In this document: positions 1-64,000 of the stretch, in pieces
How positions within the stretch are numbered: position 1 is the stretch's first letter
Layout: each line of letters starts with the position of its first letter
NCBI GenBank assembly: GCA_963665295.1
Contig: OY762209.1
Span: 2,528,001 to 2,592,000 of the forward strand
Direction: 5' to 3'
DNA: 64,000 nt
From: Syntrophorhabdaceae bacterium
GTDB lineage: Bacteria; Desulfobacterota; Syntrophorhabdia; Syntrophorhabdales; Syntrophorhabdaceae
Program-made: the position numbers and the translations under genes
Notes under the pieces: generated by a model
Database searches by the model: none
What the model was told of the DNA's origin: nothing
What the model saw: only the letters and a program-made list of their open reading frames with translations

Positions 1-205
1 AGCAATCCCGGAGCTGCTCCGCTTGGCCCCGCTGGCCCTTGCCGAACCTTTCAATGTATTTCCTGATCTCCTTCACGCAGTCCTCCGGTGTCCAATCAGA
101 CGCCTTGTCCGTCGGGGCGTCGCCGTATTGTGCGACGGTATATTCCTCCACATGTCTGTGCACGAGGGTTGCGAATTCAATCCAGTTGTCACCGCGTTCA
201 CTCAT
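1..205 (-). CDS. Phage hypothetical protein, partial (runs off the window; not in ORF track)
   Basis: Manual translation MSERGDNWIEFATLVHRHVEEYTVAQYGDAPTDKASDWTPEDCVKEIRKYIERFGKGQRG..., open to position 1, with AGGAGG upstream; continues the minus-strand operon. Confidence 0.65.
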   Translation of the reverse strand, partial: MSERGDNWIEFATLVHRHVEEYTVAQYGDAPTDKASDWTPEDCVKEIRKYIERFGKGQRGQAEQLRDC

Positions 206-224
206 CTTTCATTTCCTCCTTGAA

Positions 225-443
225 TTAATCCCGGACCATTTCCACTTCCATGGCACGGAGCAGGCCCATTGCCCTTTTTCTCTCGCGGGCCCACCACAGG
301 TCGTGACAGGTCCTGCCGTCATCCCGAGGCTCGTGACAGAACCTTGCCCACGGGCGACGCGGCCTGAACGGCTTCCCGCAGTAGTCACATTTGGCGCGGC
401 CTGCGTTCACCGGTAAGCCCGCCGGGGAAAGGGAGAGTCGCAA
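225..443 (-). CDS. Small putative Zn-finger phage protein
   Basis: CDYCGKPF...RFC...C pattern; overlaps the upstream ORF in the operon. Confidence 0.55.
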   Translation of the reverse strand: MRLSLSPAGLPVNAGRAKCDYCGKPFRPRRPWARFCHEPRDDGRTCHDLWWARERKRAMGLLRAMEVEMVRD

Positions 444-814
444 AGCACAATCCGAATGCGGCGGGCTCCTTCCTGGACAACACGCATCACATCCTCAAGA
501 AGGTCTTCAACGCGGAGAGTGATAAAAAGCCTGTCGCGTCTCCGAATGCCGGCGGGGATGCCCCATTCTTCCCGGGAGCCTTCCTGCCGGTTTATTGCCC
601 TTCGGTCGATGATGCGCATTTCGTCCAGCTCGACGAGGTCGTAGATCGTGCGGCCCGCGAAGATGATCCGCCGGCCGTCATGGTCCGTCCTGATAACGAG
701 AGCGCGCCCGGCCTTCGAGTCGGCAGCCACCACGTTTTTGAGCCTCTTCCCGGTGAGGATGTCCATAACCTCGAACCTGTTCGGGTCGGGGTGCTTTTCA
801 AAATCAATGACCAT
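407..814 (-). CDS. Phage hypothetical protein
   Basis: GGAGG RBS, overlaps its neighbours in the minus-strand operon. Confidence 0.6.
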   Translation of the reverse strand: MVIDFEKHPDPNRFEVMDILTGKRLKNVVAADSKAGRALVIRTDHDGRRIIFAGRTIYDLVELDEMRIIDRRAINRQEGSREEWGIPAGIRRRDRLFITLRVEDLLEDVMRVVQEGARRIRIVLCDSPFPRRAYR

Positions 815-1355
815 TCGATACCTCCTTGCCCGCCCAAAACACGAGGCTCCTTTGGATGTCGCGTATCTGGTCCGCCATGGTCATCAAGACCTCGTTAAAC
901 TGGGGACCTTCGTATCCCCCGGCTGAGCAGGCCTTTAAATACTGATCCTGAATTTCGTTGAGCTTCTCCGTGATCTTTTGGAGCTGGGAGGGTATTTCCG
1001 GAGGGGCGATTATCTTGAGGCCCAGAGGCAGTTCCCGGAGAAAGACAAGGGACTTGAGCCTTTCCATAGGGAGGTCTTCCAGGTCGAACGGCTGACCAAA
1101 GGCCCGAATCAGGGCTTTTTTCTTTTCCAGAAAGATGGCGGAATCGATCTCATCCTCCCGGGCGGGCCTGATGTCGACCAACCCGTGTTTGGATGTGTAG
1201 GCCCTGCCTTTGGGATCGAACCTGATGTTTTCTACTACGGCATAGCCCTTTTTCGTAACCATGTCGACCGGCAGTATCCCGAACGTGTGGGCGCCGCGAG
1301 CTTGCATGACGACCAACTGCCCTTCCTGCCATTTGTAACCGCCTGTTTTCATCAT
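804..1355 (-). CDS. Phage hypothetical protein
   Basis: GAGG RBS, ATGA overlap with 1352..1969. Confidence 0.65.
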   Translation of the reverse strand: MMKTGGYKWQEGQLVVMQARGAHTFGILPVDMVTKKGYAVVENIRFDPKGRAYTSKHGLVDIRPAREDEIDSAIFLEKKKALIRAFGQPFDLEDLPMERLKSLVFLRELPLGLKIIAPPEIPSQLQKITEKLNEIQDQYLKACSAGGYEGPQFNEVLMTMADQIRDIQRSLVFWAGKEVSNGH

Positions 1356-1969
1356 TCCTCCCTTTTCCGCTTCTTTACCTGCATGGCGTACACGCTGATC
1401 GAATCCTGTGTGCTGCCGCCGTAGAGGTCCTCACCTTCGCGCTTGCGGACGTTGCCCCGGACTTCTATCAGGTCTCCGACCTCTATTTCGTAGTAGGCTT
1501 CGAGGTCGAAGAGGACCAACTCGAAGCGCTCGTCCGTTTCCCGCTCTTTCGTGGACCGTATGACTTCGAGGACTATCCGGCCCTCTCCATCGACCAGCTC
1601 CTTTTGGTCGAGTTCGCCGACGAGGATGAAGGCTGCCCGGGGGCCGCCCTTCGGCGAGGAGTCAAGGCGCTCGAAATCGTAGAAGAAATACGAGCTGTAC
1701 CGGATATTGTTTTCGCCGTCCGAATACTGCCCGTAATATCCTTTGAAACGGAAAAAATCCTTTTCGTGGCCCTTGAGGGCGCTCTTGAAGGCCTGGATCT
1801 TTTCCTTGCCCCAGAGACGACCGAAGGCCCTTACCGGACCGAAGTCGTGATTGGAGCAGTTTATCTCCAGGTCGAGAAAGGGGGTCTTCTTGTCCCTCGT
1901 GTGGCCGTCTTCTGCCTTCGTTACCCGGCCCCATACGTTTCCCTGGTTGTAGTGTTTGCCGCCGCTCAT
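1352..1969 (-). CDS. Putative tandem OB-fold / SSB-like protein
   Basis: Two beta-rich halves (VWGRV...RLWG...FKG and LVGEL...VGDLIEVRG) resemble OB folds; ATGA-coupled to neighbours. Confidence 0.5.
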   Translation of the reverse strand: MSGGKHYNQGNVWGRVTKAEDGHTRDKKTPFLDLEINCSNHDFGPVRAFGRLWGKEKIQAFKSALKGHEKDFFRFKGYYGQYSDGENNIRYSSYFFYDFERLDSSPKGGPRAAFILVGELDQKELVDGEGRIVLEVIRSTKERETDERFELVLFDLEAYYEIEVGDLIEVRGNVRKREGEDLYGGSTQDSISVYAMQVKKRKREE

Positions 1970-2271
1970 GCGGTCTCCTTTCTTCGCTCGTTAAGCCGCG
2001 CCGCGGCCCTTTCGACGAATCTTTTTATGTTTGTTTCCGCTGCCTTCATTTTTGCGGAGGCCTCTTCCATGCCGGTGACGTGACGGGCGAAGAAGGCCGC
2101 TTCCATTACGGCTGCTTGCTCCCAAATAGCGCGGAGATAGGAGGGGAGCCTCTCGGCGACCTGGGACCAGTCGATGGAGAGGGCGCGGGACGTCGTCATC
2201 AGCCACCGGGCAAGGGTGGGGAAACGCTCGTACAATGGGTCCCTCGTGCAATCTTCCGCAGCTTCTTCCAT
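1966..2271 (-). CDS. Phage hypothetical protein (start re-called at MEEAAED)
   Basis: GGAGGA RBS 7 nt before ATG 2271; stop overlaps the next start. Confidence 0.55.
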   Translation of the reverse strand: MEEAAEDCTRDPLYERFPTLARWLMTTSRALSIDWSQVAERLPSYLRAIWEQAAVMEAAFFARHVTGMEEASAKMKAAETNIKRFVERAAARLNERRKETA

Positions 2272-2273
2272 CG

Positions 2274-2588
2274 TTATATCCTCCGTTGTAAGGCTTGCAG
2301 TGGTCCGGCGGCGGGGCAGGGAGATACCGGACGGGTTGACCTCCGGGCCTTTCGGGGGATGGAGATTCCCCGCCTGGAGGCTTCCATTTCGAGGCGGACT
2401 ATCCAGAGGAGGACGAACCACTCGTCCGGGGATTTCCGGGCCTGTATTTCGAGGCCTCGGACGGCGTTTATGATCTGCCTGGCCGTCATGCGGGAAAGCT
2501 CGATCCAGCGCCCACGGGCTGTCTTCCACCAGTATCCGAAAAGGCCTTCAACGAGTTGGGCGCGTCCTTTTGATGAGCCTCCCGGCAT
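2274..2588 (-). CDS. Phage hypothetical protein (start re-called at MPGGSSK)
   Basis: TAATG overlap with the stop of 2588..3544. Confidence 0.5.
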   Translation of the reverse strand: MPGGSSKGRAQLVEGLFGYWWKTARGRWIELSRMTARQIINAVRGLEIQARKSPDEWFVLLWIVRLEMEASRRGISIPRKARRSTRPVSPCPAAGPLQALQRRI

Positions 2589-3544
2589 TAGATAGCCCCC
2601 TTCTGGAAATCGGACTGCATCCGGCTCCAGGCTTCTTTGACCTCGTGCACTTCCATGGGAATGCAGAGATACTTCCATACCCCGTCGAGAATGATCATCA
2701 TGAGATCGATGAACGGCATGGGGGGCCGACCTCTGAGAATGGGGAGGACGGCAACGGCTATTACCTCAAGAATCGATGTGAGGATGATAGTTCTTGCCCC
2801 CAGGGCTCGCTTCAGCGCGAAGGCCTCATTGAAATCGTTTCGCTTGAATCGATGAAAAAGATGCAAAATAAGGGACCTGCGCGTGAGCGATGAGTGGGCG
2901 TAAGGTTCAGAACTGGTAAACAAGATCATGCCTTTCGGCGTAATCTCCTCCACGGCAGGCGACGGACCGGTTTCTTTCCCCATGGAACCCTCGGTCGCCA
3001 ACATCAAAGGCTTGGCCATCCTGAAACCGTCGAAGCCCAGCAGCGGAGTTTTCTCAAAGTCGCAAGAAATTAGTGAGGACGGAGCCAAGTAACTGTTCCC
3101 CGTCACAAGGGAGTTTATGATGCGAGCGGAAACAGTCTTTCCCGAGCCGATAGAACCTGATATGCAGAACAATGGCCGAGACAAGGCAAAATCGGCGAGG
3201 AAAATGGCGATCAGCCACGATATTACAAAGTAGATATCCGGCGGGGAACACGGAAGTGATTCCTGAAGAATCTCTTCCAGGAGAGCCATGCCTTCTTCCA
3301 TCGGGACGCTGTCATCAGGGTCCACGGGGGAGAAACGCACCGGCTGCCAGAGGAGGATACCTTCCTCATTGTAACCATTCGCCATGGGCCACACCCTAGA
3401 CTTTGTGCGTCGTCCGGTGTCGAGAGGGCCAATTCTGAAAATGTGCCGGTTGCGACTATTGACATTCACATAAACGACGCCCTTGCGGGTGTCCGTGTGA
3501 ATCCAGGAGGGTATCACCGTCATATCCGTTGGAGACCCCTTCAT
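2588..3544 (-). CDS. P-loop NTPase-like protein resembling the ATPase region of phage primase/replication proteins
   Basis: Walker A GSIGSGKT preceded by the hydrophobic strand RPLFCIS; ATGA overlap with the recombinase gene. Confidence 0.55.
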   Translation of the reverse strand: MKGSPTDMTVIPSWIHTDTRKGVVYVNVNSRNRHIFRIGPLDTGRRTKSRVWPMANGYNEEGILLWQPVRFSPVDPDDSVPMEEGMALLEEILQESLPCSPPDIYFVISWLIAIFLADFALSRPLFCISGSIGSGKTVSARIINSLVTGNSYLAPSSLISCDFEKTPLLGFDGFRMAKPLMLATEGSMGKETGPSPAVEEITPKGMILFTSSEPYAHSSLTRRSLILHLFHRFKRNDFNEAFALKRALGARTIILTSILEVIAVAVLPILRGRPPMPFIDLMMIILDGVWKYLCIPMEVHEVKEAWSRMQSDFQKGAI

Positions 3545-4275
3545 ATCTCGCCCACCCTTTGCATCTCTTCTTTCGTCGGACCCGTATAGACCACCGTGGA
3601 GTTGATCGATTTGTGACGGAGCTGACGCTGGGCGAGGAGAAGCGCCTTGTGGCGTTCCGTGTCGTCCAGGTGCTTCCTGTCGTTCATTATCCTTTGGCCT
3701 TTAGTGTGTCTCAGGGCGTGGGGAGTGTAGCGGGGGATACCGGACCGGGTGGTCCAGTAATCCATTAGATCGTTAAAGGAGCGGAGGGATAGCCTCCCGC
3801 CTTTCTTCGAAATGAACAGCGGAGAATCATCTTCAAGACCCTCCCGCCACTGTCGTTTGAGACGAAGAAAGTGCTTGAGTATGTCCTGCAGCTCGACGGG
3901 CAGGTAGACTTCCCCTACCGCCCCCTTTTCTGCGATCCGTTCGTCAACTATTATTTTGTCCTTCCCCATTACGTCGCCCACGTCGAGGGCGAGGACCTCA
4001 CCCCGGCGGAGTCCCGTGGACCGGCAGAGCTTCAAGAGCACGTAGTCGCGCTCCGCCTGTTTCCCTTTGGTGCCCTTGAGACAGTTAAAGAGGGTCTTCT
4101 CTTCCTGCACGGTGAGATAATTCGTCCCGGCCCGGCTCCGGCCCTGCTTCCTTTCGGGAGCCATTGCGGCGTCCAGGACAAAAACCTTGGGCGCGAGGGA
4201 GTGGAGAAGGACAGTCCAGGCGACGAGAGTTGCAGCCTGACTGGTAGGTGGGGCTTGTCTTGTTTCCGTGATCAT
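3541..4275 (-). CDS. Small tyrosine recombinase (catalytic domain only)
   Basis: TGLRRGE (R), EKG (K), HALRH (HxxR), LRH, VVYT (Y); GGAGG RBS before ATG 4275. Confidence 0.85.
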   Translation of the reverse strand: MITETRQAPPTSQAATLVAWTVLLHSLAPKVFVLDAAMAPERKQGRSRAGTNYLTVQEEKTLFNCLKGTKGKQAERDYVLLKLCRSTGLRRGEVLALDVGDVMGKDKIIVDERIAEKGAVGEVYLPVELQDILKHFLRLKRQWREGLEDDSPLFISKKGGRLSLRSFNDLMDYWTTRSGIPRYTPHALRHTKGQRIMNDRKHLDDTERHKALLLAQRQLRHKSINSTVVYTGPTKEEMQRVGEI

Positions 4276-4377
4276 GATTGCCTCCGTATCATTGGTTTAG
4301 CCTCGTTTTAGGGGAGGGGAGGAAGGCCGAGGCTGGGCTCTTCGGGGCGCACACCCTATCCTCCCCCGGGGGTTACA

Positions 4378-4695
4378 TTAGTGTTTTGCGGCGAGCCATC
4401 CGCCCATGGGAGCGGAGGCGTCCTTGACGGCTCTCGCGTGAATCTCGCGGGACTCGCCCTTGAATTCAAGGCGGGCCTCGTGGGACGACACGGGGACGAA
4501 TCGTATTTCCAGGGGGGCGATGTAGAACGGTTCGCCCTCCGGCATCTTTTCGCTGATGGTCCTGGCAATCTGGGTACCCGCGATTTGCCGGCCCTGCTCG
4601 AACTTGGACAGGTAATCCGAGTCGTGGCCCACGGCGAACCCCGAGGCGAAGGCGGCGGGAATGATGAGAAGAAGAAGAAGTAGGCGCGTTTTCAT
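4378..4695 (-). CDS. Exported or membrane-anchored phage hypothetical protein
   Basis: MKTRLLLLLLIIPAAFA signal-peptide-like N-terminus; GGGAGG RBS. Confidence 0.65.
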   Translation of the reverse strand: MKTRLLLLLLIIPAAFASGFAVGHDSDYLSKFEQGRQIAGTQIARTISEKMPEGEPFYIAPLEIRFVPVSSHEARLEFKGESREIHARAVKDASAPMGGWLAAKH

Positions 4696-4790
4696 GATTG
4701 CGGCCTCCCTGCCAGAAGGAGGAACAGGAAGAAGACTACAAAGGGTGCGAGCGCGAAAACTGCGGGTGCGACAATCTCAATCACTATCAT
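4692..4790 (-). CDS. 32-aa single-TM peptide (not in ORF track)
   Basis: MIVIEIVAPAVFALAPFVVFFLFLLLAGRPQS*; ATGA overlaps at both ends exactly fill the gap between its neighbours. Confidence 0.65.
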   Translation of the reverse strand: MIVIEIVAPAVFALAPFVVFFLFLLLAGRPQS

Positions 4791-5146
4791 CGTTTGCCTC
4801 CGGCGTTTCCGGCCCCTGGGCGGGGCTCGTATTTTTTCAGGTAGTCCTGAATTGCTTTAAAATTACCTCGCCGGGCCTCGATGATGGCATCAGTGTACCG
4901 GGCCGGGTCGTAAGGCTTGAGGCTAAGAGCGCCCTTGTCGCGGGCTCCGGAGCGCGGGCCGGGGACGGGAGAGGGACCGAAGAGAGCCCCGTAAATCTCC
5001 CGGACCATCATCTCGATGTTGGCGAGACGTAGACCGAGGTCTTCGCCTTTGGGCAAATGTCCGAGGGCGGCTGAAGGGGGGGCGCCGCCCTCGGGTGCGA
5101 GGTGAAGCGGTGCAACAACAGGTTGCGCGGAGGATTCTCCTTTCAT
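4787..5146 (-). CDS. Phage hypothetical protein
   Basis: TGATG overlap with the CII-like gene. Confidence 0.55.
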   Translation of the reverse strand: MKGESSAQPVVAPLHLAPEGGAPPSAALGHLPKGEDLGLRLANIEMMVREIYGALFGPSPVPGPRSGARDKGALSLKPYDPARYTDAIIEARRGNFKAIQDYLKKYEPRPGAGNAGGKR

Positions 5147-5652
5147 CAGGCTACATCCTCCCTTCGTTTCTTTCGTGTGAAAAGGCTGAACTTACGGCGC
5201 GTGGCGTCCTTGGCCTTCTTCATGAAAGCCGAGACGCGCCTGATCAGGTGGTTCCCCTCTTCCTCGATCTTCGCTACGTGCCGGCGGGTGATCTCCCGCT
5301 CGGCGAGGGCCTCGGAGGCCACGGTTGTCAGGTGGCCCATCTCGCGGATGGTCGCCACGAGTTCGAGGGAAAGGTCGTCGATAGTTTCGGCTTCGTCGGG
5401 GGGAGCATTCACCCCGAACCTGACATTGAGATAATAGATCGGGGAGAGGGCCGCGTCCCGATCGATACCAAGATCGAGAGCGGTCTGAATAATTGTCTCG
5501 ATCCGGTCAAGCGGGTTATACGCGCCGCTATCACTGGGATCAGCGGAGGGCTCCTGCCATTTGTTAAGCAGGCCCGTGGAAAGACCCAAACGACGGGCAT
5601 GTTCCACTGTTTTTCCCGCGATCGACCGTTTCAGGGACTCATAAGATTGCAT
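5146..5652 (-). CDS. Phage regulatory protein, CII-like
   Basis: N-terminal HTH-like segment (ARRLGLSTGLLNKWQ) followed by NPLDRI and a helical C-terminus; first gene divergent from the repressor; GGGGAGG RBS. Confidence 0.6.
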   Translation of the reverse strand: MQSYESLKRSIAGKTVEHARRLGLSTGLLNKWQEPSADPSDSGAYNPLDRIETIIQTALDLGIDRDAALSPIYYLNVRFGVNAPPDEAETIDDLSLELVATIREMGHLTTVASEALAEREITRRHVAKIEEEGNHLIRRVSAFMKKAKDATRRKFSLFTRKKRREDVA

Positions 5653-5937
5653 TATAATCCCTCCCCGAATCTATAATTTTCATTGAAGCGAAGAAGAGTT
5701 AAATTCATATATGAAAAAAGGAATTGACAAAAGTGCGGTAACGGGTAAAAATTTAGGCCAGAGACATCGAGTTGTGAGCACGATGACCATAGGCGCTGTT
5801 TTTGCGTCGATGGGTGTCCCTGGCCTGTTTTTCGGAATAGGTTGGTTGATGCTGCGTTAGGACGGATATGGTTCATCGGGCTCACAAATAGATAATATTG
5901 CATTAATGATAAATCTGTCAACACTAATTTTGCGTTT
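5653..5937. promoter_or_regulatory. AT-rich divergent immunity-switch region with face-to-face sigma70-like promoters
   Basis: TTGACA at 5724-5729 (+) and TTGACA-N18-TATTAT on the minus strand with its -35 at ~5916-5921. Confidence 0.45.
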
Positions 5938-6471
5938 ATGAAAAAAAAAGTTATTAACCAGAAATTCGGCGAGAAGCTGAAATCACTCAGAGGCAAAAAG
6001 AAACAATACCAGCTTGCTCCAACGGTGGGCTGTAGCGCGTCCCAGTGGGGAAGATATGAGCAGGGGGTGGTCCCGCCCTATGATATTCTGGTGAGGATCG
6101 CGAAACTATTTGGTGTGACCGTGGAGGAACTTATCGCGGAAGAAGGGGGACAGGGCGGGGACGTCTTATCCGACGGACCGAAGCACACGCAGCTGAGAAT
6201 ACGGCACACCCTGAACGAGAGGCTGGCGGAATATGTCACTCCTCGGGAAGGACCGATCGACGAGACCTTAACCTCCAGCGAGAAAGAAGCGGTGGCAATG
6301 GCCCTTTTCGTGCTACGCGGGACATGGGAGGGGGAATATGAAAAATCCCTGACCCAAAATATCAAGTCATTCTACCGGGCGGCCAAGAAGGAGGCCGAAG
6401 AGAAAGCCGTGAACGATTTGAAGATGGATAGACCCATTCACCGGTCGGGGGGCGGGAAGAAAGAGGGATGA
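5938..6471 (+). CDS. XRE/CI-like HTH repressor
   Basis: FGEKLKSLRG...QYQLA...SQWGRYEQG...P...LVRIAKLFGVTVEELI is an HTH_3 pattern. Confidence 0.85.
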   Translation: MKKKVINQKFGEKLKSLRGKKKQYQLAPTVGCSASQWGRYEQGVVPPYDILVRIAKLFGVTVEELIAEEGGQGGDVLSDGPKHTQLRIRHTLNERLAEYVTPREGPIDETLTSSEKEAVAMALFVLRGTWEGEYEKSLTQNIKSFYRAAKKEAEEKAVNDLKMDRPIHRSGGGKKEG

Positions 6472-6710
6472 CGGTGATCGAGGGGGGCGGACGTGGTGAT
6501 GGAGAAGACGGGTACTGGGTGGAGATGCCGGACGGAGAAGTCGTGGCATACAAAAGGGCACGGCAATACCGGGATGCCTGCATCAATGATCTGTCTCTCG
6601 TGATAATGGAACCGCGACGGGTCTATGCGCTGAGCGACCTGCTGGAATGGATCACCCTGGAGGATAAACGGCGGGGTTGTGAAGGGGGAATGAGTGAAAG
6701 AAGTGAGTGA
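6468..6710 (+). CDS. Hypothetical protein
   Basis: ATGA overlap with the repressor stop. Confidence 0.5.
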   Translation: MTVIEGGGRGDGEDGYWVEMPDGEVVAYKRARQYRDACINDLSLVIMEPRRVYALSDLLEWITLEDKRRGCEGGMSERSE

Positions 6711-7011
6711 TGATGAAGCGAAAAAAATCAAGGCGGGATGGGAAGAAAAGGATCAGGTCGATGCAGGGTCGGCAATCGCTGCCGCCAGAGCTGGATCCCG
6801 CACGACGGCGACGGTCAAACGAGGTCTTACCCTAGCCGTCACCGGAAGTATTTTGTGCCTCGTCGGCGCCGGAGAGTGTACTCAGGTATTTTCCTCCCGC
6901 GGCTCCGACGGTCTCGTGGGAAGCCTTTTTCTCGCAATTATCTTCCTCGGCATAGGCATACCGTTAACAGTAAAGGGTCTCGATCGCGTAATTACGCGGG
7001 ACCGGGGATGA
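6694..7011 (+). CDS. Two-TM membrane protein
   Basis: Two hydrophobic segments (GLTLAVTGSILCLVGAG; GLVGSLFLAIIFLGIGIPLTV). Confidence 0.6.
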   Translation: MKEVSDDEAKKIKAGWEEKDQVDAGSAIAAARAGSRTTATVKRGLTLAVTGSILCLVGAGECTQVFSSRGSDGLVGSLFLAIIFLGIGIPLTVKGLDRVITRDRG

Positions 7012-7015
7012 GTCG

Positions 7016-7642
7016 ATGAAAACGCGATGGATCGCCGCACTCGCTCTCTTTGCCATTCTCCTTATTCACGGCTTGGCCGGGGCGGAGCGTACCGAGACCG
7101 CTGTCGTCATGCGCGTTACCGATGGGGACACACTCAGGGTGATGATCGGTGACAGGGCGGAGAGTGTCCGGCTCATCGGGATCGACACGCCGGAATCGCG
7201 ACTCAACCGCAAGGCGAAAAAGGACGCGGAAAGATCGGGAGAAGATATCGACGCCATCATCGCCATGGGCAAGCGGTCCACGGAGTTTGTAAAAACTCTC
7301 ATCCGGAAGGGGGATGAGGTAGACCTGGAGTTTGATGTCCAGACGCGCAACCATTACCACCGGTTGCTCGCCTACGTCTACCTCAAGGATGGGACCGGGA
7401 GGATGCTCAACGAGGAAATCGTGCGGGCAGGCTACGGGTCGCCGATGACCATCCCGCCGAACGTAAAATACCGGGACAGATTCGGCGAGGCGTACCGCGA
7501 GGCCCGAGAAGCGAGGCGTGGCTTGTGGTCGGACGCTAACGACCGTGCGTCTTGCGTAACACGCATAACCGAAGCGGGCAAGACCGCTTTTCTAGCCGTC
7601 GTCCCGGAGCCCCGCGGCCTGTGGTCTCTCGAGGAGGACTGA
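7016..7642 (+). CDS. Secreted thermonuclease (SNase-like)
   Basis: Signal peptide, then VTDGDTL, VRLIGIDTPE, RLLAYVYL, MLNEEIVRAG and REARRGLW motifs. Confidence 0.9.
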   Translation: MKTRWIAALALFAILLIHGLAGAERTETAVVMRVTDGDTLRVMIGDRAESVRLIGIDTPESRLNRKAKKDAERSGEDIDAIIAMGKRSTEFVKTLIRKGDEVDLEFDVQTRNHYHRLLAYVYLKDGTGRMLNEEIVRAGYGSPMTIPPNVKYRDRFGEAYREAREARRGLWSDANDRASCVTRITEAGKTAFLAVVPEPRGLWSLEED

Positions 7643-7643
7643 C

Positions 7644-8834
7644 ATGTCGGTCAAATGGGACAAAAAACGGGAAAGGTTTATTTTGGACTATTACCCGAAA
7701 GGGGGCAAGGGTATACGAAAGAGGCTGACCCTTCCCGCCGTCGTGAGGGACCCTGCGGTTGCCGAGGCGATAGAATATGACCTCCGGCATCCATACGAAC
7801 ACTCCGAACTGCGCGCCGACAGCAAATCGACGGTGAATGACTTGTTTCCCGACTACCTGGTATATTATAAGGACCATCATTCTATCACCACCCACGACAA
7901 CATGCTCTGGACGTTCGGCAAGTATTTCGGTCCCATCCTCGGAGAAATACGGGCCACCGAATTAAACAAAGGGCACCTCTCGATGTACAAACGGATCAGG
8001 AAGGAGGGAAAGGTAAAGAACAGAACCGTGAATAAGGAAATGACCTATTTCATGGGGTTCGTCAATTGGTGCAGGAAAGAGCAGCAACTCCTCATGAACG
8101 ATTTCAAATATGAGCGCATGAAGGAAACAAAGCCGGAACACGTCATTCTCTCCATCGATGAAGCTATACGGTTCATCCTGTCCTCGGACCCCTACTACCG
8201 CGTATTTTTCCTCACCCTGTATTCTCTTGGACTGCGCTTTGCGGAGGCGACCGGGCTTAACTGGGAGGACCTTGACCCCGCGAATAAAAGGATTATCGCG
8301 AGAGGGAAGGGGGGCAAGGAAAGGGTGCTGCCCGTCTCGGACTGGCTTCTCTATGCTCTGAACTCAGCCAAGCCCAAGGACAAGAAGGCGGAAGGGTTGA
8401 TTTTCCGGAGCCGAATAACGGGAAGCAAGCTCGTCAACGTGCAAAAAGCCATTAACCGGGCCTGCAAAAGGGCCGGGATAGAAAAACATGTGCATCCTCA
8501 CCTTCTTCGGCACACGCTCGCCACCCATTTTATGGCCATGAAGATCAATATTAAAATCGTGCAGGAATGGCTCGGCCATTCCCGGGAGGATACGACTGCA
8601 AATATGTACATGCACGCGGAGATGGAACACCTGAGGACCGCCATGGATGCGCTGAATGTCCATCTCGATGAGCAATTCACCAAACAGACCTTCGATAAGC
8701 CGGAGACCCCGGTGAAGCGGAAATATACAGTATCAGAAAAGGTTCTGGAAGCCCGCCGCAAAGCGGCCCCTCTAGCAAGAGCGGCGAAATCAGCAAAAGT
8801 TACGTCTATTCCAACTGAAGGGAAAAAGGCCTAA
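7644..8834 (+). CDS. int: Phage tyrosine integrase
   Basis: LGLRFAEA, GKGGKER, HPHLLRH, WLGH and NMYMH motifs; N-terminal arm/core-binding region; adjacent to the tRNA fragment. Confidence 0.92.
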   Translation: MSVKWDKKRERFILDYYPKGGKGIRKRLTLPAVVRDPAVAEAIEYDLRHPYEHSELRADSKSTVNDLFPDYLVYYKDHHSITTHDNMLWTFGKYFGPILGEIRATELNKGHLSMYKRIRKEGKVKNRTVNKEMTYFMGFVNWCRKEQQLLMNDFKYERMKETKPEHVILSIDEAIRFILSSDPYYRVFFLTLYSLGLRFAEATGLNWEDLDPANKRIIARGKGGKERVLPVSDWLLYALNSAKPKDKKAEGLIFRSRITGSKLVNVQKAINRACKRAGIEKHVHPHLLRHTLATHFMAMKINIKIVQEWLGHSREDTTANMYMHAEMEHLRTAMDALNVHLDEQFTKQTFDKPETPVKRKYTVSEKVLEARRKAAPLARAAKSAKVTSIPTEGKKA

Positions 8835-8887
8835 TGTGACTGGTTCATCAGCCGTAAACACTTGTAAAATATAGCTCGGCTATAATA

Positions 8888-8932
8888 CTCCGAAGCCAAA
8901 GGTCGTGCGTTCAAATCGCACCGGGCGCGCCA
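8888..8932 (+). other. att core: duplicated 3' half of tRNA-Arg(CCG)
   Basis: CT-CCG-AA anticodon loop, GTGCG-TTCAAAT-CGCAC T-arm and CGGGCGC-G-CCA end; no matching 5' acceptor or D arm upstream. Confidence 0.85.
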
Positions 8933-9063
8933 TTAAAACAACAGCTTAGAACCGTTTTCACAAGCCCCGTAATTCTTCCTTGCTGTCCTGTAGCTACCCA
9001 ACCCGGTAAAAGACCTTTGTCAGGGCCACGAAATGTGAACAGACGAGCTCGGAATCCGGCCGC

Positions 9064-9092
9064 AAGGCCTTTGAGGCGGTAAAGGCCTTTTT
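9064..9092 (+). terminator. Rho-independent terminator
   Basis: AAGGCCTTT-N8-AAAGGCCTT followed by T residues. Confidence 0.6.
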
Positions 9093-9135
9093 GGGAAATT
9101 GTGCCTGCCATGGATTTTTGGTCTGCGGAGTCGGG

Positions 9136-9496
9136 TTAGAAACTGCAGCGCACCCCGGCAAAGAAGGTCCTTCCCGCCTGAGGGTACCCGTTCTGATACT
9201 GGTAGCTTCGGTTAAAGAGGTTGTTCACCCCGCCTTCGAGGATAAAGTTCTTCATTGCCTCATACATGACTTTTCCATTCGCGACGGCTGCGGGGCCCGA
9301 TTCGTTGACCCCGTCGCTCGTGGTGGTCCGGCTGGAGGTATATTCAAAGGTCCCGAGGACACTCAAGCCCGTGAGCGGTGTCCGGTATTTCATGTTCGCG
9401 AAGACCTTATGGGCCGGCACATCCGTGAGCCTGACATAGGCGCCTGAAGACCTGTCGTTGCACCTGTTGAGATAGGTGTAGTTGAGTCCGCGTCCA
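9136..9496 (-). pseudogene. 3' remnant of the TonB-dependent receptor gene
   Basis: 9155-9491 reads identical to 30515-30851, then jumps directly into sequence homologous to 32832 onward (~2 kb deleted). Confidence 0.88.
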
Positions 9497-9634
9497 TTGA
9501 CCTTGGATATGGAACGTGCCGAATGCCCCGATTTCCGGAAAATATTTCTGACGGGATGTATGGCATAAAATGCGATAACACCTCAAATAACGCACACATA
9601 GGACGCATTTTGGCATTATCCGGCACAAAAATAC

Positions 9635-9696
9635 TTGACAGCGTTATCGCTAGCAATATACAACGCAGCTATCGGTGGCTCTTATTATATACAACG
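9635..9696 (+). promoter_or_regulatory. Promoter (TTGACA-N16-TATACA) overlapped by two ModE-like boxes
   Basis: CGTT-N16-AACG at 9642-9665 and CGGT-N16-AACG at 9673-9696. Confidence 0.6.
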
Positions 9697-9887
9697 GGAA
9701 CATGTGACGACCCTAAAGTCCGACCGGAAGGTCCGGACGGTAGAGTTTCGCCGGTGCCTTGGCGACCTGTGAACCTGCAGTCTCATACATGGATTCCCCT
9801 GACGCGGGACCTACCGGAAGAGCGACCGGCGGTTCTCACCCATGAGGAGGAAGTTCGGGTGTCTCAAAAGGATAGAAGAGGAAAGGG

Positions 9888-12803
9888 ATGAGGAAGGAAT
9901 TGGAACACTGCCGAAGAAGACGCGTCACCATGGCCTTATGGTTTTTCACGACATGCCTTCTCATTGCATCAATCCCCGTACATGCAAAGACAAAAAACCT
10001 TCTTGAGTTCAACTCCGGAAGCCATGTCCTGGGCTTTTCCTCCGGGTCCATGTACATGGCCTCCGGCACCCATGTGCTGAGGGTAGAGTTCGTGGGTGGG
10101 AAGTCGGTAGCCCCCGTCTCCAAGGAGGGACTCTCCTCCGATGGGAAGGCCCCTCCCTTGAGCAAGGTAATCTATCCGAACATATGGGACGGAGTGGACA
10201 TCGTCTATGAAGGAGCCAAAGGCTCCATCGTGAAGTCTACCTATACGGTGGCTGCGGGCAAGGCCCCCGGTTCCATCCGCCTCCGCTACAACCGGCCCCT
10301 TACCCTGGATAAGAAGGGCAACCTCGTGGTCCGCTTCGAGACGGGGGAAATGACGGAAAGCAGGCCCGTCGCGTGGCAGGTCGTGGAGGGCAAAAAGAAA
10401 CCCGTCATGGTGGCGTACAACCTCCAATCGGATAAGGAAGTGGGGTTTACGGTAAAGGATTATGACACAAGCCTGCCGCTGGTGATAGACCCCTATTTTT
10501 CGTGGAATACCTTCCTCGGGGGAAGCGGCACCGATTACGGATACGCCATAGCCGTGGATTCCGGCGGGAACATCTATGTGGCGGGAGCGAGCAGCGCGAC
10601 GTGGGGGACGAGCCCTGTAAGGGCATACACCTCAAACTATGATGCCTTCGTGGCCAAGCTGACGGCCGACGGGGTACTCGTCTGGAACACTTTCGTTGGG
10701 GGAGACGGCGTTGATTATAGTCAGGCGGTAACGGTCGATTCCGCAGGTAACGTCTATGTAGCAGGCATCAGCACCGCCGCGTGGGGCGCCCCGGTGAGGG
10801 GCTACACATCAGGCTACGACGGTTTCGCCGCCAAGCTTACTCCTGACGGCGCCCTGGTGTGGAACACCTTCCTCGGGGGGAAGGGCAATGACTGGGGAAG
10901 CGGTATAGCCGTGGATTTGGCTGGAAATACCTACGTGACCGGATACGGCGACGGCGCATGGGGCTCGCCGATAAGGGGCTACGCAGGGGGGAATTACGAC
11001 GGTTTCGCCGCCAAACTTACTCCTGACGGCGCCCTGGTGTGGAACACCTTCCTCGGAAGCTATTTCGAGGACCACGGCACCGCCATAGCTGCGGATTCAG
11101 GCGGGAACGTGTATGTAGCCGGGCGCAGCGTCGGATCGTGGGGTACGCCGGTCAGGGACTACACAGCAGGCTATGACGCCTTCGTGGCGAAACTGACGGG
11201 CAACGGCGCCCTTATCTGGACCACCTTCCTTGGAGGTTACGACAGCGACTGGGGAAACGCGATAACCGTGGACTCGAACGATTACGTCTACGTAGCGGGA
11301 GACAGCTATGCAACATGGGGACTGCCTAAGAGGCCTTACAATGCCGACCTTGACGCCTTCGCCGCCAAACTTACTCCTGACGGCGCCCTCATCTGGAACA
11401 CCTTCCTGGGGGGGAAAGGGGCCGACCGCGGCAAGGGCATCGCCGTGGATTCGAGCGGCAATGCGCATGTGACGGGATACAGCACTGCCGCATGGGGCGC
11501 CCCGGTGCGGGGCTACGCATCCGACGACGACGCTTTTGTCGCTGAACTGGGCACCACCGATGGAATGCTTTTGTGGAGTGCCTTTCTCGGAGGAAGTGGG
11601 TCCGACCAGGGGTGGGGCGTCGCCGTAGATTCAAGCGGCGGGGTTTGTGTGGCCGGATACAGCACTGCCGCATGGGGCGCCCCGGTGAGGGGATACACAT
11701 CAGGCTACGACGCCTTTGTCGCCAGGTTCGGCTATTCAGGCACCTTTTCCCTTTCTGTGGCAACGGCCGGCACCGGGAGCGGCTCGGTTACCAGCAGTCC
11801 CTCCGGCATCGACTGCGGCTCCACATGCGTGGGTTCCTTCTCCCTGGGGTCGTCTGTCACCCTCACGGCCAACGCAAACACGGGCTCCACCTTCCGGGGC
11901 TTCACAGGCTGCGACTCTACCTCAAACAACACCTGTAAGGTGTTCTTAACCTCCGACAGGATCGTCACCGCGACGTTTACCACCACCGGGGCCTGTACCT
12001 ACACTATCTCTCCCGCGAGGGCGTCCTTTGCCTACAAAGGGGGCAGCGCCAACGTCACCGTTCAGGCCACGGGGACGAACTGCGCAAGCCCGTTCGTCTA
12101 CGTGAGCGATACGTGGATAGGGGCGAGCCTCACCTCATTCAAAAACAACAAGGGAACGGTAAAAGTAACCGCCCCGGCCAACAATTCCGTCACGGAGAGA
12201 AAAGGCGAGGTGACCATAGAGACGAATACCTTTACCATCACCCAGGTGGGATCCCCTTGTTCGCTTACTTCCATCTCTCCCACGAGCAAGACCTTCACCG
12301 CCTCGGGAGGATCACACTCGTTCGCCGTCACCGCCACCACAGGCTGCGGGTGGAGTGTATTATTAAATGCGGACTGGCTCACTCCCTTCACCGTTACCGG
12401 GACGGGAACGGACTCCGTCTCTTATGCCGCCCCGGTGAACACCACCGGAAAGCAGAGAAGCGGGAAGATCACTGTGTTCCTCACCGATACCCCAACAAAG
12501 AAGAAGGTGTTTACGGCCAAGCAATCCCCCTGTACCCTCACCATCTCCCCGACTGCCGACACCTTTATCTCTGAGGGGGGATCGGGTTTGCTTATTGTCA
12601 CCGCCCCCGAGGGTTGCCCGTGGAGTGTGTCGTCAAATGCGGACTGGCTCACCACCGGGACCGGCTCGGGGAGCGGAGAGGTTTTTGTCTCCTACACGGC
12701 CCTTAAGAACACTACGGGGAAGCAGAGGAGTGGGAAGATCACCGTATTCCTCACCGACACCCCTTCCAAGAAGAAGGCGTGTACGGTGACGGAGAAGAAA
12801 TAG
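9888..12803 (+). CDS. Secreted SBBP-repeat beta-propeller protein 1 (conserved N-domain, InlB-B-like and BACON-like domains)
   Basis: Signal peptide; ~170-aa N-domain ending PLVIDP; seven WxTFLGG..D.G..IAVD..GN.YV.G repeats; Cys-rich Ig-like modules; ends TEKK. Confidence 0.9.
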   Translation: MRKELEHCRRRRVTMALWFFTTCLLIASIPVHAKTKNLLEFNSGSHVLGFSSGSMYMASGTHVLRVEFVGGKSVAPVSKEGLSSDGKAPPLSKVIYPNIWDGVDIVYEGAKGSIVKSTYTVAAGKAPGSIRLRYNRPLTLDKKGNLVVRFETGEMTESRPVAWQVVEGKKKPVMVAYNLQSDKEVGFTVKDYDTSLPLVIDPYFSWNTFLGGSGTDYGYAIAVDSGGNIYVAGASSATWGTSPVRAYTSNYDAFVAKLTADGVLVWNTFVGGDGVDYSQAVTVDSAGNVYVAGISTAAWGAPVRGYTSGYDGFAAKLTPDGALVWNTFLGGKGNDWGSGIAVDLAGNTYVTGYGDGAWGSPIRGYAGGNYDGFAAKLTPDGALVWNTFLGSYFEDHGTAIAADSGGNVYVAGRSVGSWGTPVRDYTAGYDAFVAKLTGNGALIWTTFLGGYDSDWGNAITVDSNDYVYVAGDSYATWGLPKRPYNADLDAFAAKLTPDGALIWNTFLGGKGADRGKGIAVDSSGNAHVTGYSTAAWGAPVRGYASDDDAFVAELGTTDGMLLWSAFLGGSGSDQGWGVAVDSSGGVCVAGYSTAAWGAPVRGYTSGYDAFVARFGYSGTFSLSVATAGTGSGSVTSSPSGIDCGSTCVGSFSLGSSVTLTANANTGSTFRGFTGCDSTSNNTCKVFLTSDRIVTATFTTTGACTYTISPARASFAYKGGSANVTVQATGTNCASPFVYVSDTWIGASLTSFKNNKGTVKVTAPANNSVTERKGEVTIETNTFTITQVGSPCSLTSISPTSKTFTASGGSHSFAVTATTGCGWSVLLNADWLTPFTVTGTGTDSVSYAAPVNTTGKQRSGKITVFLTDTPTKKKVFTAKQSPCTLTISPTADTFISEGGSGLLIVTAPEGCPWSVSSNADWLTTGTGSGSGEVFVSYTALKNTTGKQRSGKITVFLTDTPSKKKACTVTEKK

Positions 12804-12871
12804 AAGAATCGGCCCCTCCCTCCATGAGAGGGGCACAGAGATAGATATCACTTTACACAAAGGAGCGAGAG

Positions 12872-15800
12872 ATGACAAGAAAACCGACGTACCACCGAAC
12901 ATGGTTCACCATTACTCCATGCCTCTTCACGGCATGCCTTCTCGTTGCGATGCTCTTTGCCTCGGCACATGCAAAGACAGCCGACGGGAAGGACCTCCTC
13001 CAGTTCACCTCGAAGGGCCATATCCTCGGCTTCTCTCCCGGTTCCATGTATATGGCTTCAGGCTCCCATATGCTCAAGGTGGAGTTTCTGGGAGGAAAGT
13101 CCGTCTCTCCCGTCTCCAAGGAAGGACCCTCCTCCGATGGAAAGGCCCCTCCCTTGAGCAAGGTAACCTATCCGAACATATGGGACGGAGTGGACATCGT
13201 CTATGAAGGAGCCAAAGGCTCCATCGTGAAGTCTACCTATACGGTGGCTGCGGGCAAGGCCCCAGGTTCCATCCGCCTCCGCTATAACAGACCCCTTACC
13301 CTCGATGAGAAGGGCAACCTCGTGGTCCGCTACGAAACCGGCACTATCACGGAATCCAAACCCATTGCCTGGCAGGTCATAGAAGGAAAGAAGAAGCCCG
13401 TCATGGTGGCGTACAACCTCCAATCGGATAAGGAAGTGGGGTTTACGGTAAAGGATTACGATAAGAGCATTCCGTTGGTTATCGACCCCTCTTTTGGGTG
13501 GTACACCTTCCTCGGAGGCAGCGGTACGGATTATGGACAGGCCATAGCCCTCGATTCGAGCGGGAACATCTATGTGGCAGGCTACAGCAGCGCCGCATGG
13601 ACGGAGACCCCGGTCAGGGCCTACTACGGGTCGGGCACCGACGCCTTCGTGGCCAAACTGAATCCCGACGGGTCCCTCGCCTGGTACACCTTCCTCGGGG
13701 GCAGCGGCACTGATAACGGATACGCCATAGCCCTCGATTCGAACGCCAACATCTATGTGACGGGCCAGAGCAACGCCACCTGGGGCTCGCCGCTGCAGGC
13801 TTACACATCAGGCTATGACGCCTTCGTGGCCAAACTGAATGCCTCCGGATCCCTCGTCTGGCACAGCTTCCTCGGGGGGAGCGGAAGTGATTGCGGGCAG
13901 GCCATAGCCCTCGATTCGAACGCCAACATCTATGTGACGGGCCAGAGCAACGCCACCTGGAGATCGCCGCTGCGGGCTTACACATCAGGCTATGACGCCT
14001 TCGTGGCCAAACTGACCACCGACGGCAGTCTCGTCTGGCACAGCTTCCTCGGGGGCAGCGGCACTGATAACGGATACGCCATAGCCCTCGATTCGAACGC
14101 CAACATCTATGTGACGGGGCGCAGCAGCGCCACCTGGGAAAGCCCGGTCAGGGCTTACACATCAGGCTATGACGCCTTCGTGGCCAAACTGACCACCGAC
14201 GGAAGCTTCCTGTGGAACACCTTCCTCGGCGGCAGTAGTACGGATTACGGGCAGGCCATAGCCCTCGATTCCGGCGGGAACATCTATGTGGCAGGCTACG
14301 GCAGCGCTGCATGGACGGAGACCCCGGTCAGGGCCTACGACGGGTCGGGCACCGACGCCTTCGTGGCCAGACTGAATCCCGACGGGTCCCTCGTCTGGCA
14401 TACCTTCCTCGGCGGCAGCGGCACTGATTACGGACAGGCTATCACCCTCGATTCCGGCGGCAATATCTATGTGACAGGACGCAGCAACGCCGCATGGACG
14501 GAGACCCCGGAGAGGGCTTACACATCAGGCTATGACGCCTTCGTGGCCAGACTGACCACCGATGGCAACCTCACCGGCCATACCTTCCTCGGCGGCAGCG
14601 GCACTGATTACGGCTACGGCGTAGCCCTCGATTCGAGCGACAACATCTACGTGACGGGCTGCAGCAGCACCGCATGGACGGAGACCCCGGTGAGGGTCTA
14701 CACGTCGAGCTATGACGCCTTCGTGGCCAGGGTCATGTTCCCTCCGCTCAGGTCCATGTCGGTCTCAGTGACGGGTGCGGGGACCGGCACGGTGACGAGC
14801 AGTCCCTCGGGCATTAACTGCGGCTCGACCTGTTCGGCTGCTTTCAGCCAGGAAACGACCGTTACCCTCACGGCTGTTGCGGGGGCCCACTCGGTCTTCA
14901 CCGGCTGGACCGGAGGGGGGTGCAGCGGAAACGGAACGTGCGTAATCACATTGGCCGGCGAAGACATTACTGTGACCGCGGAATTCTCCCTGGTCACCTT
15001 CACGGTGGGCGCATCGGTTGAGGGCGGCCACGGGACCGTGTCCCCGGACACCCAGGCCGTGACCTACAACACTTCTGCGACGATCACCATGACCCCCGAT
15101 CCGGGATACCACGTGGCGGGCGTGAGCGACACGGTGCAGGAAGCGCGGGGCGCGAAAAAAGGCTCGGTCACAAAGAAGGCGGTAAAACCGGCCGGTTCCG
15201 CCCCCACCTATACCATAAACCGCGTTACCGCCAACCATGCCGTAGTAGTCACCTACGAGGCCGATCCCGAAACCCTCACCGCGAGGAAAACAGGCACGGG
15301 AAGCGGTACTCTCTCGGCCTCGGGCCTCACCTGCTCCGGCCTCACCTGCTCGGGGACATATGGGTATAATACTACGGTCACCATCACCGCCACTCCCGAT
15401 ACGGGTTCTTCCTTCACGGGATGGACCGGCTGCGACTCCACGTCGGGCCTCACCTGCGTGATCGCCATGACCGCCACCAGGAGTGTCACAGCCAACTTCG
15501 ACATAAGCAACTCATGCACCTACGCGGTCTCGTGGACGGACAAGGTTTTCGGCCACAAAGGAGGGAGCGCCAATATTACTCTCAGGGCCACGGGGGGCAA
15601 GACCTGCGCGAACCCCGAGGTTGCCTCGGAGGACGCCTGGGTAGGGGTCAGTCTGAGCGCGTTCAAGAACAACAAGGGCACTGTAAAGATAAGCGTTTTG
15701 CCCAACGACGGGGCGACGGAGAGGACCGGCACCGTGAGCATACGGGGTAACGCCTTCCACGTGGTCCAGGCCGGAGCGCCATGCTCCGTCTTCCTTCCTG

Positions 15801-16054
15801 CGACGAGCGACACCCTGGATGCAGAAGGAGGACCGCACTCCTTTGCCGTCAATGCCCCCACGGGCTGCGCATGGAGCGTATCATCATCGGAGGACTGGCT
15901 GACAGGCATCACCAGTGCGGGAACAGGGACGGGACTCGTCTCCTACATCGCCTCCGGGAATACCACGGGGAAGCAGAGGAGTGGGAAGATCACCGTATTC
16001 CTCACCGACACCCCTTCCAAGAAGAAGGTGTTTACGGTGAAAGAGAAGAAATAA
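12872..16054 (+). CDS. Secreted SBBP-repeat beta-propeller protein 2
   Basis: Same architecture; AAGGAG RBS. Confidence 0.9.
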   Translation: MTRKPTYHRTWFTITPCLFTACLLVAMLFASAHAKTADGKDLLQFTSKGHILGFSPGSMYMASGSHMLKVEFLGGKSVSPVSKEGPSSDGKAPPLSKVTYPNIWDGVDIVYEGAKGSIVKSTYTVAAGKAPGSIRLRYNRPLTLDEKGNLVVRYETGTITESKPIAWQVIEGKKKPVMVAYNLQSDKEVGFTVKDYDKSIPLVIDPSFGWYTFLGGSGTDYGQAIALDSSGNIYVAGYSSAAWTETPVRAYYGSGTDAFVAKLNPDGSLAWYTFLGGSGTDNGYAIALDSNANIYVTGQSNATWGSPLQAYTSGYDAFVAKLNASGSLVWHSFLGGSGSDCGQAIALDSNANIYVTGQSNATWRSPLRAYTSGYDAFVAKLTTDGSLVWHSFLGGSGTDNGYAIALDSNANIYVTGRSSATWESPVRAYTSGYDAFVAKLTTDGSFLWNTFLGGSSTDYGQAIALDSGGNIYVAGYGSAAWTETPVRAYDGSGTDAFVARLNPDGSLVWHTFLGGSGTDYGQAITLDSGGNIYVTGRSNAAWTETPERAYTSGYDAFVARLTTDGNLTGHTFLGGSGTDYGYGVALDSSDNIYVTGCSSTAWTETPVRVYTSSYDAFVARVMFPPLRSMSVSVTGAGTGTVTSSPSGINCGSTCSAAFSQETTVTLTAVAGAHSVFTGWTGGGCSGNGTCVITLAGEDITVTAEFSLVTFTVGASVEGGHGTVSPDTQAVTYNTSATITMTPDPGYHVAGVSDTVQEARGAKKGSVTKKAVKPAGSAPTYTINRVTANHAVVVTYEADPETLTARKTGTGSGTLSASGLTCSGLTCSGTYGYNTTVTITATPDTGSSFTGWTGCDSTSGLTCVIAMTATRSVTANFDISNSCTYAVSWTDKVFGHKGGSANITLRATGGKTCANPEVASEDAWVGVSLSAFKNNKGTVKISVLPNDGATERTGTVSIRGNAFHVVQAGAPCSVFLPATSDTLDAEGGPHSFAVNAPTGCAWSVSSSEDWLTGITSAGTGTGLVSYIASGNTTGKQRSGKITVFLTDTPSKKKVFTVKEKK

Positions 16055-16117
16055 AAGTATGAAGCCCCTCCCCGCGGGGGGCGCAGGAAGATAGATAATA
16101 CCTAAAAGGAGCAAGAG

Positions 16118-19100
16118 ATGAAAACAGCATATACACACTCCCCGCATTGCGGAAGACGTCCTGCAGCCCTGTTTCTTTTCCTGGCGTGCCTTCTTCTCTC
16201 CGTTCTTCTCATCCCGAAGGCCTATGCAAAGGAGGCGAATCTCCTCCAGTTCACCTCGAAGGGCCATATCCTCGGCTTCTCTCCCGGTTCCATGTATATG
16301 GCTTCAGGCTCCCATATGCTCAAGGTGGAGTTTCTGGGAGGAAAGTCCGTCTCTCCCGTCTCCAAGGAAGGACCCTCCTCCGATGGAAAGGCCCCTCCCT
16401 TGAGCAAGGTAACCTATCCGAACATATGGGACGGAGTGGACATCGTCTATGAAGGAGCCAAAGGCTCCATCGTGAAGTCTACCTATACGGTGGCTGCGGG
16501 CAAGGCCCCAGGTTCCATCCGCCTCCGCTATAACAGACCCCTTACCCTCGATGAGAAGGGCAACCTCGTGGTCCGCTACGAAACCGGCACTATCACGGAA
16601 TCCAAACCCATTGCCTGGCAGGTCATAGAAGGAAAGAAGAAGCCCGTCATGGTGGCGTACAACCTCCAATCGGATAAGGAAGTGGGGTTTACGGTAAAGG
16701 ATTACGATAAGAGCATTCCGTTGGTTATCGACCCCTCTTTTGGGTGGTACACCTTCCTCGGAGGCAGCAGCTCCGATTACGTGGGGGGCATAGCCATGGA
16801 CTCGAGCGGAAACTTCTATGTGGCGGGACACAGCAACGCCACCTGGGGCACGCCGCTACGGCCTTACACGGGCGGTTGGGACGTTTTTGTCGCAAAACTG
16901 ACTGCCGACGGGCAGCTCGTCTGGAACACCTTCCTCGGTGGGAGCGGTGATGACAGGGGAGGCGGCACCTTGCGCGGGGGGGGCGGCTTTAGCAGGGCGG
17001 GCGGCATAGGCCTTGATTCGAGCGGGAACATCTATGTGGCGGGCACCAGCGGGGCCACGTGGGGAGACTCGGTGAGGGGCTACACGGGAGGCAGCGATGC
17101 CTTCGTCGCAAAACTGACTGCCGACGGGCAGCTCGTCTGGAACACCTTCCTCGGGGGGAGCGGCACTGATTCCGGGACTGCCATGGCCGTGGACGCCGGC
17201 GGGAACGTGTACGTGGTCGGAGACACTGACACCGGGTGGGGAAATCCGATAAACCTCTTCGCGGGGCTTACCGACTGCAGTGTTGCCAAGGTGACGTCAG
17301 ACGGGCAGCTCGCGTGGAACACCTTCTTTGGGTCTTACCTTTTGGATTACGGGTACGGTGTAGCCCTTGACCGGAGCGGCAACGTCTATGTGCTCGGAAC
17401 GAGCCAGGGGGGCGGGTGGGGCTCGCCGGTGAGGGCCTACACGGGAGGCGCCGATGCCTTCGTCGCCAAGATGACTCCCGACGGGGCGCTCACCTGGCAC
17501 GCCTTCCTCGGGGGAAGCGATTGGGATCACGGGTACGGCATAGCAGCGGATGAGAGCGGCAACATCTATACAACGGGATTGAGCAAGAAGACGTGGGGCT
17601 CGCCGGTGAGGGCCTTCTCAGGCGTCCCGGGAAACAGTTGGGACGTCTTCGTCGCCAAGATGACTTCCGACGGGGCGCTCACCTGGAACACCTTCCTCGG
17701 CGGGGCGACTGGGTGTGAGGAGGGGTGGGCCGTAACCTCCGACCCGAGGAACGGCAAAGTCTACGTGACGGGACAGAGCAACTACACGTGGGGCTCGCCG
17801 ATACGGGACTACGGCGGCTACTACGGGGACTCCGACGTCTTCGTCGCCGGGCTGGCTGCCGACGGAGAATTGATATGGAATACCTTCCTCCAATCGGGCA
17901 GCAACTCCGGCCCAGGCGGCATAGCGCTTGATTCGCAGAGAGACATCTACATCGCGGGGCTGACCACCGGCACGAAGTGGGGCTCGCCGATACGGGCCTA
18001 CTCCGGAGGCTACGACGGCTTCCTCATGAAGATCAACCGGGACAAGGAAATTTCCGTCACGTTGACGGGCACGGGAACCGGCACGGTGACAAGCAGCCCC
18101 GCCGGCATCGACTGCGGCTCGATTTGTTCCGCCAGCTTCGCCGAGGGGACGACCGTTACCCTCACGGCCGTTGCGGGGGCGGTCGGCACGACCTTCTACG
18201 GCTGGACCGGCGGGGGATGCAGTGGAACGGGTACCTGTGTGATAACGATGGCCGGCGAGGACATTGCCGTGTCCGCGGAATTCTCCCCCACCATCTATAC
18301 GGTCAACGCATCCGTTTCAGGAGGCCACGGGACCGTATCTCCCGAGACACAGGCCGTTACCCACAAATCCTCGGTGTCCATTACCATGACCCCCGATGCG
18401 GGGTACCATATCGTGACCATCACCGACAATGTCCAGGAGGAGGCTCGGGGCGCGAAAAAGGGCTCAGGCACAAGAAAAGTGGTCAAACCGGTCCGCTCCG
18501 CGAAATCCGGTTCCGGTTATGTGTACAGCATAAGCAGCATCACCGCCAACCATACGGTAGCGGTTGCCTACGAGGCCGACCTCTATACCCTCACCGCGAC
18601 GAAAACGGGCGCGGGGACCGGCACCCTCACCGCGACGGGCCTTGCCTGCTCGGGGAATACGTGCTCCGGGACCTATCCGTACGGAGCATCGGTGACCATC
18701 ACCGCCACTCACGATGCGGGCTCTTCCTTCACGGGATGGACCGGCTGCGACTCCACGTCGGGCAACACGTGCGTGATCGCCATAACCGCCAACAAGAGCG
18801 TTGCCGCCGCCTTCGGCATAAGCGATCCGTGCACCTATACAGTCTCGTGGAAGGATAAGCCCTTCGCGCACAAGGGGGGAAGCGCCACCATCACCGTCAA
18901 GGCCACGGGGGCGAAGACCTGTACGACCCCCACCCCCTCGGCAAGCGACGCGTGGATAACGACGAGCATGGGCTCCTTCGCGAACAACAAGGGAACGGTG
19001 AGGGTGACAATCTCGGCCAACGACTCGGTCACGGAGAGGACCGGCGCCGTCACCATACGGGGCAACAGCTTTCAAGTCACCCAGGACGGAACGCCCTGCA

Positions 19101-19639
19101 CCCTCACCATCTCCTCGACCGGCAATACCCTCTCCCCGGCGGGGGGAACGGACTCCTTTACCGTCAATGCCCCCACGGGCTGCGCATGGAGCGTATCATC
19201 ATCGGAGGACTGGCTGACAGGCATCACCAGTGCGGGAACAGGGACGGGACCCGTCTCCTACACGGCCTCTGAGAATACCACGGGGAAGCAGAGGATCGGG
19301 AAGATCACCGTATTCCTCACCGACACCCCAACGAAGAAGAAAGTATTTACGGTGAAGCAGTCACTCTGCACCCTCACCACCTCCTCGACCGGCAATACCC
19401 TCTCCCCTGTGGGAGGAACGGACTCCTTTACCGTCAATGCCCCCACGGGCTGCGCATGGAGCGTATCATCATCGGAGGACTGGCTGACAGGCATCACCAG
19501 TGCGGGAACAGGGACGGGACCCGTCTCCTACACGGCCTCTGAGAATACCACGGGGAAGCAGAGGAGCGGGAAGATCACCGTATTCCTCACCGACACCCCA
19601 ACGAAGAAGAAAGTGTTTACGGTGACGGAGAAGAAATAG
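16118..19639 (+). CDS. Secreted SBBP-repeat beta-propeller protein 3
   Basis: Same architecture; duplicated terminal BACON-like module. Confidence 0.9.
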   Translation: MKTAYTHSPHCGRRPAALFLFLACLLLSVLLIPKAYAKEANLLQFTSKGHILGFSPGSMYMASGSHMLKVEFLGGKSVSPVSKEGPSSDGKAPPLSKVTYPNIWDGVDIVYEGAKGSIVKSTYTVAAGKAPGSIRLRYNRPLTLDEKGNLVVRYETGTITESKPIAWQVIEGKKKPVMVAYNLQSDKEVGFTVKDYDKSIPLVIDPSFGWYTFLGGSSSDYVGGIAMDSSGNFYVAGHSNATWGTPLRPYTGGWDVFVAKLTADGQLVWNTFLGGSGDDRGGGTLRGGGGFSRAGGIGLDSSGNIYVAGTSGATWGDSVRGYTGGSDAFVAKLTADGQLVWNTFLGGSGTDSGTAMAVDAGGNVYVVGDTDTGWGNPINLFAGLTDCSVAKVTSDGQLAWNTFFGSYLLDYGYGVALDRSGNVYVLGTSQGGGWGSPVRAYTGGADAFVAKMTPDGALTWHAFLGGSDWDHGYGIAADESGNIYTTGLSKKTWGSPVRAFSGVPGNSWDVFVAKMTSDGALTWNTFLGGATGCEEGWAVTSDPRNGKVYVTGQSNYTWGSPIRDYGGYYGDSDVFVAGLAADGELIWNTFLQSGSNSGPGGIALDSQRDIYIAGLTTGTKWGSPIRAYSGGYDGFLMKINRDKEISVTLTGTGTGTVTSSPAGIDCGSICSASFAEGTTVTLTAVAGAVGTTFYGWTGGGCSGTGTCVITMAGEDIAVSAEFSPTIYTVNASVSGGHGTVSPETQAVTHKSSVSITMTPDAGYHIVTITDNVQEEARGAKKGSGTRKVVKPVRSAKSGSGYVYSISSITANHTVAVAYEADLYTLTATKTGAGTGTLTATGLACSGNTCSGTYPYGASVTITATHDAGSSFTGWTGCDSTSGNTCVIAITANKSVAAAFGISDPCTYTVSWKDKPFAHKGGSATITVKATGAKTCTTPTPSASDAWITTSMGSFANNKGTVRVTISANDSVTERTGAVTIRGNSFQVTQDGTPCTLTISSTGNTLSPAGGTDSFTVNAPTGCAWSVSSSEDWLTGITSAGTGTGPVSYTASENTTGKQRIGKITVFLTDTPTKKKVFTVKQSLCTLTTSSTGNTLSPVGGTDSFTVNAPTGCAWSVSSSEDWLTGITSAGTGTGPVSYTASENTTGKQRSGKITVFLTDTPTKKKVFTVTEKK

Positions 19640-22600
19640 AGAAGTGAGCCCCTCCCCTCGGAGGGAGGGGCTCGTACCACACATAAGGAGCAAGGGATGG
19701 GAAAGGGATCGACCCGCAGCATTTCATATCACGGAAGGTGTTTTATATCTCCATGCCTCTTCACAGCATGCCTTCTCGTTGCGATGCTCTTTGCCTCGGC
19801 ACATGCAAAGACAGCCGACGGGAAGGACCTCCTCCAGTTCACCTCGAAGGGCCATATCCTCGGCTTCTCTCCCGGTTCCATGTATATGGCTTCAGGCTCC
19901 CATATGCTCAAGGTGGAGTTTCTGGGAGGAAAGTCCGTCTCTCCCGTCTCCAAGGAAGGACCCTCCTCCGATGGAAAGGCCCCTCCCTTGAGCAAGGTAA
20001 CCTATCCGAACATATGGGACGGAGTGGACATCGTCTATGAAGGAGCCAAAGGCTCCATCGTGAAGTCTACCTATACGGTGGCTGCGGGCAAGGCCCCCGG
20101 TTCCATCCGCCTCCGCTATAACAGACCCCTTACCCTCGATGAGAAGGGCAACCTCGTGGTCCGCTACGAAACCGGCACTATCACGGAATCCAAACCCATT
20201 GCCTGGCAGGTGATAGAAGGAAAGAAGAAGCCCGTCATGGTGGCGTACAACCTCCAATCGGATAAGGAAGTGGGGTTTACGGCAAAGGATTACGATAAGA
20301 GCGTTCCGTTGGTTATCGACCCTGATTCCGGGTGGACCAGCATGCATTTTGGGGGCGGCAGCTACTACGACTGGGGGCAGGCCATAGCCGTCGATTCGAG
20401 CGGGAACATCTATGTGACAGGATTCAGCGACGGCACGTGGGACTCGCCGGTGCAAGCCTATACTTCGGGCCGCGACGTCTTCGTCGCGAAACTGGCGGCG
20501 GACGGGAGCCTCATCTGGAACACCTTCCTCGGCGGGAGCGGTAATGACTGGGGATGTGCCATAGCCTCGGATTCCAGCGAGAACGTCTATGTGATGGGGT
20601 ACAGCACGGCCGCGTGGGGAAACCCGTTGGAGGCCTATCGGTCTGCCAACGACGTCTTCGTCGCGAAACTGGCGGCGGACGGGAGCCTCATCTGGAACAC
20701 CTTCCTCGGCGGGGGCGGGGGCGATACCGGGTACGGCATGGCCGTCGATTCGGAAGGGAGCGTGTACGTGGCGAGAACCGGCACCGCCACGTGGGGTTCT
20801 CCGATACGGGCATACACCTCGGGTAACGATGCTTTCGTCGCCAAACTGACCACCGACGGGAGCCTCATCTGGAACACCTTCCTCGGCGGGAGCGGGTCCG
20901 ATACCGGGTGCGGCCTAGCCGTCGATTCGGAACGGAGCGTCTATGTGACGGGAGGGAGCAGCGCCACGTGGGGTTCTCCGATACGGGCATACACCTCGGG
21001 TAACGATGCTTTCGTCGCCAAACTGACTACCGACGGGAGCCTCATCTGGAACACCTTCCTCGGCGGGAGCGGTAATGATGCCGGGTACGGCCTAGCCGTC
21101 GATTCGGAACGGAGCGTCTATGTGGCGGGAGGGAGCGGCGCGACGTGGGGTTCTCCGCTGGGCGCCTACTATGGTCAGGGCGATGATGCTTTCGTCGCCA
21201 AACTGACCACCGACGGGAGCTTCCTGTGGAACACCTTCCTCGGCGGGAGCGGTGATAATACCGCGGGCGCCATAGCCGTCGATTCGGGAAGGAACGTCTA
21301 TGTGACGGTATCCGGCTACAACGATGCCTTCATGGCCAAACTGACCACCGACGGCGCACTTGTCCGGAACAACGGCACGGCCGGCAGCGGCATAGCCATC
21401 GATTCGGGAAGGAACATCTATGTGACGGGGGGGATTTATGTGGGGTTTCTCGGGGGTTATGATATCCTCGTCATCAAGCAGAACCTGAGCAGCGATACCC
21501 TCTCTGTTCTGGTAGACGGCTCGGGGAGCGGCTTGGTCACGAGCGATCCGTCCGGTATTACGTGCGGCTCCGTGTGCTCGGCCGTGTTTGCGGAGGGTAC
21601 ATCCGTTACACTCACCGCCAATCCCGGAGCACACTCGGTCTTCTCGGGCTGGGGCGGGGCTTGCAGCGGCACCGGCACATGCACCTTCACACTGAGCGCG
21701 GAGACTACCGTGAGGGCCAGATTCCGCATTGGCACGTACGCTGTCACCGCCTCCGTCTCCGGCGGCCACGGGGCCGTATCTCCCGCCACCCAGGCGGTGA
21801 GCTACGGCAACTCCGCCATCATTACCATGATCCCGGATGACGGATACCATATCGCGACGCTCACGGACAACGGACAGGAGATAACAGGAACGGCCATGGG
21901 AGGTAAGGCAAGCCGGGCTTCGAACAAGAAAGAGAGGGTCAGGTCGAGGATCCCTGTAAAAAAGACACCGACGACCGCCGTCACTTCCATACCTAATCCT
22001 TACATGATAACCGGCGTGACCGCCGACCATGCCGTAGTGGTCACCTACGCGATCGACAGCGTGACATTGACCGGGAGCGTTGCCGCAGGTACAGGCAACG
22101 GCACCCTCTCGGCAGAAGGACTCACTTGCTCGGGCAGTTCGTGCTCCGGCACATACCAATACGGCACCAAGGTCGTTATCACGGCAACACCGGACCCTGA
22201 CTCCGCTCTGGAAAGCTTGTCGGGTTGTGACTCCATTTCAGGCAACACCTGCACGGTAGCCATGACGGCCAACCGAACCGTCACCGCCGTCTTCAGCTCT
22301 CCCTGCGCCTATACAATCAGCCCTTCATCGAAATCTTTCCCCCACAAGGGGGGAAGCGCCACCATCACCGTCAAGGCCACGGGGGCGAAGACCTGTACGA
22401 CCCCCACCCCCTCGGCAAGCGACGCGTGGATAACGACGAGCATGGGCTCCTTCGCGAACAACAAGGGAACGGTGAGGGTGACAATCTCGGCCAACGACTC
22501 GGTCACGGAGAGGACCGGCGCCGTCACCATACGGGGCAACAGCTTTCAAGTCACCCAGGACGGAACGCCCTGCACCCTCACCATCTCCTCGACCGGCAAT

Positions 22601-23797
22601 ACCCTCTCCCCGGCGGGGGGAACGGACTCCTTTACCGTCAATGCCCCCACGGGCTGCGCATGGAGCGTATCATCATCGGAGGACTGGCTGACAGGCATCA
22701 CCAGTGCGGGAACAGGGACGGGACCCGTCTCCTACACGGCCTCTGAGAATACCACGGGGAAGCAGAGGATCGGGAAGATCACCGTATTCCTCACCGACAC
22801 CCCAACGAAGAAGAAAGTATTTACGGTGAAGCAGTCACTCTGCACCCTCACCACCTCCTCGACCGGCAATACCCTCTCCCCTGTGGGAGGAACGGACTCC
22901 TTTACCGTCAATGCCCCCACGGGCTGCGCATGGAGCGTATCATCATCGGAGGACTGGCTGACAGGCATCACCAGTGCGGGAACAGGGACGGGACCCGTCT
23001 CCTACACGGCCTCTGAGAATACCACGGGGAAGCAGAGGAGCGGGAAGATCACCGTATTCCTCACCGACACCCCAACGAAGAAGAAAGTGTTTACGGTGAC
23101 GGAGAAGAAATAGAGAAGTGAGCCCCTCCCCTCGGAGGGAGGGGCTCGTACCACACATAAGGAGCAAGGGATGGGAAAGGGATCGACCCGCAGCATTTCA
23201 TATCACGGAAGGTGTTTTATATCTCCATGCCTCTTCACAGCATGCCTTCTCGTTGCGATGCTCTTTGCCTCGGCACATGCAAAGACAGCCGACGGGAAGG
23301 ACCTCCTCCAGTTCACCTCGAAGGGCCATATCCTCGGCTTCTCTCCCGGTTCCATGTATATGGCTTCAGGCTCCCATATGCTCAAGGTGGAGTTTCTGGG
23401 AGGAAAGTCCGTCTCTCCCGTCTCCAAGGAAGGACCCTCCTCCGATGGAAAGGCCCCTCCCTTGAGCAAGGTAACCTATCCGAACATATGGGACGGAGTG
23501 GACATCGTCTATGAAGGAGCCAAAGGCTCCATCGTGAAGTCTACCTATACGGTGGCTGCGGGCAAGGCCCCCGGTTCCATCCGCCTCCGCTATAACAGAC
23601 CCCTTACCCTCGATGAGAAGGGCAACCTCGTGGTCCGCTACGAAACCGGCACTATCACGGAATCCAAACCCATTGCCTGGCAGGTGATAGAAGGAAAGAA
23701 GAAGCCCGTCATGGTGGCGTACAACCTCCAATCGGATAAGGAAGTGGGGTTTACGGTAAAGGATTACGATAAGAGCGTTCCGTTGGTTATCGACCCT
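18869..23797 (+). repeat. ~1455-bp direct repeat (18869-20323 and 22343-23797)
   Basis: Offset 3474; spans a gene 3' end, the intergenic hairpin and the next gene's 5' end; one mismatch seen (20283). Confidence 0.9.
19697..23113 (+). CDS. Secreted SBBP-repeat beta-propeller protein 4
   Basis: Same architecture. Confidence 0.9.
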   Translation: MGKGSTRSISYHGRCFISPCLFTACLLVAMLFASAHAKTADGKDLLQFTSKGHILGFSPGSMYMASGSHMLKVEFLGGKSVSPVSKEGPSSDGKAPPLSKVTYPNIWDGVDIVYEGAKGSIVKSTYTVAAGKAPGSIRLRYNRPLTLDEKGNLVVRYETGTITESKPIAWQVIEGKKKPVMVAYNLQSDKEVGFTAKDYDKSVPLVIDPDSGWTSMHFGGGSYYDWGQAIAVDSSGNIYVTGFSDGTWDSPVQAYTSGRDVFVAKLAADGSLIWNTFLGGSGNDWGCAIASDSSENVYVMGYSTAAWGNPLEAYRSANDVFVAKLAADGSLIWNTFLGGGGGDTGYGMAVDSEGSVYVARTGTATWGSPIRAYTSGNDAFVAKLTTDGSLIWNTFLGGSGSDTGCGLAVDSERSVYVTGGSSATWGSPIRAYTSGNDAFVAKLTTDGSLIWNTFLGGSGNDAGYGLAVDSERSVYVAGGSGATWGSPLGAYYGQGDDAFVAKLTTDGSFLWNTFLGGSGDNTAGAIAVDSGRNVYVTVSGYNDAFMAKLTTDGALVRNNGTAGSGIAIDSGRNIYVTGGIYVGFLGGYDILVIKQNLSSDTLSVLVDGSGSGLVTSDPSGITCGSVCSAVFAEGTSVTLTANPGAHSVFSGWGGACSGTGTCTFTLSAETTVRARFRIGTYAVTASVSGGHGAVSPATQAVSYGNSAIITMIPDDGYHIATLTDNGQEITGTAMGGKASRASNKKERVRSRIPVKKTPTTAVTSIPNPYMITGVTADHAVVVTYAIDSVTLTGSVAAGTGNGTLSAEGLTCSGSSCSGTYQYGTKVVITATPDPDSALESLSGCDSISGNTCTVAMTANRTVTAVFSSPCAYTISPSSKSFPHKGGSATITVKATGAKTCTTPTPSASDAWITTSMGSFANNKGTVRVTISANDSVTERTGAVTIRGNSFQVTQDGTPCTLTISSTGNTLSPAGGTDSFTVNAPTGCAWSVSSSEDWLTGITSAGTGTGPVSYTASENTTGKQRIGKITVFLTDTPTKKKVFTVKQSLCTLTTSSTGNTLSPVGGTDSFTVNAPTGCAWSVSSSEDWLTGITSAGTGTGPVSYTASENTTGKQRSGKITVFLTDTPTKKKVFTVTEKK

Positions 23798-26374
23798 CTT
23801 CTTGCCTGGACCACATACCTTGGGGCCGACGGGTCCGACCAGGCGTACGCCATAGCCCTCGATTCGGGAGGAAACGTCTACGTGGCAGGATTCAGCGACA
23901 CCGCGTGGGGCTCGCCGGTACAAGCCTATACGTCAGGCAACGACGCCTTCGTCGCGAAGCTTACCACCGACGGCAGTCTGCTGTGGAACACCTTCCTCGG
24001 GGGCAGCGGATCCGATTACGGGTACGCCGTAGCCCTCGATCCGGGAGGGAACGTCTATGTGGCAGGGTACAGTAATGCGACCTGGGGCTCGCCGGTACAA
24101 GCCTATACCTCGGGCAACGACGCCTTCGTCGCGAAGCTTACCACCGACGGCAGTCTGCTGTGGAACACCTTCCTCGGGAGCAGGGGCACCGAAGTGGGGT
24201 ATGACATAGCCGTCGATTCGGGAGGGAACGTCTATGTGGCAGGAGTGAGCAATGCGACCTGGGGCTCGCCTATCCGGGCCTATACCTCAGGCAACGACGC
24301 CTTCGTCGCGAAGCTTACCACCGACGGCAGTCTGGTGTGGAACACTTTCTTCGGGGGCAGCGGATCCGATTACGGGTACGCCGTAGCCCTCGATCCGGGA
24401 GCGAACGTCTATGTGGCAGGGTACAGCAATGCCACCTGGGGCTCGCCTATCCGGGCCTATACCTCAGGCAACGACGCCTTCGTCGCGAAGCTTACCACCG
24501 ACGGCAGTCTGCTGTGGAACACCTTCCTCGGGGGCAGGGGCACTGAAGTGGGGTATGACATAGCCGTCGATTCGGGAGGGAACGCCTATGTGGCAGGAGT
24601 GAGCAGTGCCACCTGGGGCTCGCCTATCCGGGCCTATACCTCGGGCAACGACGCCTTCGTCGCGAAGCTTACCACCGACGGCAGTCTGGTGTGGAACACT
24701 TTCTTCGGGGGCAGCGGATTCGATTACGGGTACGCCGTAGCCCTCGATTCGGGAGGGAACGTCTATGTGGCAGGGTACAGCAATGCGACCTGGGGCTCGC
24801 CGGTAAGAGCCTTTAGTGGGGGTATTGACAGCTATGTCACCAGGCTTACCACCGACGGCAGCTTCCTGTGGAACACCTTCCTCGGGGGGAGCGGCGGCGC
24901 TTACGCTCAGGCCATTGCCCTGGATTCGAGCGGAGACGTCTACGTGACAGGCTTGAGCGACCTCATCTGGGGCCAGCCGTACAACGACGCTTTTGTCGCC
25001 AAGACCTTTGCCTCGGACGCTTATGCTCTTTCGGTGTCAAGGGCCGGCGCCGGGACCGGCACGGTCACAAGCAGCCCCTCGGGCATCGACTGCGGCTCTG
25101 CCTGTTCGACGGCGTTTGTTGTGGGTAAATCCGTCACTCTCACCGCTGCTCCTTCGACCGGCAGCATCTTCACGGGCTGGGGCGGCGCCTGCAGCGGGAC
25201 CGGCGCGTGCACAGTCACCATAACCGCGGACGCCACCGTGACAGCCACGTTTGCCCCGGAGACCCTTACCGTCGCCGCCTCGGTCTCCAGCGGGCACGGA
25301 AGCATATCTCCCGACATTCAGACGGTGAGCTACGGCAATTCCGCCACGATCACCATGAAGCCGGATACAGGCTATCATATCGCCTCATTCACAGACAACG
25401 GAACCTCGATAACGGGTGTAAGCGTCAAAACAAGTTCGCCCGTGGGCAAGAAGACCTCCGGGTCAAGGACAAAATCCGCCGCAAAGACAACCGCTTCCGG
25501 CAAGACCTCCATTTCCAATCCCTATACGATACGTAAAGTGACTGTCGACCATACGGTCGTGGCGACCTATGAGATCGATACCGAGGGCCTGACCGCGACC
25601 ATGGACGGCACAGGGACCGGCACCCTTTGCGCAGAAGGTCTCACCTGCTCGGGCACCAAGTGCAGCGGAACCTACCCCTACGACACCTCGGTCACCATAA
25701 CAGCCGCGCCGGATGCGGGCACATTGTTTGAAGGCTTTACCGGCTGTGATTCCACATCCGGAAGCACCTGCATGGTGAAGATGACAGCAGGAAAAAGCAT
25801 CACCGCCACGTTCACCGCCATCTGCACATATACAATTACTCCCACGGAGAAGTCCTTTGCGTCCAAAGGGGGGAGCACGAGCGTGACAGTCCGGGCCACA
25901 GGGGCGAAGAGCTGCGTGGACCCCGGCGTCTCTGCGGGCGAAGATAGCTGGATCACCGCAACGTTAAGCTCGTTTAAGAACAATAAGGGTACGGTGAAAC
26001 TTGCCGTACAGGCCAACGATGCCATTACGGACAGGATCGGCACCGTCACCATCGGCCGCAACATCTTCACGATCATCCAGACGGGGGTAGCCTGCTCCAT
26101 AGGTATTTCCCCGTCGAAGGCAACCCTCGTTTCATCGGGAGGCACGGGCTCGTTCACTGTGACCGCACCGACGGGTTGCCCGTGGACGGTTGAGGGGGAC
26201 CCCAGCGCGACGGCATGGCTCAGCGCCTTGACTATTTCGGGAAGCGGGGCCGGCCCGGTCTCTTACAAGGTATCGGAGAACGGCACCGGCAGGCAGAGGA
26301 GCGGGAAGATCACCGTCTATCTTACCAATGCTCCCGGAAATATGAAGGCGTTTACAGTAACGGAAAAGAAATAG
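23171..26374 (+). CDS. Secreted SBBP-repeat beta-propeller protein 5
   Basis: Same architecture; near-identical 177-bp blade repeats. Confidence 0.9.
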   Translation: MGKGSTRSISYHGRCFISPCLFTACLLVAMLFASAHAKTADGKDLLQFTSKGHILGFSPGSMYMASGSHMLKVEFLGGKSVSPVSKEGPSSDGKAPPLSKVTYPNIWDGVDIVYEGAKGSIVKSTYTVAAGKAPGSIRLRYNRPLTLDEKGNLVVRYETGTITESKPIAWQVIEGKKKPVMVAYNLQSDKEVGFTVKDYDKSVPLVIDPLLAWTTYLGADGSDQAYAIALDSGGNVYVAGFSDTAWGSPVQAYTSGNDAFVAKLTTDGSLLWNTFLGGSGSDYGYAVALDPGGNVYVAGYSNATWGSPVQAYTSGNDAFVAKLTTDGSLLWNTFLGSRGTEVGYDIAVDSGGNVYVAGVSNATWGSPIRAYTSGNDAFVAKLTTDGSLVWNTFFGGSGSDYGYAVALDPGANVYVAGYSNATWGSPIRAYTSGNDAFVAKLTTDGSLLWNTFLGGRGTEVGYDIAVDSGGNAYVAGVSSATWGSPIRAYTSGNDAFVAKLTTDGSLVWNTFFGGSGFDYGYAVALDSGGNVYVAGYSNATWGSPVRAFSGGIDSYVTRLTTDGSFLWNTFLGGSGGAYAQAIALDSSGDVYVTGLSDLIWGQPYNDAFVAKTFASDAYALSVSRAGAGTGTVTSSPSGIDCGSACSTAFVVGKSVTLTAAPSTGSIFTGWGGACSGTGACTVTITADATVTATFAPETLTVAASVSSGHGSISPDIQTVSYGNSATITMKPDTGYHIASFTDNGTSITGVSVKTSSPVGKKTSGSRTKSAAKTTASGKTSISNPYTIRKVTVDHTVVATYEIDTEGLTATMDGTGTGTLCAEGLTCSGTKCSGTYPYDTSVTITAAPDAGTLFEGFTGCDSTSGSTCMVKMTAGKSITATFTAICTYTITPTEKSFASKGGSTSVTVRATGAKSCVDPGVSAGEDSWITATLSSFKNNKGTVKLAVQANDAITDRIGTVTIGRNIFTIIQTGVACSIGISPSKATLVSSGGTGSFTVTAPTGCPWTVEGDPSATAWLSALTISGSGAGPVSYKVSENGTGRQRSGKITVYLTNAPGNMKAFTVTEKK

Positions 26375-26402
26375 GAACCCGGTCCAGGCGAAGGAGGTTT
26401 TT

Positions 26403-29400
26403 GTGCGATATCATGTCAGCATTGCAGCATTCGTTTTCTCTATTCTCACGCTGGTCTTTTTTTCTCATACGGCCGTCGCGGGCGTGAAGATCGACGCCGG
26501 TCTCCAGCAGGCCATCGAAAAGGATGAGACAACGGGCTACATTATGTATTTCAAGGCCAGGCCCAGCCTTACAAAGGCAAGCTCCATGGAATGGAAAGCC
26601 CGTGGTGAATTCGTAGCCAATAGTCTCAAAGATGCGGCAACTATATCCCAAGCCGGAGTGAAAACGTACCTTGAGGGTCGTGACGTCAGGCACAGGAGCT
26701 TTTGGATAGGCAATATGATTGTGGTGGAAGCATCCGACCTGGCCACCTTCAGCGGTCTCAAGGCGTTCCCGGAGATCGACCGGATCGGCAAGATACCGGA
26801 CATCATTCTCTATGAACCCGTGGAGATAAGCACGGACCCTACCGTATCCGAGGGGGTCGAGGTTAACCTCTCCCATATCAAGGCCGATCAGGTGTGGGAA
26901 ACGCTCGGGGTCACGGGGAGCGGGATAGTGGTGGCGAATATCGATACCGGCGTGCGTTACACCCACGACGCCTTGGTAAGCGGATACCGGGGCAGCTCCT
27001 CGGGGACATATGATCACAACTATAACTGGTGGGACCCGTATGGCGAGTACACCGAGCCCACTGACCCCAACGGACACGGCACCCACACCATGGGGATCAT
27101 GGTGGGGAACGACGGCTCGAACCGGATAGGCGTGGCTCCGGGGGCCCAATGGGTCGCCTGCCGGGGATGCAGCACCAATGCCTGTACCACTACCGCCCTT
27201 CTCGAATGCGCCCAATGGGTAATTGCGCCGTGGGACTTGAGCAAGTCTGTCACAGATACCTCCAAGAGGCCCCACGTGGTGAACAATTCCTGGGGTAATT
27301 GTGGCCGGACGTACGATCCGTGGTTTCAGGATGCGGTCGATGCCTGGCTTGCGGCGGGTATCTATCCCGTCTTCTCGAACGGCAATGCCCCGAACTGCGG
27401 CTATGATACTCCTCCAGGCTGCTATACGGTCGGCAATCCGGCCCGGTACGGTAACGTGACCGGCGTGGGTGCTACCGGGAAGAATAACGGGCAGTATGAG
27501 AGCTACTCGAACTGGGGTCCCACGGACAGAGCCGACGGGGTGAATCCCGACGGCTATCAATACGTGAAGCCCCAAGTGTTGGCCCCGGGGACGGGCATCC
27601 GCTCATCCTACTATAGCGGCGATTCTGCATATGCGACGATGAGTGGAACCTCCATGGCCGCTCCCCACGTGGCGGGCCTCGTCGCCCTTATGTACAGCGC
27701 CTGTTCGGATTTCACACGCGTCTACGCGGATGTGGAGACGATCATGGAGAGGACCGCCGTCTCCATACCGTACGCCTCGGGCTGCGGGGGGGAAGGGACG
27801 GATAATGTGCCGAACAATGCAACGGGCTGGGGCGAGATCGACGCTTTCGCCGCAGTCCGGGAGGTACTGTCCCGATGCGGGGATAGCGGCTCGGTCACGG
27901 GGAACATACTTTCCGCCAAGACCAAAAAGGCCATTGAAGGCGCGACCCTGACAGTGGGCGGCCGGACGGTGGCTACGGACGGCAACGGCACATACACGGC
28001 AACCTTTGTCGTTCTCGGACAACAGACCGCCGTAGCCACTGCCGATGGGTATTACGATCAGATCAACATGGTCACCGTCACCAAGGGGGGGATTTCTACC
28101 GCCAATTTCAGTCTCAGGCCGAAATCACTTGTGAGTCTCACCGGCAAAGTGACGGACGGCTCGAGTGGTGGTTGGCCGCTCTATGCGAAGCTTAACGCTT
28201 CCGACGGCAAGGCGACGGTAAGCGCCGTCACCAATCCCCTTACAGGCGTATACACTATGAAGCTTTATAGAGATACCGACTATACCATTCGCATCTCCTC
28301 CACCGGGTACGCCACCGCTGAAGCAGTCGTGACGACTACGGGAAAGTTCAGCCCCAGGAATTTTACCCTCACTGTCGGCTCTGATTGCTCCGCTCCTGGT
28401 TATGCGCGGTCCGGGGATTCATGCAACGCGCTGAGCGGCGGCCTCGTCACCGGACTTGTGAGGGACGCAAACACGAAGGGCGTCCTGAGCGACTTCGTGG
28501 TTAACTCGTCTGTCGCCTCTGCAACTACCGAGTCGAACGGAAGGTATGTGCTCTTCGCGTCCCCAGGCAGCAATGTGATTACCGCCAATCCGCCCGGTCT
28601 GCTGAATTACGGCCCTGCTTCCAGGCGAGTGACTGTCAAGGCAGCCAGGACAGTCGGTTTGGACCTCAGCGTGCCCGCCGCCCTGTTTGAGGGGCCGAAA
28701 GGCCTGAGCATCACTATGGCTCCGGGCTCAACCAGGAAAATGACGCTTAAGCTCAAGAACGCGGGGGATTTCGGGGCATCCTTCGTGATTTTTGATTACC
28801 CGGTGACGACATCTACGAGCGCCCTGGCGCAGACAAAGGTATCGCTGCCGCCCTCGGATTACAAAGCTGCGGCTGATGCCGAACCCACTTCCGCGGGACC
28901 TGCGCCCAGGCCGCAGAGAACGTCGACGTCCAGGTCTGCTTCGGCAGCCGTCTCTACTCTCACCGGCTACCCGGCGTACGCCATCGACCTGCTGCACGGA
29001 AGCGCATTCGGCAGGTTCAGCTCCGATTCACCGGGGACCTGGACAATAATAGGCTCTCTCCCAGGCGATGATTACTATGGCGGTGATTTTGTCAAAAATG
29101 ACTTTTCGAAGCTCTACGTTATCAAGAACGGCGATAGCACGCTTTATACCATCGATACGACAACCGGCGCGGCTACCGCCATCGGGAAGGCCACTGCATA
29201 CAATTCCGAAATGTGGACGGGCATGACCACGTCGGTAGACGGTACACTCTATGCATCGTCGACGGATATATCACGGTCGACGCTCTACACCATAAACCCC
29301 GCCACAGGCGCCGCCACCATAATCGGTCAGATAACGAACGGGCCCGGCATCATCGATATCGCCATCGATAGAGAAGACAATATGTACGGATTGGAACTCG

Positions 29401-29852
29401 TGGGAGATGCCCTGGTAAAAATAGACCCAGCAACGGGAGCAGGAACGCCGATAGGGTCCATAGGGTATAACGCGAACTATGCCCAGGGCATGTCCTTCGA
29501 GAAGCAGTCGGGAGTGCTCTATCTCGCAGCGTACAATGTGGATAACGAGTGGAACTCCCGGGCGCAACTCCGCGTTGCGGACACTTCCACGGGCAACACC
29601 GAGGTGATAGGCGCACTTCCGGCCGGTGCCGACGTTGACTGCCTCTCCTTCGCCACAGCGATGGAAGCATCATGGCTGAAAGAGTCTCCCACGAAGGCGA
29701 CCCTCGGGCCGAAGAAGACCATATCCATCGACGTGACCTTCGACGCCACAAACCTCAGCCCAGGGACCTATGGCGCGAGACTCCTGGTTGCCCGCGGGAC
29801 GCCATATGGTAGCCTCGTTATCCCCGTAACCATGAAGGTAACCGCCAAGTAG
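26403..29852 (+). CDS. Secreted S8 subtilase with carboxypeptidase-regulatory-like domains and an extra beta-propeller
   Basis: IDTG (D), GHGTH (H), SNGN (oxyanion N), GTSMAAPHV (S); signal peptide and propeptide; LYTID..TGAAT.IG repeats; AAGGAGG RBS. Confidence 0.9.
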   Translation: MRYHVSIAAFVFSILTLVFFSHTAVAGVKIDAGLQQAIEKDETTGYIMYFKARPSLTKASSMEWKARGEFVANSLKDAATISQAGVKTYLEGRDVRHRSFWIGNMIVVEASDLATFSGLKAFPEIDRIGKIPDIILYEPVEISTDPTVSEGVEVNLSHIKADQVWETLGVTGSGIVVANIDTGVRYTHDALVSGYRGSSSGTYDHNYNWWDPYGEYTEPTDPNGHGTHTMGIMVGNDGSNRIGVAPGAQWVACRGCSTNACTTTALLECAQWVIAPWDLSKSVTDTSKRPHVVNNSWGNCGRTYDPWFQDAVDAWLAAGIYPVFSNGNAPNCGYDTPPGCYTVGNPARYGNVTGVGATGKNNGQYESYSNWGPTDRADGVNPDGYQYVKPQVLAPGTGIRSSYYSGDSAYATMSGTSMAAPHVAGLVALMYSACSDFTRVYADVETIMERTAVSIPYASGCGGEGTDNVPNNATGWGEIDAFAAVREVLSRCGDSGSVTGNILSAKTKKAIEGATLTVGGRTVATDGNGTYTATFVVLGQQTAVATADGYYDQINMVTVTKGGISTANFSLRPKSLVSLTGKVTDGSSGGWPLYAKLNASDGKATVSAVTNPLTGVYTMKLYRDTDYTIRISSTGYATAEAVVTTTGKFSPRNFTLTVGSDCSAPGYARSGDSCNALSGGLVTGLVRDANTKGVLSDFVVNSSVASATTESNGRYVLFASPGSNVITANPPGLLNYGPASRRVTVKAARTVGLDLSVPAALFEGPKGLSITMAPGSTRKMTLKLKNAGDFGASFVIFDYPVTTSTSALAQTKVSLPPSDYKAAADAEPTSAGPAPRPQRTSTSRSASAAVSTLTGYPAYAIDLLHGSAFGRFSSDSPGTWTIIGSLPGDDYYGGDFVKNDFSKLYVIKNGDSTLYTIDTTTGAATAIGKATAYNSEMWTGMTTSVDGTLYASSTDISRSTLYTINPATGAATIIGQITNGPGIIDIAIDREDNMYGLELVGDALVKIDPATGAGTPIGSIGYNANYAQGMSFEKQSGVLYLAAYNVDNEWNSRAQLRVADTSTGNTEVIGALPAGADVDCLSFATAMEASWLKESPTKATLGPKKTISIDVTFDATNLSPGTYGARLLVARGTPYGSLVIPVTMKVTAK

Positions 29853-29875
29853 AGGGGAACATTGTTTGGATTTAG

Positions 29876-30260
29876 CCCATCTTCCGTTGTTACAAATAGT
29901 GGTGTTTGCAATTACAGGTAGTCACGACAAAGGAAGGGCGTTTTTCTGCACTGCATTTTCTATTATCTTCGGTCTGTTAGGGAGAGATATCTTCATCCTT
30001 TGAAGCAATACCTTCAGCGGTGCTGGAGTTGAGGTGACTGCCCGCAGCCGGATGGTTTTATCCTTTGCGGGCAGGAGCACATCAAGGGATTTCAGCTCTC
30101 GCATTTCCTCCAACAATACTCAGCATGAGGCTGCAAGGGGGTTTTCCGCACTTCATTCGGTTTTCAGAGACTTGGGGTTGATATCGTTAAGGTTCTCCGG
30201 AAGGTTCTCCGGTGAATTACCCTCTGTTTTTATGCAAAACAAGGGGTGGCGGAAGATGGG
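29876..30260 (-). mobile_element. Internally deleted IS (MITE-like), probably IS1634-related
   Basis: 11-bp terminal inverted repeats CCCATCTTCCG / CGGAAGATGGG enclose a transposase-like C-terminal fragment (29922-30116, ...LLQRMKISLPNRPKIIENAVQK). Confidence 0.65.
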
Positions 30261-30495
30261 TTAACGCTGGGTCAAATCGGCACACGAGTTTGTCAGAGCG
30301 ATCACGGTTACCGGTTTTCCTTCGTACGAATTTGACGACACCACACTCTGCCCTTAACTCTATACTCTCAGGCACACTCATAAACTGTGTCCGCAGGACA
30401 GCTCTTTTGTGAGGCAAGCCCGAGCGGACAGCGCGAGGGTCTGTAGCCGCGGACTACCTGTGGGCCGTTTCCATGACCGCCTTGGCCTTCCCCTC

Positions 30496-32613
30496 TCAGA
30501 AGCTGTACCGGACTCCGGCAAAGAAGGTCCTTCCCGCCTGAGGGTACCCGTTCTGATACTGGTAGCTTCGGTTAAAGAGGTTGTTCACCCCGCCTTCGAG
30601 GATAAAGTTCTTCATTGCCTCATACATGACTTTTCCATTCGCGACGGCTGCGGGGCCCGATTCGTTGACCCCGTCGCTCGTGGTGGTCCGGCTGGAGGTA
30701 TATTCAAAGGTCCCGAGGACACTCAAGCCCGTGAGCGGTGTCCGGTATTTCATGTTCGCGAAGACCTTATGGGCCGGCACATCCGTGAGCCTGACATAGG
30801 CGCCTGAAGACCTGTCGTTGCACCTGTTGAGATAGGTGTAGTTGAGTCCGCCGTCCACGTTGTCCGTGATGGCGAAGTCCCCCTGCAACTCCAGGCCGTA
30901 CTGCTGCACGCGACCCACGTTCTGGTTCTGGTTTACGTACTTGTTCCACCCCGCCTGACCATAGTAGGGGTTGAGCACGGTCACCTGTTGAATGGCGTCG
31001 CTGATGTCGTTCCGGAATAGGGCGCTCTTGAGGCGCACTTTCTTTTTAAGGAAGAAGTCTTCGTAGCCTATCTCGTAGTTGACGGCCTGCTCCGCCCTCA
31101 AAGAGGGGTTGTCGATGGTCTTCCCCATGCTCCAGGAATACCTCTCCTTCATGGTGGGAAACCGCGTCTTCTCTTCCGCCGTCACGTGGACGATGCCTGT
31201 GTCCGTGATCCTGTAGAAGAGGCCGAGTTGCGGGTTTACCTTGCTTGTGGTATCGGTGGGGAAGTAACGCCAGCCCACCCACCCCGTGCCCAGGACGGGG
31301 TCGGTCGTCGCTTTCACCCACTTCTTGGCCCTGAGGCCTTCCATCCTGTCGTAGCTCAGCCCTGCGATGGCGTAGAGCTTCTTCGTGAAATCGACCGTAT
31401 CCTGGAGTCCCGCCGAAAGGGTCAGGTCGTCGTCGGGCGTCCACGGCGGAGAGATGTAGGCGTTGCCGCCCACATGGCTTGTATTCATGACCGACGTCGT
31501 CTCTTTGTGACTGTCCCGTTTATAGTGAAAGGACATTCTGATGTCGTTGCAAGGGACCAGTCTTGTTCCCGCTTCAACGGAGCCGCCGATGGTGTAGTCG
31601 TCGTAATAACTTCTCTGACCCCAGGAGTTGTTGTACTGGGCCCACGCGTTGTTGTTGGGCATGAAATAGTCTAGCCAATTTTCGAACCTGTCGTAGTAGA
31701 ACCTTGTTTTCATGTAGCTTTTGTCCCTGATGGGGGTGAGGGATGTGAAATAGTAGCTGTCTTTGTCCCATCGCGGCCATAGCCACCGGTTCGTATTGCT
31801 GTAAGGGTCGGTGGAGAGCCTCGCATCGGGGGGTCCGCCCTTCGAGGCTTCCTGTTTTATCCAGCCGAAGACGTACTCATGGCCCTCCCAAGGGGTGAGG
31901 CCGACCTTGAGGTTTACCCGTGCGTCCTGAGAATCGGAGTGGGTCCGCCCGTTGCCTGATTGGTTCCTTGTGGAGGTGAAGCCGTCCGCCACGGGATAAT
32001 AGGTCTGGTTCATGTAGGACAGACCTCCCTGGATATACCATTTATCCTGTTTGCTCCCCAGGTTGGCGTATCCGTAATACCGGTTGCCCGTGCCGTAGCC
32101 CGCGCCGGTAGCGGCCTCGAAGGTCTTCACGGGCCGCCTGGATACCATGTTGATCGCGCCTCCCATGGTGTTAGGACCATAAAGGACGGATGTAAACCCC
32201 TTTGTCACGATTATCTCCGAAAGGTCGAAGGTGGTGAACCGGTCGAAGTCGAAGTTCCTGTCGTAAGGCAGATAGACGGGAATGCCGTCCATGAATACGG
32301 GTACACGGGAGACACTGAATCCCCGTACATACATCCACGTCTCATTCCTGTTTCCTCCCCTGCTCAAGATTACCCCGGGAAGCAGATTGAGGGCGTCGGG
32401 CAACCGGTCCAGACTATAGTCCCGCATCTCCTGCGATTCCACCTTGTCGCTCGTCACATATCTGCTTACCTCCCGGTTGTCCCGGATCTCTATTTCTCCC
32501 AGGGTGAATACTCCCGTGTCGGCCGCCGGTGCTCCACGGATAACTCCCGGACCGCATGTGAAGCATATTGCCCAGAAGAGAACGCAGATTCGCCTTATCA
32601 GATGATTTCCCAT
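30496..32613 (-). CDS. TonB-dependent outer-membrane receptor
   Basis: Signal peptide, TonB-box-like TLGEIEI, plug (LPGV...VRGF...DGIP, LYGPNTMGGAIN), NLFNRSY and C-terminal aromatic motif GVRYSF. Confidence 0.93.
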   Translation of the reverse strand: MGNHLIRRICVLFWAICFTCGPGVIRGAPAADTGVFTLGEIEIRDNREVSRYVTSDKVESQEMRDYSLDRLPDALNLLPGVILSRGGNRNETWMYVRGFSVSRVPVFMDGIPVYLPYDRNFDFDRFTTFDLSEIIVTKGFTSVLYGPNTMGGAINMVSRRPVKTFEAATGAGYGTGNRYYGYANLGSKQDKWYIQGGLSYMNQTYYPVADGFTSTRNQSGNGRTHSDSQDARVNLKVGLTPWEGHEYVFGWIKQEASKGGPPDARLSTDPYSNTNRWLWPRWDKDSYYFTSLTPIRDKSYMKTRFYYDRFENWLDYFMPNNNAWAQYNNSWGQRSYYDDYTIGGSVEAGTRLVPCNDIRMSFHYKRDSHKETTSVMNTSHVGGNAYISPPWTPDDDLTLSAGLQDTVDFTKKLYAIAGLSYDRMEGLRAKKWVKATTDPVLGTGWVGWRYFPTDTTSKVNPQLGLFYRITDTGIVHVTAEEKTRFPTMKERYSWSMGKTIDNPSLRAEQAVNYEIGYEDFFLKKKVRLKSALFRNDISDAIQQVTVLNPYYGQAGWNKYVNQNQNVGRVQQYGLELQGDFAITDNVDGGLNYTYLNRCNDRSSGAYVRLTDVPAHKVFANMKYRTPLTGLSVLGTFEYTSSRTTTSDGVNESGPAAVANGKVMYEAMKNFILEGGVNNLFNRSYQYQNGYPQAGRTFFAGVRYSF

Positions 32614-32714
32614 ATCGACCTCAGTTGGATTGTGACCCCCACCGCCGTACTGAATGGTCGTCCGCCCTTATCCGGCCCATTCCCGGCAATCGTTGCGAGC
32701 GCATCCTTGTGATG

Positions 32715-32749
32715 ATCGTTATATATCAAGAAAGATAACGCCATGTCAA
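32715..32749 (-). promoter_or_regulatory. Receptor promoter (TTGACA-N18-TATATA) overlapped by a ModE-like box
   Basis: ATCGTTATATA-TCAAGA-AAGATAACGCC at 32715-32742; -35 at 32744-32749 on the minus strand. Confidence 0.65.
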
Positions 32750-32966
32750 TCATTTCCAAAATCTCCCGAACCGGCCGACGGGGCACACGCATGGCGACGA
32801 CCCTTTTGATTCAGGTATGTGCAGCGCTATCGACCTTGGATATGGAACATACCGAATGCCCCGATTTCCGGAAAATTTTCTGACGGGATGTATCGCATAA
32901 AATACGATAACACCTCAAATAACGCACACATAGGACGCATTTTGGCACTATCCGGCACAAAAATAC

Positions 32967-33028
32967 TTGACAGCGTTATCGTGAGTAATATACAACGCAG
33001 CTACCGTTGGCTCTTATTATATACAACG
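32967..33028 (+). promoter_or_regulatory. Promoter overlapped by two ModE-like boxes (second arm)
   Basis: TTGACA 32967-32972; CGTT-N16-AACG at 32974-32997 and 33005-33028. Confidence 0.62.
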
Positions 33029-33222
33029 GGAACATGTGACGACCCTAAAGTCCGACCGGAAGGTCCGGGCGGTAGAGTTTCGCCGGACGTGCCTTAGCGA
33101 CCCGTGAACCTGCAGTCTCATACATGGATCCCCCTGACGCGGGACCGACCGGAAGAGAAACCGGCGGTTCTCACCCATGAGGAGGAAGTTGTGGTGTCTC
33201 AAAAGGATAGAAGAGGAAAGGG

Positions 33223-36207
33223 ATGAGGAAGGAATCGGAACACTGCCGAAGAAGACACGTCACCATGGCCATATGGTTTTTCACGACATGCCTTCTCATT
33301 GCATCAATCCCCGTACATGCAAAAACAAAAGACCTTCTTGAGTTCAACTCCGGAAGCCATGTCCTGGGCTTTTCCTCCGGGTCCATGTACATGGCCTCCG
33401 GCACCCATGTGCTGAAGGTAGAGTTCGTGGGAGGGAAGTCGGTAGTCCCCGTCTCCAGGGAGGGACTCTCCTCCGATGGGAAGGCCCCTCCCTGGAGCAA
33501 GGTAACCTATCCGAACATATGGGACGGAGTGGACATCGTCTATGAAGGAGCCAAAGGCTCCATCGTGAAGTCTACCTATACGGTGGCTGCGGGCAAGGCC
33601 CCAGGCTCCATCCGCCTCCGCTATAACAGACCCCTTACCCTCGATAAGAAGGGCAACCTCGTGGTCCGCTACGAAACCGGCACTATCACGGAATCCAAAC
33701 CCATTGCCTGGCAGGTCATAGAAGGAAAGAAGAAACCCGTCATGGTGGCTTACAACCTCTATTCCGAAAAGGAAGTGGGGTTTACGGTAAAGGATTATGA
33801 CACAAGCCTGCCGCTGGTGATAGACCCCTATTTTTCGTGGAACACCTTCCTCGGGGGAAGCGGCACCGATTACGGATACGCCATAGCCGTGGATTCCGGC
33901 GGGAACATCTATGTGGCGGGAGCGAGCAACGCGACGTGGGGGACGAGTCCCGTAAGGGCGTACACCTCGAGCTACGACGCATTTGTCGCAAAACTGACGG
34001 CCGACGGATCACTCGTATGGAACACCTTCCTCGGAGGCGGCAACGCTGATTACAGCCAGGCCTTGACCGTCGATTCGGCGGGCAATGTCTATGTAACGGG
34101 GATCAGCACCGCCACGTGGGGTACGCCGGTAAGGGCTTACTCAGGGCCGGGCTATGACGCCTTCGTCGCGAAACTGACCACCGACGGATCACTCGTGTGG
34201 AACACCTTCCTCGGAGGCGGCAATAATGATTGGGGGAGCGCCATAGCGGTGGACTCGGCGGGCAACGCCTACGTGGCCGGATACGGCGATGACGACTGGG
34301 GTTCGCCGATAAAGGCCTACGCAGGAGGAAAGTATGACGCCTTCGTCGCGAAACTGACCACCGACGGAGCCCTCGCCTGGAACACCTTCCTCGGGGGATA
34401 CGGCGAAGACCACGGGTGCGCCGTTGCTGCCGGTCAGGATGGGAATGTGTATGTAGCGGGTCGCAGCGACGCCTCCTGGGGATCCCCGATAAGGGGTCAC
34501 ACATCAGGCTATGACGCCTTCGTCGCGAAACTGACCACCGACGGAGCCCTCGTGTGGAACACCTTCCTCGGGGGCTACGACAGCGACTGGGCGAACGCAA
34601 TAGCCGTGAGCCTGAAGGATTACGTCTATGTGGCGGGAGACAGCTATGCCTCCTGGGGCTCCCCGATAAGACCCTACACCTATGATCTCGACGCCTTCGC
34701 CGCAAAACTGACAAGTAACGGAGACCTCGTCTGGCACACCTTCCTTGGAGGGAAGGGCGCGGACCGCGGAAAGGGCATAGGCGTGGATTCAAAGGAGAAC
34801 CCCTATATAGTGGGAGACAGCGGCGCCAAATGGGCCTCTCCGATAAGGGCCTATACCGCATCTATCGACGCTTTCGCGGCTGGACTCGACCCGAAGGGCG
34901 CCCTCCTTTGGAACGCGTTCCTTGGAGGAAAGAATACGGACCAGGGGGCCGCAGCGGCCGTCGATTCCATTGGGAACGCATATGTGACCGGCTACAGCGT
35001 TGTCGCATGGGGAGACCCCGTAAGGCCGTACACGGGAAGCAACGACGCCTTCGTCGCGAAGATAGGCTTTTCCGATGCCTTTACCCTTTCCGTCTCCATC
35101 AACGGCGCAGGCTTGGGCTCCGTCATAAGTAATCCCCCAGGCATCGATTGCGGCTCCACCTGCACGGGCTCCTTCTCCCCGGGGGCGTCCGTTACCCTCA
35201 TTGCCACGGCTAACGGCGCCGCCGCTTTTTCCGGGTTCTCCGGGTGTGATTCCACGTCGGGCTCCACCTGTACGGTAGTGATGACTTCGGACAGGGCTGT
35301 GACTGCAGCTTTCAATCTTGGCTGCACCTATACGATCAGCCCGGCCTCCAAGCCCTTCACCTACAAAGGAGGCAGCGCCAATGTCGCGATACAGGCCACC
35401 GGGGCAAGCTGCGCAAGTCCCTTCGTCTATGTGAGTGATACGTGGATCATTCCCGTGATCACTTCATATGCGAATAACAAGGGCGCCATGAAGATCTCCG
35501 TCCTGGCCAACGAGACGGTCACGGAGAGGAGCGGTGCCGTGACCATAGGGGGAAGCACCTTTTACGTTACACAGGCAGGGTCTCCCTGCTCCCTTGCCTC
35601 CATCTCCCCGACGGGCGGCGTCTTTGACCCGGCAGGGGGATCGGGTTCGTTCAACACCACCGCCGTCACCGGTTGTCGATGGAACGTATCGCCATCCGTG
35701 GATTGGCTGATCCCCTTCACCTCGGTAGGGACAGGGATGGACTCCGTTGCCTATACCGTATCGGCGAACAGGACGGGCAAGCAGAGGACCGGGAAGATTA
35801 CCGTATGCCTTGCCGACAACCCGACGAAAAAGAAGGTGTTTACCGTGAAGCAGTCTCCCTGCTCCCTCACTATCGCCCCGACGAGCGACACCTTCACTGC
35901 CGAGGGGGGATCGGACTCGTTTACCGTAACCACTCCCACCGGCTGCCCGTGGAGCGTATCCCCATCGGTGGACTGGCTCACCACTACAACCTCTTCGGGC
36001 AGCGGGCCGGGTTCGGTCTCCTACACGGCCGTGGGGAATACCGGGAAACAGAGAACCGGCAAGATCACCGTCTACCTGAACGACACCCCAACGCAGAAGA
36101 AGGTCTTTACCGTGACGGAAAAGAAAGGAAATAGAGGCGGGCCCATCCCTCCGGGGGACGGGCGCACTTCGAAGATAGATACATTACATGCAAGGAGCGA
36201 GAGATGA
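33223..36207 (+). CDS. Secreted SBBP-repeat beta-propeller protein 6 (paralog of protein 1; C-terminally extended)
   Basis: Same architecture as 9888..12803; the usual TAG at 36132 is out of frame. Confidence 0.9.
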   Translation: MRKESEHCRRRHVTMAIWFFTTCLLIASIPVHAKTKDLLEFNSGSHVLGFSSGSMYMASGTHVLKVEFVGGKSVVPVSREGLSSDGKAPPWSKVTYPNIWDGVDIVYEGAKGSIVKSTYTVAAGKAPGSIRLRYNRPLTLDKKGNLVVRYETGTITESKPIAWQVIEGKKKPVMVAYNLYSEKEVGFTVKDYDTSLPLVIDPYFSWNTFLGGSGTDYGYAIAVDSGGNIYVAGASNATWGTSPVRAYTSSYDAFVAKLTADGSLVWNTFLGGGNADYSQALTVDSAGNVYVTGISTATWGTPVRAYSGPGYDAFVAKLTTDGSLVWNTFLGGGNNDWGSAIAVDSAGNAYVAGYGDDDWGSPIKAYAGGKYDAFVAKLTTDGALAWNTFLGGYGEDHGCAVAAGQDGNVYVAGRSDASWGSPIRGHTSGYDAFVAKLTTDGALVWNTFLGGYDSDWANAIAVSLKDYVYVAGDSYASWGSPIRPYTYDLDAFAAKLTSNGDLVWHTFLGGKGADRGKGIGVDSKENPYIVGDSGAKWASPIRAYTASIDAFAAGLDPKGALLWNAFLGGKNTDQGAAAAVDSIGNAYVTGYSVVAWGDPVRPYTGSNDAFVAKIGFSDAFTLSVSINGAGLGSVISNPPGIDCGSTCTGSFSPGASVTLIATANGAAAFSGFSGCDSTSGSTCTVVMTSDRAVTAAFNLGCTYTISPASKPFTYKGGSANVAIQATGASCASPFVYVSDTWIIPVITSYANNKGAMKISVLANETVTERSGAVTIGGSTFYVTQAGSPCSLASISPTGGVFDPAGGSGSFNTTAVTGCRWNVSPSVDWLIPFTSVGTGMDSVAYTVSANRTGKQRTGKITVCLADNPTKKKVFTVKQSPCSLTIAPTSDTFTAEGGSDSFTVTTPTGCPWSVSPSVDWLTTTTSSGSGPGSVSYTAVGNTGKQRTGKITVYLNDTPTQKKVFTVTEKKGNRGGPIPPGDGRTSKIDTLHARSER

Positions 36208-39200
36208 CAAAAAACCTCAACCATTACCGAAGACGCTTCATGACCCTGTGCTTCTTCATCGTGTGCCTCTGCGCCCTTCTTGCCCCGGCCCATGCGAAGA
36301 CGGCCGACAGGAAGGACCTCTTCCAGTTCACCTCGGGAAACCATGTCCTCGGGTTTCAAAAGGACTCCATGTACCTCGCATCAGGCTCACACATGCTGAA
36401 GGTGGAGTTCGTGGGAGGAAAACCAGCAACTCCCGTCTCGAAGGAAGGACCCTCACCCGACGGGAAGGCCCCGCCCTTGAGCAAGGTAACCTATTCCGAT
36501 ATATGGGACGGGGTGGACATCGTATATGAAAAGGCCAAAGGCTCCATCGTAAAGTCCACCTATATGATAGCCGCGGGAAAAGAGCCCGGCTCTGTCCGGT
36601 TACGCTACAACAGACCTCTTTCGGTCGATAAGAGCGGCAACCTCGTGATCCGCTACGAGACCGGACGCATGACCGAGAGCAAGCCCATTGCCTGGCAGGT
36701 GGTCGAAGGAAAGAAGAAACCCGTCATGGTGGCCTACAACCTCCATTCCGAAAGGGAAGTGGGCTTTACCGCGAGCGATTACGACAAGAACCTCCCGCTG
36801 GTCATCGACCCATCGCTAACCTGGCATACCTTCCTCGGGGGGAGCGGTGACGACAACGGGCAGGGCATTGTCCTGGACTCGAGCGGCAACATCTATGTGA
36901 CGGGTTACAGTACCGCCGCATGGTCGGAGACGCCGGTCAGGGACTACTACGGCTCAGGCACTGATGCCTTTGCCGCCAGGCTGAACCCCGACGGAACCCT
37001 CGCTTGGTACACCTTCCTCGGGGGAAGCAAGACTGACTACGGGTACGTTATAGCCCTGGACTCGAGCGGCCACGTCTATGTGGCGGGGACCAGCTACGGC
37101 ACTTGGGGAGACAACCCGGTCAGGGCCTACACAGGCTCAACCGACATGTACGACGTCTTCGTCGCCAAGCTCAACAGCGACGGCTCCCTTGTCTGGAACA
37201 CCTTCCTCGGGGGAAGCAGCTACGATAGCCCAAACGGCATAACCGTGGATTCGGCCGACAATATCTATGTGGCGGGGAGGAGTATGGCCAAATGGTCGGA
37301 GACCCCGGTCCGGGCCTATACCGCAAGCTACGACGCCTTTGTCGCCAGGCTTAACACCGGTGGTTCCCTCATCTGGCACACCTTTCTCGGAGGAAGCAGC
37401 GTTGATTACGCTTATGGCTTGGTGACGGATTTGGACGGCTACATTTATGTGGTGGGATACGTCAGCGCTGCATGGTCGGAGACTCCGGTCAGGGCCTATA
37501 CCAAAGGCGGGGAAGGCTACGCCGCCAAGCTTAACACCGATGGTTCCCTCATCTGGCACACCTTTCTCGGAGGAAGCGGCACCGATTACGCCTATAACAT
37601 AGCCCTGGATTCGGCCGACAATATCTATGTGACGGGGAGGAGCAACGCCAAATGGTCGGAGACCCCGGTCAGGGCCTATACCAAAGGCTACGACGCCTTT
37701 GTCGCCAGGCTCAACACCGGCGGCTCCCTCGCCTGGTATACTTTTCTCGGAGGAAGCGGTGACGATTACGGATACGGCATAGCAACGGATTTGAGCGGCC
37801 ACATCTATGTGGCAGGACACAGCGCGGCCGGATGGGGGGATCCTGACAGGCCCTATATTTCGGGCATTGACGCCTTTGCCGCCAAGCTCAACTCCAATGG
37901 GTCCATGGTCTGGAACAGCTTTCTCGGGGGGAGCGGCAACGATTATGGGCAGGGGATGGCCCTGGATTCGACCGGCTCCATCTATGTGGTAGGATACAGC
38001 GGGGCCGCATGGCCGGACACCCAGGTCAGGGCCTACTACGGCTCGGGCAACGACGCCTTCGTCGCAATGTTGAACCCTGTAAGTAGTCAGAGTATCTTAG
38101 TCTCCAGGACCGGCACCGGCTCCGGTGCGGTTACGACCGATCCCTCCGGCATCGACTGTGGCTCCACCTGCCTGGCTACATTCCTTGAGGGAACATCCGT
38201 CACCCTCACCGCCAAAGCCGCGACCGGTTCCAACTTCACGGGCTGGAGTGGCGGATGTAGCGGGACCGGCCCCTGCACTGTCACTATGAGTCGGAATATT
38301 ACCGTGTCCGCGGAGTTCACCCTCGAGATCCATACCGTGAACGCAACAGTCGCGAGCGGCCCCGGCACCGTGTCCCCTGCGACGCAAGCGGTGAGCTACG
38401 GATCGTCCGCATCCGTTACGGTGACCCCCAATGAGCATTGCCATATCACCGCGATCACCGACAACGGCCAGCCGGTGACGGGGGCAAGCAAGGGTATGAC
38501 AGCGGGCAGGAAAGGCTCCGCCGCAAAGAAGACGGCCAAGGCAAAGTCAATCGCCTCCGCGGGCCTCACAGGCGCCTTCGTTCCCGGTCCCTACACCTAC
38601 ACGATAGACAGTGTGACCATCGACCATACGGTGGCGGCCACCTTTGATGTCGATACCGAGGCACTGAAGGTCACGAAGACGGGCACGGGAAAAGGCACCC
38701 TTACCGGGACCGCCCTCACCTGCGGGGGCAGCTACTGTTCCTCCGTCTACCTATACGGCGCCACGGTGACCATTACCGCGGCAGCGGATACAGGTTCCAA
38801 ATTCGCGGGCTTCACCGGGTGCGACTCCGTTTCCGGGAACACCTGTACACTCCTCATGACAACGCACAGAGACATCACCGCGAGGTTTACGGGCGATGAC
38901 GACTGCGTCTACACCGTCTCCCCGACGGGCAAGTCCTTCACCTATAAGGGAGGGAGCGTCAGCATCAGCGTCAGGGCCAAGGGAGGGGAGATGTGCGCGA
39001 GCCCCGACGTGTCCGCGAGCGACGCGTGGATAGGGACAAACGTAAGCGCATTCAGGAACAATAAGGGCACACTCAAAATAACGACTCCGGCGAACAATAC
39101 GTCTTCGGAGAGGACCGGGACCGTCACCATTCAAGGTAACCCGTTTGCCGTTGCCCAGGCCGGGGCGCCCTGCTCCCTCACCATCGCCCCGACGGGCGAC

Positions 39201-39443
39201 GCCTTCACCGCCGAGGGGGGATCGGGTTCGTTTACCGTGACCACTCCCACCGGCTGCCCGTGGAGCGTATCCCCATCGGTGGACTGGCTCATCACTACAA
39301 CCTCTTCGGGCAGCGGGCCGGGTTCCGTCTCCTACACGGCCATGGAGAATACAGGGAAACAGAGAACCGGCAAGATCACCGTCTACCTGACCGACACCCC
39401 GACCAAGAAGAAGGTCTTTACCGTGACGGAAAAGAAGAAATAG
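36204..39443 (+). CDS. Secreted SBBP-repeat beta-propeller protein 7 (paralog of protein 2)
   Basis: Same architecture; W(S/T)ETPVRAY blades shared with protein 2. Confidence 0.9.
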   Translation: MTKNLNHYRRRFMTLCFFIVCLCALLAPAHAKTADRKDLFQFTSGNHVLGFQKDSMYLASGSHMLKVEFVGGKPATPVSKEGPSPDGKAPPLSKVTYSDIWDGVDIVYEKAKGSIVKSTYMIAAGKEPGSVRLRYNRPLSVDKSGNLVIRYETGRMTESKPIAWQVVEGKKKPVMVAYNLHSEREVGFTASDYDKNLPLVIDPSLTWHTFLGGSGDDNGQGIVLDSSGNIYVTGYSTAAWSETPVRDYYGSGTDAFAARLNPDGTLAWYTFLGGSKTDYGYVIALDSSGHVYVAGTSYGTWGDNPVRAYTGSTDMYDVFVAKLNSDGSLVWNTFLGGSSYDSPNGITVDSADNIYVAGRSMAKWSETPVRAYTASYDAFVARLNTGGSLIWHTFLGGSSVDYAYGLVTDLDGYIYVVGYVSAAWSETPVRAYTKGGEGYAAKLNTDGSLIWHTFLGGSGTDYAYNIALDSADNIYVTGRSNAKWSETPVRAYTKGYDAFVARLNTGGSLAWYTFLGGSGDDYGYGIATDLSGHIYVAGHSAAGWGDPDRPYISGIDAFAAKLNSNGSMVWNSFLGGSGNDYGQGMALDSTGSIYVVGYSGAAWPDTQVRAYYGSGNDAFVAMLNPVSSQSILVSRTGTGSGAVTTDPSGIDCGSTCLATFLEGTSVTLTAKAATGSNFTGWSGGCSGTGPCTVTMSRNITVSAEFTLEIHTVNATVASGPGTVSPATQAVSYGSSASVTVTPNEHCHITAITDNGQPVTGASKGMTAGRKGSAAKKTAKAKSIASAGLTGAFVPGPYTYTIDSVTIDHTVAATFDVDTEALKVTKTGTGKGTLTGTALTCGGSYCSSVYLYGATVTITAAADTGSKFAGFTGCDSVSGNTCTLLMTTHRDITARFTGDDDCVYTVSPTGKSFTYKGGSVSISVRAKGGEMCASPDVSASDAWIGTNVSAFRNNKGTLKITTPANNTSSERTGTVTIQGNPFAVAQAGAPCSLTIAPTGDAFTAEGGSGSFTVTTPTGCPWSVSPSVDWLITTTSSGSGPGSVSYTAMENTGKQRTGKITVYLTDTPTKKKVFTVTEKKK

Positions 39444-39530
39444 AGACGTGAAGATACGGATAAAGGGGCGGGCCGCGAAGGCCCGCCCCCCTTACACCAT
39501 GAGAAGCGCTCCGGCGCGGAAGGAGGTTAT

Positions 39531-42170
39531 GTGAAGTCCCTACTTGGCCAAGTATTACCTGTGTTGTCTCTCCTCAGCCTGCTCTTTTTTGCCTGTTTCC
39601 CGGCAACCCCTGTCCACGGGGTGGTGAAGATCGATTCAGAGCTTCGAAAGCTCATGAGCGAGGATGAATCGACGGGCTATATCATACACTTCAAATCGAA
39701 GCTCAGCCTCAAGAAGGCATACGCCATGGAATGGAAGGCACGGGGTCGCTTCGTCGCCGACACCCTGAGAGATACGGCAAACGAGTCCCAGGCCGGCGTA
39801 AAAGCGTACCTCAAGGACAGGAACGCCCTGTACAAAAGCTTCTGGGTAGGGAATATGATCGTGGTGGAGGCGTCCGACCTCGCCACTCTCAACGGCCTCG
39901 AGGACTTCCCCGAAATAGACCGGATCGCCCGGCGACCCAGGATAGTTCTCCACGAGCCCGTGAAAAAGAGGGCCGCAGCCTTGCAAACCTCCAACGTTCA
40001 GACAAACATTTCCCACGTGAAGGCCGACCAGGTGTGGACCACCCTCGGCATCAAGGGGAGCGGGGTAACGGTGGCGAATATCGACACGGGCGTGCGCTAC
40101 ACCCACCAGGCCCTCGTGAACCAGTACCGGGGCAACTCGGGCGGGGCCTATAACCACAACTACAACTGGTGGGACCCCTACGGCGACCATCCCACCGAGC
40201 CGGGTGACGATCACGGCCACGGGAGCCACACCATGGGCATCATGGTGGGCTCCGACGGAGGATCGAACCAGACCGGCATGGCCCCGGAGGCAAGGTGGAT
40301 CGCCTGTCGGGGATTCCAGGCCTCCTCCGGGAGTGACGTGGCCCTTCTTGAATGTGCCCAGTGGGTAATCGCTCCGTGGGATTTGAGCAAGTCCTCTCCT
40401 GATCCGGACTTGAGGCCCCAGGTGGTGAACAACTCGTGGGGTGACTGCAGCCAGACCTACGACGATTGGTTCCAGGCCGCCGTGGACGCCTGGCACGCGG
40501 CCGGCATCTACCCGGTTTTTTCGAACGGCAATGCGGGGAATTGCGCCCGTTTACCGCCCCCGGGATGCAACACCGTAGGCAATCCGGCCCGGTACGGCAA
40601 CGTGACCGGCGTTGGCGCCACAGGGAACAGCGACGGCCAGTATGCGGCCTTCTCGACCTGGGGCGCTACGGATAACCTCGACATGGTGAATCCCGGCGGC
40701 TATCCGTACCTGAAGCCCCAGGTGGTGGCGCCCGGGGATTCCATTACCTCCGCCTATAATGCCGGCGATGACGGATATGTATCCATGTCCGGCACTTCCA
40801 TGGCGGCTCCCCACGTAGGGGGGCTCGTGGGCCTCATGCTCAGCGCGTGTCCCGGCCTGTCGGAAAAGTACGGGGTGGTGGAGACGATCATTCAAAAGAC
40901 TGCCGTCCGCATCCCGTATGCCTCAAATTGTGGAGGCGAGGGACCGGACAACGTGCCGAACAATGCGACTGGCTGGGGCGAGATCGACGCCCTTGGCGCG
41001 GTTCGGTCCGCCGCCGACATATGCATCTCCGGCACCGTCACCGGAACCGTGCGGGACGCCCGCACCCGGAAACCCATCGCGGACGCGAACGTGACTGCGG
41101 ACGGGAGCGCGGCGGTGACCGATGCCTCGGGTGAATTCAAATTGGAGTTTGTCGGTGAAGGCTCGCAGACGGTGAAGGCATCCTCTCACGGTTATTATGA
41201 CCAGGCCACGGTGGCGACCGTCATAAGGGGCGGAGCCACGGCCGTCGACTTCAGCCTCAAGGCCAAGGTCATGACCACGCTTACCGGTAAGGTGACGGAC
41301 GGCTCCGGAGGAAAATGGCCGCTTTACGCGACCCTCGCGGCAACGAACAATAACGCGACAATCACGGCATCCACCAACATTTCTACCGGGGCCTACACGA
41401 TGAAGGTGTATAGGGACACCGATTATGTCTTCCATATCTCCTCCGCCGGGTACGCCGCCTCCGAGACACTCGTTACCACGACGGGCAGATTCAGCCCGAG
41501 GAATTTCAGCCTCATGGCGGGCCCGGACTGCTCCGCCCCGGGATACACGCTGTCCGGGGGCGCGTGCGCTGCTCAGAGCGGCAGTCTTGTCATGGGCTTT
41601 TTAAGGGATGCGAACACGAAGAGTCTGCTCCCCGGTTTCGTGGTGAACTCCATATCCGGCTCGGCAAGGAGTGACGCCGGCGGGAAGTACATCGTTTTCT
41701 CGCCTGCGGGGAAAAACCCCCTTGTCGCCAACCCTTCGGCCCTCTTGAACTACGGCGTCCTCACCAAATGGGTGACCGTAGGGGCGGGCAAGATCGTTGC
41801 CTCTGATCTCTACCTCCCCGCCGCTCTATTGAAAGGACCCAAGAAAGTGAGCGTGACCGTCGCTCAGGGCGCGACGAAGAAGGCTAAGCTCACGTTGCAG
41901 AACACAGGCGGGGTCTCGACGTCCTTCGCCCTCACTGCCGATGCGGCATGGCTTGGCATATCGCCCGCCTCGGGGACCCTGGAAGCGAAGAAGAGCGAGT
42001 CCATGACGCTCACCTTCGACGCCGCCGACATGAGCGCCGGCACCTACGACGCCGTGATAACCGTGAGCGGCGTAACCCCATACAGTTCCCCCTCCATTGC
42101 CGCCACCATGAAGGTGACGGCCGGGAAGGGAGGGACGTCGGGCGAGGAGGTTAACATTGAAAACGAATAG
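39531..42170 (+). CDS. Secreted S8 subtilase 2
   Basis: IDTG, GHGSH, SNGN and GTSMAAPHV; AAGGAGG RBS with GTG start. Confidence 0.9.
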   Translation: MKSLLGQVLPVLSLLSLLFFACFPATPVHGVVKIDSELRKLMSEDESTGYIIHFKSKLSLKKAYAMEWKARGRFVADTLRDTANESQAGVKAYLKDRNALYKSFWVGNMIVVEASDLATLNGLEDFPEIDRIARRPRIVLHEPVKKRAAALQTSNVQTNISHVKADQVWTTLGIKGSGVTVANIDTGVRYTHQALVNQYRGNSGGAYNHNYNWWDPYGDHPTEPGDDHGHGSHTMGIMVGSDGGSNQTGMAPEARWIACRGFQASSGSDVALLECAQWVIAPWDLSKSSPDPDLRPQVVNNSWGDCSQTYDDWFQAAVDAWHAAGIYPVFSNGNAGNCARLPPPGCNTVGNPARYGNVTGVGATGNSDGQYAAFSTWGATDNLDMVNPGGYPYLKPQVVAPGDSITSAYNAGDDGYVSMSGTSMAAPHVGGLVGLMLSACPGLSEKYGVVETIIQKTAVRIPYASNCGGEGPDNVPNNATGWGEIDALGAVRSAADICISGTVTGTVRDARTRKPIADANVTADGSAAVTDASGEFKLEFVGEGSQTVKASSHGYYDQATVATVIRGGATAVDFSLKAKVMTTLTGKVTDGSGGKWPLYATLAATNNNATITASTNISTGAYTMKVYRDTDYVFHISSAGYAASETLVTTTGRFSPRNFSLMAGPDCSAPGYTLSGGACAAQSGSLVMGFLRDANTKSLLPGFVVNSISGSARSDAGGKYIVFSPAGKNPLVANPSALLNYGVLTKWVTVGAGKIVASDLYLPAALLKGPKKVSVTVAQGATKKAKLTLQNTGGVSTSFALTADAAWLGISPASGTLEAKKSESMTLTFDAADMSAGTYDAVITVSGVTPYSSPSIAATMKVTAGKGGTSGEEVNIENE

Positions 42171-42227
42171 CCGTGTGCTGCGCCCCTTATATAGCGGCCG
42201 GAGCGCCGGTCATTCCAAGGAGGTCTT

Positions 42228-42788
42228 ATGAAACGATCACTGGTTTTTGCAGTATTCTTGATGTTGACTGCCGCCACTTTCGCCTGGGCCGCGGCGATTC
42301 AACTCCCCAGGACAGGCCAGACCACGTGCTATGATTCCGGGGGTACGGCAATCGACTGCTGGGGCACCGGCCAGGACGGGGAGTACGAGGCGGGAGCCGC
42401 ATGGCCTTCCGAGCGGTTCGCGGTGTACGGGGACTGTGTGACCGACAACCTCACGGGCCTCATGTGGCCGAAGGCCGCGCAAAACACCGCGTCGAGTTGG
42501 ACCAATGCCCTGGACTACGCAAACAATCTCACCCTCTGCGGCTACTCCGACTGGCGGCTTCCCAACGTCAACGAACTGGAAAGCCTGCTCAATTCGGAAC
42601 GGGCGAGCAGCGCCGACTGGCTCAACAGCCAGGGGTTCAGCGGCGTGCAATCAGTTAATTACTATTGGACGTCGTCGGTCTCGAACTACGACGGCCGCGC
42701 CTGGATCAGACAGCTGGCGAAGGGCGATCTGCGCACCGGCACCAAGCTTAACACCAATTACGTGTGGCCCGTCCGGGATGCGCAATGA
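42228..42788 (+). CDS. Secreted DUF1566 (Lcl C-terminal / CLec-fold) protein
   Basis: TGQ...GQDG, VTDNLTGLMW, GYSDWRLPN..EL.SL, YYWTSS and YVWPVR motifs. Confidence 0.85.
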   Translation: MKRSLVFAVFLMLTAATFAWAAAIQLPRTGQTTCYDSGGTAIDCWGTGQDGEYEAGAAWPSERFAVYGDCVTDNLTGLMWPKAAQNTASSWTNALDYANNLTLCGYSDWRLPNVNELESLLNSERASSADWLNSQGFSGVQSVNYYWTSSVSNYDGRAWIRQLAKGDLRTGTKLNTNYVWPVRDAQ

Positions 42789-42802
42789 AGGAGGATATCT
42801 TG

Positions 42803-45607
42803 ATGATAGTGAGAATATGTCTCGCACTGTTGATTACGCTTATGACCTTCTCTTCGGCTCATGCCTGGCCGTCGCCGGTCTGGAAAACGGGTCAGACCCT
42901 GACCCAGTGGGCAGGAGACGACGGGGAACTTCGGAAGGGCGTGGAATGGCCCTCGCCACGCTTCACTGTTGACGGGGAGTGCGTCACCGACAATCTCACC
43001 GGCCTTATGTGGAGTGTGGACGCAAATCCCACGGGCGGCACCAGTTGGCAGGGGGCGTTCGATTACGCGGACAGCCTCACCCTCTGCGGCCACTCCGACT
43101 GGCGGGTCCCCAACAGGAAGGAAATGATGAGCCTCGTGGACCGCTCGCAGTTTACGCCCGCCCTCCCCGCGGACCATCCCTTTACCAACGTCGTGGCGAG
43201 CGGCTATTACTGGACATCGACCACGTGCGCATACTACCCGGGTTACACATGGTATATCCGCATGCAGTCCGGCGAGGAGGAGCGCGGCGCCAAGGGCAAC
43301 TCGTGGCCCGTGTGGCCCGTCCGCGGAGGCGGACCTTTCCGGGTCAAAATAGGCTTGACCCCCTTGTCCGGCGCTGCGGGCACCGTGTTCACACAGAAGG
43401 GTATGGGGTTTACTCCGGGCGGCACCGCGACGCTCCACGTGAGGCAGTCCGATGGGGCCGAATTTCCGACCGTCACGCTCCCCCTCAGCTCACACGGCCG
43501 CTTCGTGGCCACGCGCGCCACGCCCACGGATCTTCCCGCGGGCAACTATACGTGGTGGAGCGTTGACGATGCCACGGGTATGAAGACCGACGAGATGACG
43601 TTCCGCATCGAGCCCCAACAAACCTACCCTCTGACCGTGGTGAAATCGGGCCTGGGCAAAGGGACTGTCACGGGTCCTTCCGCGGGGATCAGTTGCGGCG
43701 ACACGTGCAGCGCTCAGCTTGCGCCGGGGACACAGGTCGTGCTTACGGCTAAAGCCGACGCGGCCCACGAGTTCATCGGCTGGACCGGGGCCTGCTTCGG
43801 CACCGATGACTGCACGGTCACTGTGGACGCCGGCACTACGGTAGGGGCCATGTTTCAGGACCGGACCAAATCGGTGGAACACGTGGTCCTCCTCGTGGTT
43901 GATGGCCTGAGACCTGATTATTTCTACAGTATGCTCGACGAAAACTGGGGGGGCGGTGAATCCAGCGAGTATCCGTTTATGCGCTCCCTCTTCAGGGATG
44001 CGCCGTACTTCAGGATCGACAAGTGCATGAGCACCTTTCCGACGGCAGCTTACTCGGACAATGCTTCCCTCGTCACGGGCAGTTATCCGGCGAAACACGG
44101 CATTCAGGGTGACGCGTGGTGCGACCGCACAACTCAGGTGTGCCGCGATTATGCGGGAAGCGATGAGATCAAGGTCTTCCAGCAGGGGATTGCGACAGCC
44201 GATTTGGACAGCGCGGCAACGACCGTGTATGACCTTCTTGCGGAGAAAGGCCTGAGCAGCCAGATCACCTTTCATATGTATAGCGGGAAAAATACGGCAG
44301 GCAAAATTGTCTGGACGGCGCCCGAGCCGGCGGATAACGCCGAGGTTGTGCGAAACGCGGAAAAGCGCGACAACAACATGATCTATGAAGCATTAACACA
44401 GATAAAGAAGAGGGGGCTCCCGAATCTGCTCACCCTCCATTTTGCGGGCCACGATTATGCCGTTCGGAAGAACGGAAAGGACGACAGTTTTGAATACGTG
44501 CAACAGGCAATCGACCCTCTCCTAGGCATTCTCATCGAAGGCGGAGAGCTTGAGAGGTACGGCTCCACCGTTGCCGAGAGGATGCGCTTCCCCGGATTGA
44601 TAAGCGGATTTGCCGAGCAACTCGCGAAGACGGTGTTCGTGATCACTTCCGGCCACGGCGCGAGCTCGATCGTGGATGACGGGAAACACATGATCCGGGT
44701 ATCCGATATTCGCGAGGCCCTCGAAGGCGCGGGGTTCGACGCGGATAATACCTGGATATCGACAAACGGTGGGATGGCCCACATTTACATTCGCAACAGG
44801 GCCACGGCGAACTGGGCCGATTATCCGCAGTCCAGCGATATAGCCCTTGCCTATGCCGCCCTCTCAAACCAGAGGGAGACCCTCGGAATAGACCGGGTTC
44901 TGGCAAGGGACTCGAAAAAGACGGGCGGCTGGACCGCCTCCTACAAAAGCAATCCCAAGGCCCTCCCGGCAGAGGACGGTAAGAGAGTTTCAAAGCTGGC
45001 ATCCGTCCGAAGCGGAGACATAATCCTCATTCCGGGGGCAGGGTATGAGTTTGGTTCCACCCTCCACAAAAGCGGCCACGGAGGTCTGAGCAAGGAGGAT
45101 TCCCTTGTTCCTCTCGTGTTCTCGGGTACTCCCTTAGGATACAACCAGAAAGTCGTCAAGACCGCCAACATCACGGTTTGTGACGTGGCTCCCACTATCA
45201 GCGCGCTTTTGGGGATACAGATGACGAATGCAGACGGGAAGGCTATTTCGGAGGTGGTGAAAGCCTCTGCCGCAATGGAGGATATCTCCGTCTCACCGAA
45301 GGCCCTCTCCTTCGGGAATGTAGCCCGCACAAAATCCGCAACACGGAAAATTACCATCACCAATAAAGGGAAGAAGAACCTTTCCATAGACAAAGTTGCG
45401 GTAGGCGGAACACATGCGTCCGATTTCGCGGTTCCCGGTGCGACGGACACCTGTACGGGGCAGAGCATTGCGCCCAGGAGGACATGCACGGTTTCGGTGG
45501 TATTCACCCCCGGGGATGAGGGGAAGAGGAGTGCCGCCATAGAGATATCATCGAGCGACCCGGACGCTCCGTCCACGATAGTGTCTGCCGCGGGAACCGG
45601 CACCTGA
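42803..45607 (+). CDS. Secreted multidomain protein: DUF1566, Ig/InlB-B-like, degenerate alkaline-phosphatase/NPP domain, C-terminal ASPM-SPD-2-Hydin-like Ig domain
   Basis: Start re-called at ATG 42803 (AAGGAGG 8 nt upstream); VVLLVVDGLRPD, FPT, SLVTG.YP..HGI, HGGL...D..VPLVFSG; ISVSP..LSFG.V. Confidence 0.8.
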   Translation: MIVRICLALLITLMTFSSAHAWPSPVWKTGQTLTQWAGDDGELRKGVEWPSPRFTVDGECVTDNLTGLMWSVDANPTGGTSWQGAFDYADSLTLCGHSDWRVPNRKEMMSLVDRSQFTPALPADHPFTNVVASGYYWTSTTCAYYPGYTWYIRMQSGEEERGAKGNSWPVWPVRGGGPFRVKIGLTPLSGAAGTVFTQKGMGFTPGGTATLHVRQSDGAEFPTVTLPLSSHGRFVATRATPTDLPAGNYTWWSVDDATGMKTDEMTFRIEPQQTYPLTVVKSGLGKGTVTGPSAGISCGDTCSAQLAPGTQVVLTAKADAAHEFIGWTGACFGTDDCTVTVDAGTTVGAMFQDRTKSVEHVVLLVVDGLRPDYFYSMLDENWGGGESSEYPFMRSLFRDAPYFRIDKCMSTFPTAAYSDNASLVTGSYPAKHGIQGDAWCDRTTQVCRDYAGSDEIKVFQQGIATADLDSAATTVYDLLAEKGLSSQITFHMYSGKNTAGKIVWTAPEPADNAEVVRNAEKRDNNMIYEALTQIKKRGLPNLLTLHFAGHDYAVRKNGKDDSFEYVQQAIDPLLGILIEGGELERYGSTVAERMRFPGLISGFAEQLAKTVFVITSGHGASSIVDDGKHMIRVSDIREALEGAGFDADNTWISTNGGMAHIYIRNRATANWADYPQSSDIALAYAALSNQRETLGIDRVLARDSKKTGGWTASYKSNPKALPAEDGKRVSKLASVRSGDIILIPGAGYEFGSTLHKSGHGGLSKEDSLVPLVFSGTPLGYNQKVVKTANITVCDVAPTISALLGIQMTNADGKAISEVVKASAAMEDISVSPKALSFGNVARTKSATRKITITNKGKKNLSIDKVAVGGTHASDFAVPGATDTCTGQSIAPRRTCTVSVVFTPGDEGKRSAAIEISSSDPDAPSTIVSAAGTGT

Positions 45608-45747
45608 CCGACACCCCGACCAAGAAGAAGGTCTTTACCGTGACGGAAAAGAAGAAATAGAGACGTGAAGATACGGATAAAGGGGCGGGCCGCGAAGGCC
45701 CGCCCCCCTTACACCATGAGAAGCGCTCCGGCGCGGAAGGAGGTTAT

Positions 45748-48390
45748 GTGAAGTCCCTACTTGGCCAAGTATTACCTGTGTTGTCTCTCCTCAGCCTGCT
45801 CTTTTTTGCCTGTTTCCCGGCAACCCCTGTCCACGGGGTGGTGAAGATCGATTCAGAGCTTCGAAAGCTCATGAGCGAGGATGAATCGACGGGCTATATC
45901 ATACACTTCAAATCGAAGCTCAGCCTCAAGAAGGCATACGCCATGGAATGGAAGGCACGGGGTCGCTTCGTCGCCGACACCCTGAGAGATACGGCAAACG
46001 AGTCCCAGGCCGGCGTAAAAGCGTACCTCAAGGACAGGAACGCCCTGTACAAAAGCTTCTGGGTAGGGAATATGATCGTGGTGGAGGCGTCCGACCTCGC
46101 CACTCTCAACGGCCTCGAGGACTTCCCCGAAATAGACCGGATCGCCCGGCGACCCAGGATAGTTCTCCACAAACCGGTGGAAACGGGGGCAGCATCCCAT
46201 GAAGTCACGGGCGTGGAGCCTAACCTCTCCCACGTGAGGGCCGACCAGGTGTGGACTACCCTCGGCATCAAGGGGAGCGGGGTAACGGTGGCGAATATCG
46301 ACACGGGCGTGCGCTACACCCACCAGGCCCTTGTGAACCAGTACCGGGGAAATTCGGGCGGGGTCTACGACCACAACTACAACTGGTGGGACGCCACGGG
46401 CAGTTACCCCACCTCTCCCGATGATGAGAACGGTCATGGCACTCACACCATGGGCATCATGGTGGGTGACGATGGTGGATCCCGCCGGATCGGCATGGCG
46501 CCGGAGGCGAAGTGGATCGCGTGCCGGGGATGCACGGCGGACTCTTGCATCGACGAGGCCGTTCTTGAATGCGCCCAGTGGATGGTTGCCCCGTGGGACC
46601 TGAGTAAGTCTTCGCCCAATCCTGCCTTGCGGCCCCAGGTGGTGAACAACTCATGGGGCGACTGCAGCCAAAGTTATGACGGCTGGTTTCAGGCCGTCGT
46701 GGACGCCTGGCACGCGGCCGGCATATATCCCGTCTTTTCGGGCGGCAACGCAAGCGACTGCGGATATTCCAGATGGGTGCCGCCGTGCGGGACCGTGGGC
46801 AATCCCGGACGGTACGGGAATGTGACCGCCGTGGGCCCCACGGATAAGTCAAGCGACGGAGTATCGTACACCGCCACCAGGGGCCCCACGGACAGCGCCG
46901 ACACGATAAACCCCGGTGGCTACCCGTACCTGAAACCCCAGGTGATGGCACCGGGCATCTCGATCGTCTCGTCCTACAATACCGGCGATGACGGGTACCA
47001 GTGGATTACCGGCGCTTCGACGGCGGCTCCTCATGTGGCCGGTCTTGTTGCCCTCATACTCAGCGGGTGCCCCAGCCTTTCGGAAAGCTATGGTGAAGTG
47101 GAGACGGCCATTCAGAATTCCGCAGTCCCCATCTCCTGGAGCTCAAGTTGTGGAAACGAGGGACCGGACGCTGTGCCGAACAACGTAACGGGCTGGGGCA
47201 GAATCGATGCCCTCGCAGCCCTCACGCTCACCTCGGGGATCTGCACCACCGGCATTGTCGGCGGGACCGTGCGGGATGCCCGCACGCAAAAACCCATCGA
47301 GGGTGCCAACGTGACGGGGGCAGGCGCCGCGGTGACGAATGCCTCGGGCCAATTCACATTGAAGCCCGTCTCCGAAGGATCGTGGACGGTGAGGGCCTCG
47401 GCCCACGGTTACTACGACCAGTCCGCCACGGCCCGCGTGACCAGGAGCGTCACCACGACCGTCGATATCAGCCTTGTGCCGAAGGGCATGACCACACTGA
47501 CCGGCAAGGTGACGGACGGCTCGGGCGCGAAATGGCCGCTTTACGCGACCCTCGCGGCAACGAACAACAATGTGACGGTGGGAGCCTCCACCAACGCCTC
47601 CACGGGGGCCTACACAATGAAGGTGTACAGGGACACCGATTATGCCTTCAAGGTTTCCTCTCCCGGGTACGCTGCCGCGGAGGCCACCCTTACGACAACG
47701 GGAAAATTCAGCCCGAGGAACTTCAGCCTCATGGTCGGCCCCGATTGCTCCGCCCAGGGATACACGCTTTCCGGGGGCGAGTGCTCTGTCCGGAGCGGGG
47801 GCCTCGTCACCGGCCTCACCAGGGACGGGAACACAAAGAGCCCGCTGCCGGGCATGGTGGTGAGTTCCCTATCAGGGTCGGCAACGAGCGACTCGGGCGG
47901 GAGGTACATCGTGTTCTCGCCTGCGGGAAAAAACTCGTTTACCGCCAACCCGTCGGCCCTCTCGAACTACGGTAGTCTTACGCGACGGGTGACTGCTGCG
48001 GCGGGCAAGACCGTTAGCTCCGATTTTGACCTTCCCGCGCCTGTATTGAAAGGTCCGAAGAGTGTGAGCGTGACCCTCGCCCAGGGCTCGACGAAGAAGA
48101 CGACGGTCAAACTGCAGAACGCCGGGGGGGTTTCGACACCCTTCACCCTTACCTCGACTGAGGCGGCGTGGCTCGGTATATCACCCGTCTCGGATACCCT
48201 GGGAGCGAAGAAGAGCGAGTCCGTCGCGCTCGCCTTCGACGCCGCCGGACTGAGCACCGGTACTTACAACGCCGTGATAACCGTGAGCGGGGCGACCCCG
48301 TACGACTCCTCGTCCATTTTCGTGACCATGAAGGTGACTGCGGGGAAGAAGGGCGGGATATCAGGTGAATCCGACAATGAAGGGGAATAG
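45748..48390 (+). CDS. Secreted S8 subtilase 3 (variant Ser motif GASTAAPHV)
   Basis: IDTG, GHGTH, SGGN and GAST. Confidence 0.88.
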   Translation: MKSLLGQVLPVLSLLSLLFFACFPATPVHGVVKIDSELRKLMSEDESTGYIIHFKSKLSLKKAYAMEWKARGRFVADTLRDTANESQAGVKAYLKDRNALYKSFWVGNMIVVEASDLATLNGLEDFPEIDRIARRPRIVLHKPVETGAASHEVTGVEPNLSHVRADQVWTTLGIKGSGVTVANIDTGVRYTHQALVNQYRGNSGGVYDHNYNWWDATGSYPTSPDDENGHGTHTMGIMVGDDGGSRRIGMAPEAKWIACRGCTADSCIDEAVLECAQWMVAPWDLSKSSPNPALRPQVVNNSWGDCSQSYDGWFQAVVDAWHAAGIYPVFSGGNASDCGYSRWVPPCGTVGNPGRYGNVTAVGPTDKSSDGVSYTATRGPTDSADTINPGGYPYLKPQVMAPGISIVSSYNTGDDGYQWITGASTAAPHVAGLVALILSGCPSLSESYGEVETAIQNSAVPISWSSSCGNEGPDAVPNNVTGWGRIDALAALTLTSGICTTGIVGGTVRDARTQKPIEGANVTGAGAAVTNASGQFTLKPVSEGSWTVRASAHGYYDQSATARVTRSVTTTVDISLVPKGMTTLTGKVTDGSGAKWPLYATLAATNNNVTVGASTNASTGAYTMKVYRDTDYAFKVSSPGYAAAEATLTTTGKFSPRNFSLMVGPDCSAQGYTLSGGECSVRSGGLVTGLTRDGNTKSPLPGMVVSSLSGSATSDSGGRYIVFSPAGKNSFTANPSALSNYGSLTRRVTAAAGKTVSSDFDLPAPVLKGPKSVSVTLAQGSTKKTTVKLQNAGGVSTPFTLTSTEAAWLGISPVSDTLGAKKSESVALAFDAAGLSTGTYNAVITVSGATPYDSSSIFVTMKVTAGKKGGISGESDNEGE

Positions 48391-48487
48391 ACGCACAATG
48401 CGCCGTTATTCCGAAGGGGTTCTTGTGAAACGATCGTTCATATCTGCAAAACACCATGAGAAGCGCTCCGGCGCGGAAGGAGGTTAT

Positions 48488-51124
48488 GTGAAGTCCCTAC
48501 TTGGCCAAGTATTACCTGTGTTGTCTCTCCTCAGCCTGCTCTTTTTTGCCTGTTTCCCGGCAACCCCTGTCCACGGGGTGGTGAAGATCGATTCAGAGCT
48601 TCGAAAGCTCATGAGCGAGGATGAATCGACGGGCTATATCATACACTTCAAATCGAAGCTCAGCCTCAAGAAGGCATACGCCATGGAATGGAAGGCACGG
48701 GGTCGCTTCGTCGCCGACACCCTGAGAGATACGGCAAACGAGTCCCAGGCCGGCGTAAAAGCGTACCTCAAGGACAGGAACGCCCTGTACAAAAGCTTCT
48801 GGGTAGGGAATATGATCGTGGTGGAGGCGTCCGACCTCGCCACTCTCAACGGCCTCGAGGACTTCCCCGAAATAGACCGGATCGCCCGGCGACCGAGGAT
48901 AGTTCTCCACGAGCCCGTGGAAATATTTCCTGCCACCCAAAACTCGAGTATAGCGCCGAACCTCTCCCACGTGAGGGTCGACCAGGTGTGGACCACCCTC
49001 GGCATCAAGGGGAGCGGGGTAACGGTGGCGAATATCGACACGGGCGTGCGCTACACCCACCAGGCCCTCGTGAACCAGTACCGGGGCAATTCGGGCGGGG
49101 CCTATAACCACAACTACAACTGGTGGGACCCCTACGGCGACCATCCCGCCGAGCCGGGCGACGATCTCGGCCACGGGAGCCACACCATGGGCGTCATGGT
49201 GGGCTCCGACGGAGGATCGAACCAGACCGGCATGGCACCGGAGGCAAGGTGGATCGCCTGCAGGGCATGCAGCACGAGCTCCTGCAGCGACACGGCCCTC
49301 TTCGAATGCGGCCAGTGGGTGATCGCCCCGTGGGACTTGAACAAGTCTTCTCCCGATCCGGACTTGAGGCCCCAGGTGGTGAACAACTCGTGGAGCGACT
49401 GCAGCCGGAGCTATGAGGACTTTTTTCAGGATGTCATCGATGCCTGGCATGCGGCCGGCATCTACCCTGTCTTTTCAGCCGGTAATGCAGGCAACTGTGG
49501 ATACCCGGAGCCTCCGGGATGCGGGACCATAGGCGGCCCCGGGCGACTCGCCAATGTGACCGCAGTGGGCGCAACAGGCACAAGCGACGGGCAGTATGCG
49601 AGCTTCTCGAACTGGGGCCCCACGGACACCCCCGACACGGTGAACCCCGGCGGCTATCCCTACGTGAAGCCCCAGGTAGTGGCGCCGGGGGCCTCGATCG
49701 TTTCTTCCTATAACTCCGGCGATGGCGGATATGTATCCATGTCCGGTACTTCCATGGCGGCCCCGCACGTGGCGGGCCTCGTAGCGCTTATGCTCAACGC
49801 GTGCCCAAGCCTTTCCCAAATGTATGGAAAAGCGGAGACACTCATTCAGAGGACTGCCGTCCCCATCCCGTATGCGTCGAACTGCGGAGGCGAGGGGCCG
49901 GGCAACGTGCCGAACAATGCAACGGGCTGGGGCGAGATCGACGCCCTCGCAGCGGTTCGGTCCGCCGCAGAGAGCTGCACATGCGGCGCGGTCACCGGGA
50001 CGGTACGGGACGCCCGCACCAAGAATGCGATCGAGGGCGCGAAAGTGACAGGTGCCGCGGGCACGACCACGGATGCATCGGGTCGATTCACCCTGGACTA
50101 TCTCCCGCCGGGGTCGCAGAACCTGAATGCCTCCCGCCAGGGTTATTACGACAGGACCATCACGATGACCATCGCCAAAAACGCCACTACGACCGTCGAT
50201 ATCAGTCTTGAGCCGAAAGCCATGACCACGCTGACCGGCAAGGTGACGGACGGCTCCGGGGCGAAATGGCCGCTTTACGGGACCGTGGCGGCTACGAGCA
50301 ATGACGAGACGGTGAGGGCCTTCACCAACGCCGCTACCGGGGCCTACACAATGAAGTTGTACAAAGACACTGCGTATGCTTTGCGGGTCTCCTCTACCGG
50401 GTATACCACCGCGGAGACCACCTTTACCACGACGGGAAAATTCAGCCCGAGGAATTTCAGCCTCATGGTCGGCCCCGATTGCTCCGCCCAGGGATACGCG
50501 CTTTCCGGGGGCGCGTGCGCTGTCCGGAGCGGGGGTCTCGTCACCGGCCTCACCAGGGACGCGAACACGAAGAGCCTGGTGCCGGGCATTGTGGTGAATT
50601 CCATATTCGGCACGGGAACGAGCGACTCGAGCGGAAGGTATGTCTTTTTCTCACCTGCAGGGAACAGCCCTTTTGTCGGCAACCCCTCGGCCCTCTCGAA
50701 CTACGGCAGCCTTACCCGATGGGTGACCGTCACAGCGGGCAAGATCGTCACCTCCAATTTCGACCTTCCTGCGCCTGTATTGAAGGGGCCGAAGAGTGTG
50801 AGCGTGACCCTTGCTCAAGGCTCGACGAAGAAGGCCACGGTCAAGCTGCAGAACGCCGGGGGGGTCTCGACGCCCTTCACCCTTACCTCGACCGAGGCGG
50901 CGTGGCTCGGTATATCACCCGCCTCGGGCGTCCTGGAGGCAAAGAAGACTCAATCCGTCACGCTCAGCTTCGACGCTGCCGGCATGAGCGCGGGCGTGCA
51001 CAGCGCTCTGATAAATGTGAGCGGCGTGACCCCGTACGACCCTCTGTCCATTCCTGTGACGATGAAGGTAACGGCCGCGAAGAAAGGCGGGACATGGGAT
51101 GAGACCAACTATGGAGATGAATAG
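48488..51124 (+). CDS. Secreted S8 subtilase 4 (start re-called at GTG 48488)
   Basis: RBS and start identical to the 39531 and 45748 genes; IDTG, GHGSH, SAGN and GTSMAAPHV. Confidence 0.88.
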   Translation: MKSLLGQVLPVLSLLSLLFFACFPATPVHGVVKIDSELRKLMSEDESTGYIIHFKSKLSLKKAYAMEWKARGRFVADTLRDTANESQAGVKAYLKDRNALYKSFWVGNMIVVEASDLATLNGLEDFPEIDRIARRPRIVLHEPVEIFPATQNSSIAPNLSHVRVDQVWTTLGIKGSGVTVANIDTGVRYTHQALVNQYRGNSGGAYNHNYNWWDPYGDHPAEPGDDLGHGSHTMGVMVGSDGGSNQTGMAPEARWIACRACSTSSCSDTALFECGQWVIAPWDLNKSSPDPDLRPQVVNNSWSDCSRSYEDFFQDVIDAWHAAGIYPVFSAGNAGNCGYPEPPGCGTIGGPGRLANVTAVGATGTSDGQYASFSNWGPTDTPDTVNPGGYPYVKPQVVAPGASIVSSYNSGDGGYVSMSGTSMAAPHVAGLVALMLNACPSLSQMYGKAETLIQRTAVPIPYASNCGGEGPGNVPNNATGWGEIDALAAVRSAAESCTCGAVTGTVRDARTKNAIEGAKVTGAAGTTTDASGRFTLDYLPPGSQNLNASRQGYYDRTITMTIAKNATTTVDISLEPKAMTTLTGKVTDGSGAKWPLYGTVAATSNDETVRAFTNAATGAYTMKLYKDTAYALRVSSTGYTTAETTFTTTGKFSPRNFSLMVGPDCSAQGYALSGGACAVRSGGLVTGLTRDANTKSLVPGIVVNSIFGTGTSDSSGRYVFFSPAGNSPFVGNPSALSNYGSLTRWVTVTAGKIVTSNFDLPAPVLKGPKSVSVTLAQGSTKKATVKLQNAGGVSTPFTLTSTEAAWLGISPASGVLEAKKTQSVTLSFDAAGMSAGVHSALINVSGVTPYDPLSIPVTMKVTAAKKGGTWDETNYGDE

Positions 51125-51147
51125 CCCGTCCGGCGATAAGGAGAGAA

Positions 51148-52269
51148 GTGATGGATTTCACAAGAAAAAACCTCAGTTTCTTCATAGCCCTTTTATTGTC
51201 GATAGCGCTGTTGGCCGGTTCGGCGAGCGGGCGGCAGAACGAGGAGACCTGGAAATTCGCATTCATCAGCGATACGCAGGGAGACTACAGTAACCCTGCC
51301 GACCATTCCTGTATCAACGGGCCGGTCTTGCGGGCGATCGCCAAAGATATCGCAGAGGAAAGACCCGACTTCGTCCTTGTCGGGGGCGACCTGGTAAACG
51401 GCTGGCACCGGAATGGCGGCACGGATTACGCAACCCAGTTCGCAAACTGGAAATCCGCCATGGAACCTGTATACAAGGAAGGTATCTCTGTTTTTCCCGT
51501 GCGGGGAAACCATGAGAGCGGTCCCGACCGCGTTGCTCTCCCTCCTCTTCCCGCGCACCTCGAACCTCCTCCCGGAGCGCTCACAAAACTGGAGGAGGCG
51601 TTCAAGGACGCCTTTCCGCGGGCATATGGATATATACCGAAGAATGGGCCGAAAGGCGAGGAGGGTCTCACCTTCGGTTTCACGCACAAGAGTGTTTTCG
51701 TTATTGGGATGGACCAGTACGGACCTCATCCGCACCGCGTAAACCAGGAATGGCTCGACCGCGAACTTGCGGCCAACACGAAACCCCACGTATTTCTCTA
51801 TGGTCACGAACCGGCTTTCGGAGTCGGTCACATCGATAACCTCGCCTTCTACCCCGCGGACCGGGACCGCCTTTGGGACAGCTTCGGGAAGGGAGGCGGA
51901 AGGGTTTATTTTTCGGGACACGACCACTTTTATAATAGGGCGGCTATCCCAGACAAGACGGGGAACCGGATCTACCAGGTGATTGCAGGCACGGGAGGAG
52001 GCCGTTTCAGGGCGTGGAGCGGGGCGTACGCCGAAAGAGAGAGGGTGAAGGGAGAATACAGCGATTCCGGCAAGCACGGATACATTCTTGTCACCATTGA
52101 AGGTTCGAGGGCTACGGTTGCCTGGAAGGCGTTGCGCCGGGCAAACGGGGTTGACCTGTGGGAGGTTCGCGATTCCTTCTCATACACCCTTCCCGGCGTA
52201 GTAAACAAGATTCGTGGAGCAGACAGCGGTCTTTCGGCAGGTCCGCCGCTTGCACCGGTTCACCCCTGA
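51148..52269 (+). CDS. Secreted calcineurin-like metallophosphoesterase
   Basis: Signal peptide; SDTQ, GGDLV, RGNHE, GHEP and SGHDH motifs. Confidence 0.88.
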   Translation: MMDFTRKNLSFFIALLLSIALLAGSASGRQNEETWKFAFISDTQGDYSNPADHSCINGPVLRAIAKDIAEERPDFVLVGGDLVNGWHRNGGTDYATQFANWKSAMEPVYKEGISVFPVRGNHESGPDRVALPPLPAHLEPPPGALTKLEEAFKDAFPRAYGYIPKNGPKGEEGLTFGFTHKSVFVIGMDQYGPHPHRVNQEWLDRELAANTKPHVFLYGHEPAFGVGHIDNLAFYPADRDRLWDSFGKGGGRVYFSGHDHFYNRAAIPDKTGNRIYQVIAGTGGGRFRAWSGAYAERERVKGEYSDSGKHGYILVTIEGSRATVAWKALRRANGVDLWEVRDSFSYTLPGVVNKIRGADSGLSAGPPLAPVHP

Positions 52270-52651
52270 ATCTGTTTTCTCCGTGGTCCTGCTGTGGAGC
52301 GAGGGGGAACGTCAAACTCTCCGTCGCATAGGAGAACCTTCGTGAAGAGTGAACCGGCTCCATCAGAACTGGAACGGATGAATTGTCCGGTTTTCTATGT
52401 TCTTGTACTAATCTCATTCAAAGTAAACCCCGGCTCCACCGGAGGGCCCCCAGGGCACGACGGACGGGATCGTGAGTATCATGTAATGTGAATACCGGTC
52501 TCCGGAAGTCGGGGACGGCGGGTCCTGCTCCACCCCAACCGGCCCGGGCGGGTGCTTGGCGCAGGACATCCACCGGGATGAGGGCTTTCTCCATATCGAA
52601 AAATATAGACAAAACGAATGCCCCTAGTTTATATTATGCCAATATTTAATT

Positions 52652-52699
52652 TGACTAATCACTTGTGTGCATGATAAAATTCTCACAAGCTAGTAGTCA
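52652..52699. promoter_or_regulatory. Extended dyad operator candidate upstream of the hdrA operon
   Basis: TGACTA-N4-CTTGTG-N16-CACAAG-N4-TAGTCA in an AT-rich tract. Confidence 0.5.
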
Positions 52700-52847
52700 C
52701 AAACCGACACAAGGAAGACAAAGTATAGTGCAGAAGAGATTGATTTTTCTATCATTGGTCTGAGAAACGCAGAGGAGGCCCGTCGGGTCTCTCCTGATGA
52801 CCGTGCCCGTCGTTTCTCCGCCCTAACCCACCTTAAAATCTCCTGGG

Positions 52848-52880
52848 AATCCGGCGCAGAAAAGTGCGGCCGGATTTTTT
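52848..52880 (+). terminator. Intrinsic terminator-like hairpin in the hdrA leader
   Basis: AATCCGGCGCA-GAAAAG-TGCGGCCGGATT followed by TTTT. Confidence 0.55.
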
Positions 52881-53081
52881 AATTCACAGGAGGTGTTCAT
52901 GCCGGATACCACACGAATGCGGACGGGGTTTGACCCCGAGTCCCGTGACGCGTTCCTCCTCATTACGGAAGAGGCCCATCCGGGCCTGAAAACCCACAAA
53001 AGCAACAGCGCAAGCTGTCCGGGACAGGTGCGGCCTGCTCCGGACGCAAGAGCAAAAATAAGCAGGACGAGTCTATAGAAG

Positions 53082-56000
53082 ATGGAGAAGGAACCCATGG
53101 AAAAAGAACTGGACACACAAATAGAACAACTCTGTAAGAGTTTCGGTGAGAGTAATTTCGGAGATGTCATGATTGTCGGCGGAGGGATCAGCGGCATCCA
53201 GGCCGCCCTCGATCTCGGCACCGCGGGTTTCAAGGTCTACCTTGTGGACAAGTCGCCGACCATCGGCGGCCACATGTCCCAACTCGACAAGACCTTTCCC
53301 ACGAATGACTGCTCCATGTGTATCGAGTCCCCCAAGTTTGTGGAATGCAACAGGCATCCCAACATAGAAATCATGTCCTACACGGAAGTGGACAGCGTGG
53401 AGGGGAAGGCGGGAGACTTCAAGGTAACGCTGACGAAAAAGGCGAGATATGTTGATGAGAGCAAGTGCACGGGTTGCACGGTCTGCGTGGAGTACTGCCC
53501 CGTCAAATACCCGGATCAGTTCAACCAGGATATATCCAAGAACAAAGCCGTTCACATATACTTCGCCCAGGCGATTCCACTCAAACCGTACATAGATGAA
53601 AGCTGCCTTTATCTCAGTGAGAAGAAATGCCGGATCTGCGAAGCGGTCTGCAAGACGAAGGCCATAGACCTTAACCAGGCAGCGGAGAAAGTGGACGTGA
53701 AGGTGGGGGCCATAATCCTGTCTCCGGGTTTTGAACCCTTCGACCCCAAACTGAGGGAGGAATACCGCTACGGAGAGTTCGTGAACGTGGTAACCAGTAT
53801 GGACTATGAAAGGTTGTTATGCGCCACCGGTCCATATGAAGGCGAGATACTGCGCGGCTCCGACAAGAAACACCCTCACAACATAGCCTGGATTCACTGT
53901 GTCGGTTCCAGACAGGTTACCGAGGGCGGCAACAGCTACTGTTCCGCCGTATGCTGCACCTATACCCAGAAACAGATCATCTTGACCAAGGACCATGACG
54001 CCGAAGCGAAATGCACCATATTTCATAATGATATCCGTTCCTACGGAAAGGATTTCGAGCGGTTCTACCAGAGAACGGAGAAGCTTCCCGGCATCCGGTT
54101 CCTCAGAAGCTACACGTCCATAGTGCGGGAGGACCCGGTAACCAGGAACGTGACCATCCGGTACTCCACTCCCGACGATGGGGTGAAAGAGGAGGAGTTC
54201 GACATGGTGGTATTGTCCGTGGGACTGACCCCTCCTTTTGATTCCAAGGGTCTGGCAAACAGGTTCGGCATCGAGCTTAACAGCCATGGATTCTGTGCGG
54301 TCAATCCCTTTAATCCCATGGAAACCTCGCGGCCGGGGATTTTCATCAGCGGTGCGTTCCGGGGCCCCGTCGATATCCCCGAGTCGGTGGTGACGGCCAG
54401 CGGCGCGGGTTCCCAGTGCGGTGAACTTCTTGACTACCGAAGAGGGAAGCTGTCCAAGAAAAGGGTGTATCCCCCGGAAAAGGACGTGTCGCAAGAGGAG
54501 CCCAGGGTAGGTGTGTATGTGTGCCACTGCGGAGCCAATATCGGAAGGATTGTAAATGTCCCTTCCACGGTTGAGTATGCCTTGTCCCTGCCCAATGTCG
54601 CCCACGCCGAGGAGAGCCTTTTCATATGCTCCACCGAATCCGCCGCCATGCTCGCGAAGGACATCCGGGAAAGGGGGCTCAACCGCGTGATCGTCGCCGC
54701 CTGCACCCCGAGGACCCATGAACCGTTATTCCGTGACACCCTCCGTGAGGCGGGGATCAACCAGTACTACTACGACATGGCGAATATCCGGGAGCATTGC
54801 TCCTGGGTGCATTCCAAAGAACAGGAAGGGGCCACGGAAAAGGCCAAAGACATTATCCGCATGTCCGTAGCCCGGGCGTGCCATTTGGAGCCCCTCCAGG
54901 AATTCGACTTGCCCGTCAACAAGACGGCATTGGTCGTGGGAGGCGGTGTCGCCGGTATGACCAGCGCTCTCTCCATAGCGGCGCAGGGACACGAGGTCCA
55001 TCTCGTGGAAAAGGAGGCCGACCTTGGAGGAATCGCCCGAAGAATCTACTCCACTCTGGAAGGTCTTGATGTCCAGGCCTATGTAAGCGACCTGGTGCGC
55101 AAGGTCTACGAGCACCCCCGGATACATGTGTATACAGGTGCGACCATCCCGGATGCGAGCGGGTTCGTGGGCAACTTCGTGACGAAGATAAAGTCCGACA
55201 GGGGAGTAACCGAAGTGAAACACGGGGCAACCATCATCGCCACCGGTGCTGAAGTATACACGCCCACCGAATACCTCTATGGCGAAGACGACAGGGTAAT
55301 GACCCACCTGGAACTTGAGGAGCGGATGGCCAAGGGTGAAGAACAGGTGGTAAACGCCCGGAGCGTGGTCATGATCCAGTGCGTGGGCTGCAGAAACGAA
55401 GAGAGAAACTATTGCAGCCGCATATGCTGCAGCGAGTCGGTGAAGAACGCCCTGAGGTTGAAAGAGATGAACCCCGAAATGGAGGTCTCCATTCTCTTCC
55501 GGGACATCAGGACATATGGGTTCATGGAAGACTATTACAGGGAGGCCGCAGGCAAGGAGGTAAGGTTCATCCGTTACGAGCAGGATGACAAGCCCGTGGT
55601 GGCGCCCGGAGAGTCCGAGGAAGGGAGGCCTGTACTCAAGGTGACGGCCACGGATTTCGTCCTCGGGAAGAAGCTTGAACTTGACGCCGACGTGGTTGTC
55701 CTGGCCGCGGCTGTGATCCCCTCGGCGGACAGGAAGGAAATAGCCGGGCTATTCAAGGTATCCCTCGGACCGGACGAGTTCTTCCAGGAAGCCCACGTGA
55801 AACTGAGGCCCGTCGATTTCGGGGCTGAAGGCGTCTACCTTTGTGGAATAGCCCATTATCCCAAGCTCATATCGGAAACGGTGAGCCAGGCTTACGGGGC
55901 CGCCGGCCGGGCCTTGACCCTCCTCTCGAACGCCACGGTCACCGCTTCGGGTTCCGTGTGCGGCGTGGACGAGGATAAGTGTCTTTCCTGCGGGGCGTGT

Positions 56001-56231
56001 ATCGTGGCATGCACCTATGACGCTATAGACTTCTATGAGACACCCCGGGGCAGGAAGGCCAGGGTAAACCCGGTCCTCTGCAAAGGAGACGGTCTCTGCA
56101 ATGCAAAATGTCCTACAGGAGCTATTTCACTGAAGCACTATACCGACGATGAGCTTTTCAGCCAGATCAGCGCCGCGATTCCCGAAGAAGAGGGTGGGAA
56201 ACAGGCGGATGCCGCGGCGGGAGGTCTCTAA
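53082..56231 (+). CDS. hdrA: HdrA-like FAD/FeS protein, long two-FAD-domain form (BamE-like)
   Basis: Two GxGxxG motifs (GGGISG, GGGVAG), LDKTFPTNDCSMC, CVGSR...CS.VCC, CHCG.NI, ACTPRTHE, NIREHCSWVH, ferredoxin motifs. Confidence 0.92.
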   Translation: MEKEPMEKELDTQIEQLCKSFGESNFGDVMIVGGGISGIQAALDLGTAGFKVYLVDKSPTIGGHMSQLDKTFPTNDCSMCIESPKFVECNRHPNIEIMSYTEVDSVEGKAGDFKVTLTKKARYVDESKCTGCTVCVEYCPVKYPDQFNQDISKNKAVHIYFAQAIPLKPYIDESCLYLSEKKCRICEAVCKTKAIDLNQAAEKVDVKVGAIILSPGFEPFDPKLREEYRYGEFVNVVTSMDYERLLCATGPYEGEILRGSDKKHPHNIAWIHCVGSRQVTEGGNSYCSAVCCTYTQKQIILTKDHDAEAKCTIFHNDIRSYGKDFERFYQRTEKLPGIRFLRSYTSIVREDPVTRNVTIRYSTPDDGVKEEEFDMVVLSVGLTPPFDSKGLANRFGIELNSHGFCAVNPFNPMETSRPGIFISGAFRGPVDIPESVVTASGAGSQCGELLDYRRGKLSKKRVYPPEKDVSQEEPRVGVYVCHCGANIGRIVNVPSTVEYALSLPNVAHAEESLFICSTESAAMLAKDIRERGLNRVIVAACTPRTHEPLFRDTLREAGINQYYYDMANIREHCSWVHSKEQEGATEKAKDIIRMSVARACHLEPLQEFDLPVNKTALVVGGGVAGMTSALSIAAQGHEVHLVEKEADLGGIARRIYSTLEGLDVQAYVSDLVRKVYEHPRIHVYTGATIPDASGFVGNFVTKIKSDRGVTEVKHGATIIATGAEVYTPTEYLYGEDDRVMTHLELEERMAKGEEQVVNARSVVMIQCVGCRNEERNYCSRICCSESVKNALRLKEMNPEMEVSILFRDIRTYGFMEDYYREAAGKEVRFIRYEQDDKPVVAPGESEEGRPVLKVTATDFVLGKKLELDADVVVLAAAVIPSADRKEIAGLFKVSLGPDEFFQEAHVKLRPVDFGAEGVYLCGIAHYPKLISETVSQAYGAAGRALTLLSNATVTASGSVCGVDEDKCLSCGACIVACTYDAIDFYETPRGRKARVNPVLCKGDGLCNAKCPTGAISLKHYTDDELFSQISAAIPEEEGGKQADAAAGGL

Positions 56232-56282
56232 AGCTATGAATTTGAACAGATCAGGTATTTACGGTAAAGGAGGCGAGACCAA

Positions 56283-57062
56283 ATGAGTTCAGGACGTAAA
56301 CCGAGGATGTTAGGTATTATATGCAATTGGTGCTGCTACGGAGGCGCGGACCTCTGCGGTGTCTCCCGGTTTCAGTATCCCCCTTATATAAGGCTTATAA
56401 GGGTGATGTGTTCGGCCAGGGTCGATTTGGCCCACATACTGCTGGCCTTCTCGAAGGGGCAGGACGCGGTGTTCGTGGGCGGCTGTCATCTTGACGACTG
56501 CCACTATATAACCAACGGAAACTACGACGCCTTAAGCAATGTGCTTCTGTGCAAGAAGCTGTTGGAGCACATAGGGATGAACCCCGAAAGGCTCAGGCTT
56601 GAATGGGTGTCCGCCGGCGAAGGAATCCGTTTTGCCAATATCATGAATGATTTTGGGCGGAAGACGGAGGAACTGGGGCCACTCGGCGCAGACGAAGGGA
56701 TAGGGGAGGAGATTCTGAAGTCCAGGCTCGAAGCCCTGGCGAGACTTGTCCCCTATATTAAGATGGTGCAGACGGAGAGGCTGAGAGTGCCTCTGAAGCT
56801 TCGCGTATCGGGAGAATCGGAAGAAAACTATATGAAATACTTCCGGAGCGACGCGGTAAACAAGATAGTGAAGGACACCATTTTGGATAAGCTTGCCATG
56901 AGCGAGATTCTCCTGCTCCTCAAGGAGAAACCCCTCTCCACAGGCATGATGGCAGAAAAGCTGGGCCTGACCCCCTCCGAGGTATCACGGCACATGAACA
57001 CCTCTTCACGACACGGACTGGTCAGGTATGATGTAAACGAGAAGTGCTATACCCTTGCATAA
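56283..57062 (+). CDS. mvhD: MvhD/FlpD-like [2Fe-2S] subunit with C-terminal winged-helix extension (BamF-like)
   Basis: CNWCCYGGADL, RVMCSARVD, GGCHLDDCHY and ERLRLEWVSAGEG. Confidence 0.88.
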   Translation: MSSGRKPRMLGIICNWCCYGGADLCGVSRFQYPPYIRLIRVMCSARVDLAHILLAFSKGQDAVFVGGCHLDDCHYITNGNYDALSNVLLCKKLLEHIGMNPERLRLEWVSAGEGIRFANIMNDFGRKTEELGPLGADEGIGEEILKSRLEALARLVPYIKMVQTERLRVPLKLRVSGESEENYMKYFRSDAVNKIVKDTILDKLAMSEILLLLKEKPLSTGMMAEKLGLTPSEVSRHMNTSSRHGLVRYDVNEKCYTLA

Positions 57063-57072
57063 GGAAGATTAT

Positions 57073-57525
57073 ATGGATAACGAGAGAATCGATCAGATCA
57101 TTGAAAAGCATCACGGAGAGGCGAGCTCCCTCATTCAGGTACTCCTTGAGATCCAAAGCGAGAACCACTGGCTCCCCAAAGAGGCCCTGGAGAGGGTAGC
57201 CCAAAAGCTTGAGGTCCCCCTGACCCGGGTTCAGCACATCGCCACCTTTTACAAAGCCTTCAGCCTGGTTCCCAAGGGACGCCACGAGATCCACGTGTGT
57301 GTGGGCACCGCCTGCCACGTCCGCGGAGCGACCCGCGTCCTCGACGCGCTTCAGGACCTGACGGGGATCAAGCCGGGAGAGACGGACCTGGATCTGAAGT
57401 TCAGCCTCCAGACCGTGAACTGCCTCGGTTGTTGTGCTCTGGGACCCGTGATGGAAGTGGATGGAAAGACTCACGGTAAGATGGCGCCATCCAAGACAGC
57501 AGAGATACTAAAAAACTACGAGTAG
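57073..57525 (+). CDS. NuoE/HydC-like [2Fe-2S] subunit (BamG-like)
   Basis: ATFYKAF, VCVGTACHVRG and CLGCCALGP; start re-called at ATG 57073. Confidence 0.9.
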   Translation: MDNERIDQIIEKHHGEASSLIQVLLEIQSENHWLPKEALERVAQKLEVPLTRVQHIATFYKAFSLVPKGRHEIHVCVGTACHVRGATRVLDALQDLTGIKPGETDLDLKFSLQTVNCLGCCALGPVMEVDGKTHGKMAPSKTAEILKNYE

Positions 57526-57534
57526 GATAAAACT

Positions 57535-59463
57535 ATGCCGCGTATAAATACACCCGCTGAATTGGAAGAATTCAGAAAAGACATTCTGTCGAAGAGAGAC
57601 CCGAACAAACCCTGCATCACCCTCTGTTCGGGGTCCGCGTGTAACGCCTCCGGAAGCGGAGAGGTTGCCGTTGCTATTGAAGAGGAGATCGAAAAACAGG
57701 GCCTCGCCGGTCAGGTGGACATTAGAAGGACCGGTTGCCACGGCTTCTGCGAGAGGGGTCCCATCGTGGTCATCCACCCCGAGGAGATATGTTACTTCAA
57801 CATAGAAGCCAAGGACATCCCCGAGATCATCTCCGAGACCATAAAAGAGAAGAAGGTGGTGGAGAGGCTGCTCTATATCGATCCCGTCACCAACGAGAAG
57901 ATCATCCACGAGTCGGATATCCCCTTCTACAAGTACCAGGAGAGGATCGTCTTCGGCTCCAACAGCAGCATCGACCCCAAGAGCATCGAGGACTACCTCG
58001 CCATCGGCGGGTATGCAGCCCTCGCCAAGTCCCTGACAGGGATGAGCTCCGACGAGGTCTTAAGTGAAGTCAAAAAGGCGAACCTCCGCGGACGTGGAGG
58101 CGGCGGCTTCCCCGCAGGCGTCAAGTGGGAAGGGTCCCGCAATGCCCCGGGGGATATCAAGTACGTCATCGTCAATGCCGATGAAGGCGACCCCGGCGCC
58201 TATATGGACAGGAGCTTGCTCGAAGGGAACCCCCATGCGGTCCTCGAAGGACTCACCATAGGGGCCTACGCAGTAGGCGCCCATGAAGGCTACATCTATG
58301 TCCGTCAGGAATACCCCCTTGCCGTGGAGAACGTCTTTACCGCCATTAAACAGGCGGAGGACCTGGGCCTCCTCGGGAAGAACATCCTTGGCTCCGGCTT
58401 TGACTTCGTGGTCAAGGTCCACCAGGGAGCAGGCGCTTTTGTCTGCGGTGAATCGACCGCCCTCATGACCGCCCTCGAAGGCCGGGCCGGCGAGCCGAGG
58501 CCCAAGTACATCCGCTCCAACGTGGTAGGTCTCTGGGGCAGGCCGAGCGTGCTCAACAATGTGGAAACCTGGGCCAATGTGCCCCTTATCATCAATAAAG
58601 GCGCCGACTGGTTCACCAAGATCGGCACCGAGAGCAGCAAGGGCACGAAGATCTTCTCCCTCGTGGGCAAGATCACCAACACGGGCCTCGTGGAAGTGCC
58701 CATGGGAACGCCGCTACGCGACATCATCTTCAAGATAGGCGGCGGCATCCCCGGAGGCAAGAAGTTCAAGGCGGTCCAGACCGGCGGGCCTTCCGGAGGG
58801 TGTATCCCCGAGGAGATGCTCGATCTGCCCGTGGGTTTTGACGAACTCACGAAGGCGGGCTCCATGATGGGCTCGGGCGGTATGATCGTCATGGACGAAG
58901 ATACATGCATGGTCGATGTGGCGAGGTACTTCCTCGACTTCCTCACCGACGAGTCCTGCGGCAAGTGCGTCCCCTGCCGTGAAGGCATGAGACAGATGCT
59001 GAAGCTCTTGACCGACATTACCGAGGGCAAGGGAAAAGAGGGAGACATCGAGCTTCTCGAACAGTTATCCGAAACCGCCATAGAAGCGGCGCTCTGCGCC
59101 CTGGGCAAAAGCTCGCCCAACCCCTTCTTAAGCACCTTGAAGTACTTCAGGGACGAGTACGAGGCGCATGTGAAAGAGAAGAGGTGCCCCGCCCTCTCCT
59201 GTAAAGAGCTGATCGCGTACTACATCGACCCGGCCAAGTGCCAGGCCTGTATGACGTGCCTTAAGAAATGCCCTGCCAATGCGATTGTGGGCGGCAAAAA
59301 CCAGATCCATGTGGTTGACCAGGAGAAATGCACGAAGTGTGGAACCTGCTTTGAGGTCTGCCCCCCGCGCTTCCGTTCGGTGACGAAGATCTCCGGCGAG
59401 CCTGTTCCGCCTCCTCTCCCTATGGAAGAAAGAACGATAATCAGAAAGGGCAAAGAAAAATGA
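57535..59463 (+). CDS. NuoF/HydB-like FMN/NAD-binding subunit (BamH-like)
   Basis: LRGRGGGGFP, NADEGDPGA, GAGAFVCGE, GGPSGG and ESCGKCVPCREG; N-terminal thioredoxin-like 2Fe-2S and C-terminal 2x[4Fe-4S]. Confidence 0.92.
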   Translation: MPRINTPAELEEFRKDILSKRDPNKPCITLCSGSACNASGSGEVAVAIEEEIEKQGLAGQVDIRRTGCHGFCERGPIVVIHPEEICYFNIEAKDIPEIISETIKEKKVVERLLYIDPVTNEKIIHESDIPFYKYQERIVFGSNSSIDPKSIEDYLAIGGYAALAKSLTGMSSDEVLSEVKKANLRGRGGGGFPAGVKWEGSRNAPGDIKYVIVNADEGDPGAYMDRSLLEGNPHAVLEGLTIGAYAVGAHEGYIYVRQEYPLAVENVFTAIKQAEDLGLLGKNILGSGFDFVVKVHQGAGAFVCGESTALMTALEGRAGEPRPKYIRSNVVGLWGRPSVLNNVETWANVPLIINKGADWFTKIGTESSKGTKIFSLVGKITNTGLVEVPMGTPLRDIIFKIGGGIPGGKKFKAVQTGGPSGGCIPEEMLDLPVGFDELTKAGSMMGSGGMIVMDEDTCMVDVARYFLDFLTDESCGKCVPCREGMRQMLKLLTDITEGKGKEGDIELLEQLSETAIEAALCALGKSSPNPFLSTLKYFRDEYEAHVKEKRCPALSCKELIAYYIDPAKCQACMTCLKKCPANAIVGGKNQIHVVDQEKCTKCGTCFEVCPPRFRSVTKISGEPVPPPLPMEERTIIRKGKEK

Positions 59464-60050
59464 TAAACTTACAGATCGACGGGAAAGAAATATCTGCCCC
59501 GGAGGGGATGACCCTCCTCGAGGCAGCGGAGAAAGAAGGGATCAAGATCCCGACCCTTTGTTACCATAAGGAATTGGAACCCTTCGGGGGATGCCGGCTC
59601 TGCACGGTGGAGGTGGAAAGCCGGGGCTCCTCCCGGCTGGTCGTCTCCTGTGTCTATCCGGTGGAGAAGAACCTCATAGTCCGTACCCGCTCGGAGAAGG
59701 TGGACAGGATACGCAAGATGATCCTCCAGCTCCTCCTTGCCCATGCGCCCGATGCCTTTGACCTTAAGGACCTTGCGGAAGAGTACGGGGCGGACAGGAA
59801 CTGCTTTGAGAAGGAACCTTCCTTCTGCATCCACTGCGGCCTCTGCGTACGGTACTGTGCCGAGGTGAAGAAGAAGAACGCCATCGGCTTCGTGGACAGG
59901 GGTATACGGAAGGAGATAAGCTTTATTCCGGAGATCGCGGCAAAGGAGTGCTGGAACTGCAAGGAATGCTTCCCTCTGTGTCCCACGGAAGCGCTCCAGG
60001 CGGCCTACGTGCTCACCAGGGCCCTCGCCTTCCCGGAAGTGAAGGAGTAG
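59460..60050 (+). CDS. NuoG-N-terminal-like FeS protein (BamI-like)
   Basis: IPTLC...GGCRLC.VE...SC, CIHCGLCVRYC and CWNCKECFPLCP. Confidence 0.88.
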   Translation: MINLQIDGKEISAPEGMTLLEAAEKEGIKIPTLCYHKELEPFGGCRLCTVEVESRGSSRLVVSCVYPVEKNLIVRTRSEKVDRIRKMILQLLLAHAPDAFDLKDLAEEYGADRNCFEKEPSFCIHCGLCVRYCAEVKKKNAIGFVDRGIRKEISFIPEIAAKECWNCKECFPLCPTEALQAAYVLTRALAFPEVKE

Positions 60051-60065
60051 GAAGAATAGGTTGTT

Positions 60066-60104
60066 CTTCGCACTTCCGGCCGAAAAAGGGGCGGAAGTGC
60101 GAAG
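60066..60104. terminator. Hairpin between convergent operons
   Basis: 13-bp perfect stem CTTCGCACTTCCG / CGGAAGTGCGAAG. Confidence 0.6.
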
Positions 60105-60116
60105 TCCCCATGTTGA

Positions 60117-60623
60117 TTAGACCGCTTCCGAGAATTCTCCCTCTTCCGCCTCTTTTGTGGTTTCCAACTCTTTCACTGAAAATACCTTGTTAATGTCGAG
60201 GATAATGACGAACCGGTCGTCCCTTTTCCCGAGGCCCCTGATGAAAGCGGCCTCCAGGCCCGTGCCGATCCTCGGAGCAGGCTCTATCTGATCCGGCTCC
60301 AGTTCGAAGACCTCCTGCACGGAGTCGACGAGGGCGCCAAGGGCGGTGGTTTCCCCGTGCAGATCGACTTCCACTACCACGATGCATGTGTTGACTGTTT
60401 TTTCCGTGGCAGAGAGGTTGAACTTTACCCGCATGTCCATGACGGGTACCACGCCTCCTCTCAGGTTGATGACTCCCCGCATGAATTCAGGGGTGCGAGG
60501 CACCCTGGTGAGGCTCGTGAATTCGAGGATTTCCCTTACGTGGGCCACGTCTATGGCGAAGGACTCCTCTCCCAGGTTGAAGGCCAGGTACTGTCTTGTG
60601 GTGGTAATTTCCTGAACGCTCAT
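60117..60623 (-). CDS. cheW: Chemotaxis coupling protein CheW (start re-called at MSVQE)
   Basis: QYLAF.LG.E.FAI, VREI, VP.TP.F.RGVINLRG.VVPV.D and GALVDSV.EV; AAGGAGG RBS. Confidence 0.92.
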   Translation of the reverse strand: MSVQEITTTRQYLAFNLGEESFAIDVAHVREILEFTSLTRVPRTPEFMRGVINLRGGVVPVMDMRVKFNLSATEKTVNTCIVVVEVDLHGETTALGALVDSVQEVFELEPDQIEPAPRIGTGLEAAFIRGLGKRDDRFVIILDINKVFSVKELETTKEAEEGEFSEAV

Positions 60624-60639
60624 GGCATACCCTCCTTTA

Positions 60640-63090
60640 TTAGAACCTCTCGAACTCATCGTCCAGGGAGTCGTTCGCACTGTCGAGCTTGAGGGTAACG
60701 CCGCGGGCCTTTGTTCCATTGCCGTCTCTGTGGGCGGTCATAACGGGTTTGCCGACCGGGATGGAGACTGCGGGCCTGGGCGTCAATCTGGCGGAAAAGG
60801 CCGCTCTCTCGTCTCCCGCCTTAAAGAAGGAGATTGTATCCTGCAGTTGGGCCGCCTGACTTGCAAGTTCCTCCGCGGTGGAGGCGATCTGTTCGGTCCC
60901 CGAGGCGTTTTGCTGGATTACCTGATCGAGTTGCTGGATGGCCTTGTTGATCTGCTCCGCGCCGGTGTTCTGCTCGTTGCTTGCGGCGCTGATCTCCTGG
61001 ACGAGTTCCGCGGTCTTCTGTATGTCGGGAACGATCCTGGTGAGCATCTCGCCCGCCTTCTCCGCCACCTCCACACTCCGTGACGAGAGGGTGCTTATCT
61101 CGCCCGCCGCGTGCTGGCTTCTCTCCGCGAGCTTCCTTACTTCCGTGGCGACTACCGCGAACCCCTTCCCGTGCTCGCCGGCCCGGGCTGCTTCAATGGC
61201 GGCGTTCAAGGCAAGAAGGTTCGTCTGACGGGCTATTTCTTCGATGATGGAGATCTTGCTCGCAATCTCTTTCATGGCGCCCACTGTCTCGATCACCGCC
61301 TTTCCGCCCCCTTCCGCATCCTGGGCGGACTTGAGGGCGATCCTCTCCGTCTGCTGCGCATTGTCCGCGTTCTGCCGTATGTTGGAGACCATCTGCTCCA
61401 TGGAGGACGAGACCTCTTCCGCGGAGGCCGCCTGTTCCGTTGCCCCCTGGGACATCTGCTGGGCGCTCGCGGAGGTCTGGGCGCTCCCCGAGGCCACATT
61501 GTCCGCGGCGATCTTCACATCGTGGACCACTTCAGTGAGCTTCTTCACCATGGAGGCGAGGCTCCTCATGAGTTCGTCCTGACCGGAACGCTCCTTCACC
61601 TCCACCCTGAGGTTTCCGTCCGCGATATCACGGGCGAGGCGCGTCACGTCGTTCATGGAGTCTATGAGCATATTGAGGTTGTTTTTGATCTCGTTGAAAT
61701 CCCCGTTGTACGTATCGGTTATCCTGCCGGGGATGTCGCCCTTGGAAATGCGGTCGATATAGAGGGCCGTCACCTTGATGGGCTTCACAAGCGCTTCTAT
61801 GAGGTCGTTGACGCCCTTCAGGAGTTCGGCCCAATCGCCTGAAAAGGCGCTCACCTTGCCCCTGGTGTCGAGCTTGCCGTCCAGGGTGGCCCAGATCAGG
61901 GATTTCGTCTCTTCCATGATATTGAGGAGGTTGTTCCGCAGGAGATCCACTTTTTCGTTGGCAATCACCTGTTTGCCCGGCAGCTTTTCGAGGATATGGG
62001 AAAAGTCGCCTTCCGCGTAGGAACTTATGGCCCCGAGGATTTTCAGAACGTTGGTTACATGGATCTGAACGGCGTCGTTCATACCCGTCGCCACCTGCCG
62101 GTACGCGCCCGAGAACCGGTCGGCCTGAATGAAGTATTCTATATCCCCTGCCTTTTGCTGTGTGTTCATCTTATCCATTTCACCTATCACGTCTTTCAGG
62201 ACAGTGACCATGGTATTCAGGTTTTTGCCGAGGAGGTCGTTTTCCGACCGTATGGATATCTCCACGTCAAGGTCGCCCCTCGCGACCTTTTCGGCCGCCC
62301 TGGCCGATGAGTGGATATTCTCCACCATGCCCATGAAGGACTGGGACAGGACGCCGATCTCGTCCTTTGCCCCGGTCTCGACCTTGACGTTCACATCTCC
62401 CAGGGCCAGTCTGTTCGTGGCTTCCACGAGTTCCTGGAGGGGACGCCTGATCGAGCGGGTCAGGAGAAGGGCAATAACCACACCGACGACGAGGGCAAGA
62501 GCAGCGATGAGGAGAAGCAGGTTGCGCGCGTTGGCATAGGCGCTTACCGCCTCCCGGTAACGGGCGCCGTTGGCTTCTTCCTCATATTTATTAAGGTCCA
62601 GCGCGGCCTCCCGGACCTTGTTGCCCATGGGCCGCGCTTCGTTTGTATACACGGAGAGGGCCTCCGCCATCTTGTTCGCCAAACTCAGTTCCATCATCCT
62701 GCTGTTCGAGGTCCTTGCGGATGCGAGGGCCCCTTTGATCTTGTCGATAAGGCCCTTTTCCTTGTCTGAGTCGGCCAGTTTTTCGAGATTATCAAGGCCT
62801 GACTTGTAATCACCCCTTGCCTTGTCGATCTTGGCCTTTACTTCCGATTTCTTCGTGCTGTCCTTTGCTGTGGCCATTTCCGGCATATTCATGATAATGT
62901 CGTCGATGGCGAGGGCGACATTGTTGGTCTGCCGTATGCGCTCGTTGTTCGAGTTCACGATCCGGTCCAGCTTGCCCCGCATGGTCTGCAGGCCGGCAAT
63001 GCCCATTACGGTCAAGACGATCATTAGAAATACCACGCCGCCGAATCCCATCCCAAGCCTTGTACCGATCTTTGCATCTCTCAGGTTCAT
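60640..63090 (-). CDS. Methyl-accepting chemotaxis protein (4HB sensor, multiple HAMP domains)
   Basis: Two TM segments; [39 protein letters not shown] hairpin; ends DDEFERF. Confidence 0.95.
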
Positions 63091-63312
63091 TTATGACCTC
63101 CCGTCATCAGTCTTTCGCCCCGAGGAGCGGTTCTATACGGCCCCACGCCCATACACCTGCCAACGGCCCCAATGCGGCCCATCAGGCAAGGGCGGGACTT
63201 ATCCGTCTTGAATCGTATCGGGATTGAAGGGAAATGTATAAAGAGGTAAATGACCGTTTCTGGTGAGGGTAAATTACCTACACATGGGAAAAGAGCGCCG
63301 GTACGGGGTCGA

Positions 63313-63963
63313 TCACTCTATGAGGTTGTTTTCCAGGGCATAGCGGACCAGTTCCGCGTTGGTCTTCATATTCATCTTATCGAGTATCCTCATGCGGTAC
63401 GAATTCACTGTCTTTACGCTAAGGCAGACCTTCTCCGCAATCGCCTTCGGGGCAAGGCCCGACGCAATCATACGCATAACCTGAAGCTCGCGGTCCGAAA
63501 GGGTCTCGTGGGGCGCTTTTTCCGCCAGGGTCCTGTCGATCTTCAAGGCCATCCTTTCCGCAAAGAGAGGGCTCACATATTTTCCCCCTGACGCAATTCT
63601 GGTCACCGCGGTGATCAACTCGGTGGGAGCGCTTTCCTTCGTCAGATAGCCGGAAGCCCCTGCGCGGAATGCCTTCATGGCGTAAAGGTCCTCCTTGTGA
63701 ATGCTCAGGATGAGAATGCCGAACCGATGTTTTTCCCGTCTCAGTTGCTCGAGTATTTCCAGCCCGTTCCTGTCGGGCATGGTAATATCAAGGACGAGGA
63801 CATCACACCCCCCGGTCCGGACAAATTCCATCACTTCCCGGCCGTTGGCCGCCTCTCCCACTACTTCGATCCCGGGGTCTTTCGAGAGTATCTTTTCGAG
63901 TCCGCTCCGTACAACGGGGTGGTCGTCTGCAATCAGCACCCTGATCATGATTTCCTTTTTCAC
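63313..63963 (-). CDS. NarL/FixJ-family response regulator (REC + LuxR HTH)
   Basis: IADDH, LDITMP, GYLTK and LSDRELQV...LSVKTVNSYR..I..K; true start may be ATG 63948. Confidence 0.93.
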   Translation of the reverse strand: MKKEIMIRVLIADDHPVVRSGLEKILSKDPGIEVVGEAANGREVMEFVRTGGCDVLVLDITMPDRNGLEILEQLRREKHRFGILILSIHKEDLYAMKAFRAGASGYLTKESAPTELITAVTRIASGGKYVSPLFAERMALKIDRTLAEKAPHETLSDRELQVMRMIASGLAPKAIAEKVCLSVKTVNSYRMRILDKMNMKTNAELVRYALENNLIE

Positions 63964-64000
63964 TCCTTTCCCTGTTTGTTGTCGCCTGTCAGAGGTATTT

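Follow-up and report, generated by a model that had tools for sequence, protein, structure and literature searches.

The locus described here raises the question of why a long array of secreted propeller proteins and subtilases should sit behind ModE-type operators and beside a TonB-dependent receptor (TBDR) in a Syntrophorhabdaceae bacterium. Within the window, a 64,000-nucleotide stretch of contig OY762209.1 that was analysed as a whole, positions 9635..52269 encode seven SBBP propellers, four S8 proteases, two Lcl/DUF1566 proteins, and one metallophosphoesterase (MPE) in two arms, with the TBDR divergent from them, and domain profiles bear out this inventory, as given in the initial annotation. 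The signal peptides claimed there agree with an N-terminal hydrophobic stretch in all 15 proteins, with no later transmembrane-like segment, on hydropathy only rather than SignalP; by eye the N-termini look signal-peptidase-I type, and by eye and hydropathy no lipoprotein or membrane anchor is evident. The leaders of the two arms are indeed homologous (94%; 9496-9900 versus 32829-33235). All 14 array genes have open frames, gaps within the arms range from -4 to 140 bp, and no sigma-70-like promoter was found in the intergenic gaps of either arm. A riboswitch in the leader was considered and rejected, since the leader folds ordinarily (z 0.15) and its matches in 68 family genomes are short, weak, and mostly at the operator boxes; Rfam and tRNA scans of the 64-kb window returned no matches. 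Profiles over the locus proteins found neither TonB nor an ABC importer. Two GspD secretins are encoded in the genome, as are four AOR-family genes.

It is clear from the sequence that three predicted promoters, those of the TBDR, arm 1, and arm 2, each have their own ModE-type operator beside a -35 hexamer. The arm-1 promoter (9635..9696, + strand) has TTGACA at 9635 and tandem boxes at 9642 and 9673 (17.0 and 6.8 bits; spacing 31), the arm-2 promoter (32967..33028, + strand) has TTGACA and tandem boxes at 32974 and 33005 (17.8 and 11.3 bits), and the TBDR promoter (32717..32749, - strand) has a box at 32717-32740 (26.2 bits) with TTGACA 3 nt away on the - strand. The box matches the E. coli ModE consensus, ATCGNTATATA-N6-TATATANCGAT, as given in the available part of PMC545781. 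The boxes at 32717, 32974, and 9642 rank 8, 16, and 17 among 5.5 million genome positions under an operator matrix whose 14 seed sites all lie beyond the window; it is not fully independent because those sites were chosen by consensus match. The combined -35 and box pattern has matches in 28 of 96 class genomes versus 1 match for the reversed control, which together with these ranks upholds the ModE-like boxes first proposed; only 13 of 2244 long ORFs in the genome have a box of at least 15 bits upstream. The further claim of one motif shared by the arms and the receptor holds for the type of operator but not for the operator itself, as arm 2 is served by a tandem box of its own that faces +, while the TBDR box, 257 bp away, faces -. 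Both arm promoters are retained, and the four substitutions that separate their boxes all fall outside consensus-matching positions, a pattern that is no more than suggestive. The boxed promoters were not called by a sigma-70 scan and their -10 elements are non-canonical, so they rest on the -35 hexamer plus the pattern common to other regulon sites.

Boxed genes across the class are mostly Mo/W transport or cofactor genes, and boxes precede modA/wtpA-like, tupA-like, exbBD, FecCD, MoeA, DUF364, TBDR, and modE genes. Several strong boxes in this genome face a GntR-like gene, an RHS-like relic, tiny ORFs, or nothing recognisable, which means that boxes get detached from Mo genes. A C1-peptidase-BACON gene lies near the box at 1264097, but the box points away from it and the gene was therefore not kept in the regulon. 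The regulon resembles the ModE regulon of E. coli and Geobacter (modABC), as far as the available parts of the sources describe it, in operator consensus and in its overlap with molybdate/tungstate transport promoters in the class, but it has an HTH-only regulator and also takes in TBDRs, a phosphoesterase, and about 39 kb of genes for secreted propellers and proteases. The ModE of this genome is a 112-aa HTH-only protein (73.3 bits against a TIGR00637 cut-off of 98.5), and metal sensing therefore needs a partner; a separate TOBE gene lies before modA. The available part of PMC545781 describes sensing by HTH-only ModE as unclear.

The TBDR (30496-32613, - strand) belongs, by domain profile and ortholog neighbourhoods, to a Mo/W-linked family and has a paralog (69%) in the genome's main Mo/W island. 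Its orthologs adjoin DUF364, FmdE, MoeA, FecCD, and FdhD genes, one of them (in G015) lies head-to-head with a short modE, and a box is found upstream in all four family loci with an assembled promoter; in another family, the TBDR homologs from three genomes show no box of this type. Checked against characterised substrate classes, the receptor fell below the cut-off of all 17 curated NCBIfam models (BtuB, siderophore, and haem classes). Its nearest solved structure by profile search is Cir (E 4e-36), the single sequence had no match in the PDB, and a single-sequence structure prediction was set aside (pLDDT 28.7). The calcineurin-like MPE (51148..52269, + strand) is the genome's only close copy, and the main Mo/W island is without one. 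Orthologs of the MPE (52-69%) occur in 10 class genomes; a box faces the MPE directly or heads its gene run in six of these, Mo/W cluster genes lie beside it in three more, and one has neither. The protein itself had no match in the PDB. The Mo/W link first proposed from the boxes is thus borne out for the receptor by its neighbours and for the MPE by its orthologs, which 9 of the 10 class genomes place in boxed or Mo/W uptake clusters. Judged from these neighbourhoods, the TBDR and MPE are the conserved core of the locus, part of an uncharacterised Mo/W uptake gene set of the class.

As for the array, we favour, with as much doubt as confidence, the reading that the locus encodes a Mo/W-starvation foraging coat that feeds the TBDR. 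Mo/W scarcity would lift repression from the boxed promoters; propellers with variable top faces, exported by Sec/T2SS, would bind extracellular protein or organic matter, which the subtilases would digest; the MPE, periplasmic or at the surface, would trim a phosphorylated Mo/W carrier (pyranopterin cofactor or chelate); and the TBDR would import that carrier, using TonB/ExbBD, FecCD-type ABC, and MoeA genes elsewhere in the regulon. Surface genes may have become lodged in the interval from a boxed promoter to the MPE, after which the unit of TBDR, promoter, and array would have been duplicated and the arm-1 TBDR would have decayed. The final 359 nt of another TBDR copy survive as a remnant at 9138-9496 (- strand), which is joined directly to the arm-1 leader and matches 30498-30857 at 98.3%; 337 bp are identical, yet it has its own last codons and stop. 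Against the foraging reading stand the lack of boxed or TBDR-adjacent SBBP or S8 genes outside this genome in the collections searched, the 56 unboxed surface-family proteins within it, the boxes detached from Mo genes, the TBDR homologs of another family without such a box, a dead-looking PafA-like domain, the HTH-only ModE, and the lack of evident anchors. The tRNA-Arg(CCG) site also attracts SBBP-BACON genes anyway, as its flank in a genome of the same genus (G001) carries unboxed ones.

The main alternative, possible if rather unlikely, confines the role in Mo/W uptake to the TBDR and MPE. The surface-protein genes would have landed behind a ModE promoter at the tRNA-Arg hotspot and been multiplied by recombination, and their products would perform general adhesion and proteolysis under an accidental Mo/W regulation. 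The propeller, protease, and Lcl genes come from a 64-member family of secreted, modular surface proteins, no other cluster of which is as large in this genome, and the composition of the array mirrors that family: the same mix of propellers, proteases, Lcl proteins, and phosphoesterases is dispersed among 56 further surface proteins, none of them faced by a box, and the 50 outside members scanned include 4 S8, 5 C1, 1 M28, 4 Lcl, 2 Metallophos, and 7 propeller proteins, with 18 lacking a family. Such a passenger array would also fit the orphan boxes, the unboxed SBBP genes at the same tRNA in G001, and the absence of recurrence, as no SBBP or S8 homolog outside the genome had an upstream box or adjacent TBDR in the collections searched. 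Near-identical blocks, moreover, show that unequal recombination is still ongoing: a 1455-bp, 99.9% direct repeat (18869-20323 = 22343-23797) flanks SBBP-A4, and a 569-bp identical repeat (39385-39953 = 45602-46170) holds the 5' end of the third S8 gene. Going by these repeats and searches, the propeller/protease/Lcl array is lineage-specific and multiplied by unequal recombination, and it shows the way in which a regulon can co-opt a surface-protein family and diversify it via recombination between conserved flanks. Against an accidental passenger stand the persistence of about 39 kb of coding sequence, intact and under purifying selection, behind two boxed promoters that were each retained despite the decay of the arm-1 TBDR, and the boxing of an unrelated exoprotein clade in relatives. 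For this TPS/FHA-like clade, which this genome lacks, 12 loci were examined in 7 genomes of 2 families, and 11 of them carry a box no more than 1.5 kb upstream, versus none of 8 for its distant homologs. Relatives thus have a different exoprotein under the same operator, which suggests convergent Mo/W-starvation exoproteins. Two labels given by eye, 'ModA-like' for the gene after the TPS and 'AlkP-like' for a cluster gene of about 400 aa, were dropped as no support was found.

The propellers themselves bear on a further alternative, improbable in our estimation, in which a starvation-induced adhesin coat of propellers and Lcl lectin-like domains binds metal-holding partner cells, flocs, or minerals, and the S8 proteases mature or shed the adhesins instead of freeing a cargo. 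All seven are on the + strand and share DUF7948, SBBP, InlB-B, and BACON profiles. SBBP-A1 (9888..12803), by profiles and structure match, has a signal, DUF7948, a 7-blade CylK-type propeller, InlB-B, and 3 BACON domains, an architecture repeated in SBBP-A2 (12872..16054); SBBP-A3 (16118..19639), SBBP-A4 (19697..23113), and SBBP-A5 (23171..26374) complete arm 1, and arm 2 has SBBP-B1 (33223..36207), the counterpart of A1 (74% overall), and SBBP-B2 (36204..39443). The closest solved propeller is CylK (PDB 7RON; Z 52.1, rmsd 1.9 A over 381 residues, 27% identity), also seven-bladed, but the structure matches cover the propeller only and the N-terminus here is DUF7948, not the Ca-binding beta-roll that supplies the catalytic Arg105 of CylK (PMC8916777, in the part available); no alkylation pathway genes occur in the locus. 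The blade repeat is common to SBBP repeat proteins (PF06739; Leptospira LipL53 family), a large family (3661 matches among 6023 candidates) whose members elsewhere are mostly single-copy and unboxed, unlike those of the locus, which also score below the LipL53 cut-off (145.7 versus 400). Of the initial idea that variable propellers bind targets, the variability stands: variable residues cluster at predicted top-face positions, where Tyr, Trp, Asn, and Arg are frequent. Pairwise dN/dS of the propellers is about 0.2-0.6, hence below 1, with dS near saturation, and does not show positive selection. The top-face residues would suit attachment, as would the long InlB-B/BACON stalks, the filamentous-haemagglutinin-like character of the analogous boxed exoproteins, and a PafA-like domain that looks like a pseudo-enzyme.

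The proteases fit attachment less well, since four S8 proteins with differing substrate-site residues exceed maturation needs and an S8 neighbour occurs at just 1 of 78 SBBP homolog loci. The catalytic Asp/His/Ser triad and oxyanion Asn are present in all four (+ strand), at 26403..29852 (with CarboxypepD_reg and DUF4394), 39531..42170, 45748..48390, and 48488..51124, with residues around the catalytic Ser altered in the third. Both proteins annotated as DUF1566 carry Lcl_C, but only that at 42228..42788 (+ strand) is a plain Lcl_C protein; the other (42785..45607, + strand) is a multidomain fusion of Lcl_C, InlB-B, a PafA-like phosphodiesterase fold of the alkaline-phosphatase superfamily, and anchor-D. 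A diversity-generating retroelement was rejected, as no template was found for either Lcl gene and the one flagged pair near an RT does not involve the locus. The Thr nucleophile of PafA aligns to Ala in the fusion protein; of the two domains with a phosphoesterase fold, this one looks catalytically dead.

In Bacteroidota PULs and RagAB, surface binders, hydrolases, and a TBDR share one locus, and BACON domains occur. That this locus is likewise a conserved, self-contained PUL-like capture-degrade-import system, as first proposed, is very improbable: co-location, the common operator type, and one probable SBBP+S8 contig elsewhere would favour it, but SBBP+S8+TBDR synteny was found at 0/78 genome loci, 0/48 metagenome loci, 0/9 phylum loci, and in 0/68 family genomes, the same mix is scattered over the 56 unboxed proteins, and the locus lacks TonB and an ABC importer. 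No SusD or SusC/RagA family match, and hence no tandem susC-susD pair, was found among the locus proteins, which by eye show no evident lipoprotein anchors and include no CAZymes, and the TBDR is divergent; the locus is not a PUL. Given the prevalence of Mo/W transport and cofactor genes among those boxed across the class, it is equally improbable that the operator is bound by an HTH-only ModE unresponsive to Mo/W and that the locus answers another signal, a reading to which the missing TOBE domain, the unclear sensing noted in the available part of PMC545781, and boxed genes without an evident Mo link lend some weight.

Returning to the foraging coat, a more specific and unlikely form of it is that syntrophic anaerobes salvage Mo/W-pyranopterin cofactor from the proteins of other cells, in which case ModE-controlled exoproteins would capture molybdo- or tungsto-proteins and open them, the conserved MPE would remove the nucleotide or phosphate, the dedicated TBDR family would import the product, and a MoeA encoded in the clusters would reload it. 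In Haemophilus HxuABC and Serratia Has, haem is scavenged by an exoprotein under metal-starvation control together with a TBDR. The likeness drawn here is one of logic and extends to the boxed TPS exoproteins in relatives, but the metal here would be Mo/W rather than Fe/haem and the exoproteins of this locus are non-TPS propellers and subtilases; cofactor salvage, if true, would be the Mo/W counterpart of haem piracy, with a propeller/subtilase coat here and TPS exoproteins in relatives. FecCD/PBP2-type importers, which resemble the type II ABC importer MolBC-A of H. influenzae, accompany this TBDR family in a Mo/W context, but their genes lie outside the locus, and we know of no exoprotein array with MolABC. 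A literature search found no description of energised outer-membrane uptake of Mo/W carriers or of bacterial pterin-cofactor salvage, although ModE-linked TBDRs could stand in supplementary regulon tables. According to the available part of PMC7849362, Moco bound to protein is both stable and a bioavailable source for C. elegans, which makes a bacterial salvage route plausible. Mo/W supply matters to syntrophs using AOR-family enzymes, an array under a Mo/W-sensing switch hints at undescribed foraging for scarce metals, and the TBDR family, MPE, and boxed TPS exoproteins offer three testable conserved targets independent of the array.

Partial co-occurrences elsewhere fall short of the full system: one genome (G019) has SBBP and S8 genes 53 kb apart on one contig, as well as an SBBP gene near an Lcl gene, and G015 has the TBDR, MPE, and two unboxed S8 genes on other contigs. 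SBBP and S8 genes of these subfamilies are both found on 16,550-bp JGI contigs, which are probably the same contig. Among the matches listed, no single contig spans arm 1 or bridges the remnant junction; unique parts of the arm are represented in contigs from four runs (at most three samples, two studies, possibly the source).

The locus lies on the single contig of a 5.5-Mb genome, and Pfam assignments bear out the gene families of the initial annotation: seven DUF7948-SBBP-InlB-B-BACON propeller proteins, four S8 proteases, two Lcl_C proteins, and one metallophosphoesterase (MPE, 51148-52269) on the forward strand, with a TonB-dependent receptor (TBDR, 30496-32613) on the reverse strand. The signal peptides it claimed are also predicted by hydropathy, with an N-terminal hydrophobic stretch in all and no membrane-like segment further on, and the supposedly homologous leaders of arm 1 (9888-29852) and arm 2 (33223-52269) are 94% identical. 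Because intergenic gaps inside the arms are short (-4 to 140 bp), and a promoter scan found no sigma-70-like promoters in the gaps of either, each arm is probably one operon. GC-rich hairpins without a U-tract on the forward strand lie between genes at 12812-12834, 19646-19673, and 23120-23147, and are candidate mRNA-stabilizing or antisense-terminating elements. A 43-bp att duplicate of tRNA-Arg(CCG) at 8888-8930 closes a 64-kb prophage-like element (G000:C1:2472640-2536930 of the host genome; integrase at window 7644-8834), and the array and TBDR lie outside it. HdrA, an MvhD-HTH fusion, and NuoEFG-like proteins are encoded at 53082-60050; four of five relatives tested have an HdrA homolog with one in-frame TGA (possibly selenocysteine), at a point where the frame is open in the window's HdrA.

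The ModE-like boxes proposed earlier also stand. Scored against a matrix built from 14 sites outside the window, chosen by consensus match, the window sites of the TBDR (32717), arm 2 (promoter from 32967), and arm 1 (promoter from 9635) rank 8, 16, and 17, respectively, in the whole genome, and the motif agrees with the E. coli ModE consensus (PMC545781). TTGACA is found 1-3 nt from each of these three sites, oriented toward the site's own gene; an exact copy is as near at 3.4% of AT-rich intergenic positions. The arm boxes are tandem, spaced at 31 bp, and other tandem sites in the genome are spaced at 27-33 bp. Elsewhere in the host, boxes precede a modA/wtpA-like gene, an island with a paralogous TBDR (tonB, FmdE, PBP, modABC), exbBD, a FecCD permease, and PBP genes. 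The combined -35 and box pattern is matched in 28 of 96 class genomes, with one match for the reversed control, and the genes examined 3' of class-wide boxes mostly encode ModA-type binding proteins, TBDRs, DUF364, MoeA, TonB, radical SAM proteins, methyltransferases, and Mop, along with some unrelated genes. The host ModE is a 112-aa, HTH-only protein, and modA is preceded by a TOBE gene; a short modE is head-to-head with the TBDR ortholog of G015 and adjoins boxes in other genomes. Another boxed run (L006:867-5312; G000:C1:855867-860312) encodes PBP2, a radical SAM protein, and a secreted RCC1-repeat protein, possibly another secreted propeller in the regulon, and G470 has a boxed 363-aa lipoprotein without a Pfam match (L242:634-1725).

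Named homologs of the TBDR come mostly from Syntrophorhabdus/Syntrophobacter-type anaerobes, which makes Syntrophorhabdaceae the probable host family, and the receptor passed none of the curated TBDR models. Orthologs occur in 4 of 40 relatives, with a box at all four loci where the promoter is assembled; a fifth locus ends at the contig end. Their neighbors encode DUF364, TonB, FmdE, methyltransferases, PBP2, FecCD, MoeA, radical SAM proteins, and FdhD, and neither SBBP nor S8 genes lie beside them. DUF364 has been tied to Mo/W transport and pterin-like ligands (PMC2954201), and no report linking FmdE or DUF364 to a TBDR was found in the open-access literature searched. Across the phylum, the TBDR occurs in 11 of 400 genomes, with a box within 1.5 kb at 4 of 12 loci and near none of five homologs of 34-37% identity. 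The MPE has matches in 15 of 95 other class genomes, 10 of them close (52-69%). At six of these 10, a box faces the MPE directly or heads its gene run, and at three more Mo/W cluster genes adjoin; G010 has neither. In five genomes, where just distant homologs occur, the 1.5-kb flanks viewed contain no box of at least 13 bits, and two orthologs from beyond the class have none within 1.5 kb, although their neighbors, judged by eye, look like cluster or Moco-enzyme genes. The host's sole close MPE copy is that of the window, its main Mo/W island having none. Arm 2 thus consists of seven surface genes sitting between a boxed promoter and an MPE. A protein of ~380-400 aa without a Pfam or PDB match repeatedly lies beside radical SAM and MPE genes in Mo/W clusters (L280:251-1390, L260:1716-2924, G000:C1:186338-187534), and boxed clusters also encode an Oxidored_molyb-like and tetrapyrrole methylase domain fusion with a signal peptide (L270:4492-6243, G000:C1:178244-180004).

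The surface genes have a different background. A search with HMMs for three modules (InlB-B, BACON, anchor-D) found 64 host proteins, eight in the window, and the 50 scanned of the 56 outside it comprise 4 S8, 5 C1, 1 M28, 4 Lcl, 2 Metallophos, 1 GH9, 2 thaumatin, 7 propeller, 4 DUF6242, and 2 DUF3466 proteins and 18 without a family. The locus is thus a dense sampling of a secreted family that is spread over the whole genome. The 64 proteins (L027-L059) often have basic C-termini, with heads such as proteases, propellers, Lcl, GH9, or thaumatin, and possibly share a surface-sorting scheme in this diderm, whose two GspD secretins are a candidate export route. Near-identical blocks (1455 bp at 99.9%; 569 bp at 100%) cross a gene end, the spacer, and the next gene start. 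The N-terminal domains of A2-A5 in arm 1 have dS of 0-0.08, and propellers have dS of 0.7-1.7 with dN/dS of ~0.2-0.6; the propellers are old cassettes under selection, set between homogenized flanks. Since the TBDR remnant of arm 1 ends in its own last codons, a unit of TBDR, leader, and array was probably duplicated before one receptor decayed. An AlphaFold model of a propeller (pLDDT 92.3) has seven blades and is nearest to CylK (Z 52.1; next 35.5), whose N-terminal catalytic domain (PMC8916777) it lacks. In an alignment of 48 blades, variability peaks (2.7-3.3 bits) at columns in the loop between blades, at the beginning of strand A, and at the B-C loop ends, all on the predicted top face, and one more such column falls in the A-B turn; this pattern fits binding surfaces. 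The triad is kept in all four S8 proteases, with differing residues near substrate sites, and the PafA-like domain of an Lcl_C fusion (42785-45607) has Ala at the nucleophile position.

The array genes might be passengers, a reading we consider unlikely but one to be taken seriously. No box faces any of the 56 surface-family proteins outside the window. Boxes in G005 and G459 sit ahead of TPS/filamentous-haemagglutinin-like exoproteins, for which 20 loci were retrieved from 26 class matches. In the close clade (73-100%; L306-L312 and L321-L325 from G005, G459, G460, G471, G476, G478, and G479), 11 of 12 loci from seven genomes and two families have an upstream box within 1.5 kb, 10 with the -35 facing the gene, compared with none of eight distant homologs. 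The clade is absent from the host, and the TBDR is present in G005 and three of five clade genomes tested. As these genomes are kin, perhaps only one or two events are represented. Large exoproteins therefore appear to have come under a ModE-type operator on two or more occasions, each time from an unrelated protein group, and this speaks for the regulation of the arms being useful rather than accidental. The G005 exoprotein has GLUG repeats, and in G005 and G459 an unassigned secreted protein of ~300-320 aa comes next.

At the level of sequence, the analysis establishes the anatomy, the operators, and the Mo/W context of the TBDR and MPE, together with the array's origin and its mosaic structure. 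In a Mo/W foraging model, which we regard as having an even chance of being correct, Mo/W limitation would de-repress the arms, array proteins would be exported to the surface, extracellular material would be bound and then proteolyzed, the MPE would trim a phosphorylated carrier, and the TBDR would take up the product. Calcineurin-like enzymes could remove nucleotide or phosphate from pyranopterin cofactor or, alternatively, bind molybdate/tungstate as phosphate mimics, and the cluster-encoded MoeA fits pterin salvage. An attachment role for the array is improbable; the boxed TPS/FHA-like exoproteins are themselves candidates for either a Mo/W 'phore' or an adhesin.

It is very improbable that the locus is a conserved PUL-like system, as the SBBP, S8, and TBDR synteny anticipated in related genomes did not materialize: among 78 SBBP loci on genome contigs (the best of 290 relatives), one has an S8 gene and none a TBDR, Lcl, PDE, or MPE gene, and the one with a box of at least 15 bits does not have it upstream. 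Partner genes are found at none of 48 metagenome SBBP loci, many of them short, or nine phylum SBBP loci, the latter also having no nearby upstream box. Among 68 genomes of the family, S8 occurs in two and short-N SBBP in one, every one unboxed. One positive is the pair P0091 (SBBP) and P0244 (S8), each on a 16,550-bp JGI contig, probably the same one. In G001, of the same genus, SBBP-BACON genes without a box adjoin the same tRNA-Arg(CCG), where a truncated SBBP N-terminus is followed by an SBBP-BACON gene without DUF7948 (L213:1655-5628). The locus is real and has a wider scope than a usual cluster of paralogs, but in the collections searched it is not a conserved stand-alone system; we read it as probable ModE-controlled, TBDR-based metal scavenging plus a lineage-specific surface array. 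No description of this composition, or of a ModE-controlled exoprotein array, was found in the same literature.

A signal other than Mo is also very improbable given the company of most boxes, although several strong host boxes that point at a GntR-like gene, an RHS-like relic, tiny ORFs, or nothing recognizable call for caution in reading the regulon. At G000:C1:1264097 (L008:5097 onward), a strong box and -35 face the RHS-like relic, and small secreted ORFs that have been duplicated come after it. The strong boxes at G000:C1:168012, 1121790, 3156228, and 3321625, facing tiny ORFs or nothing recognizable, may serve small proteins, sRNAs, or relics.
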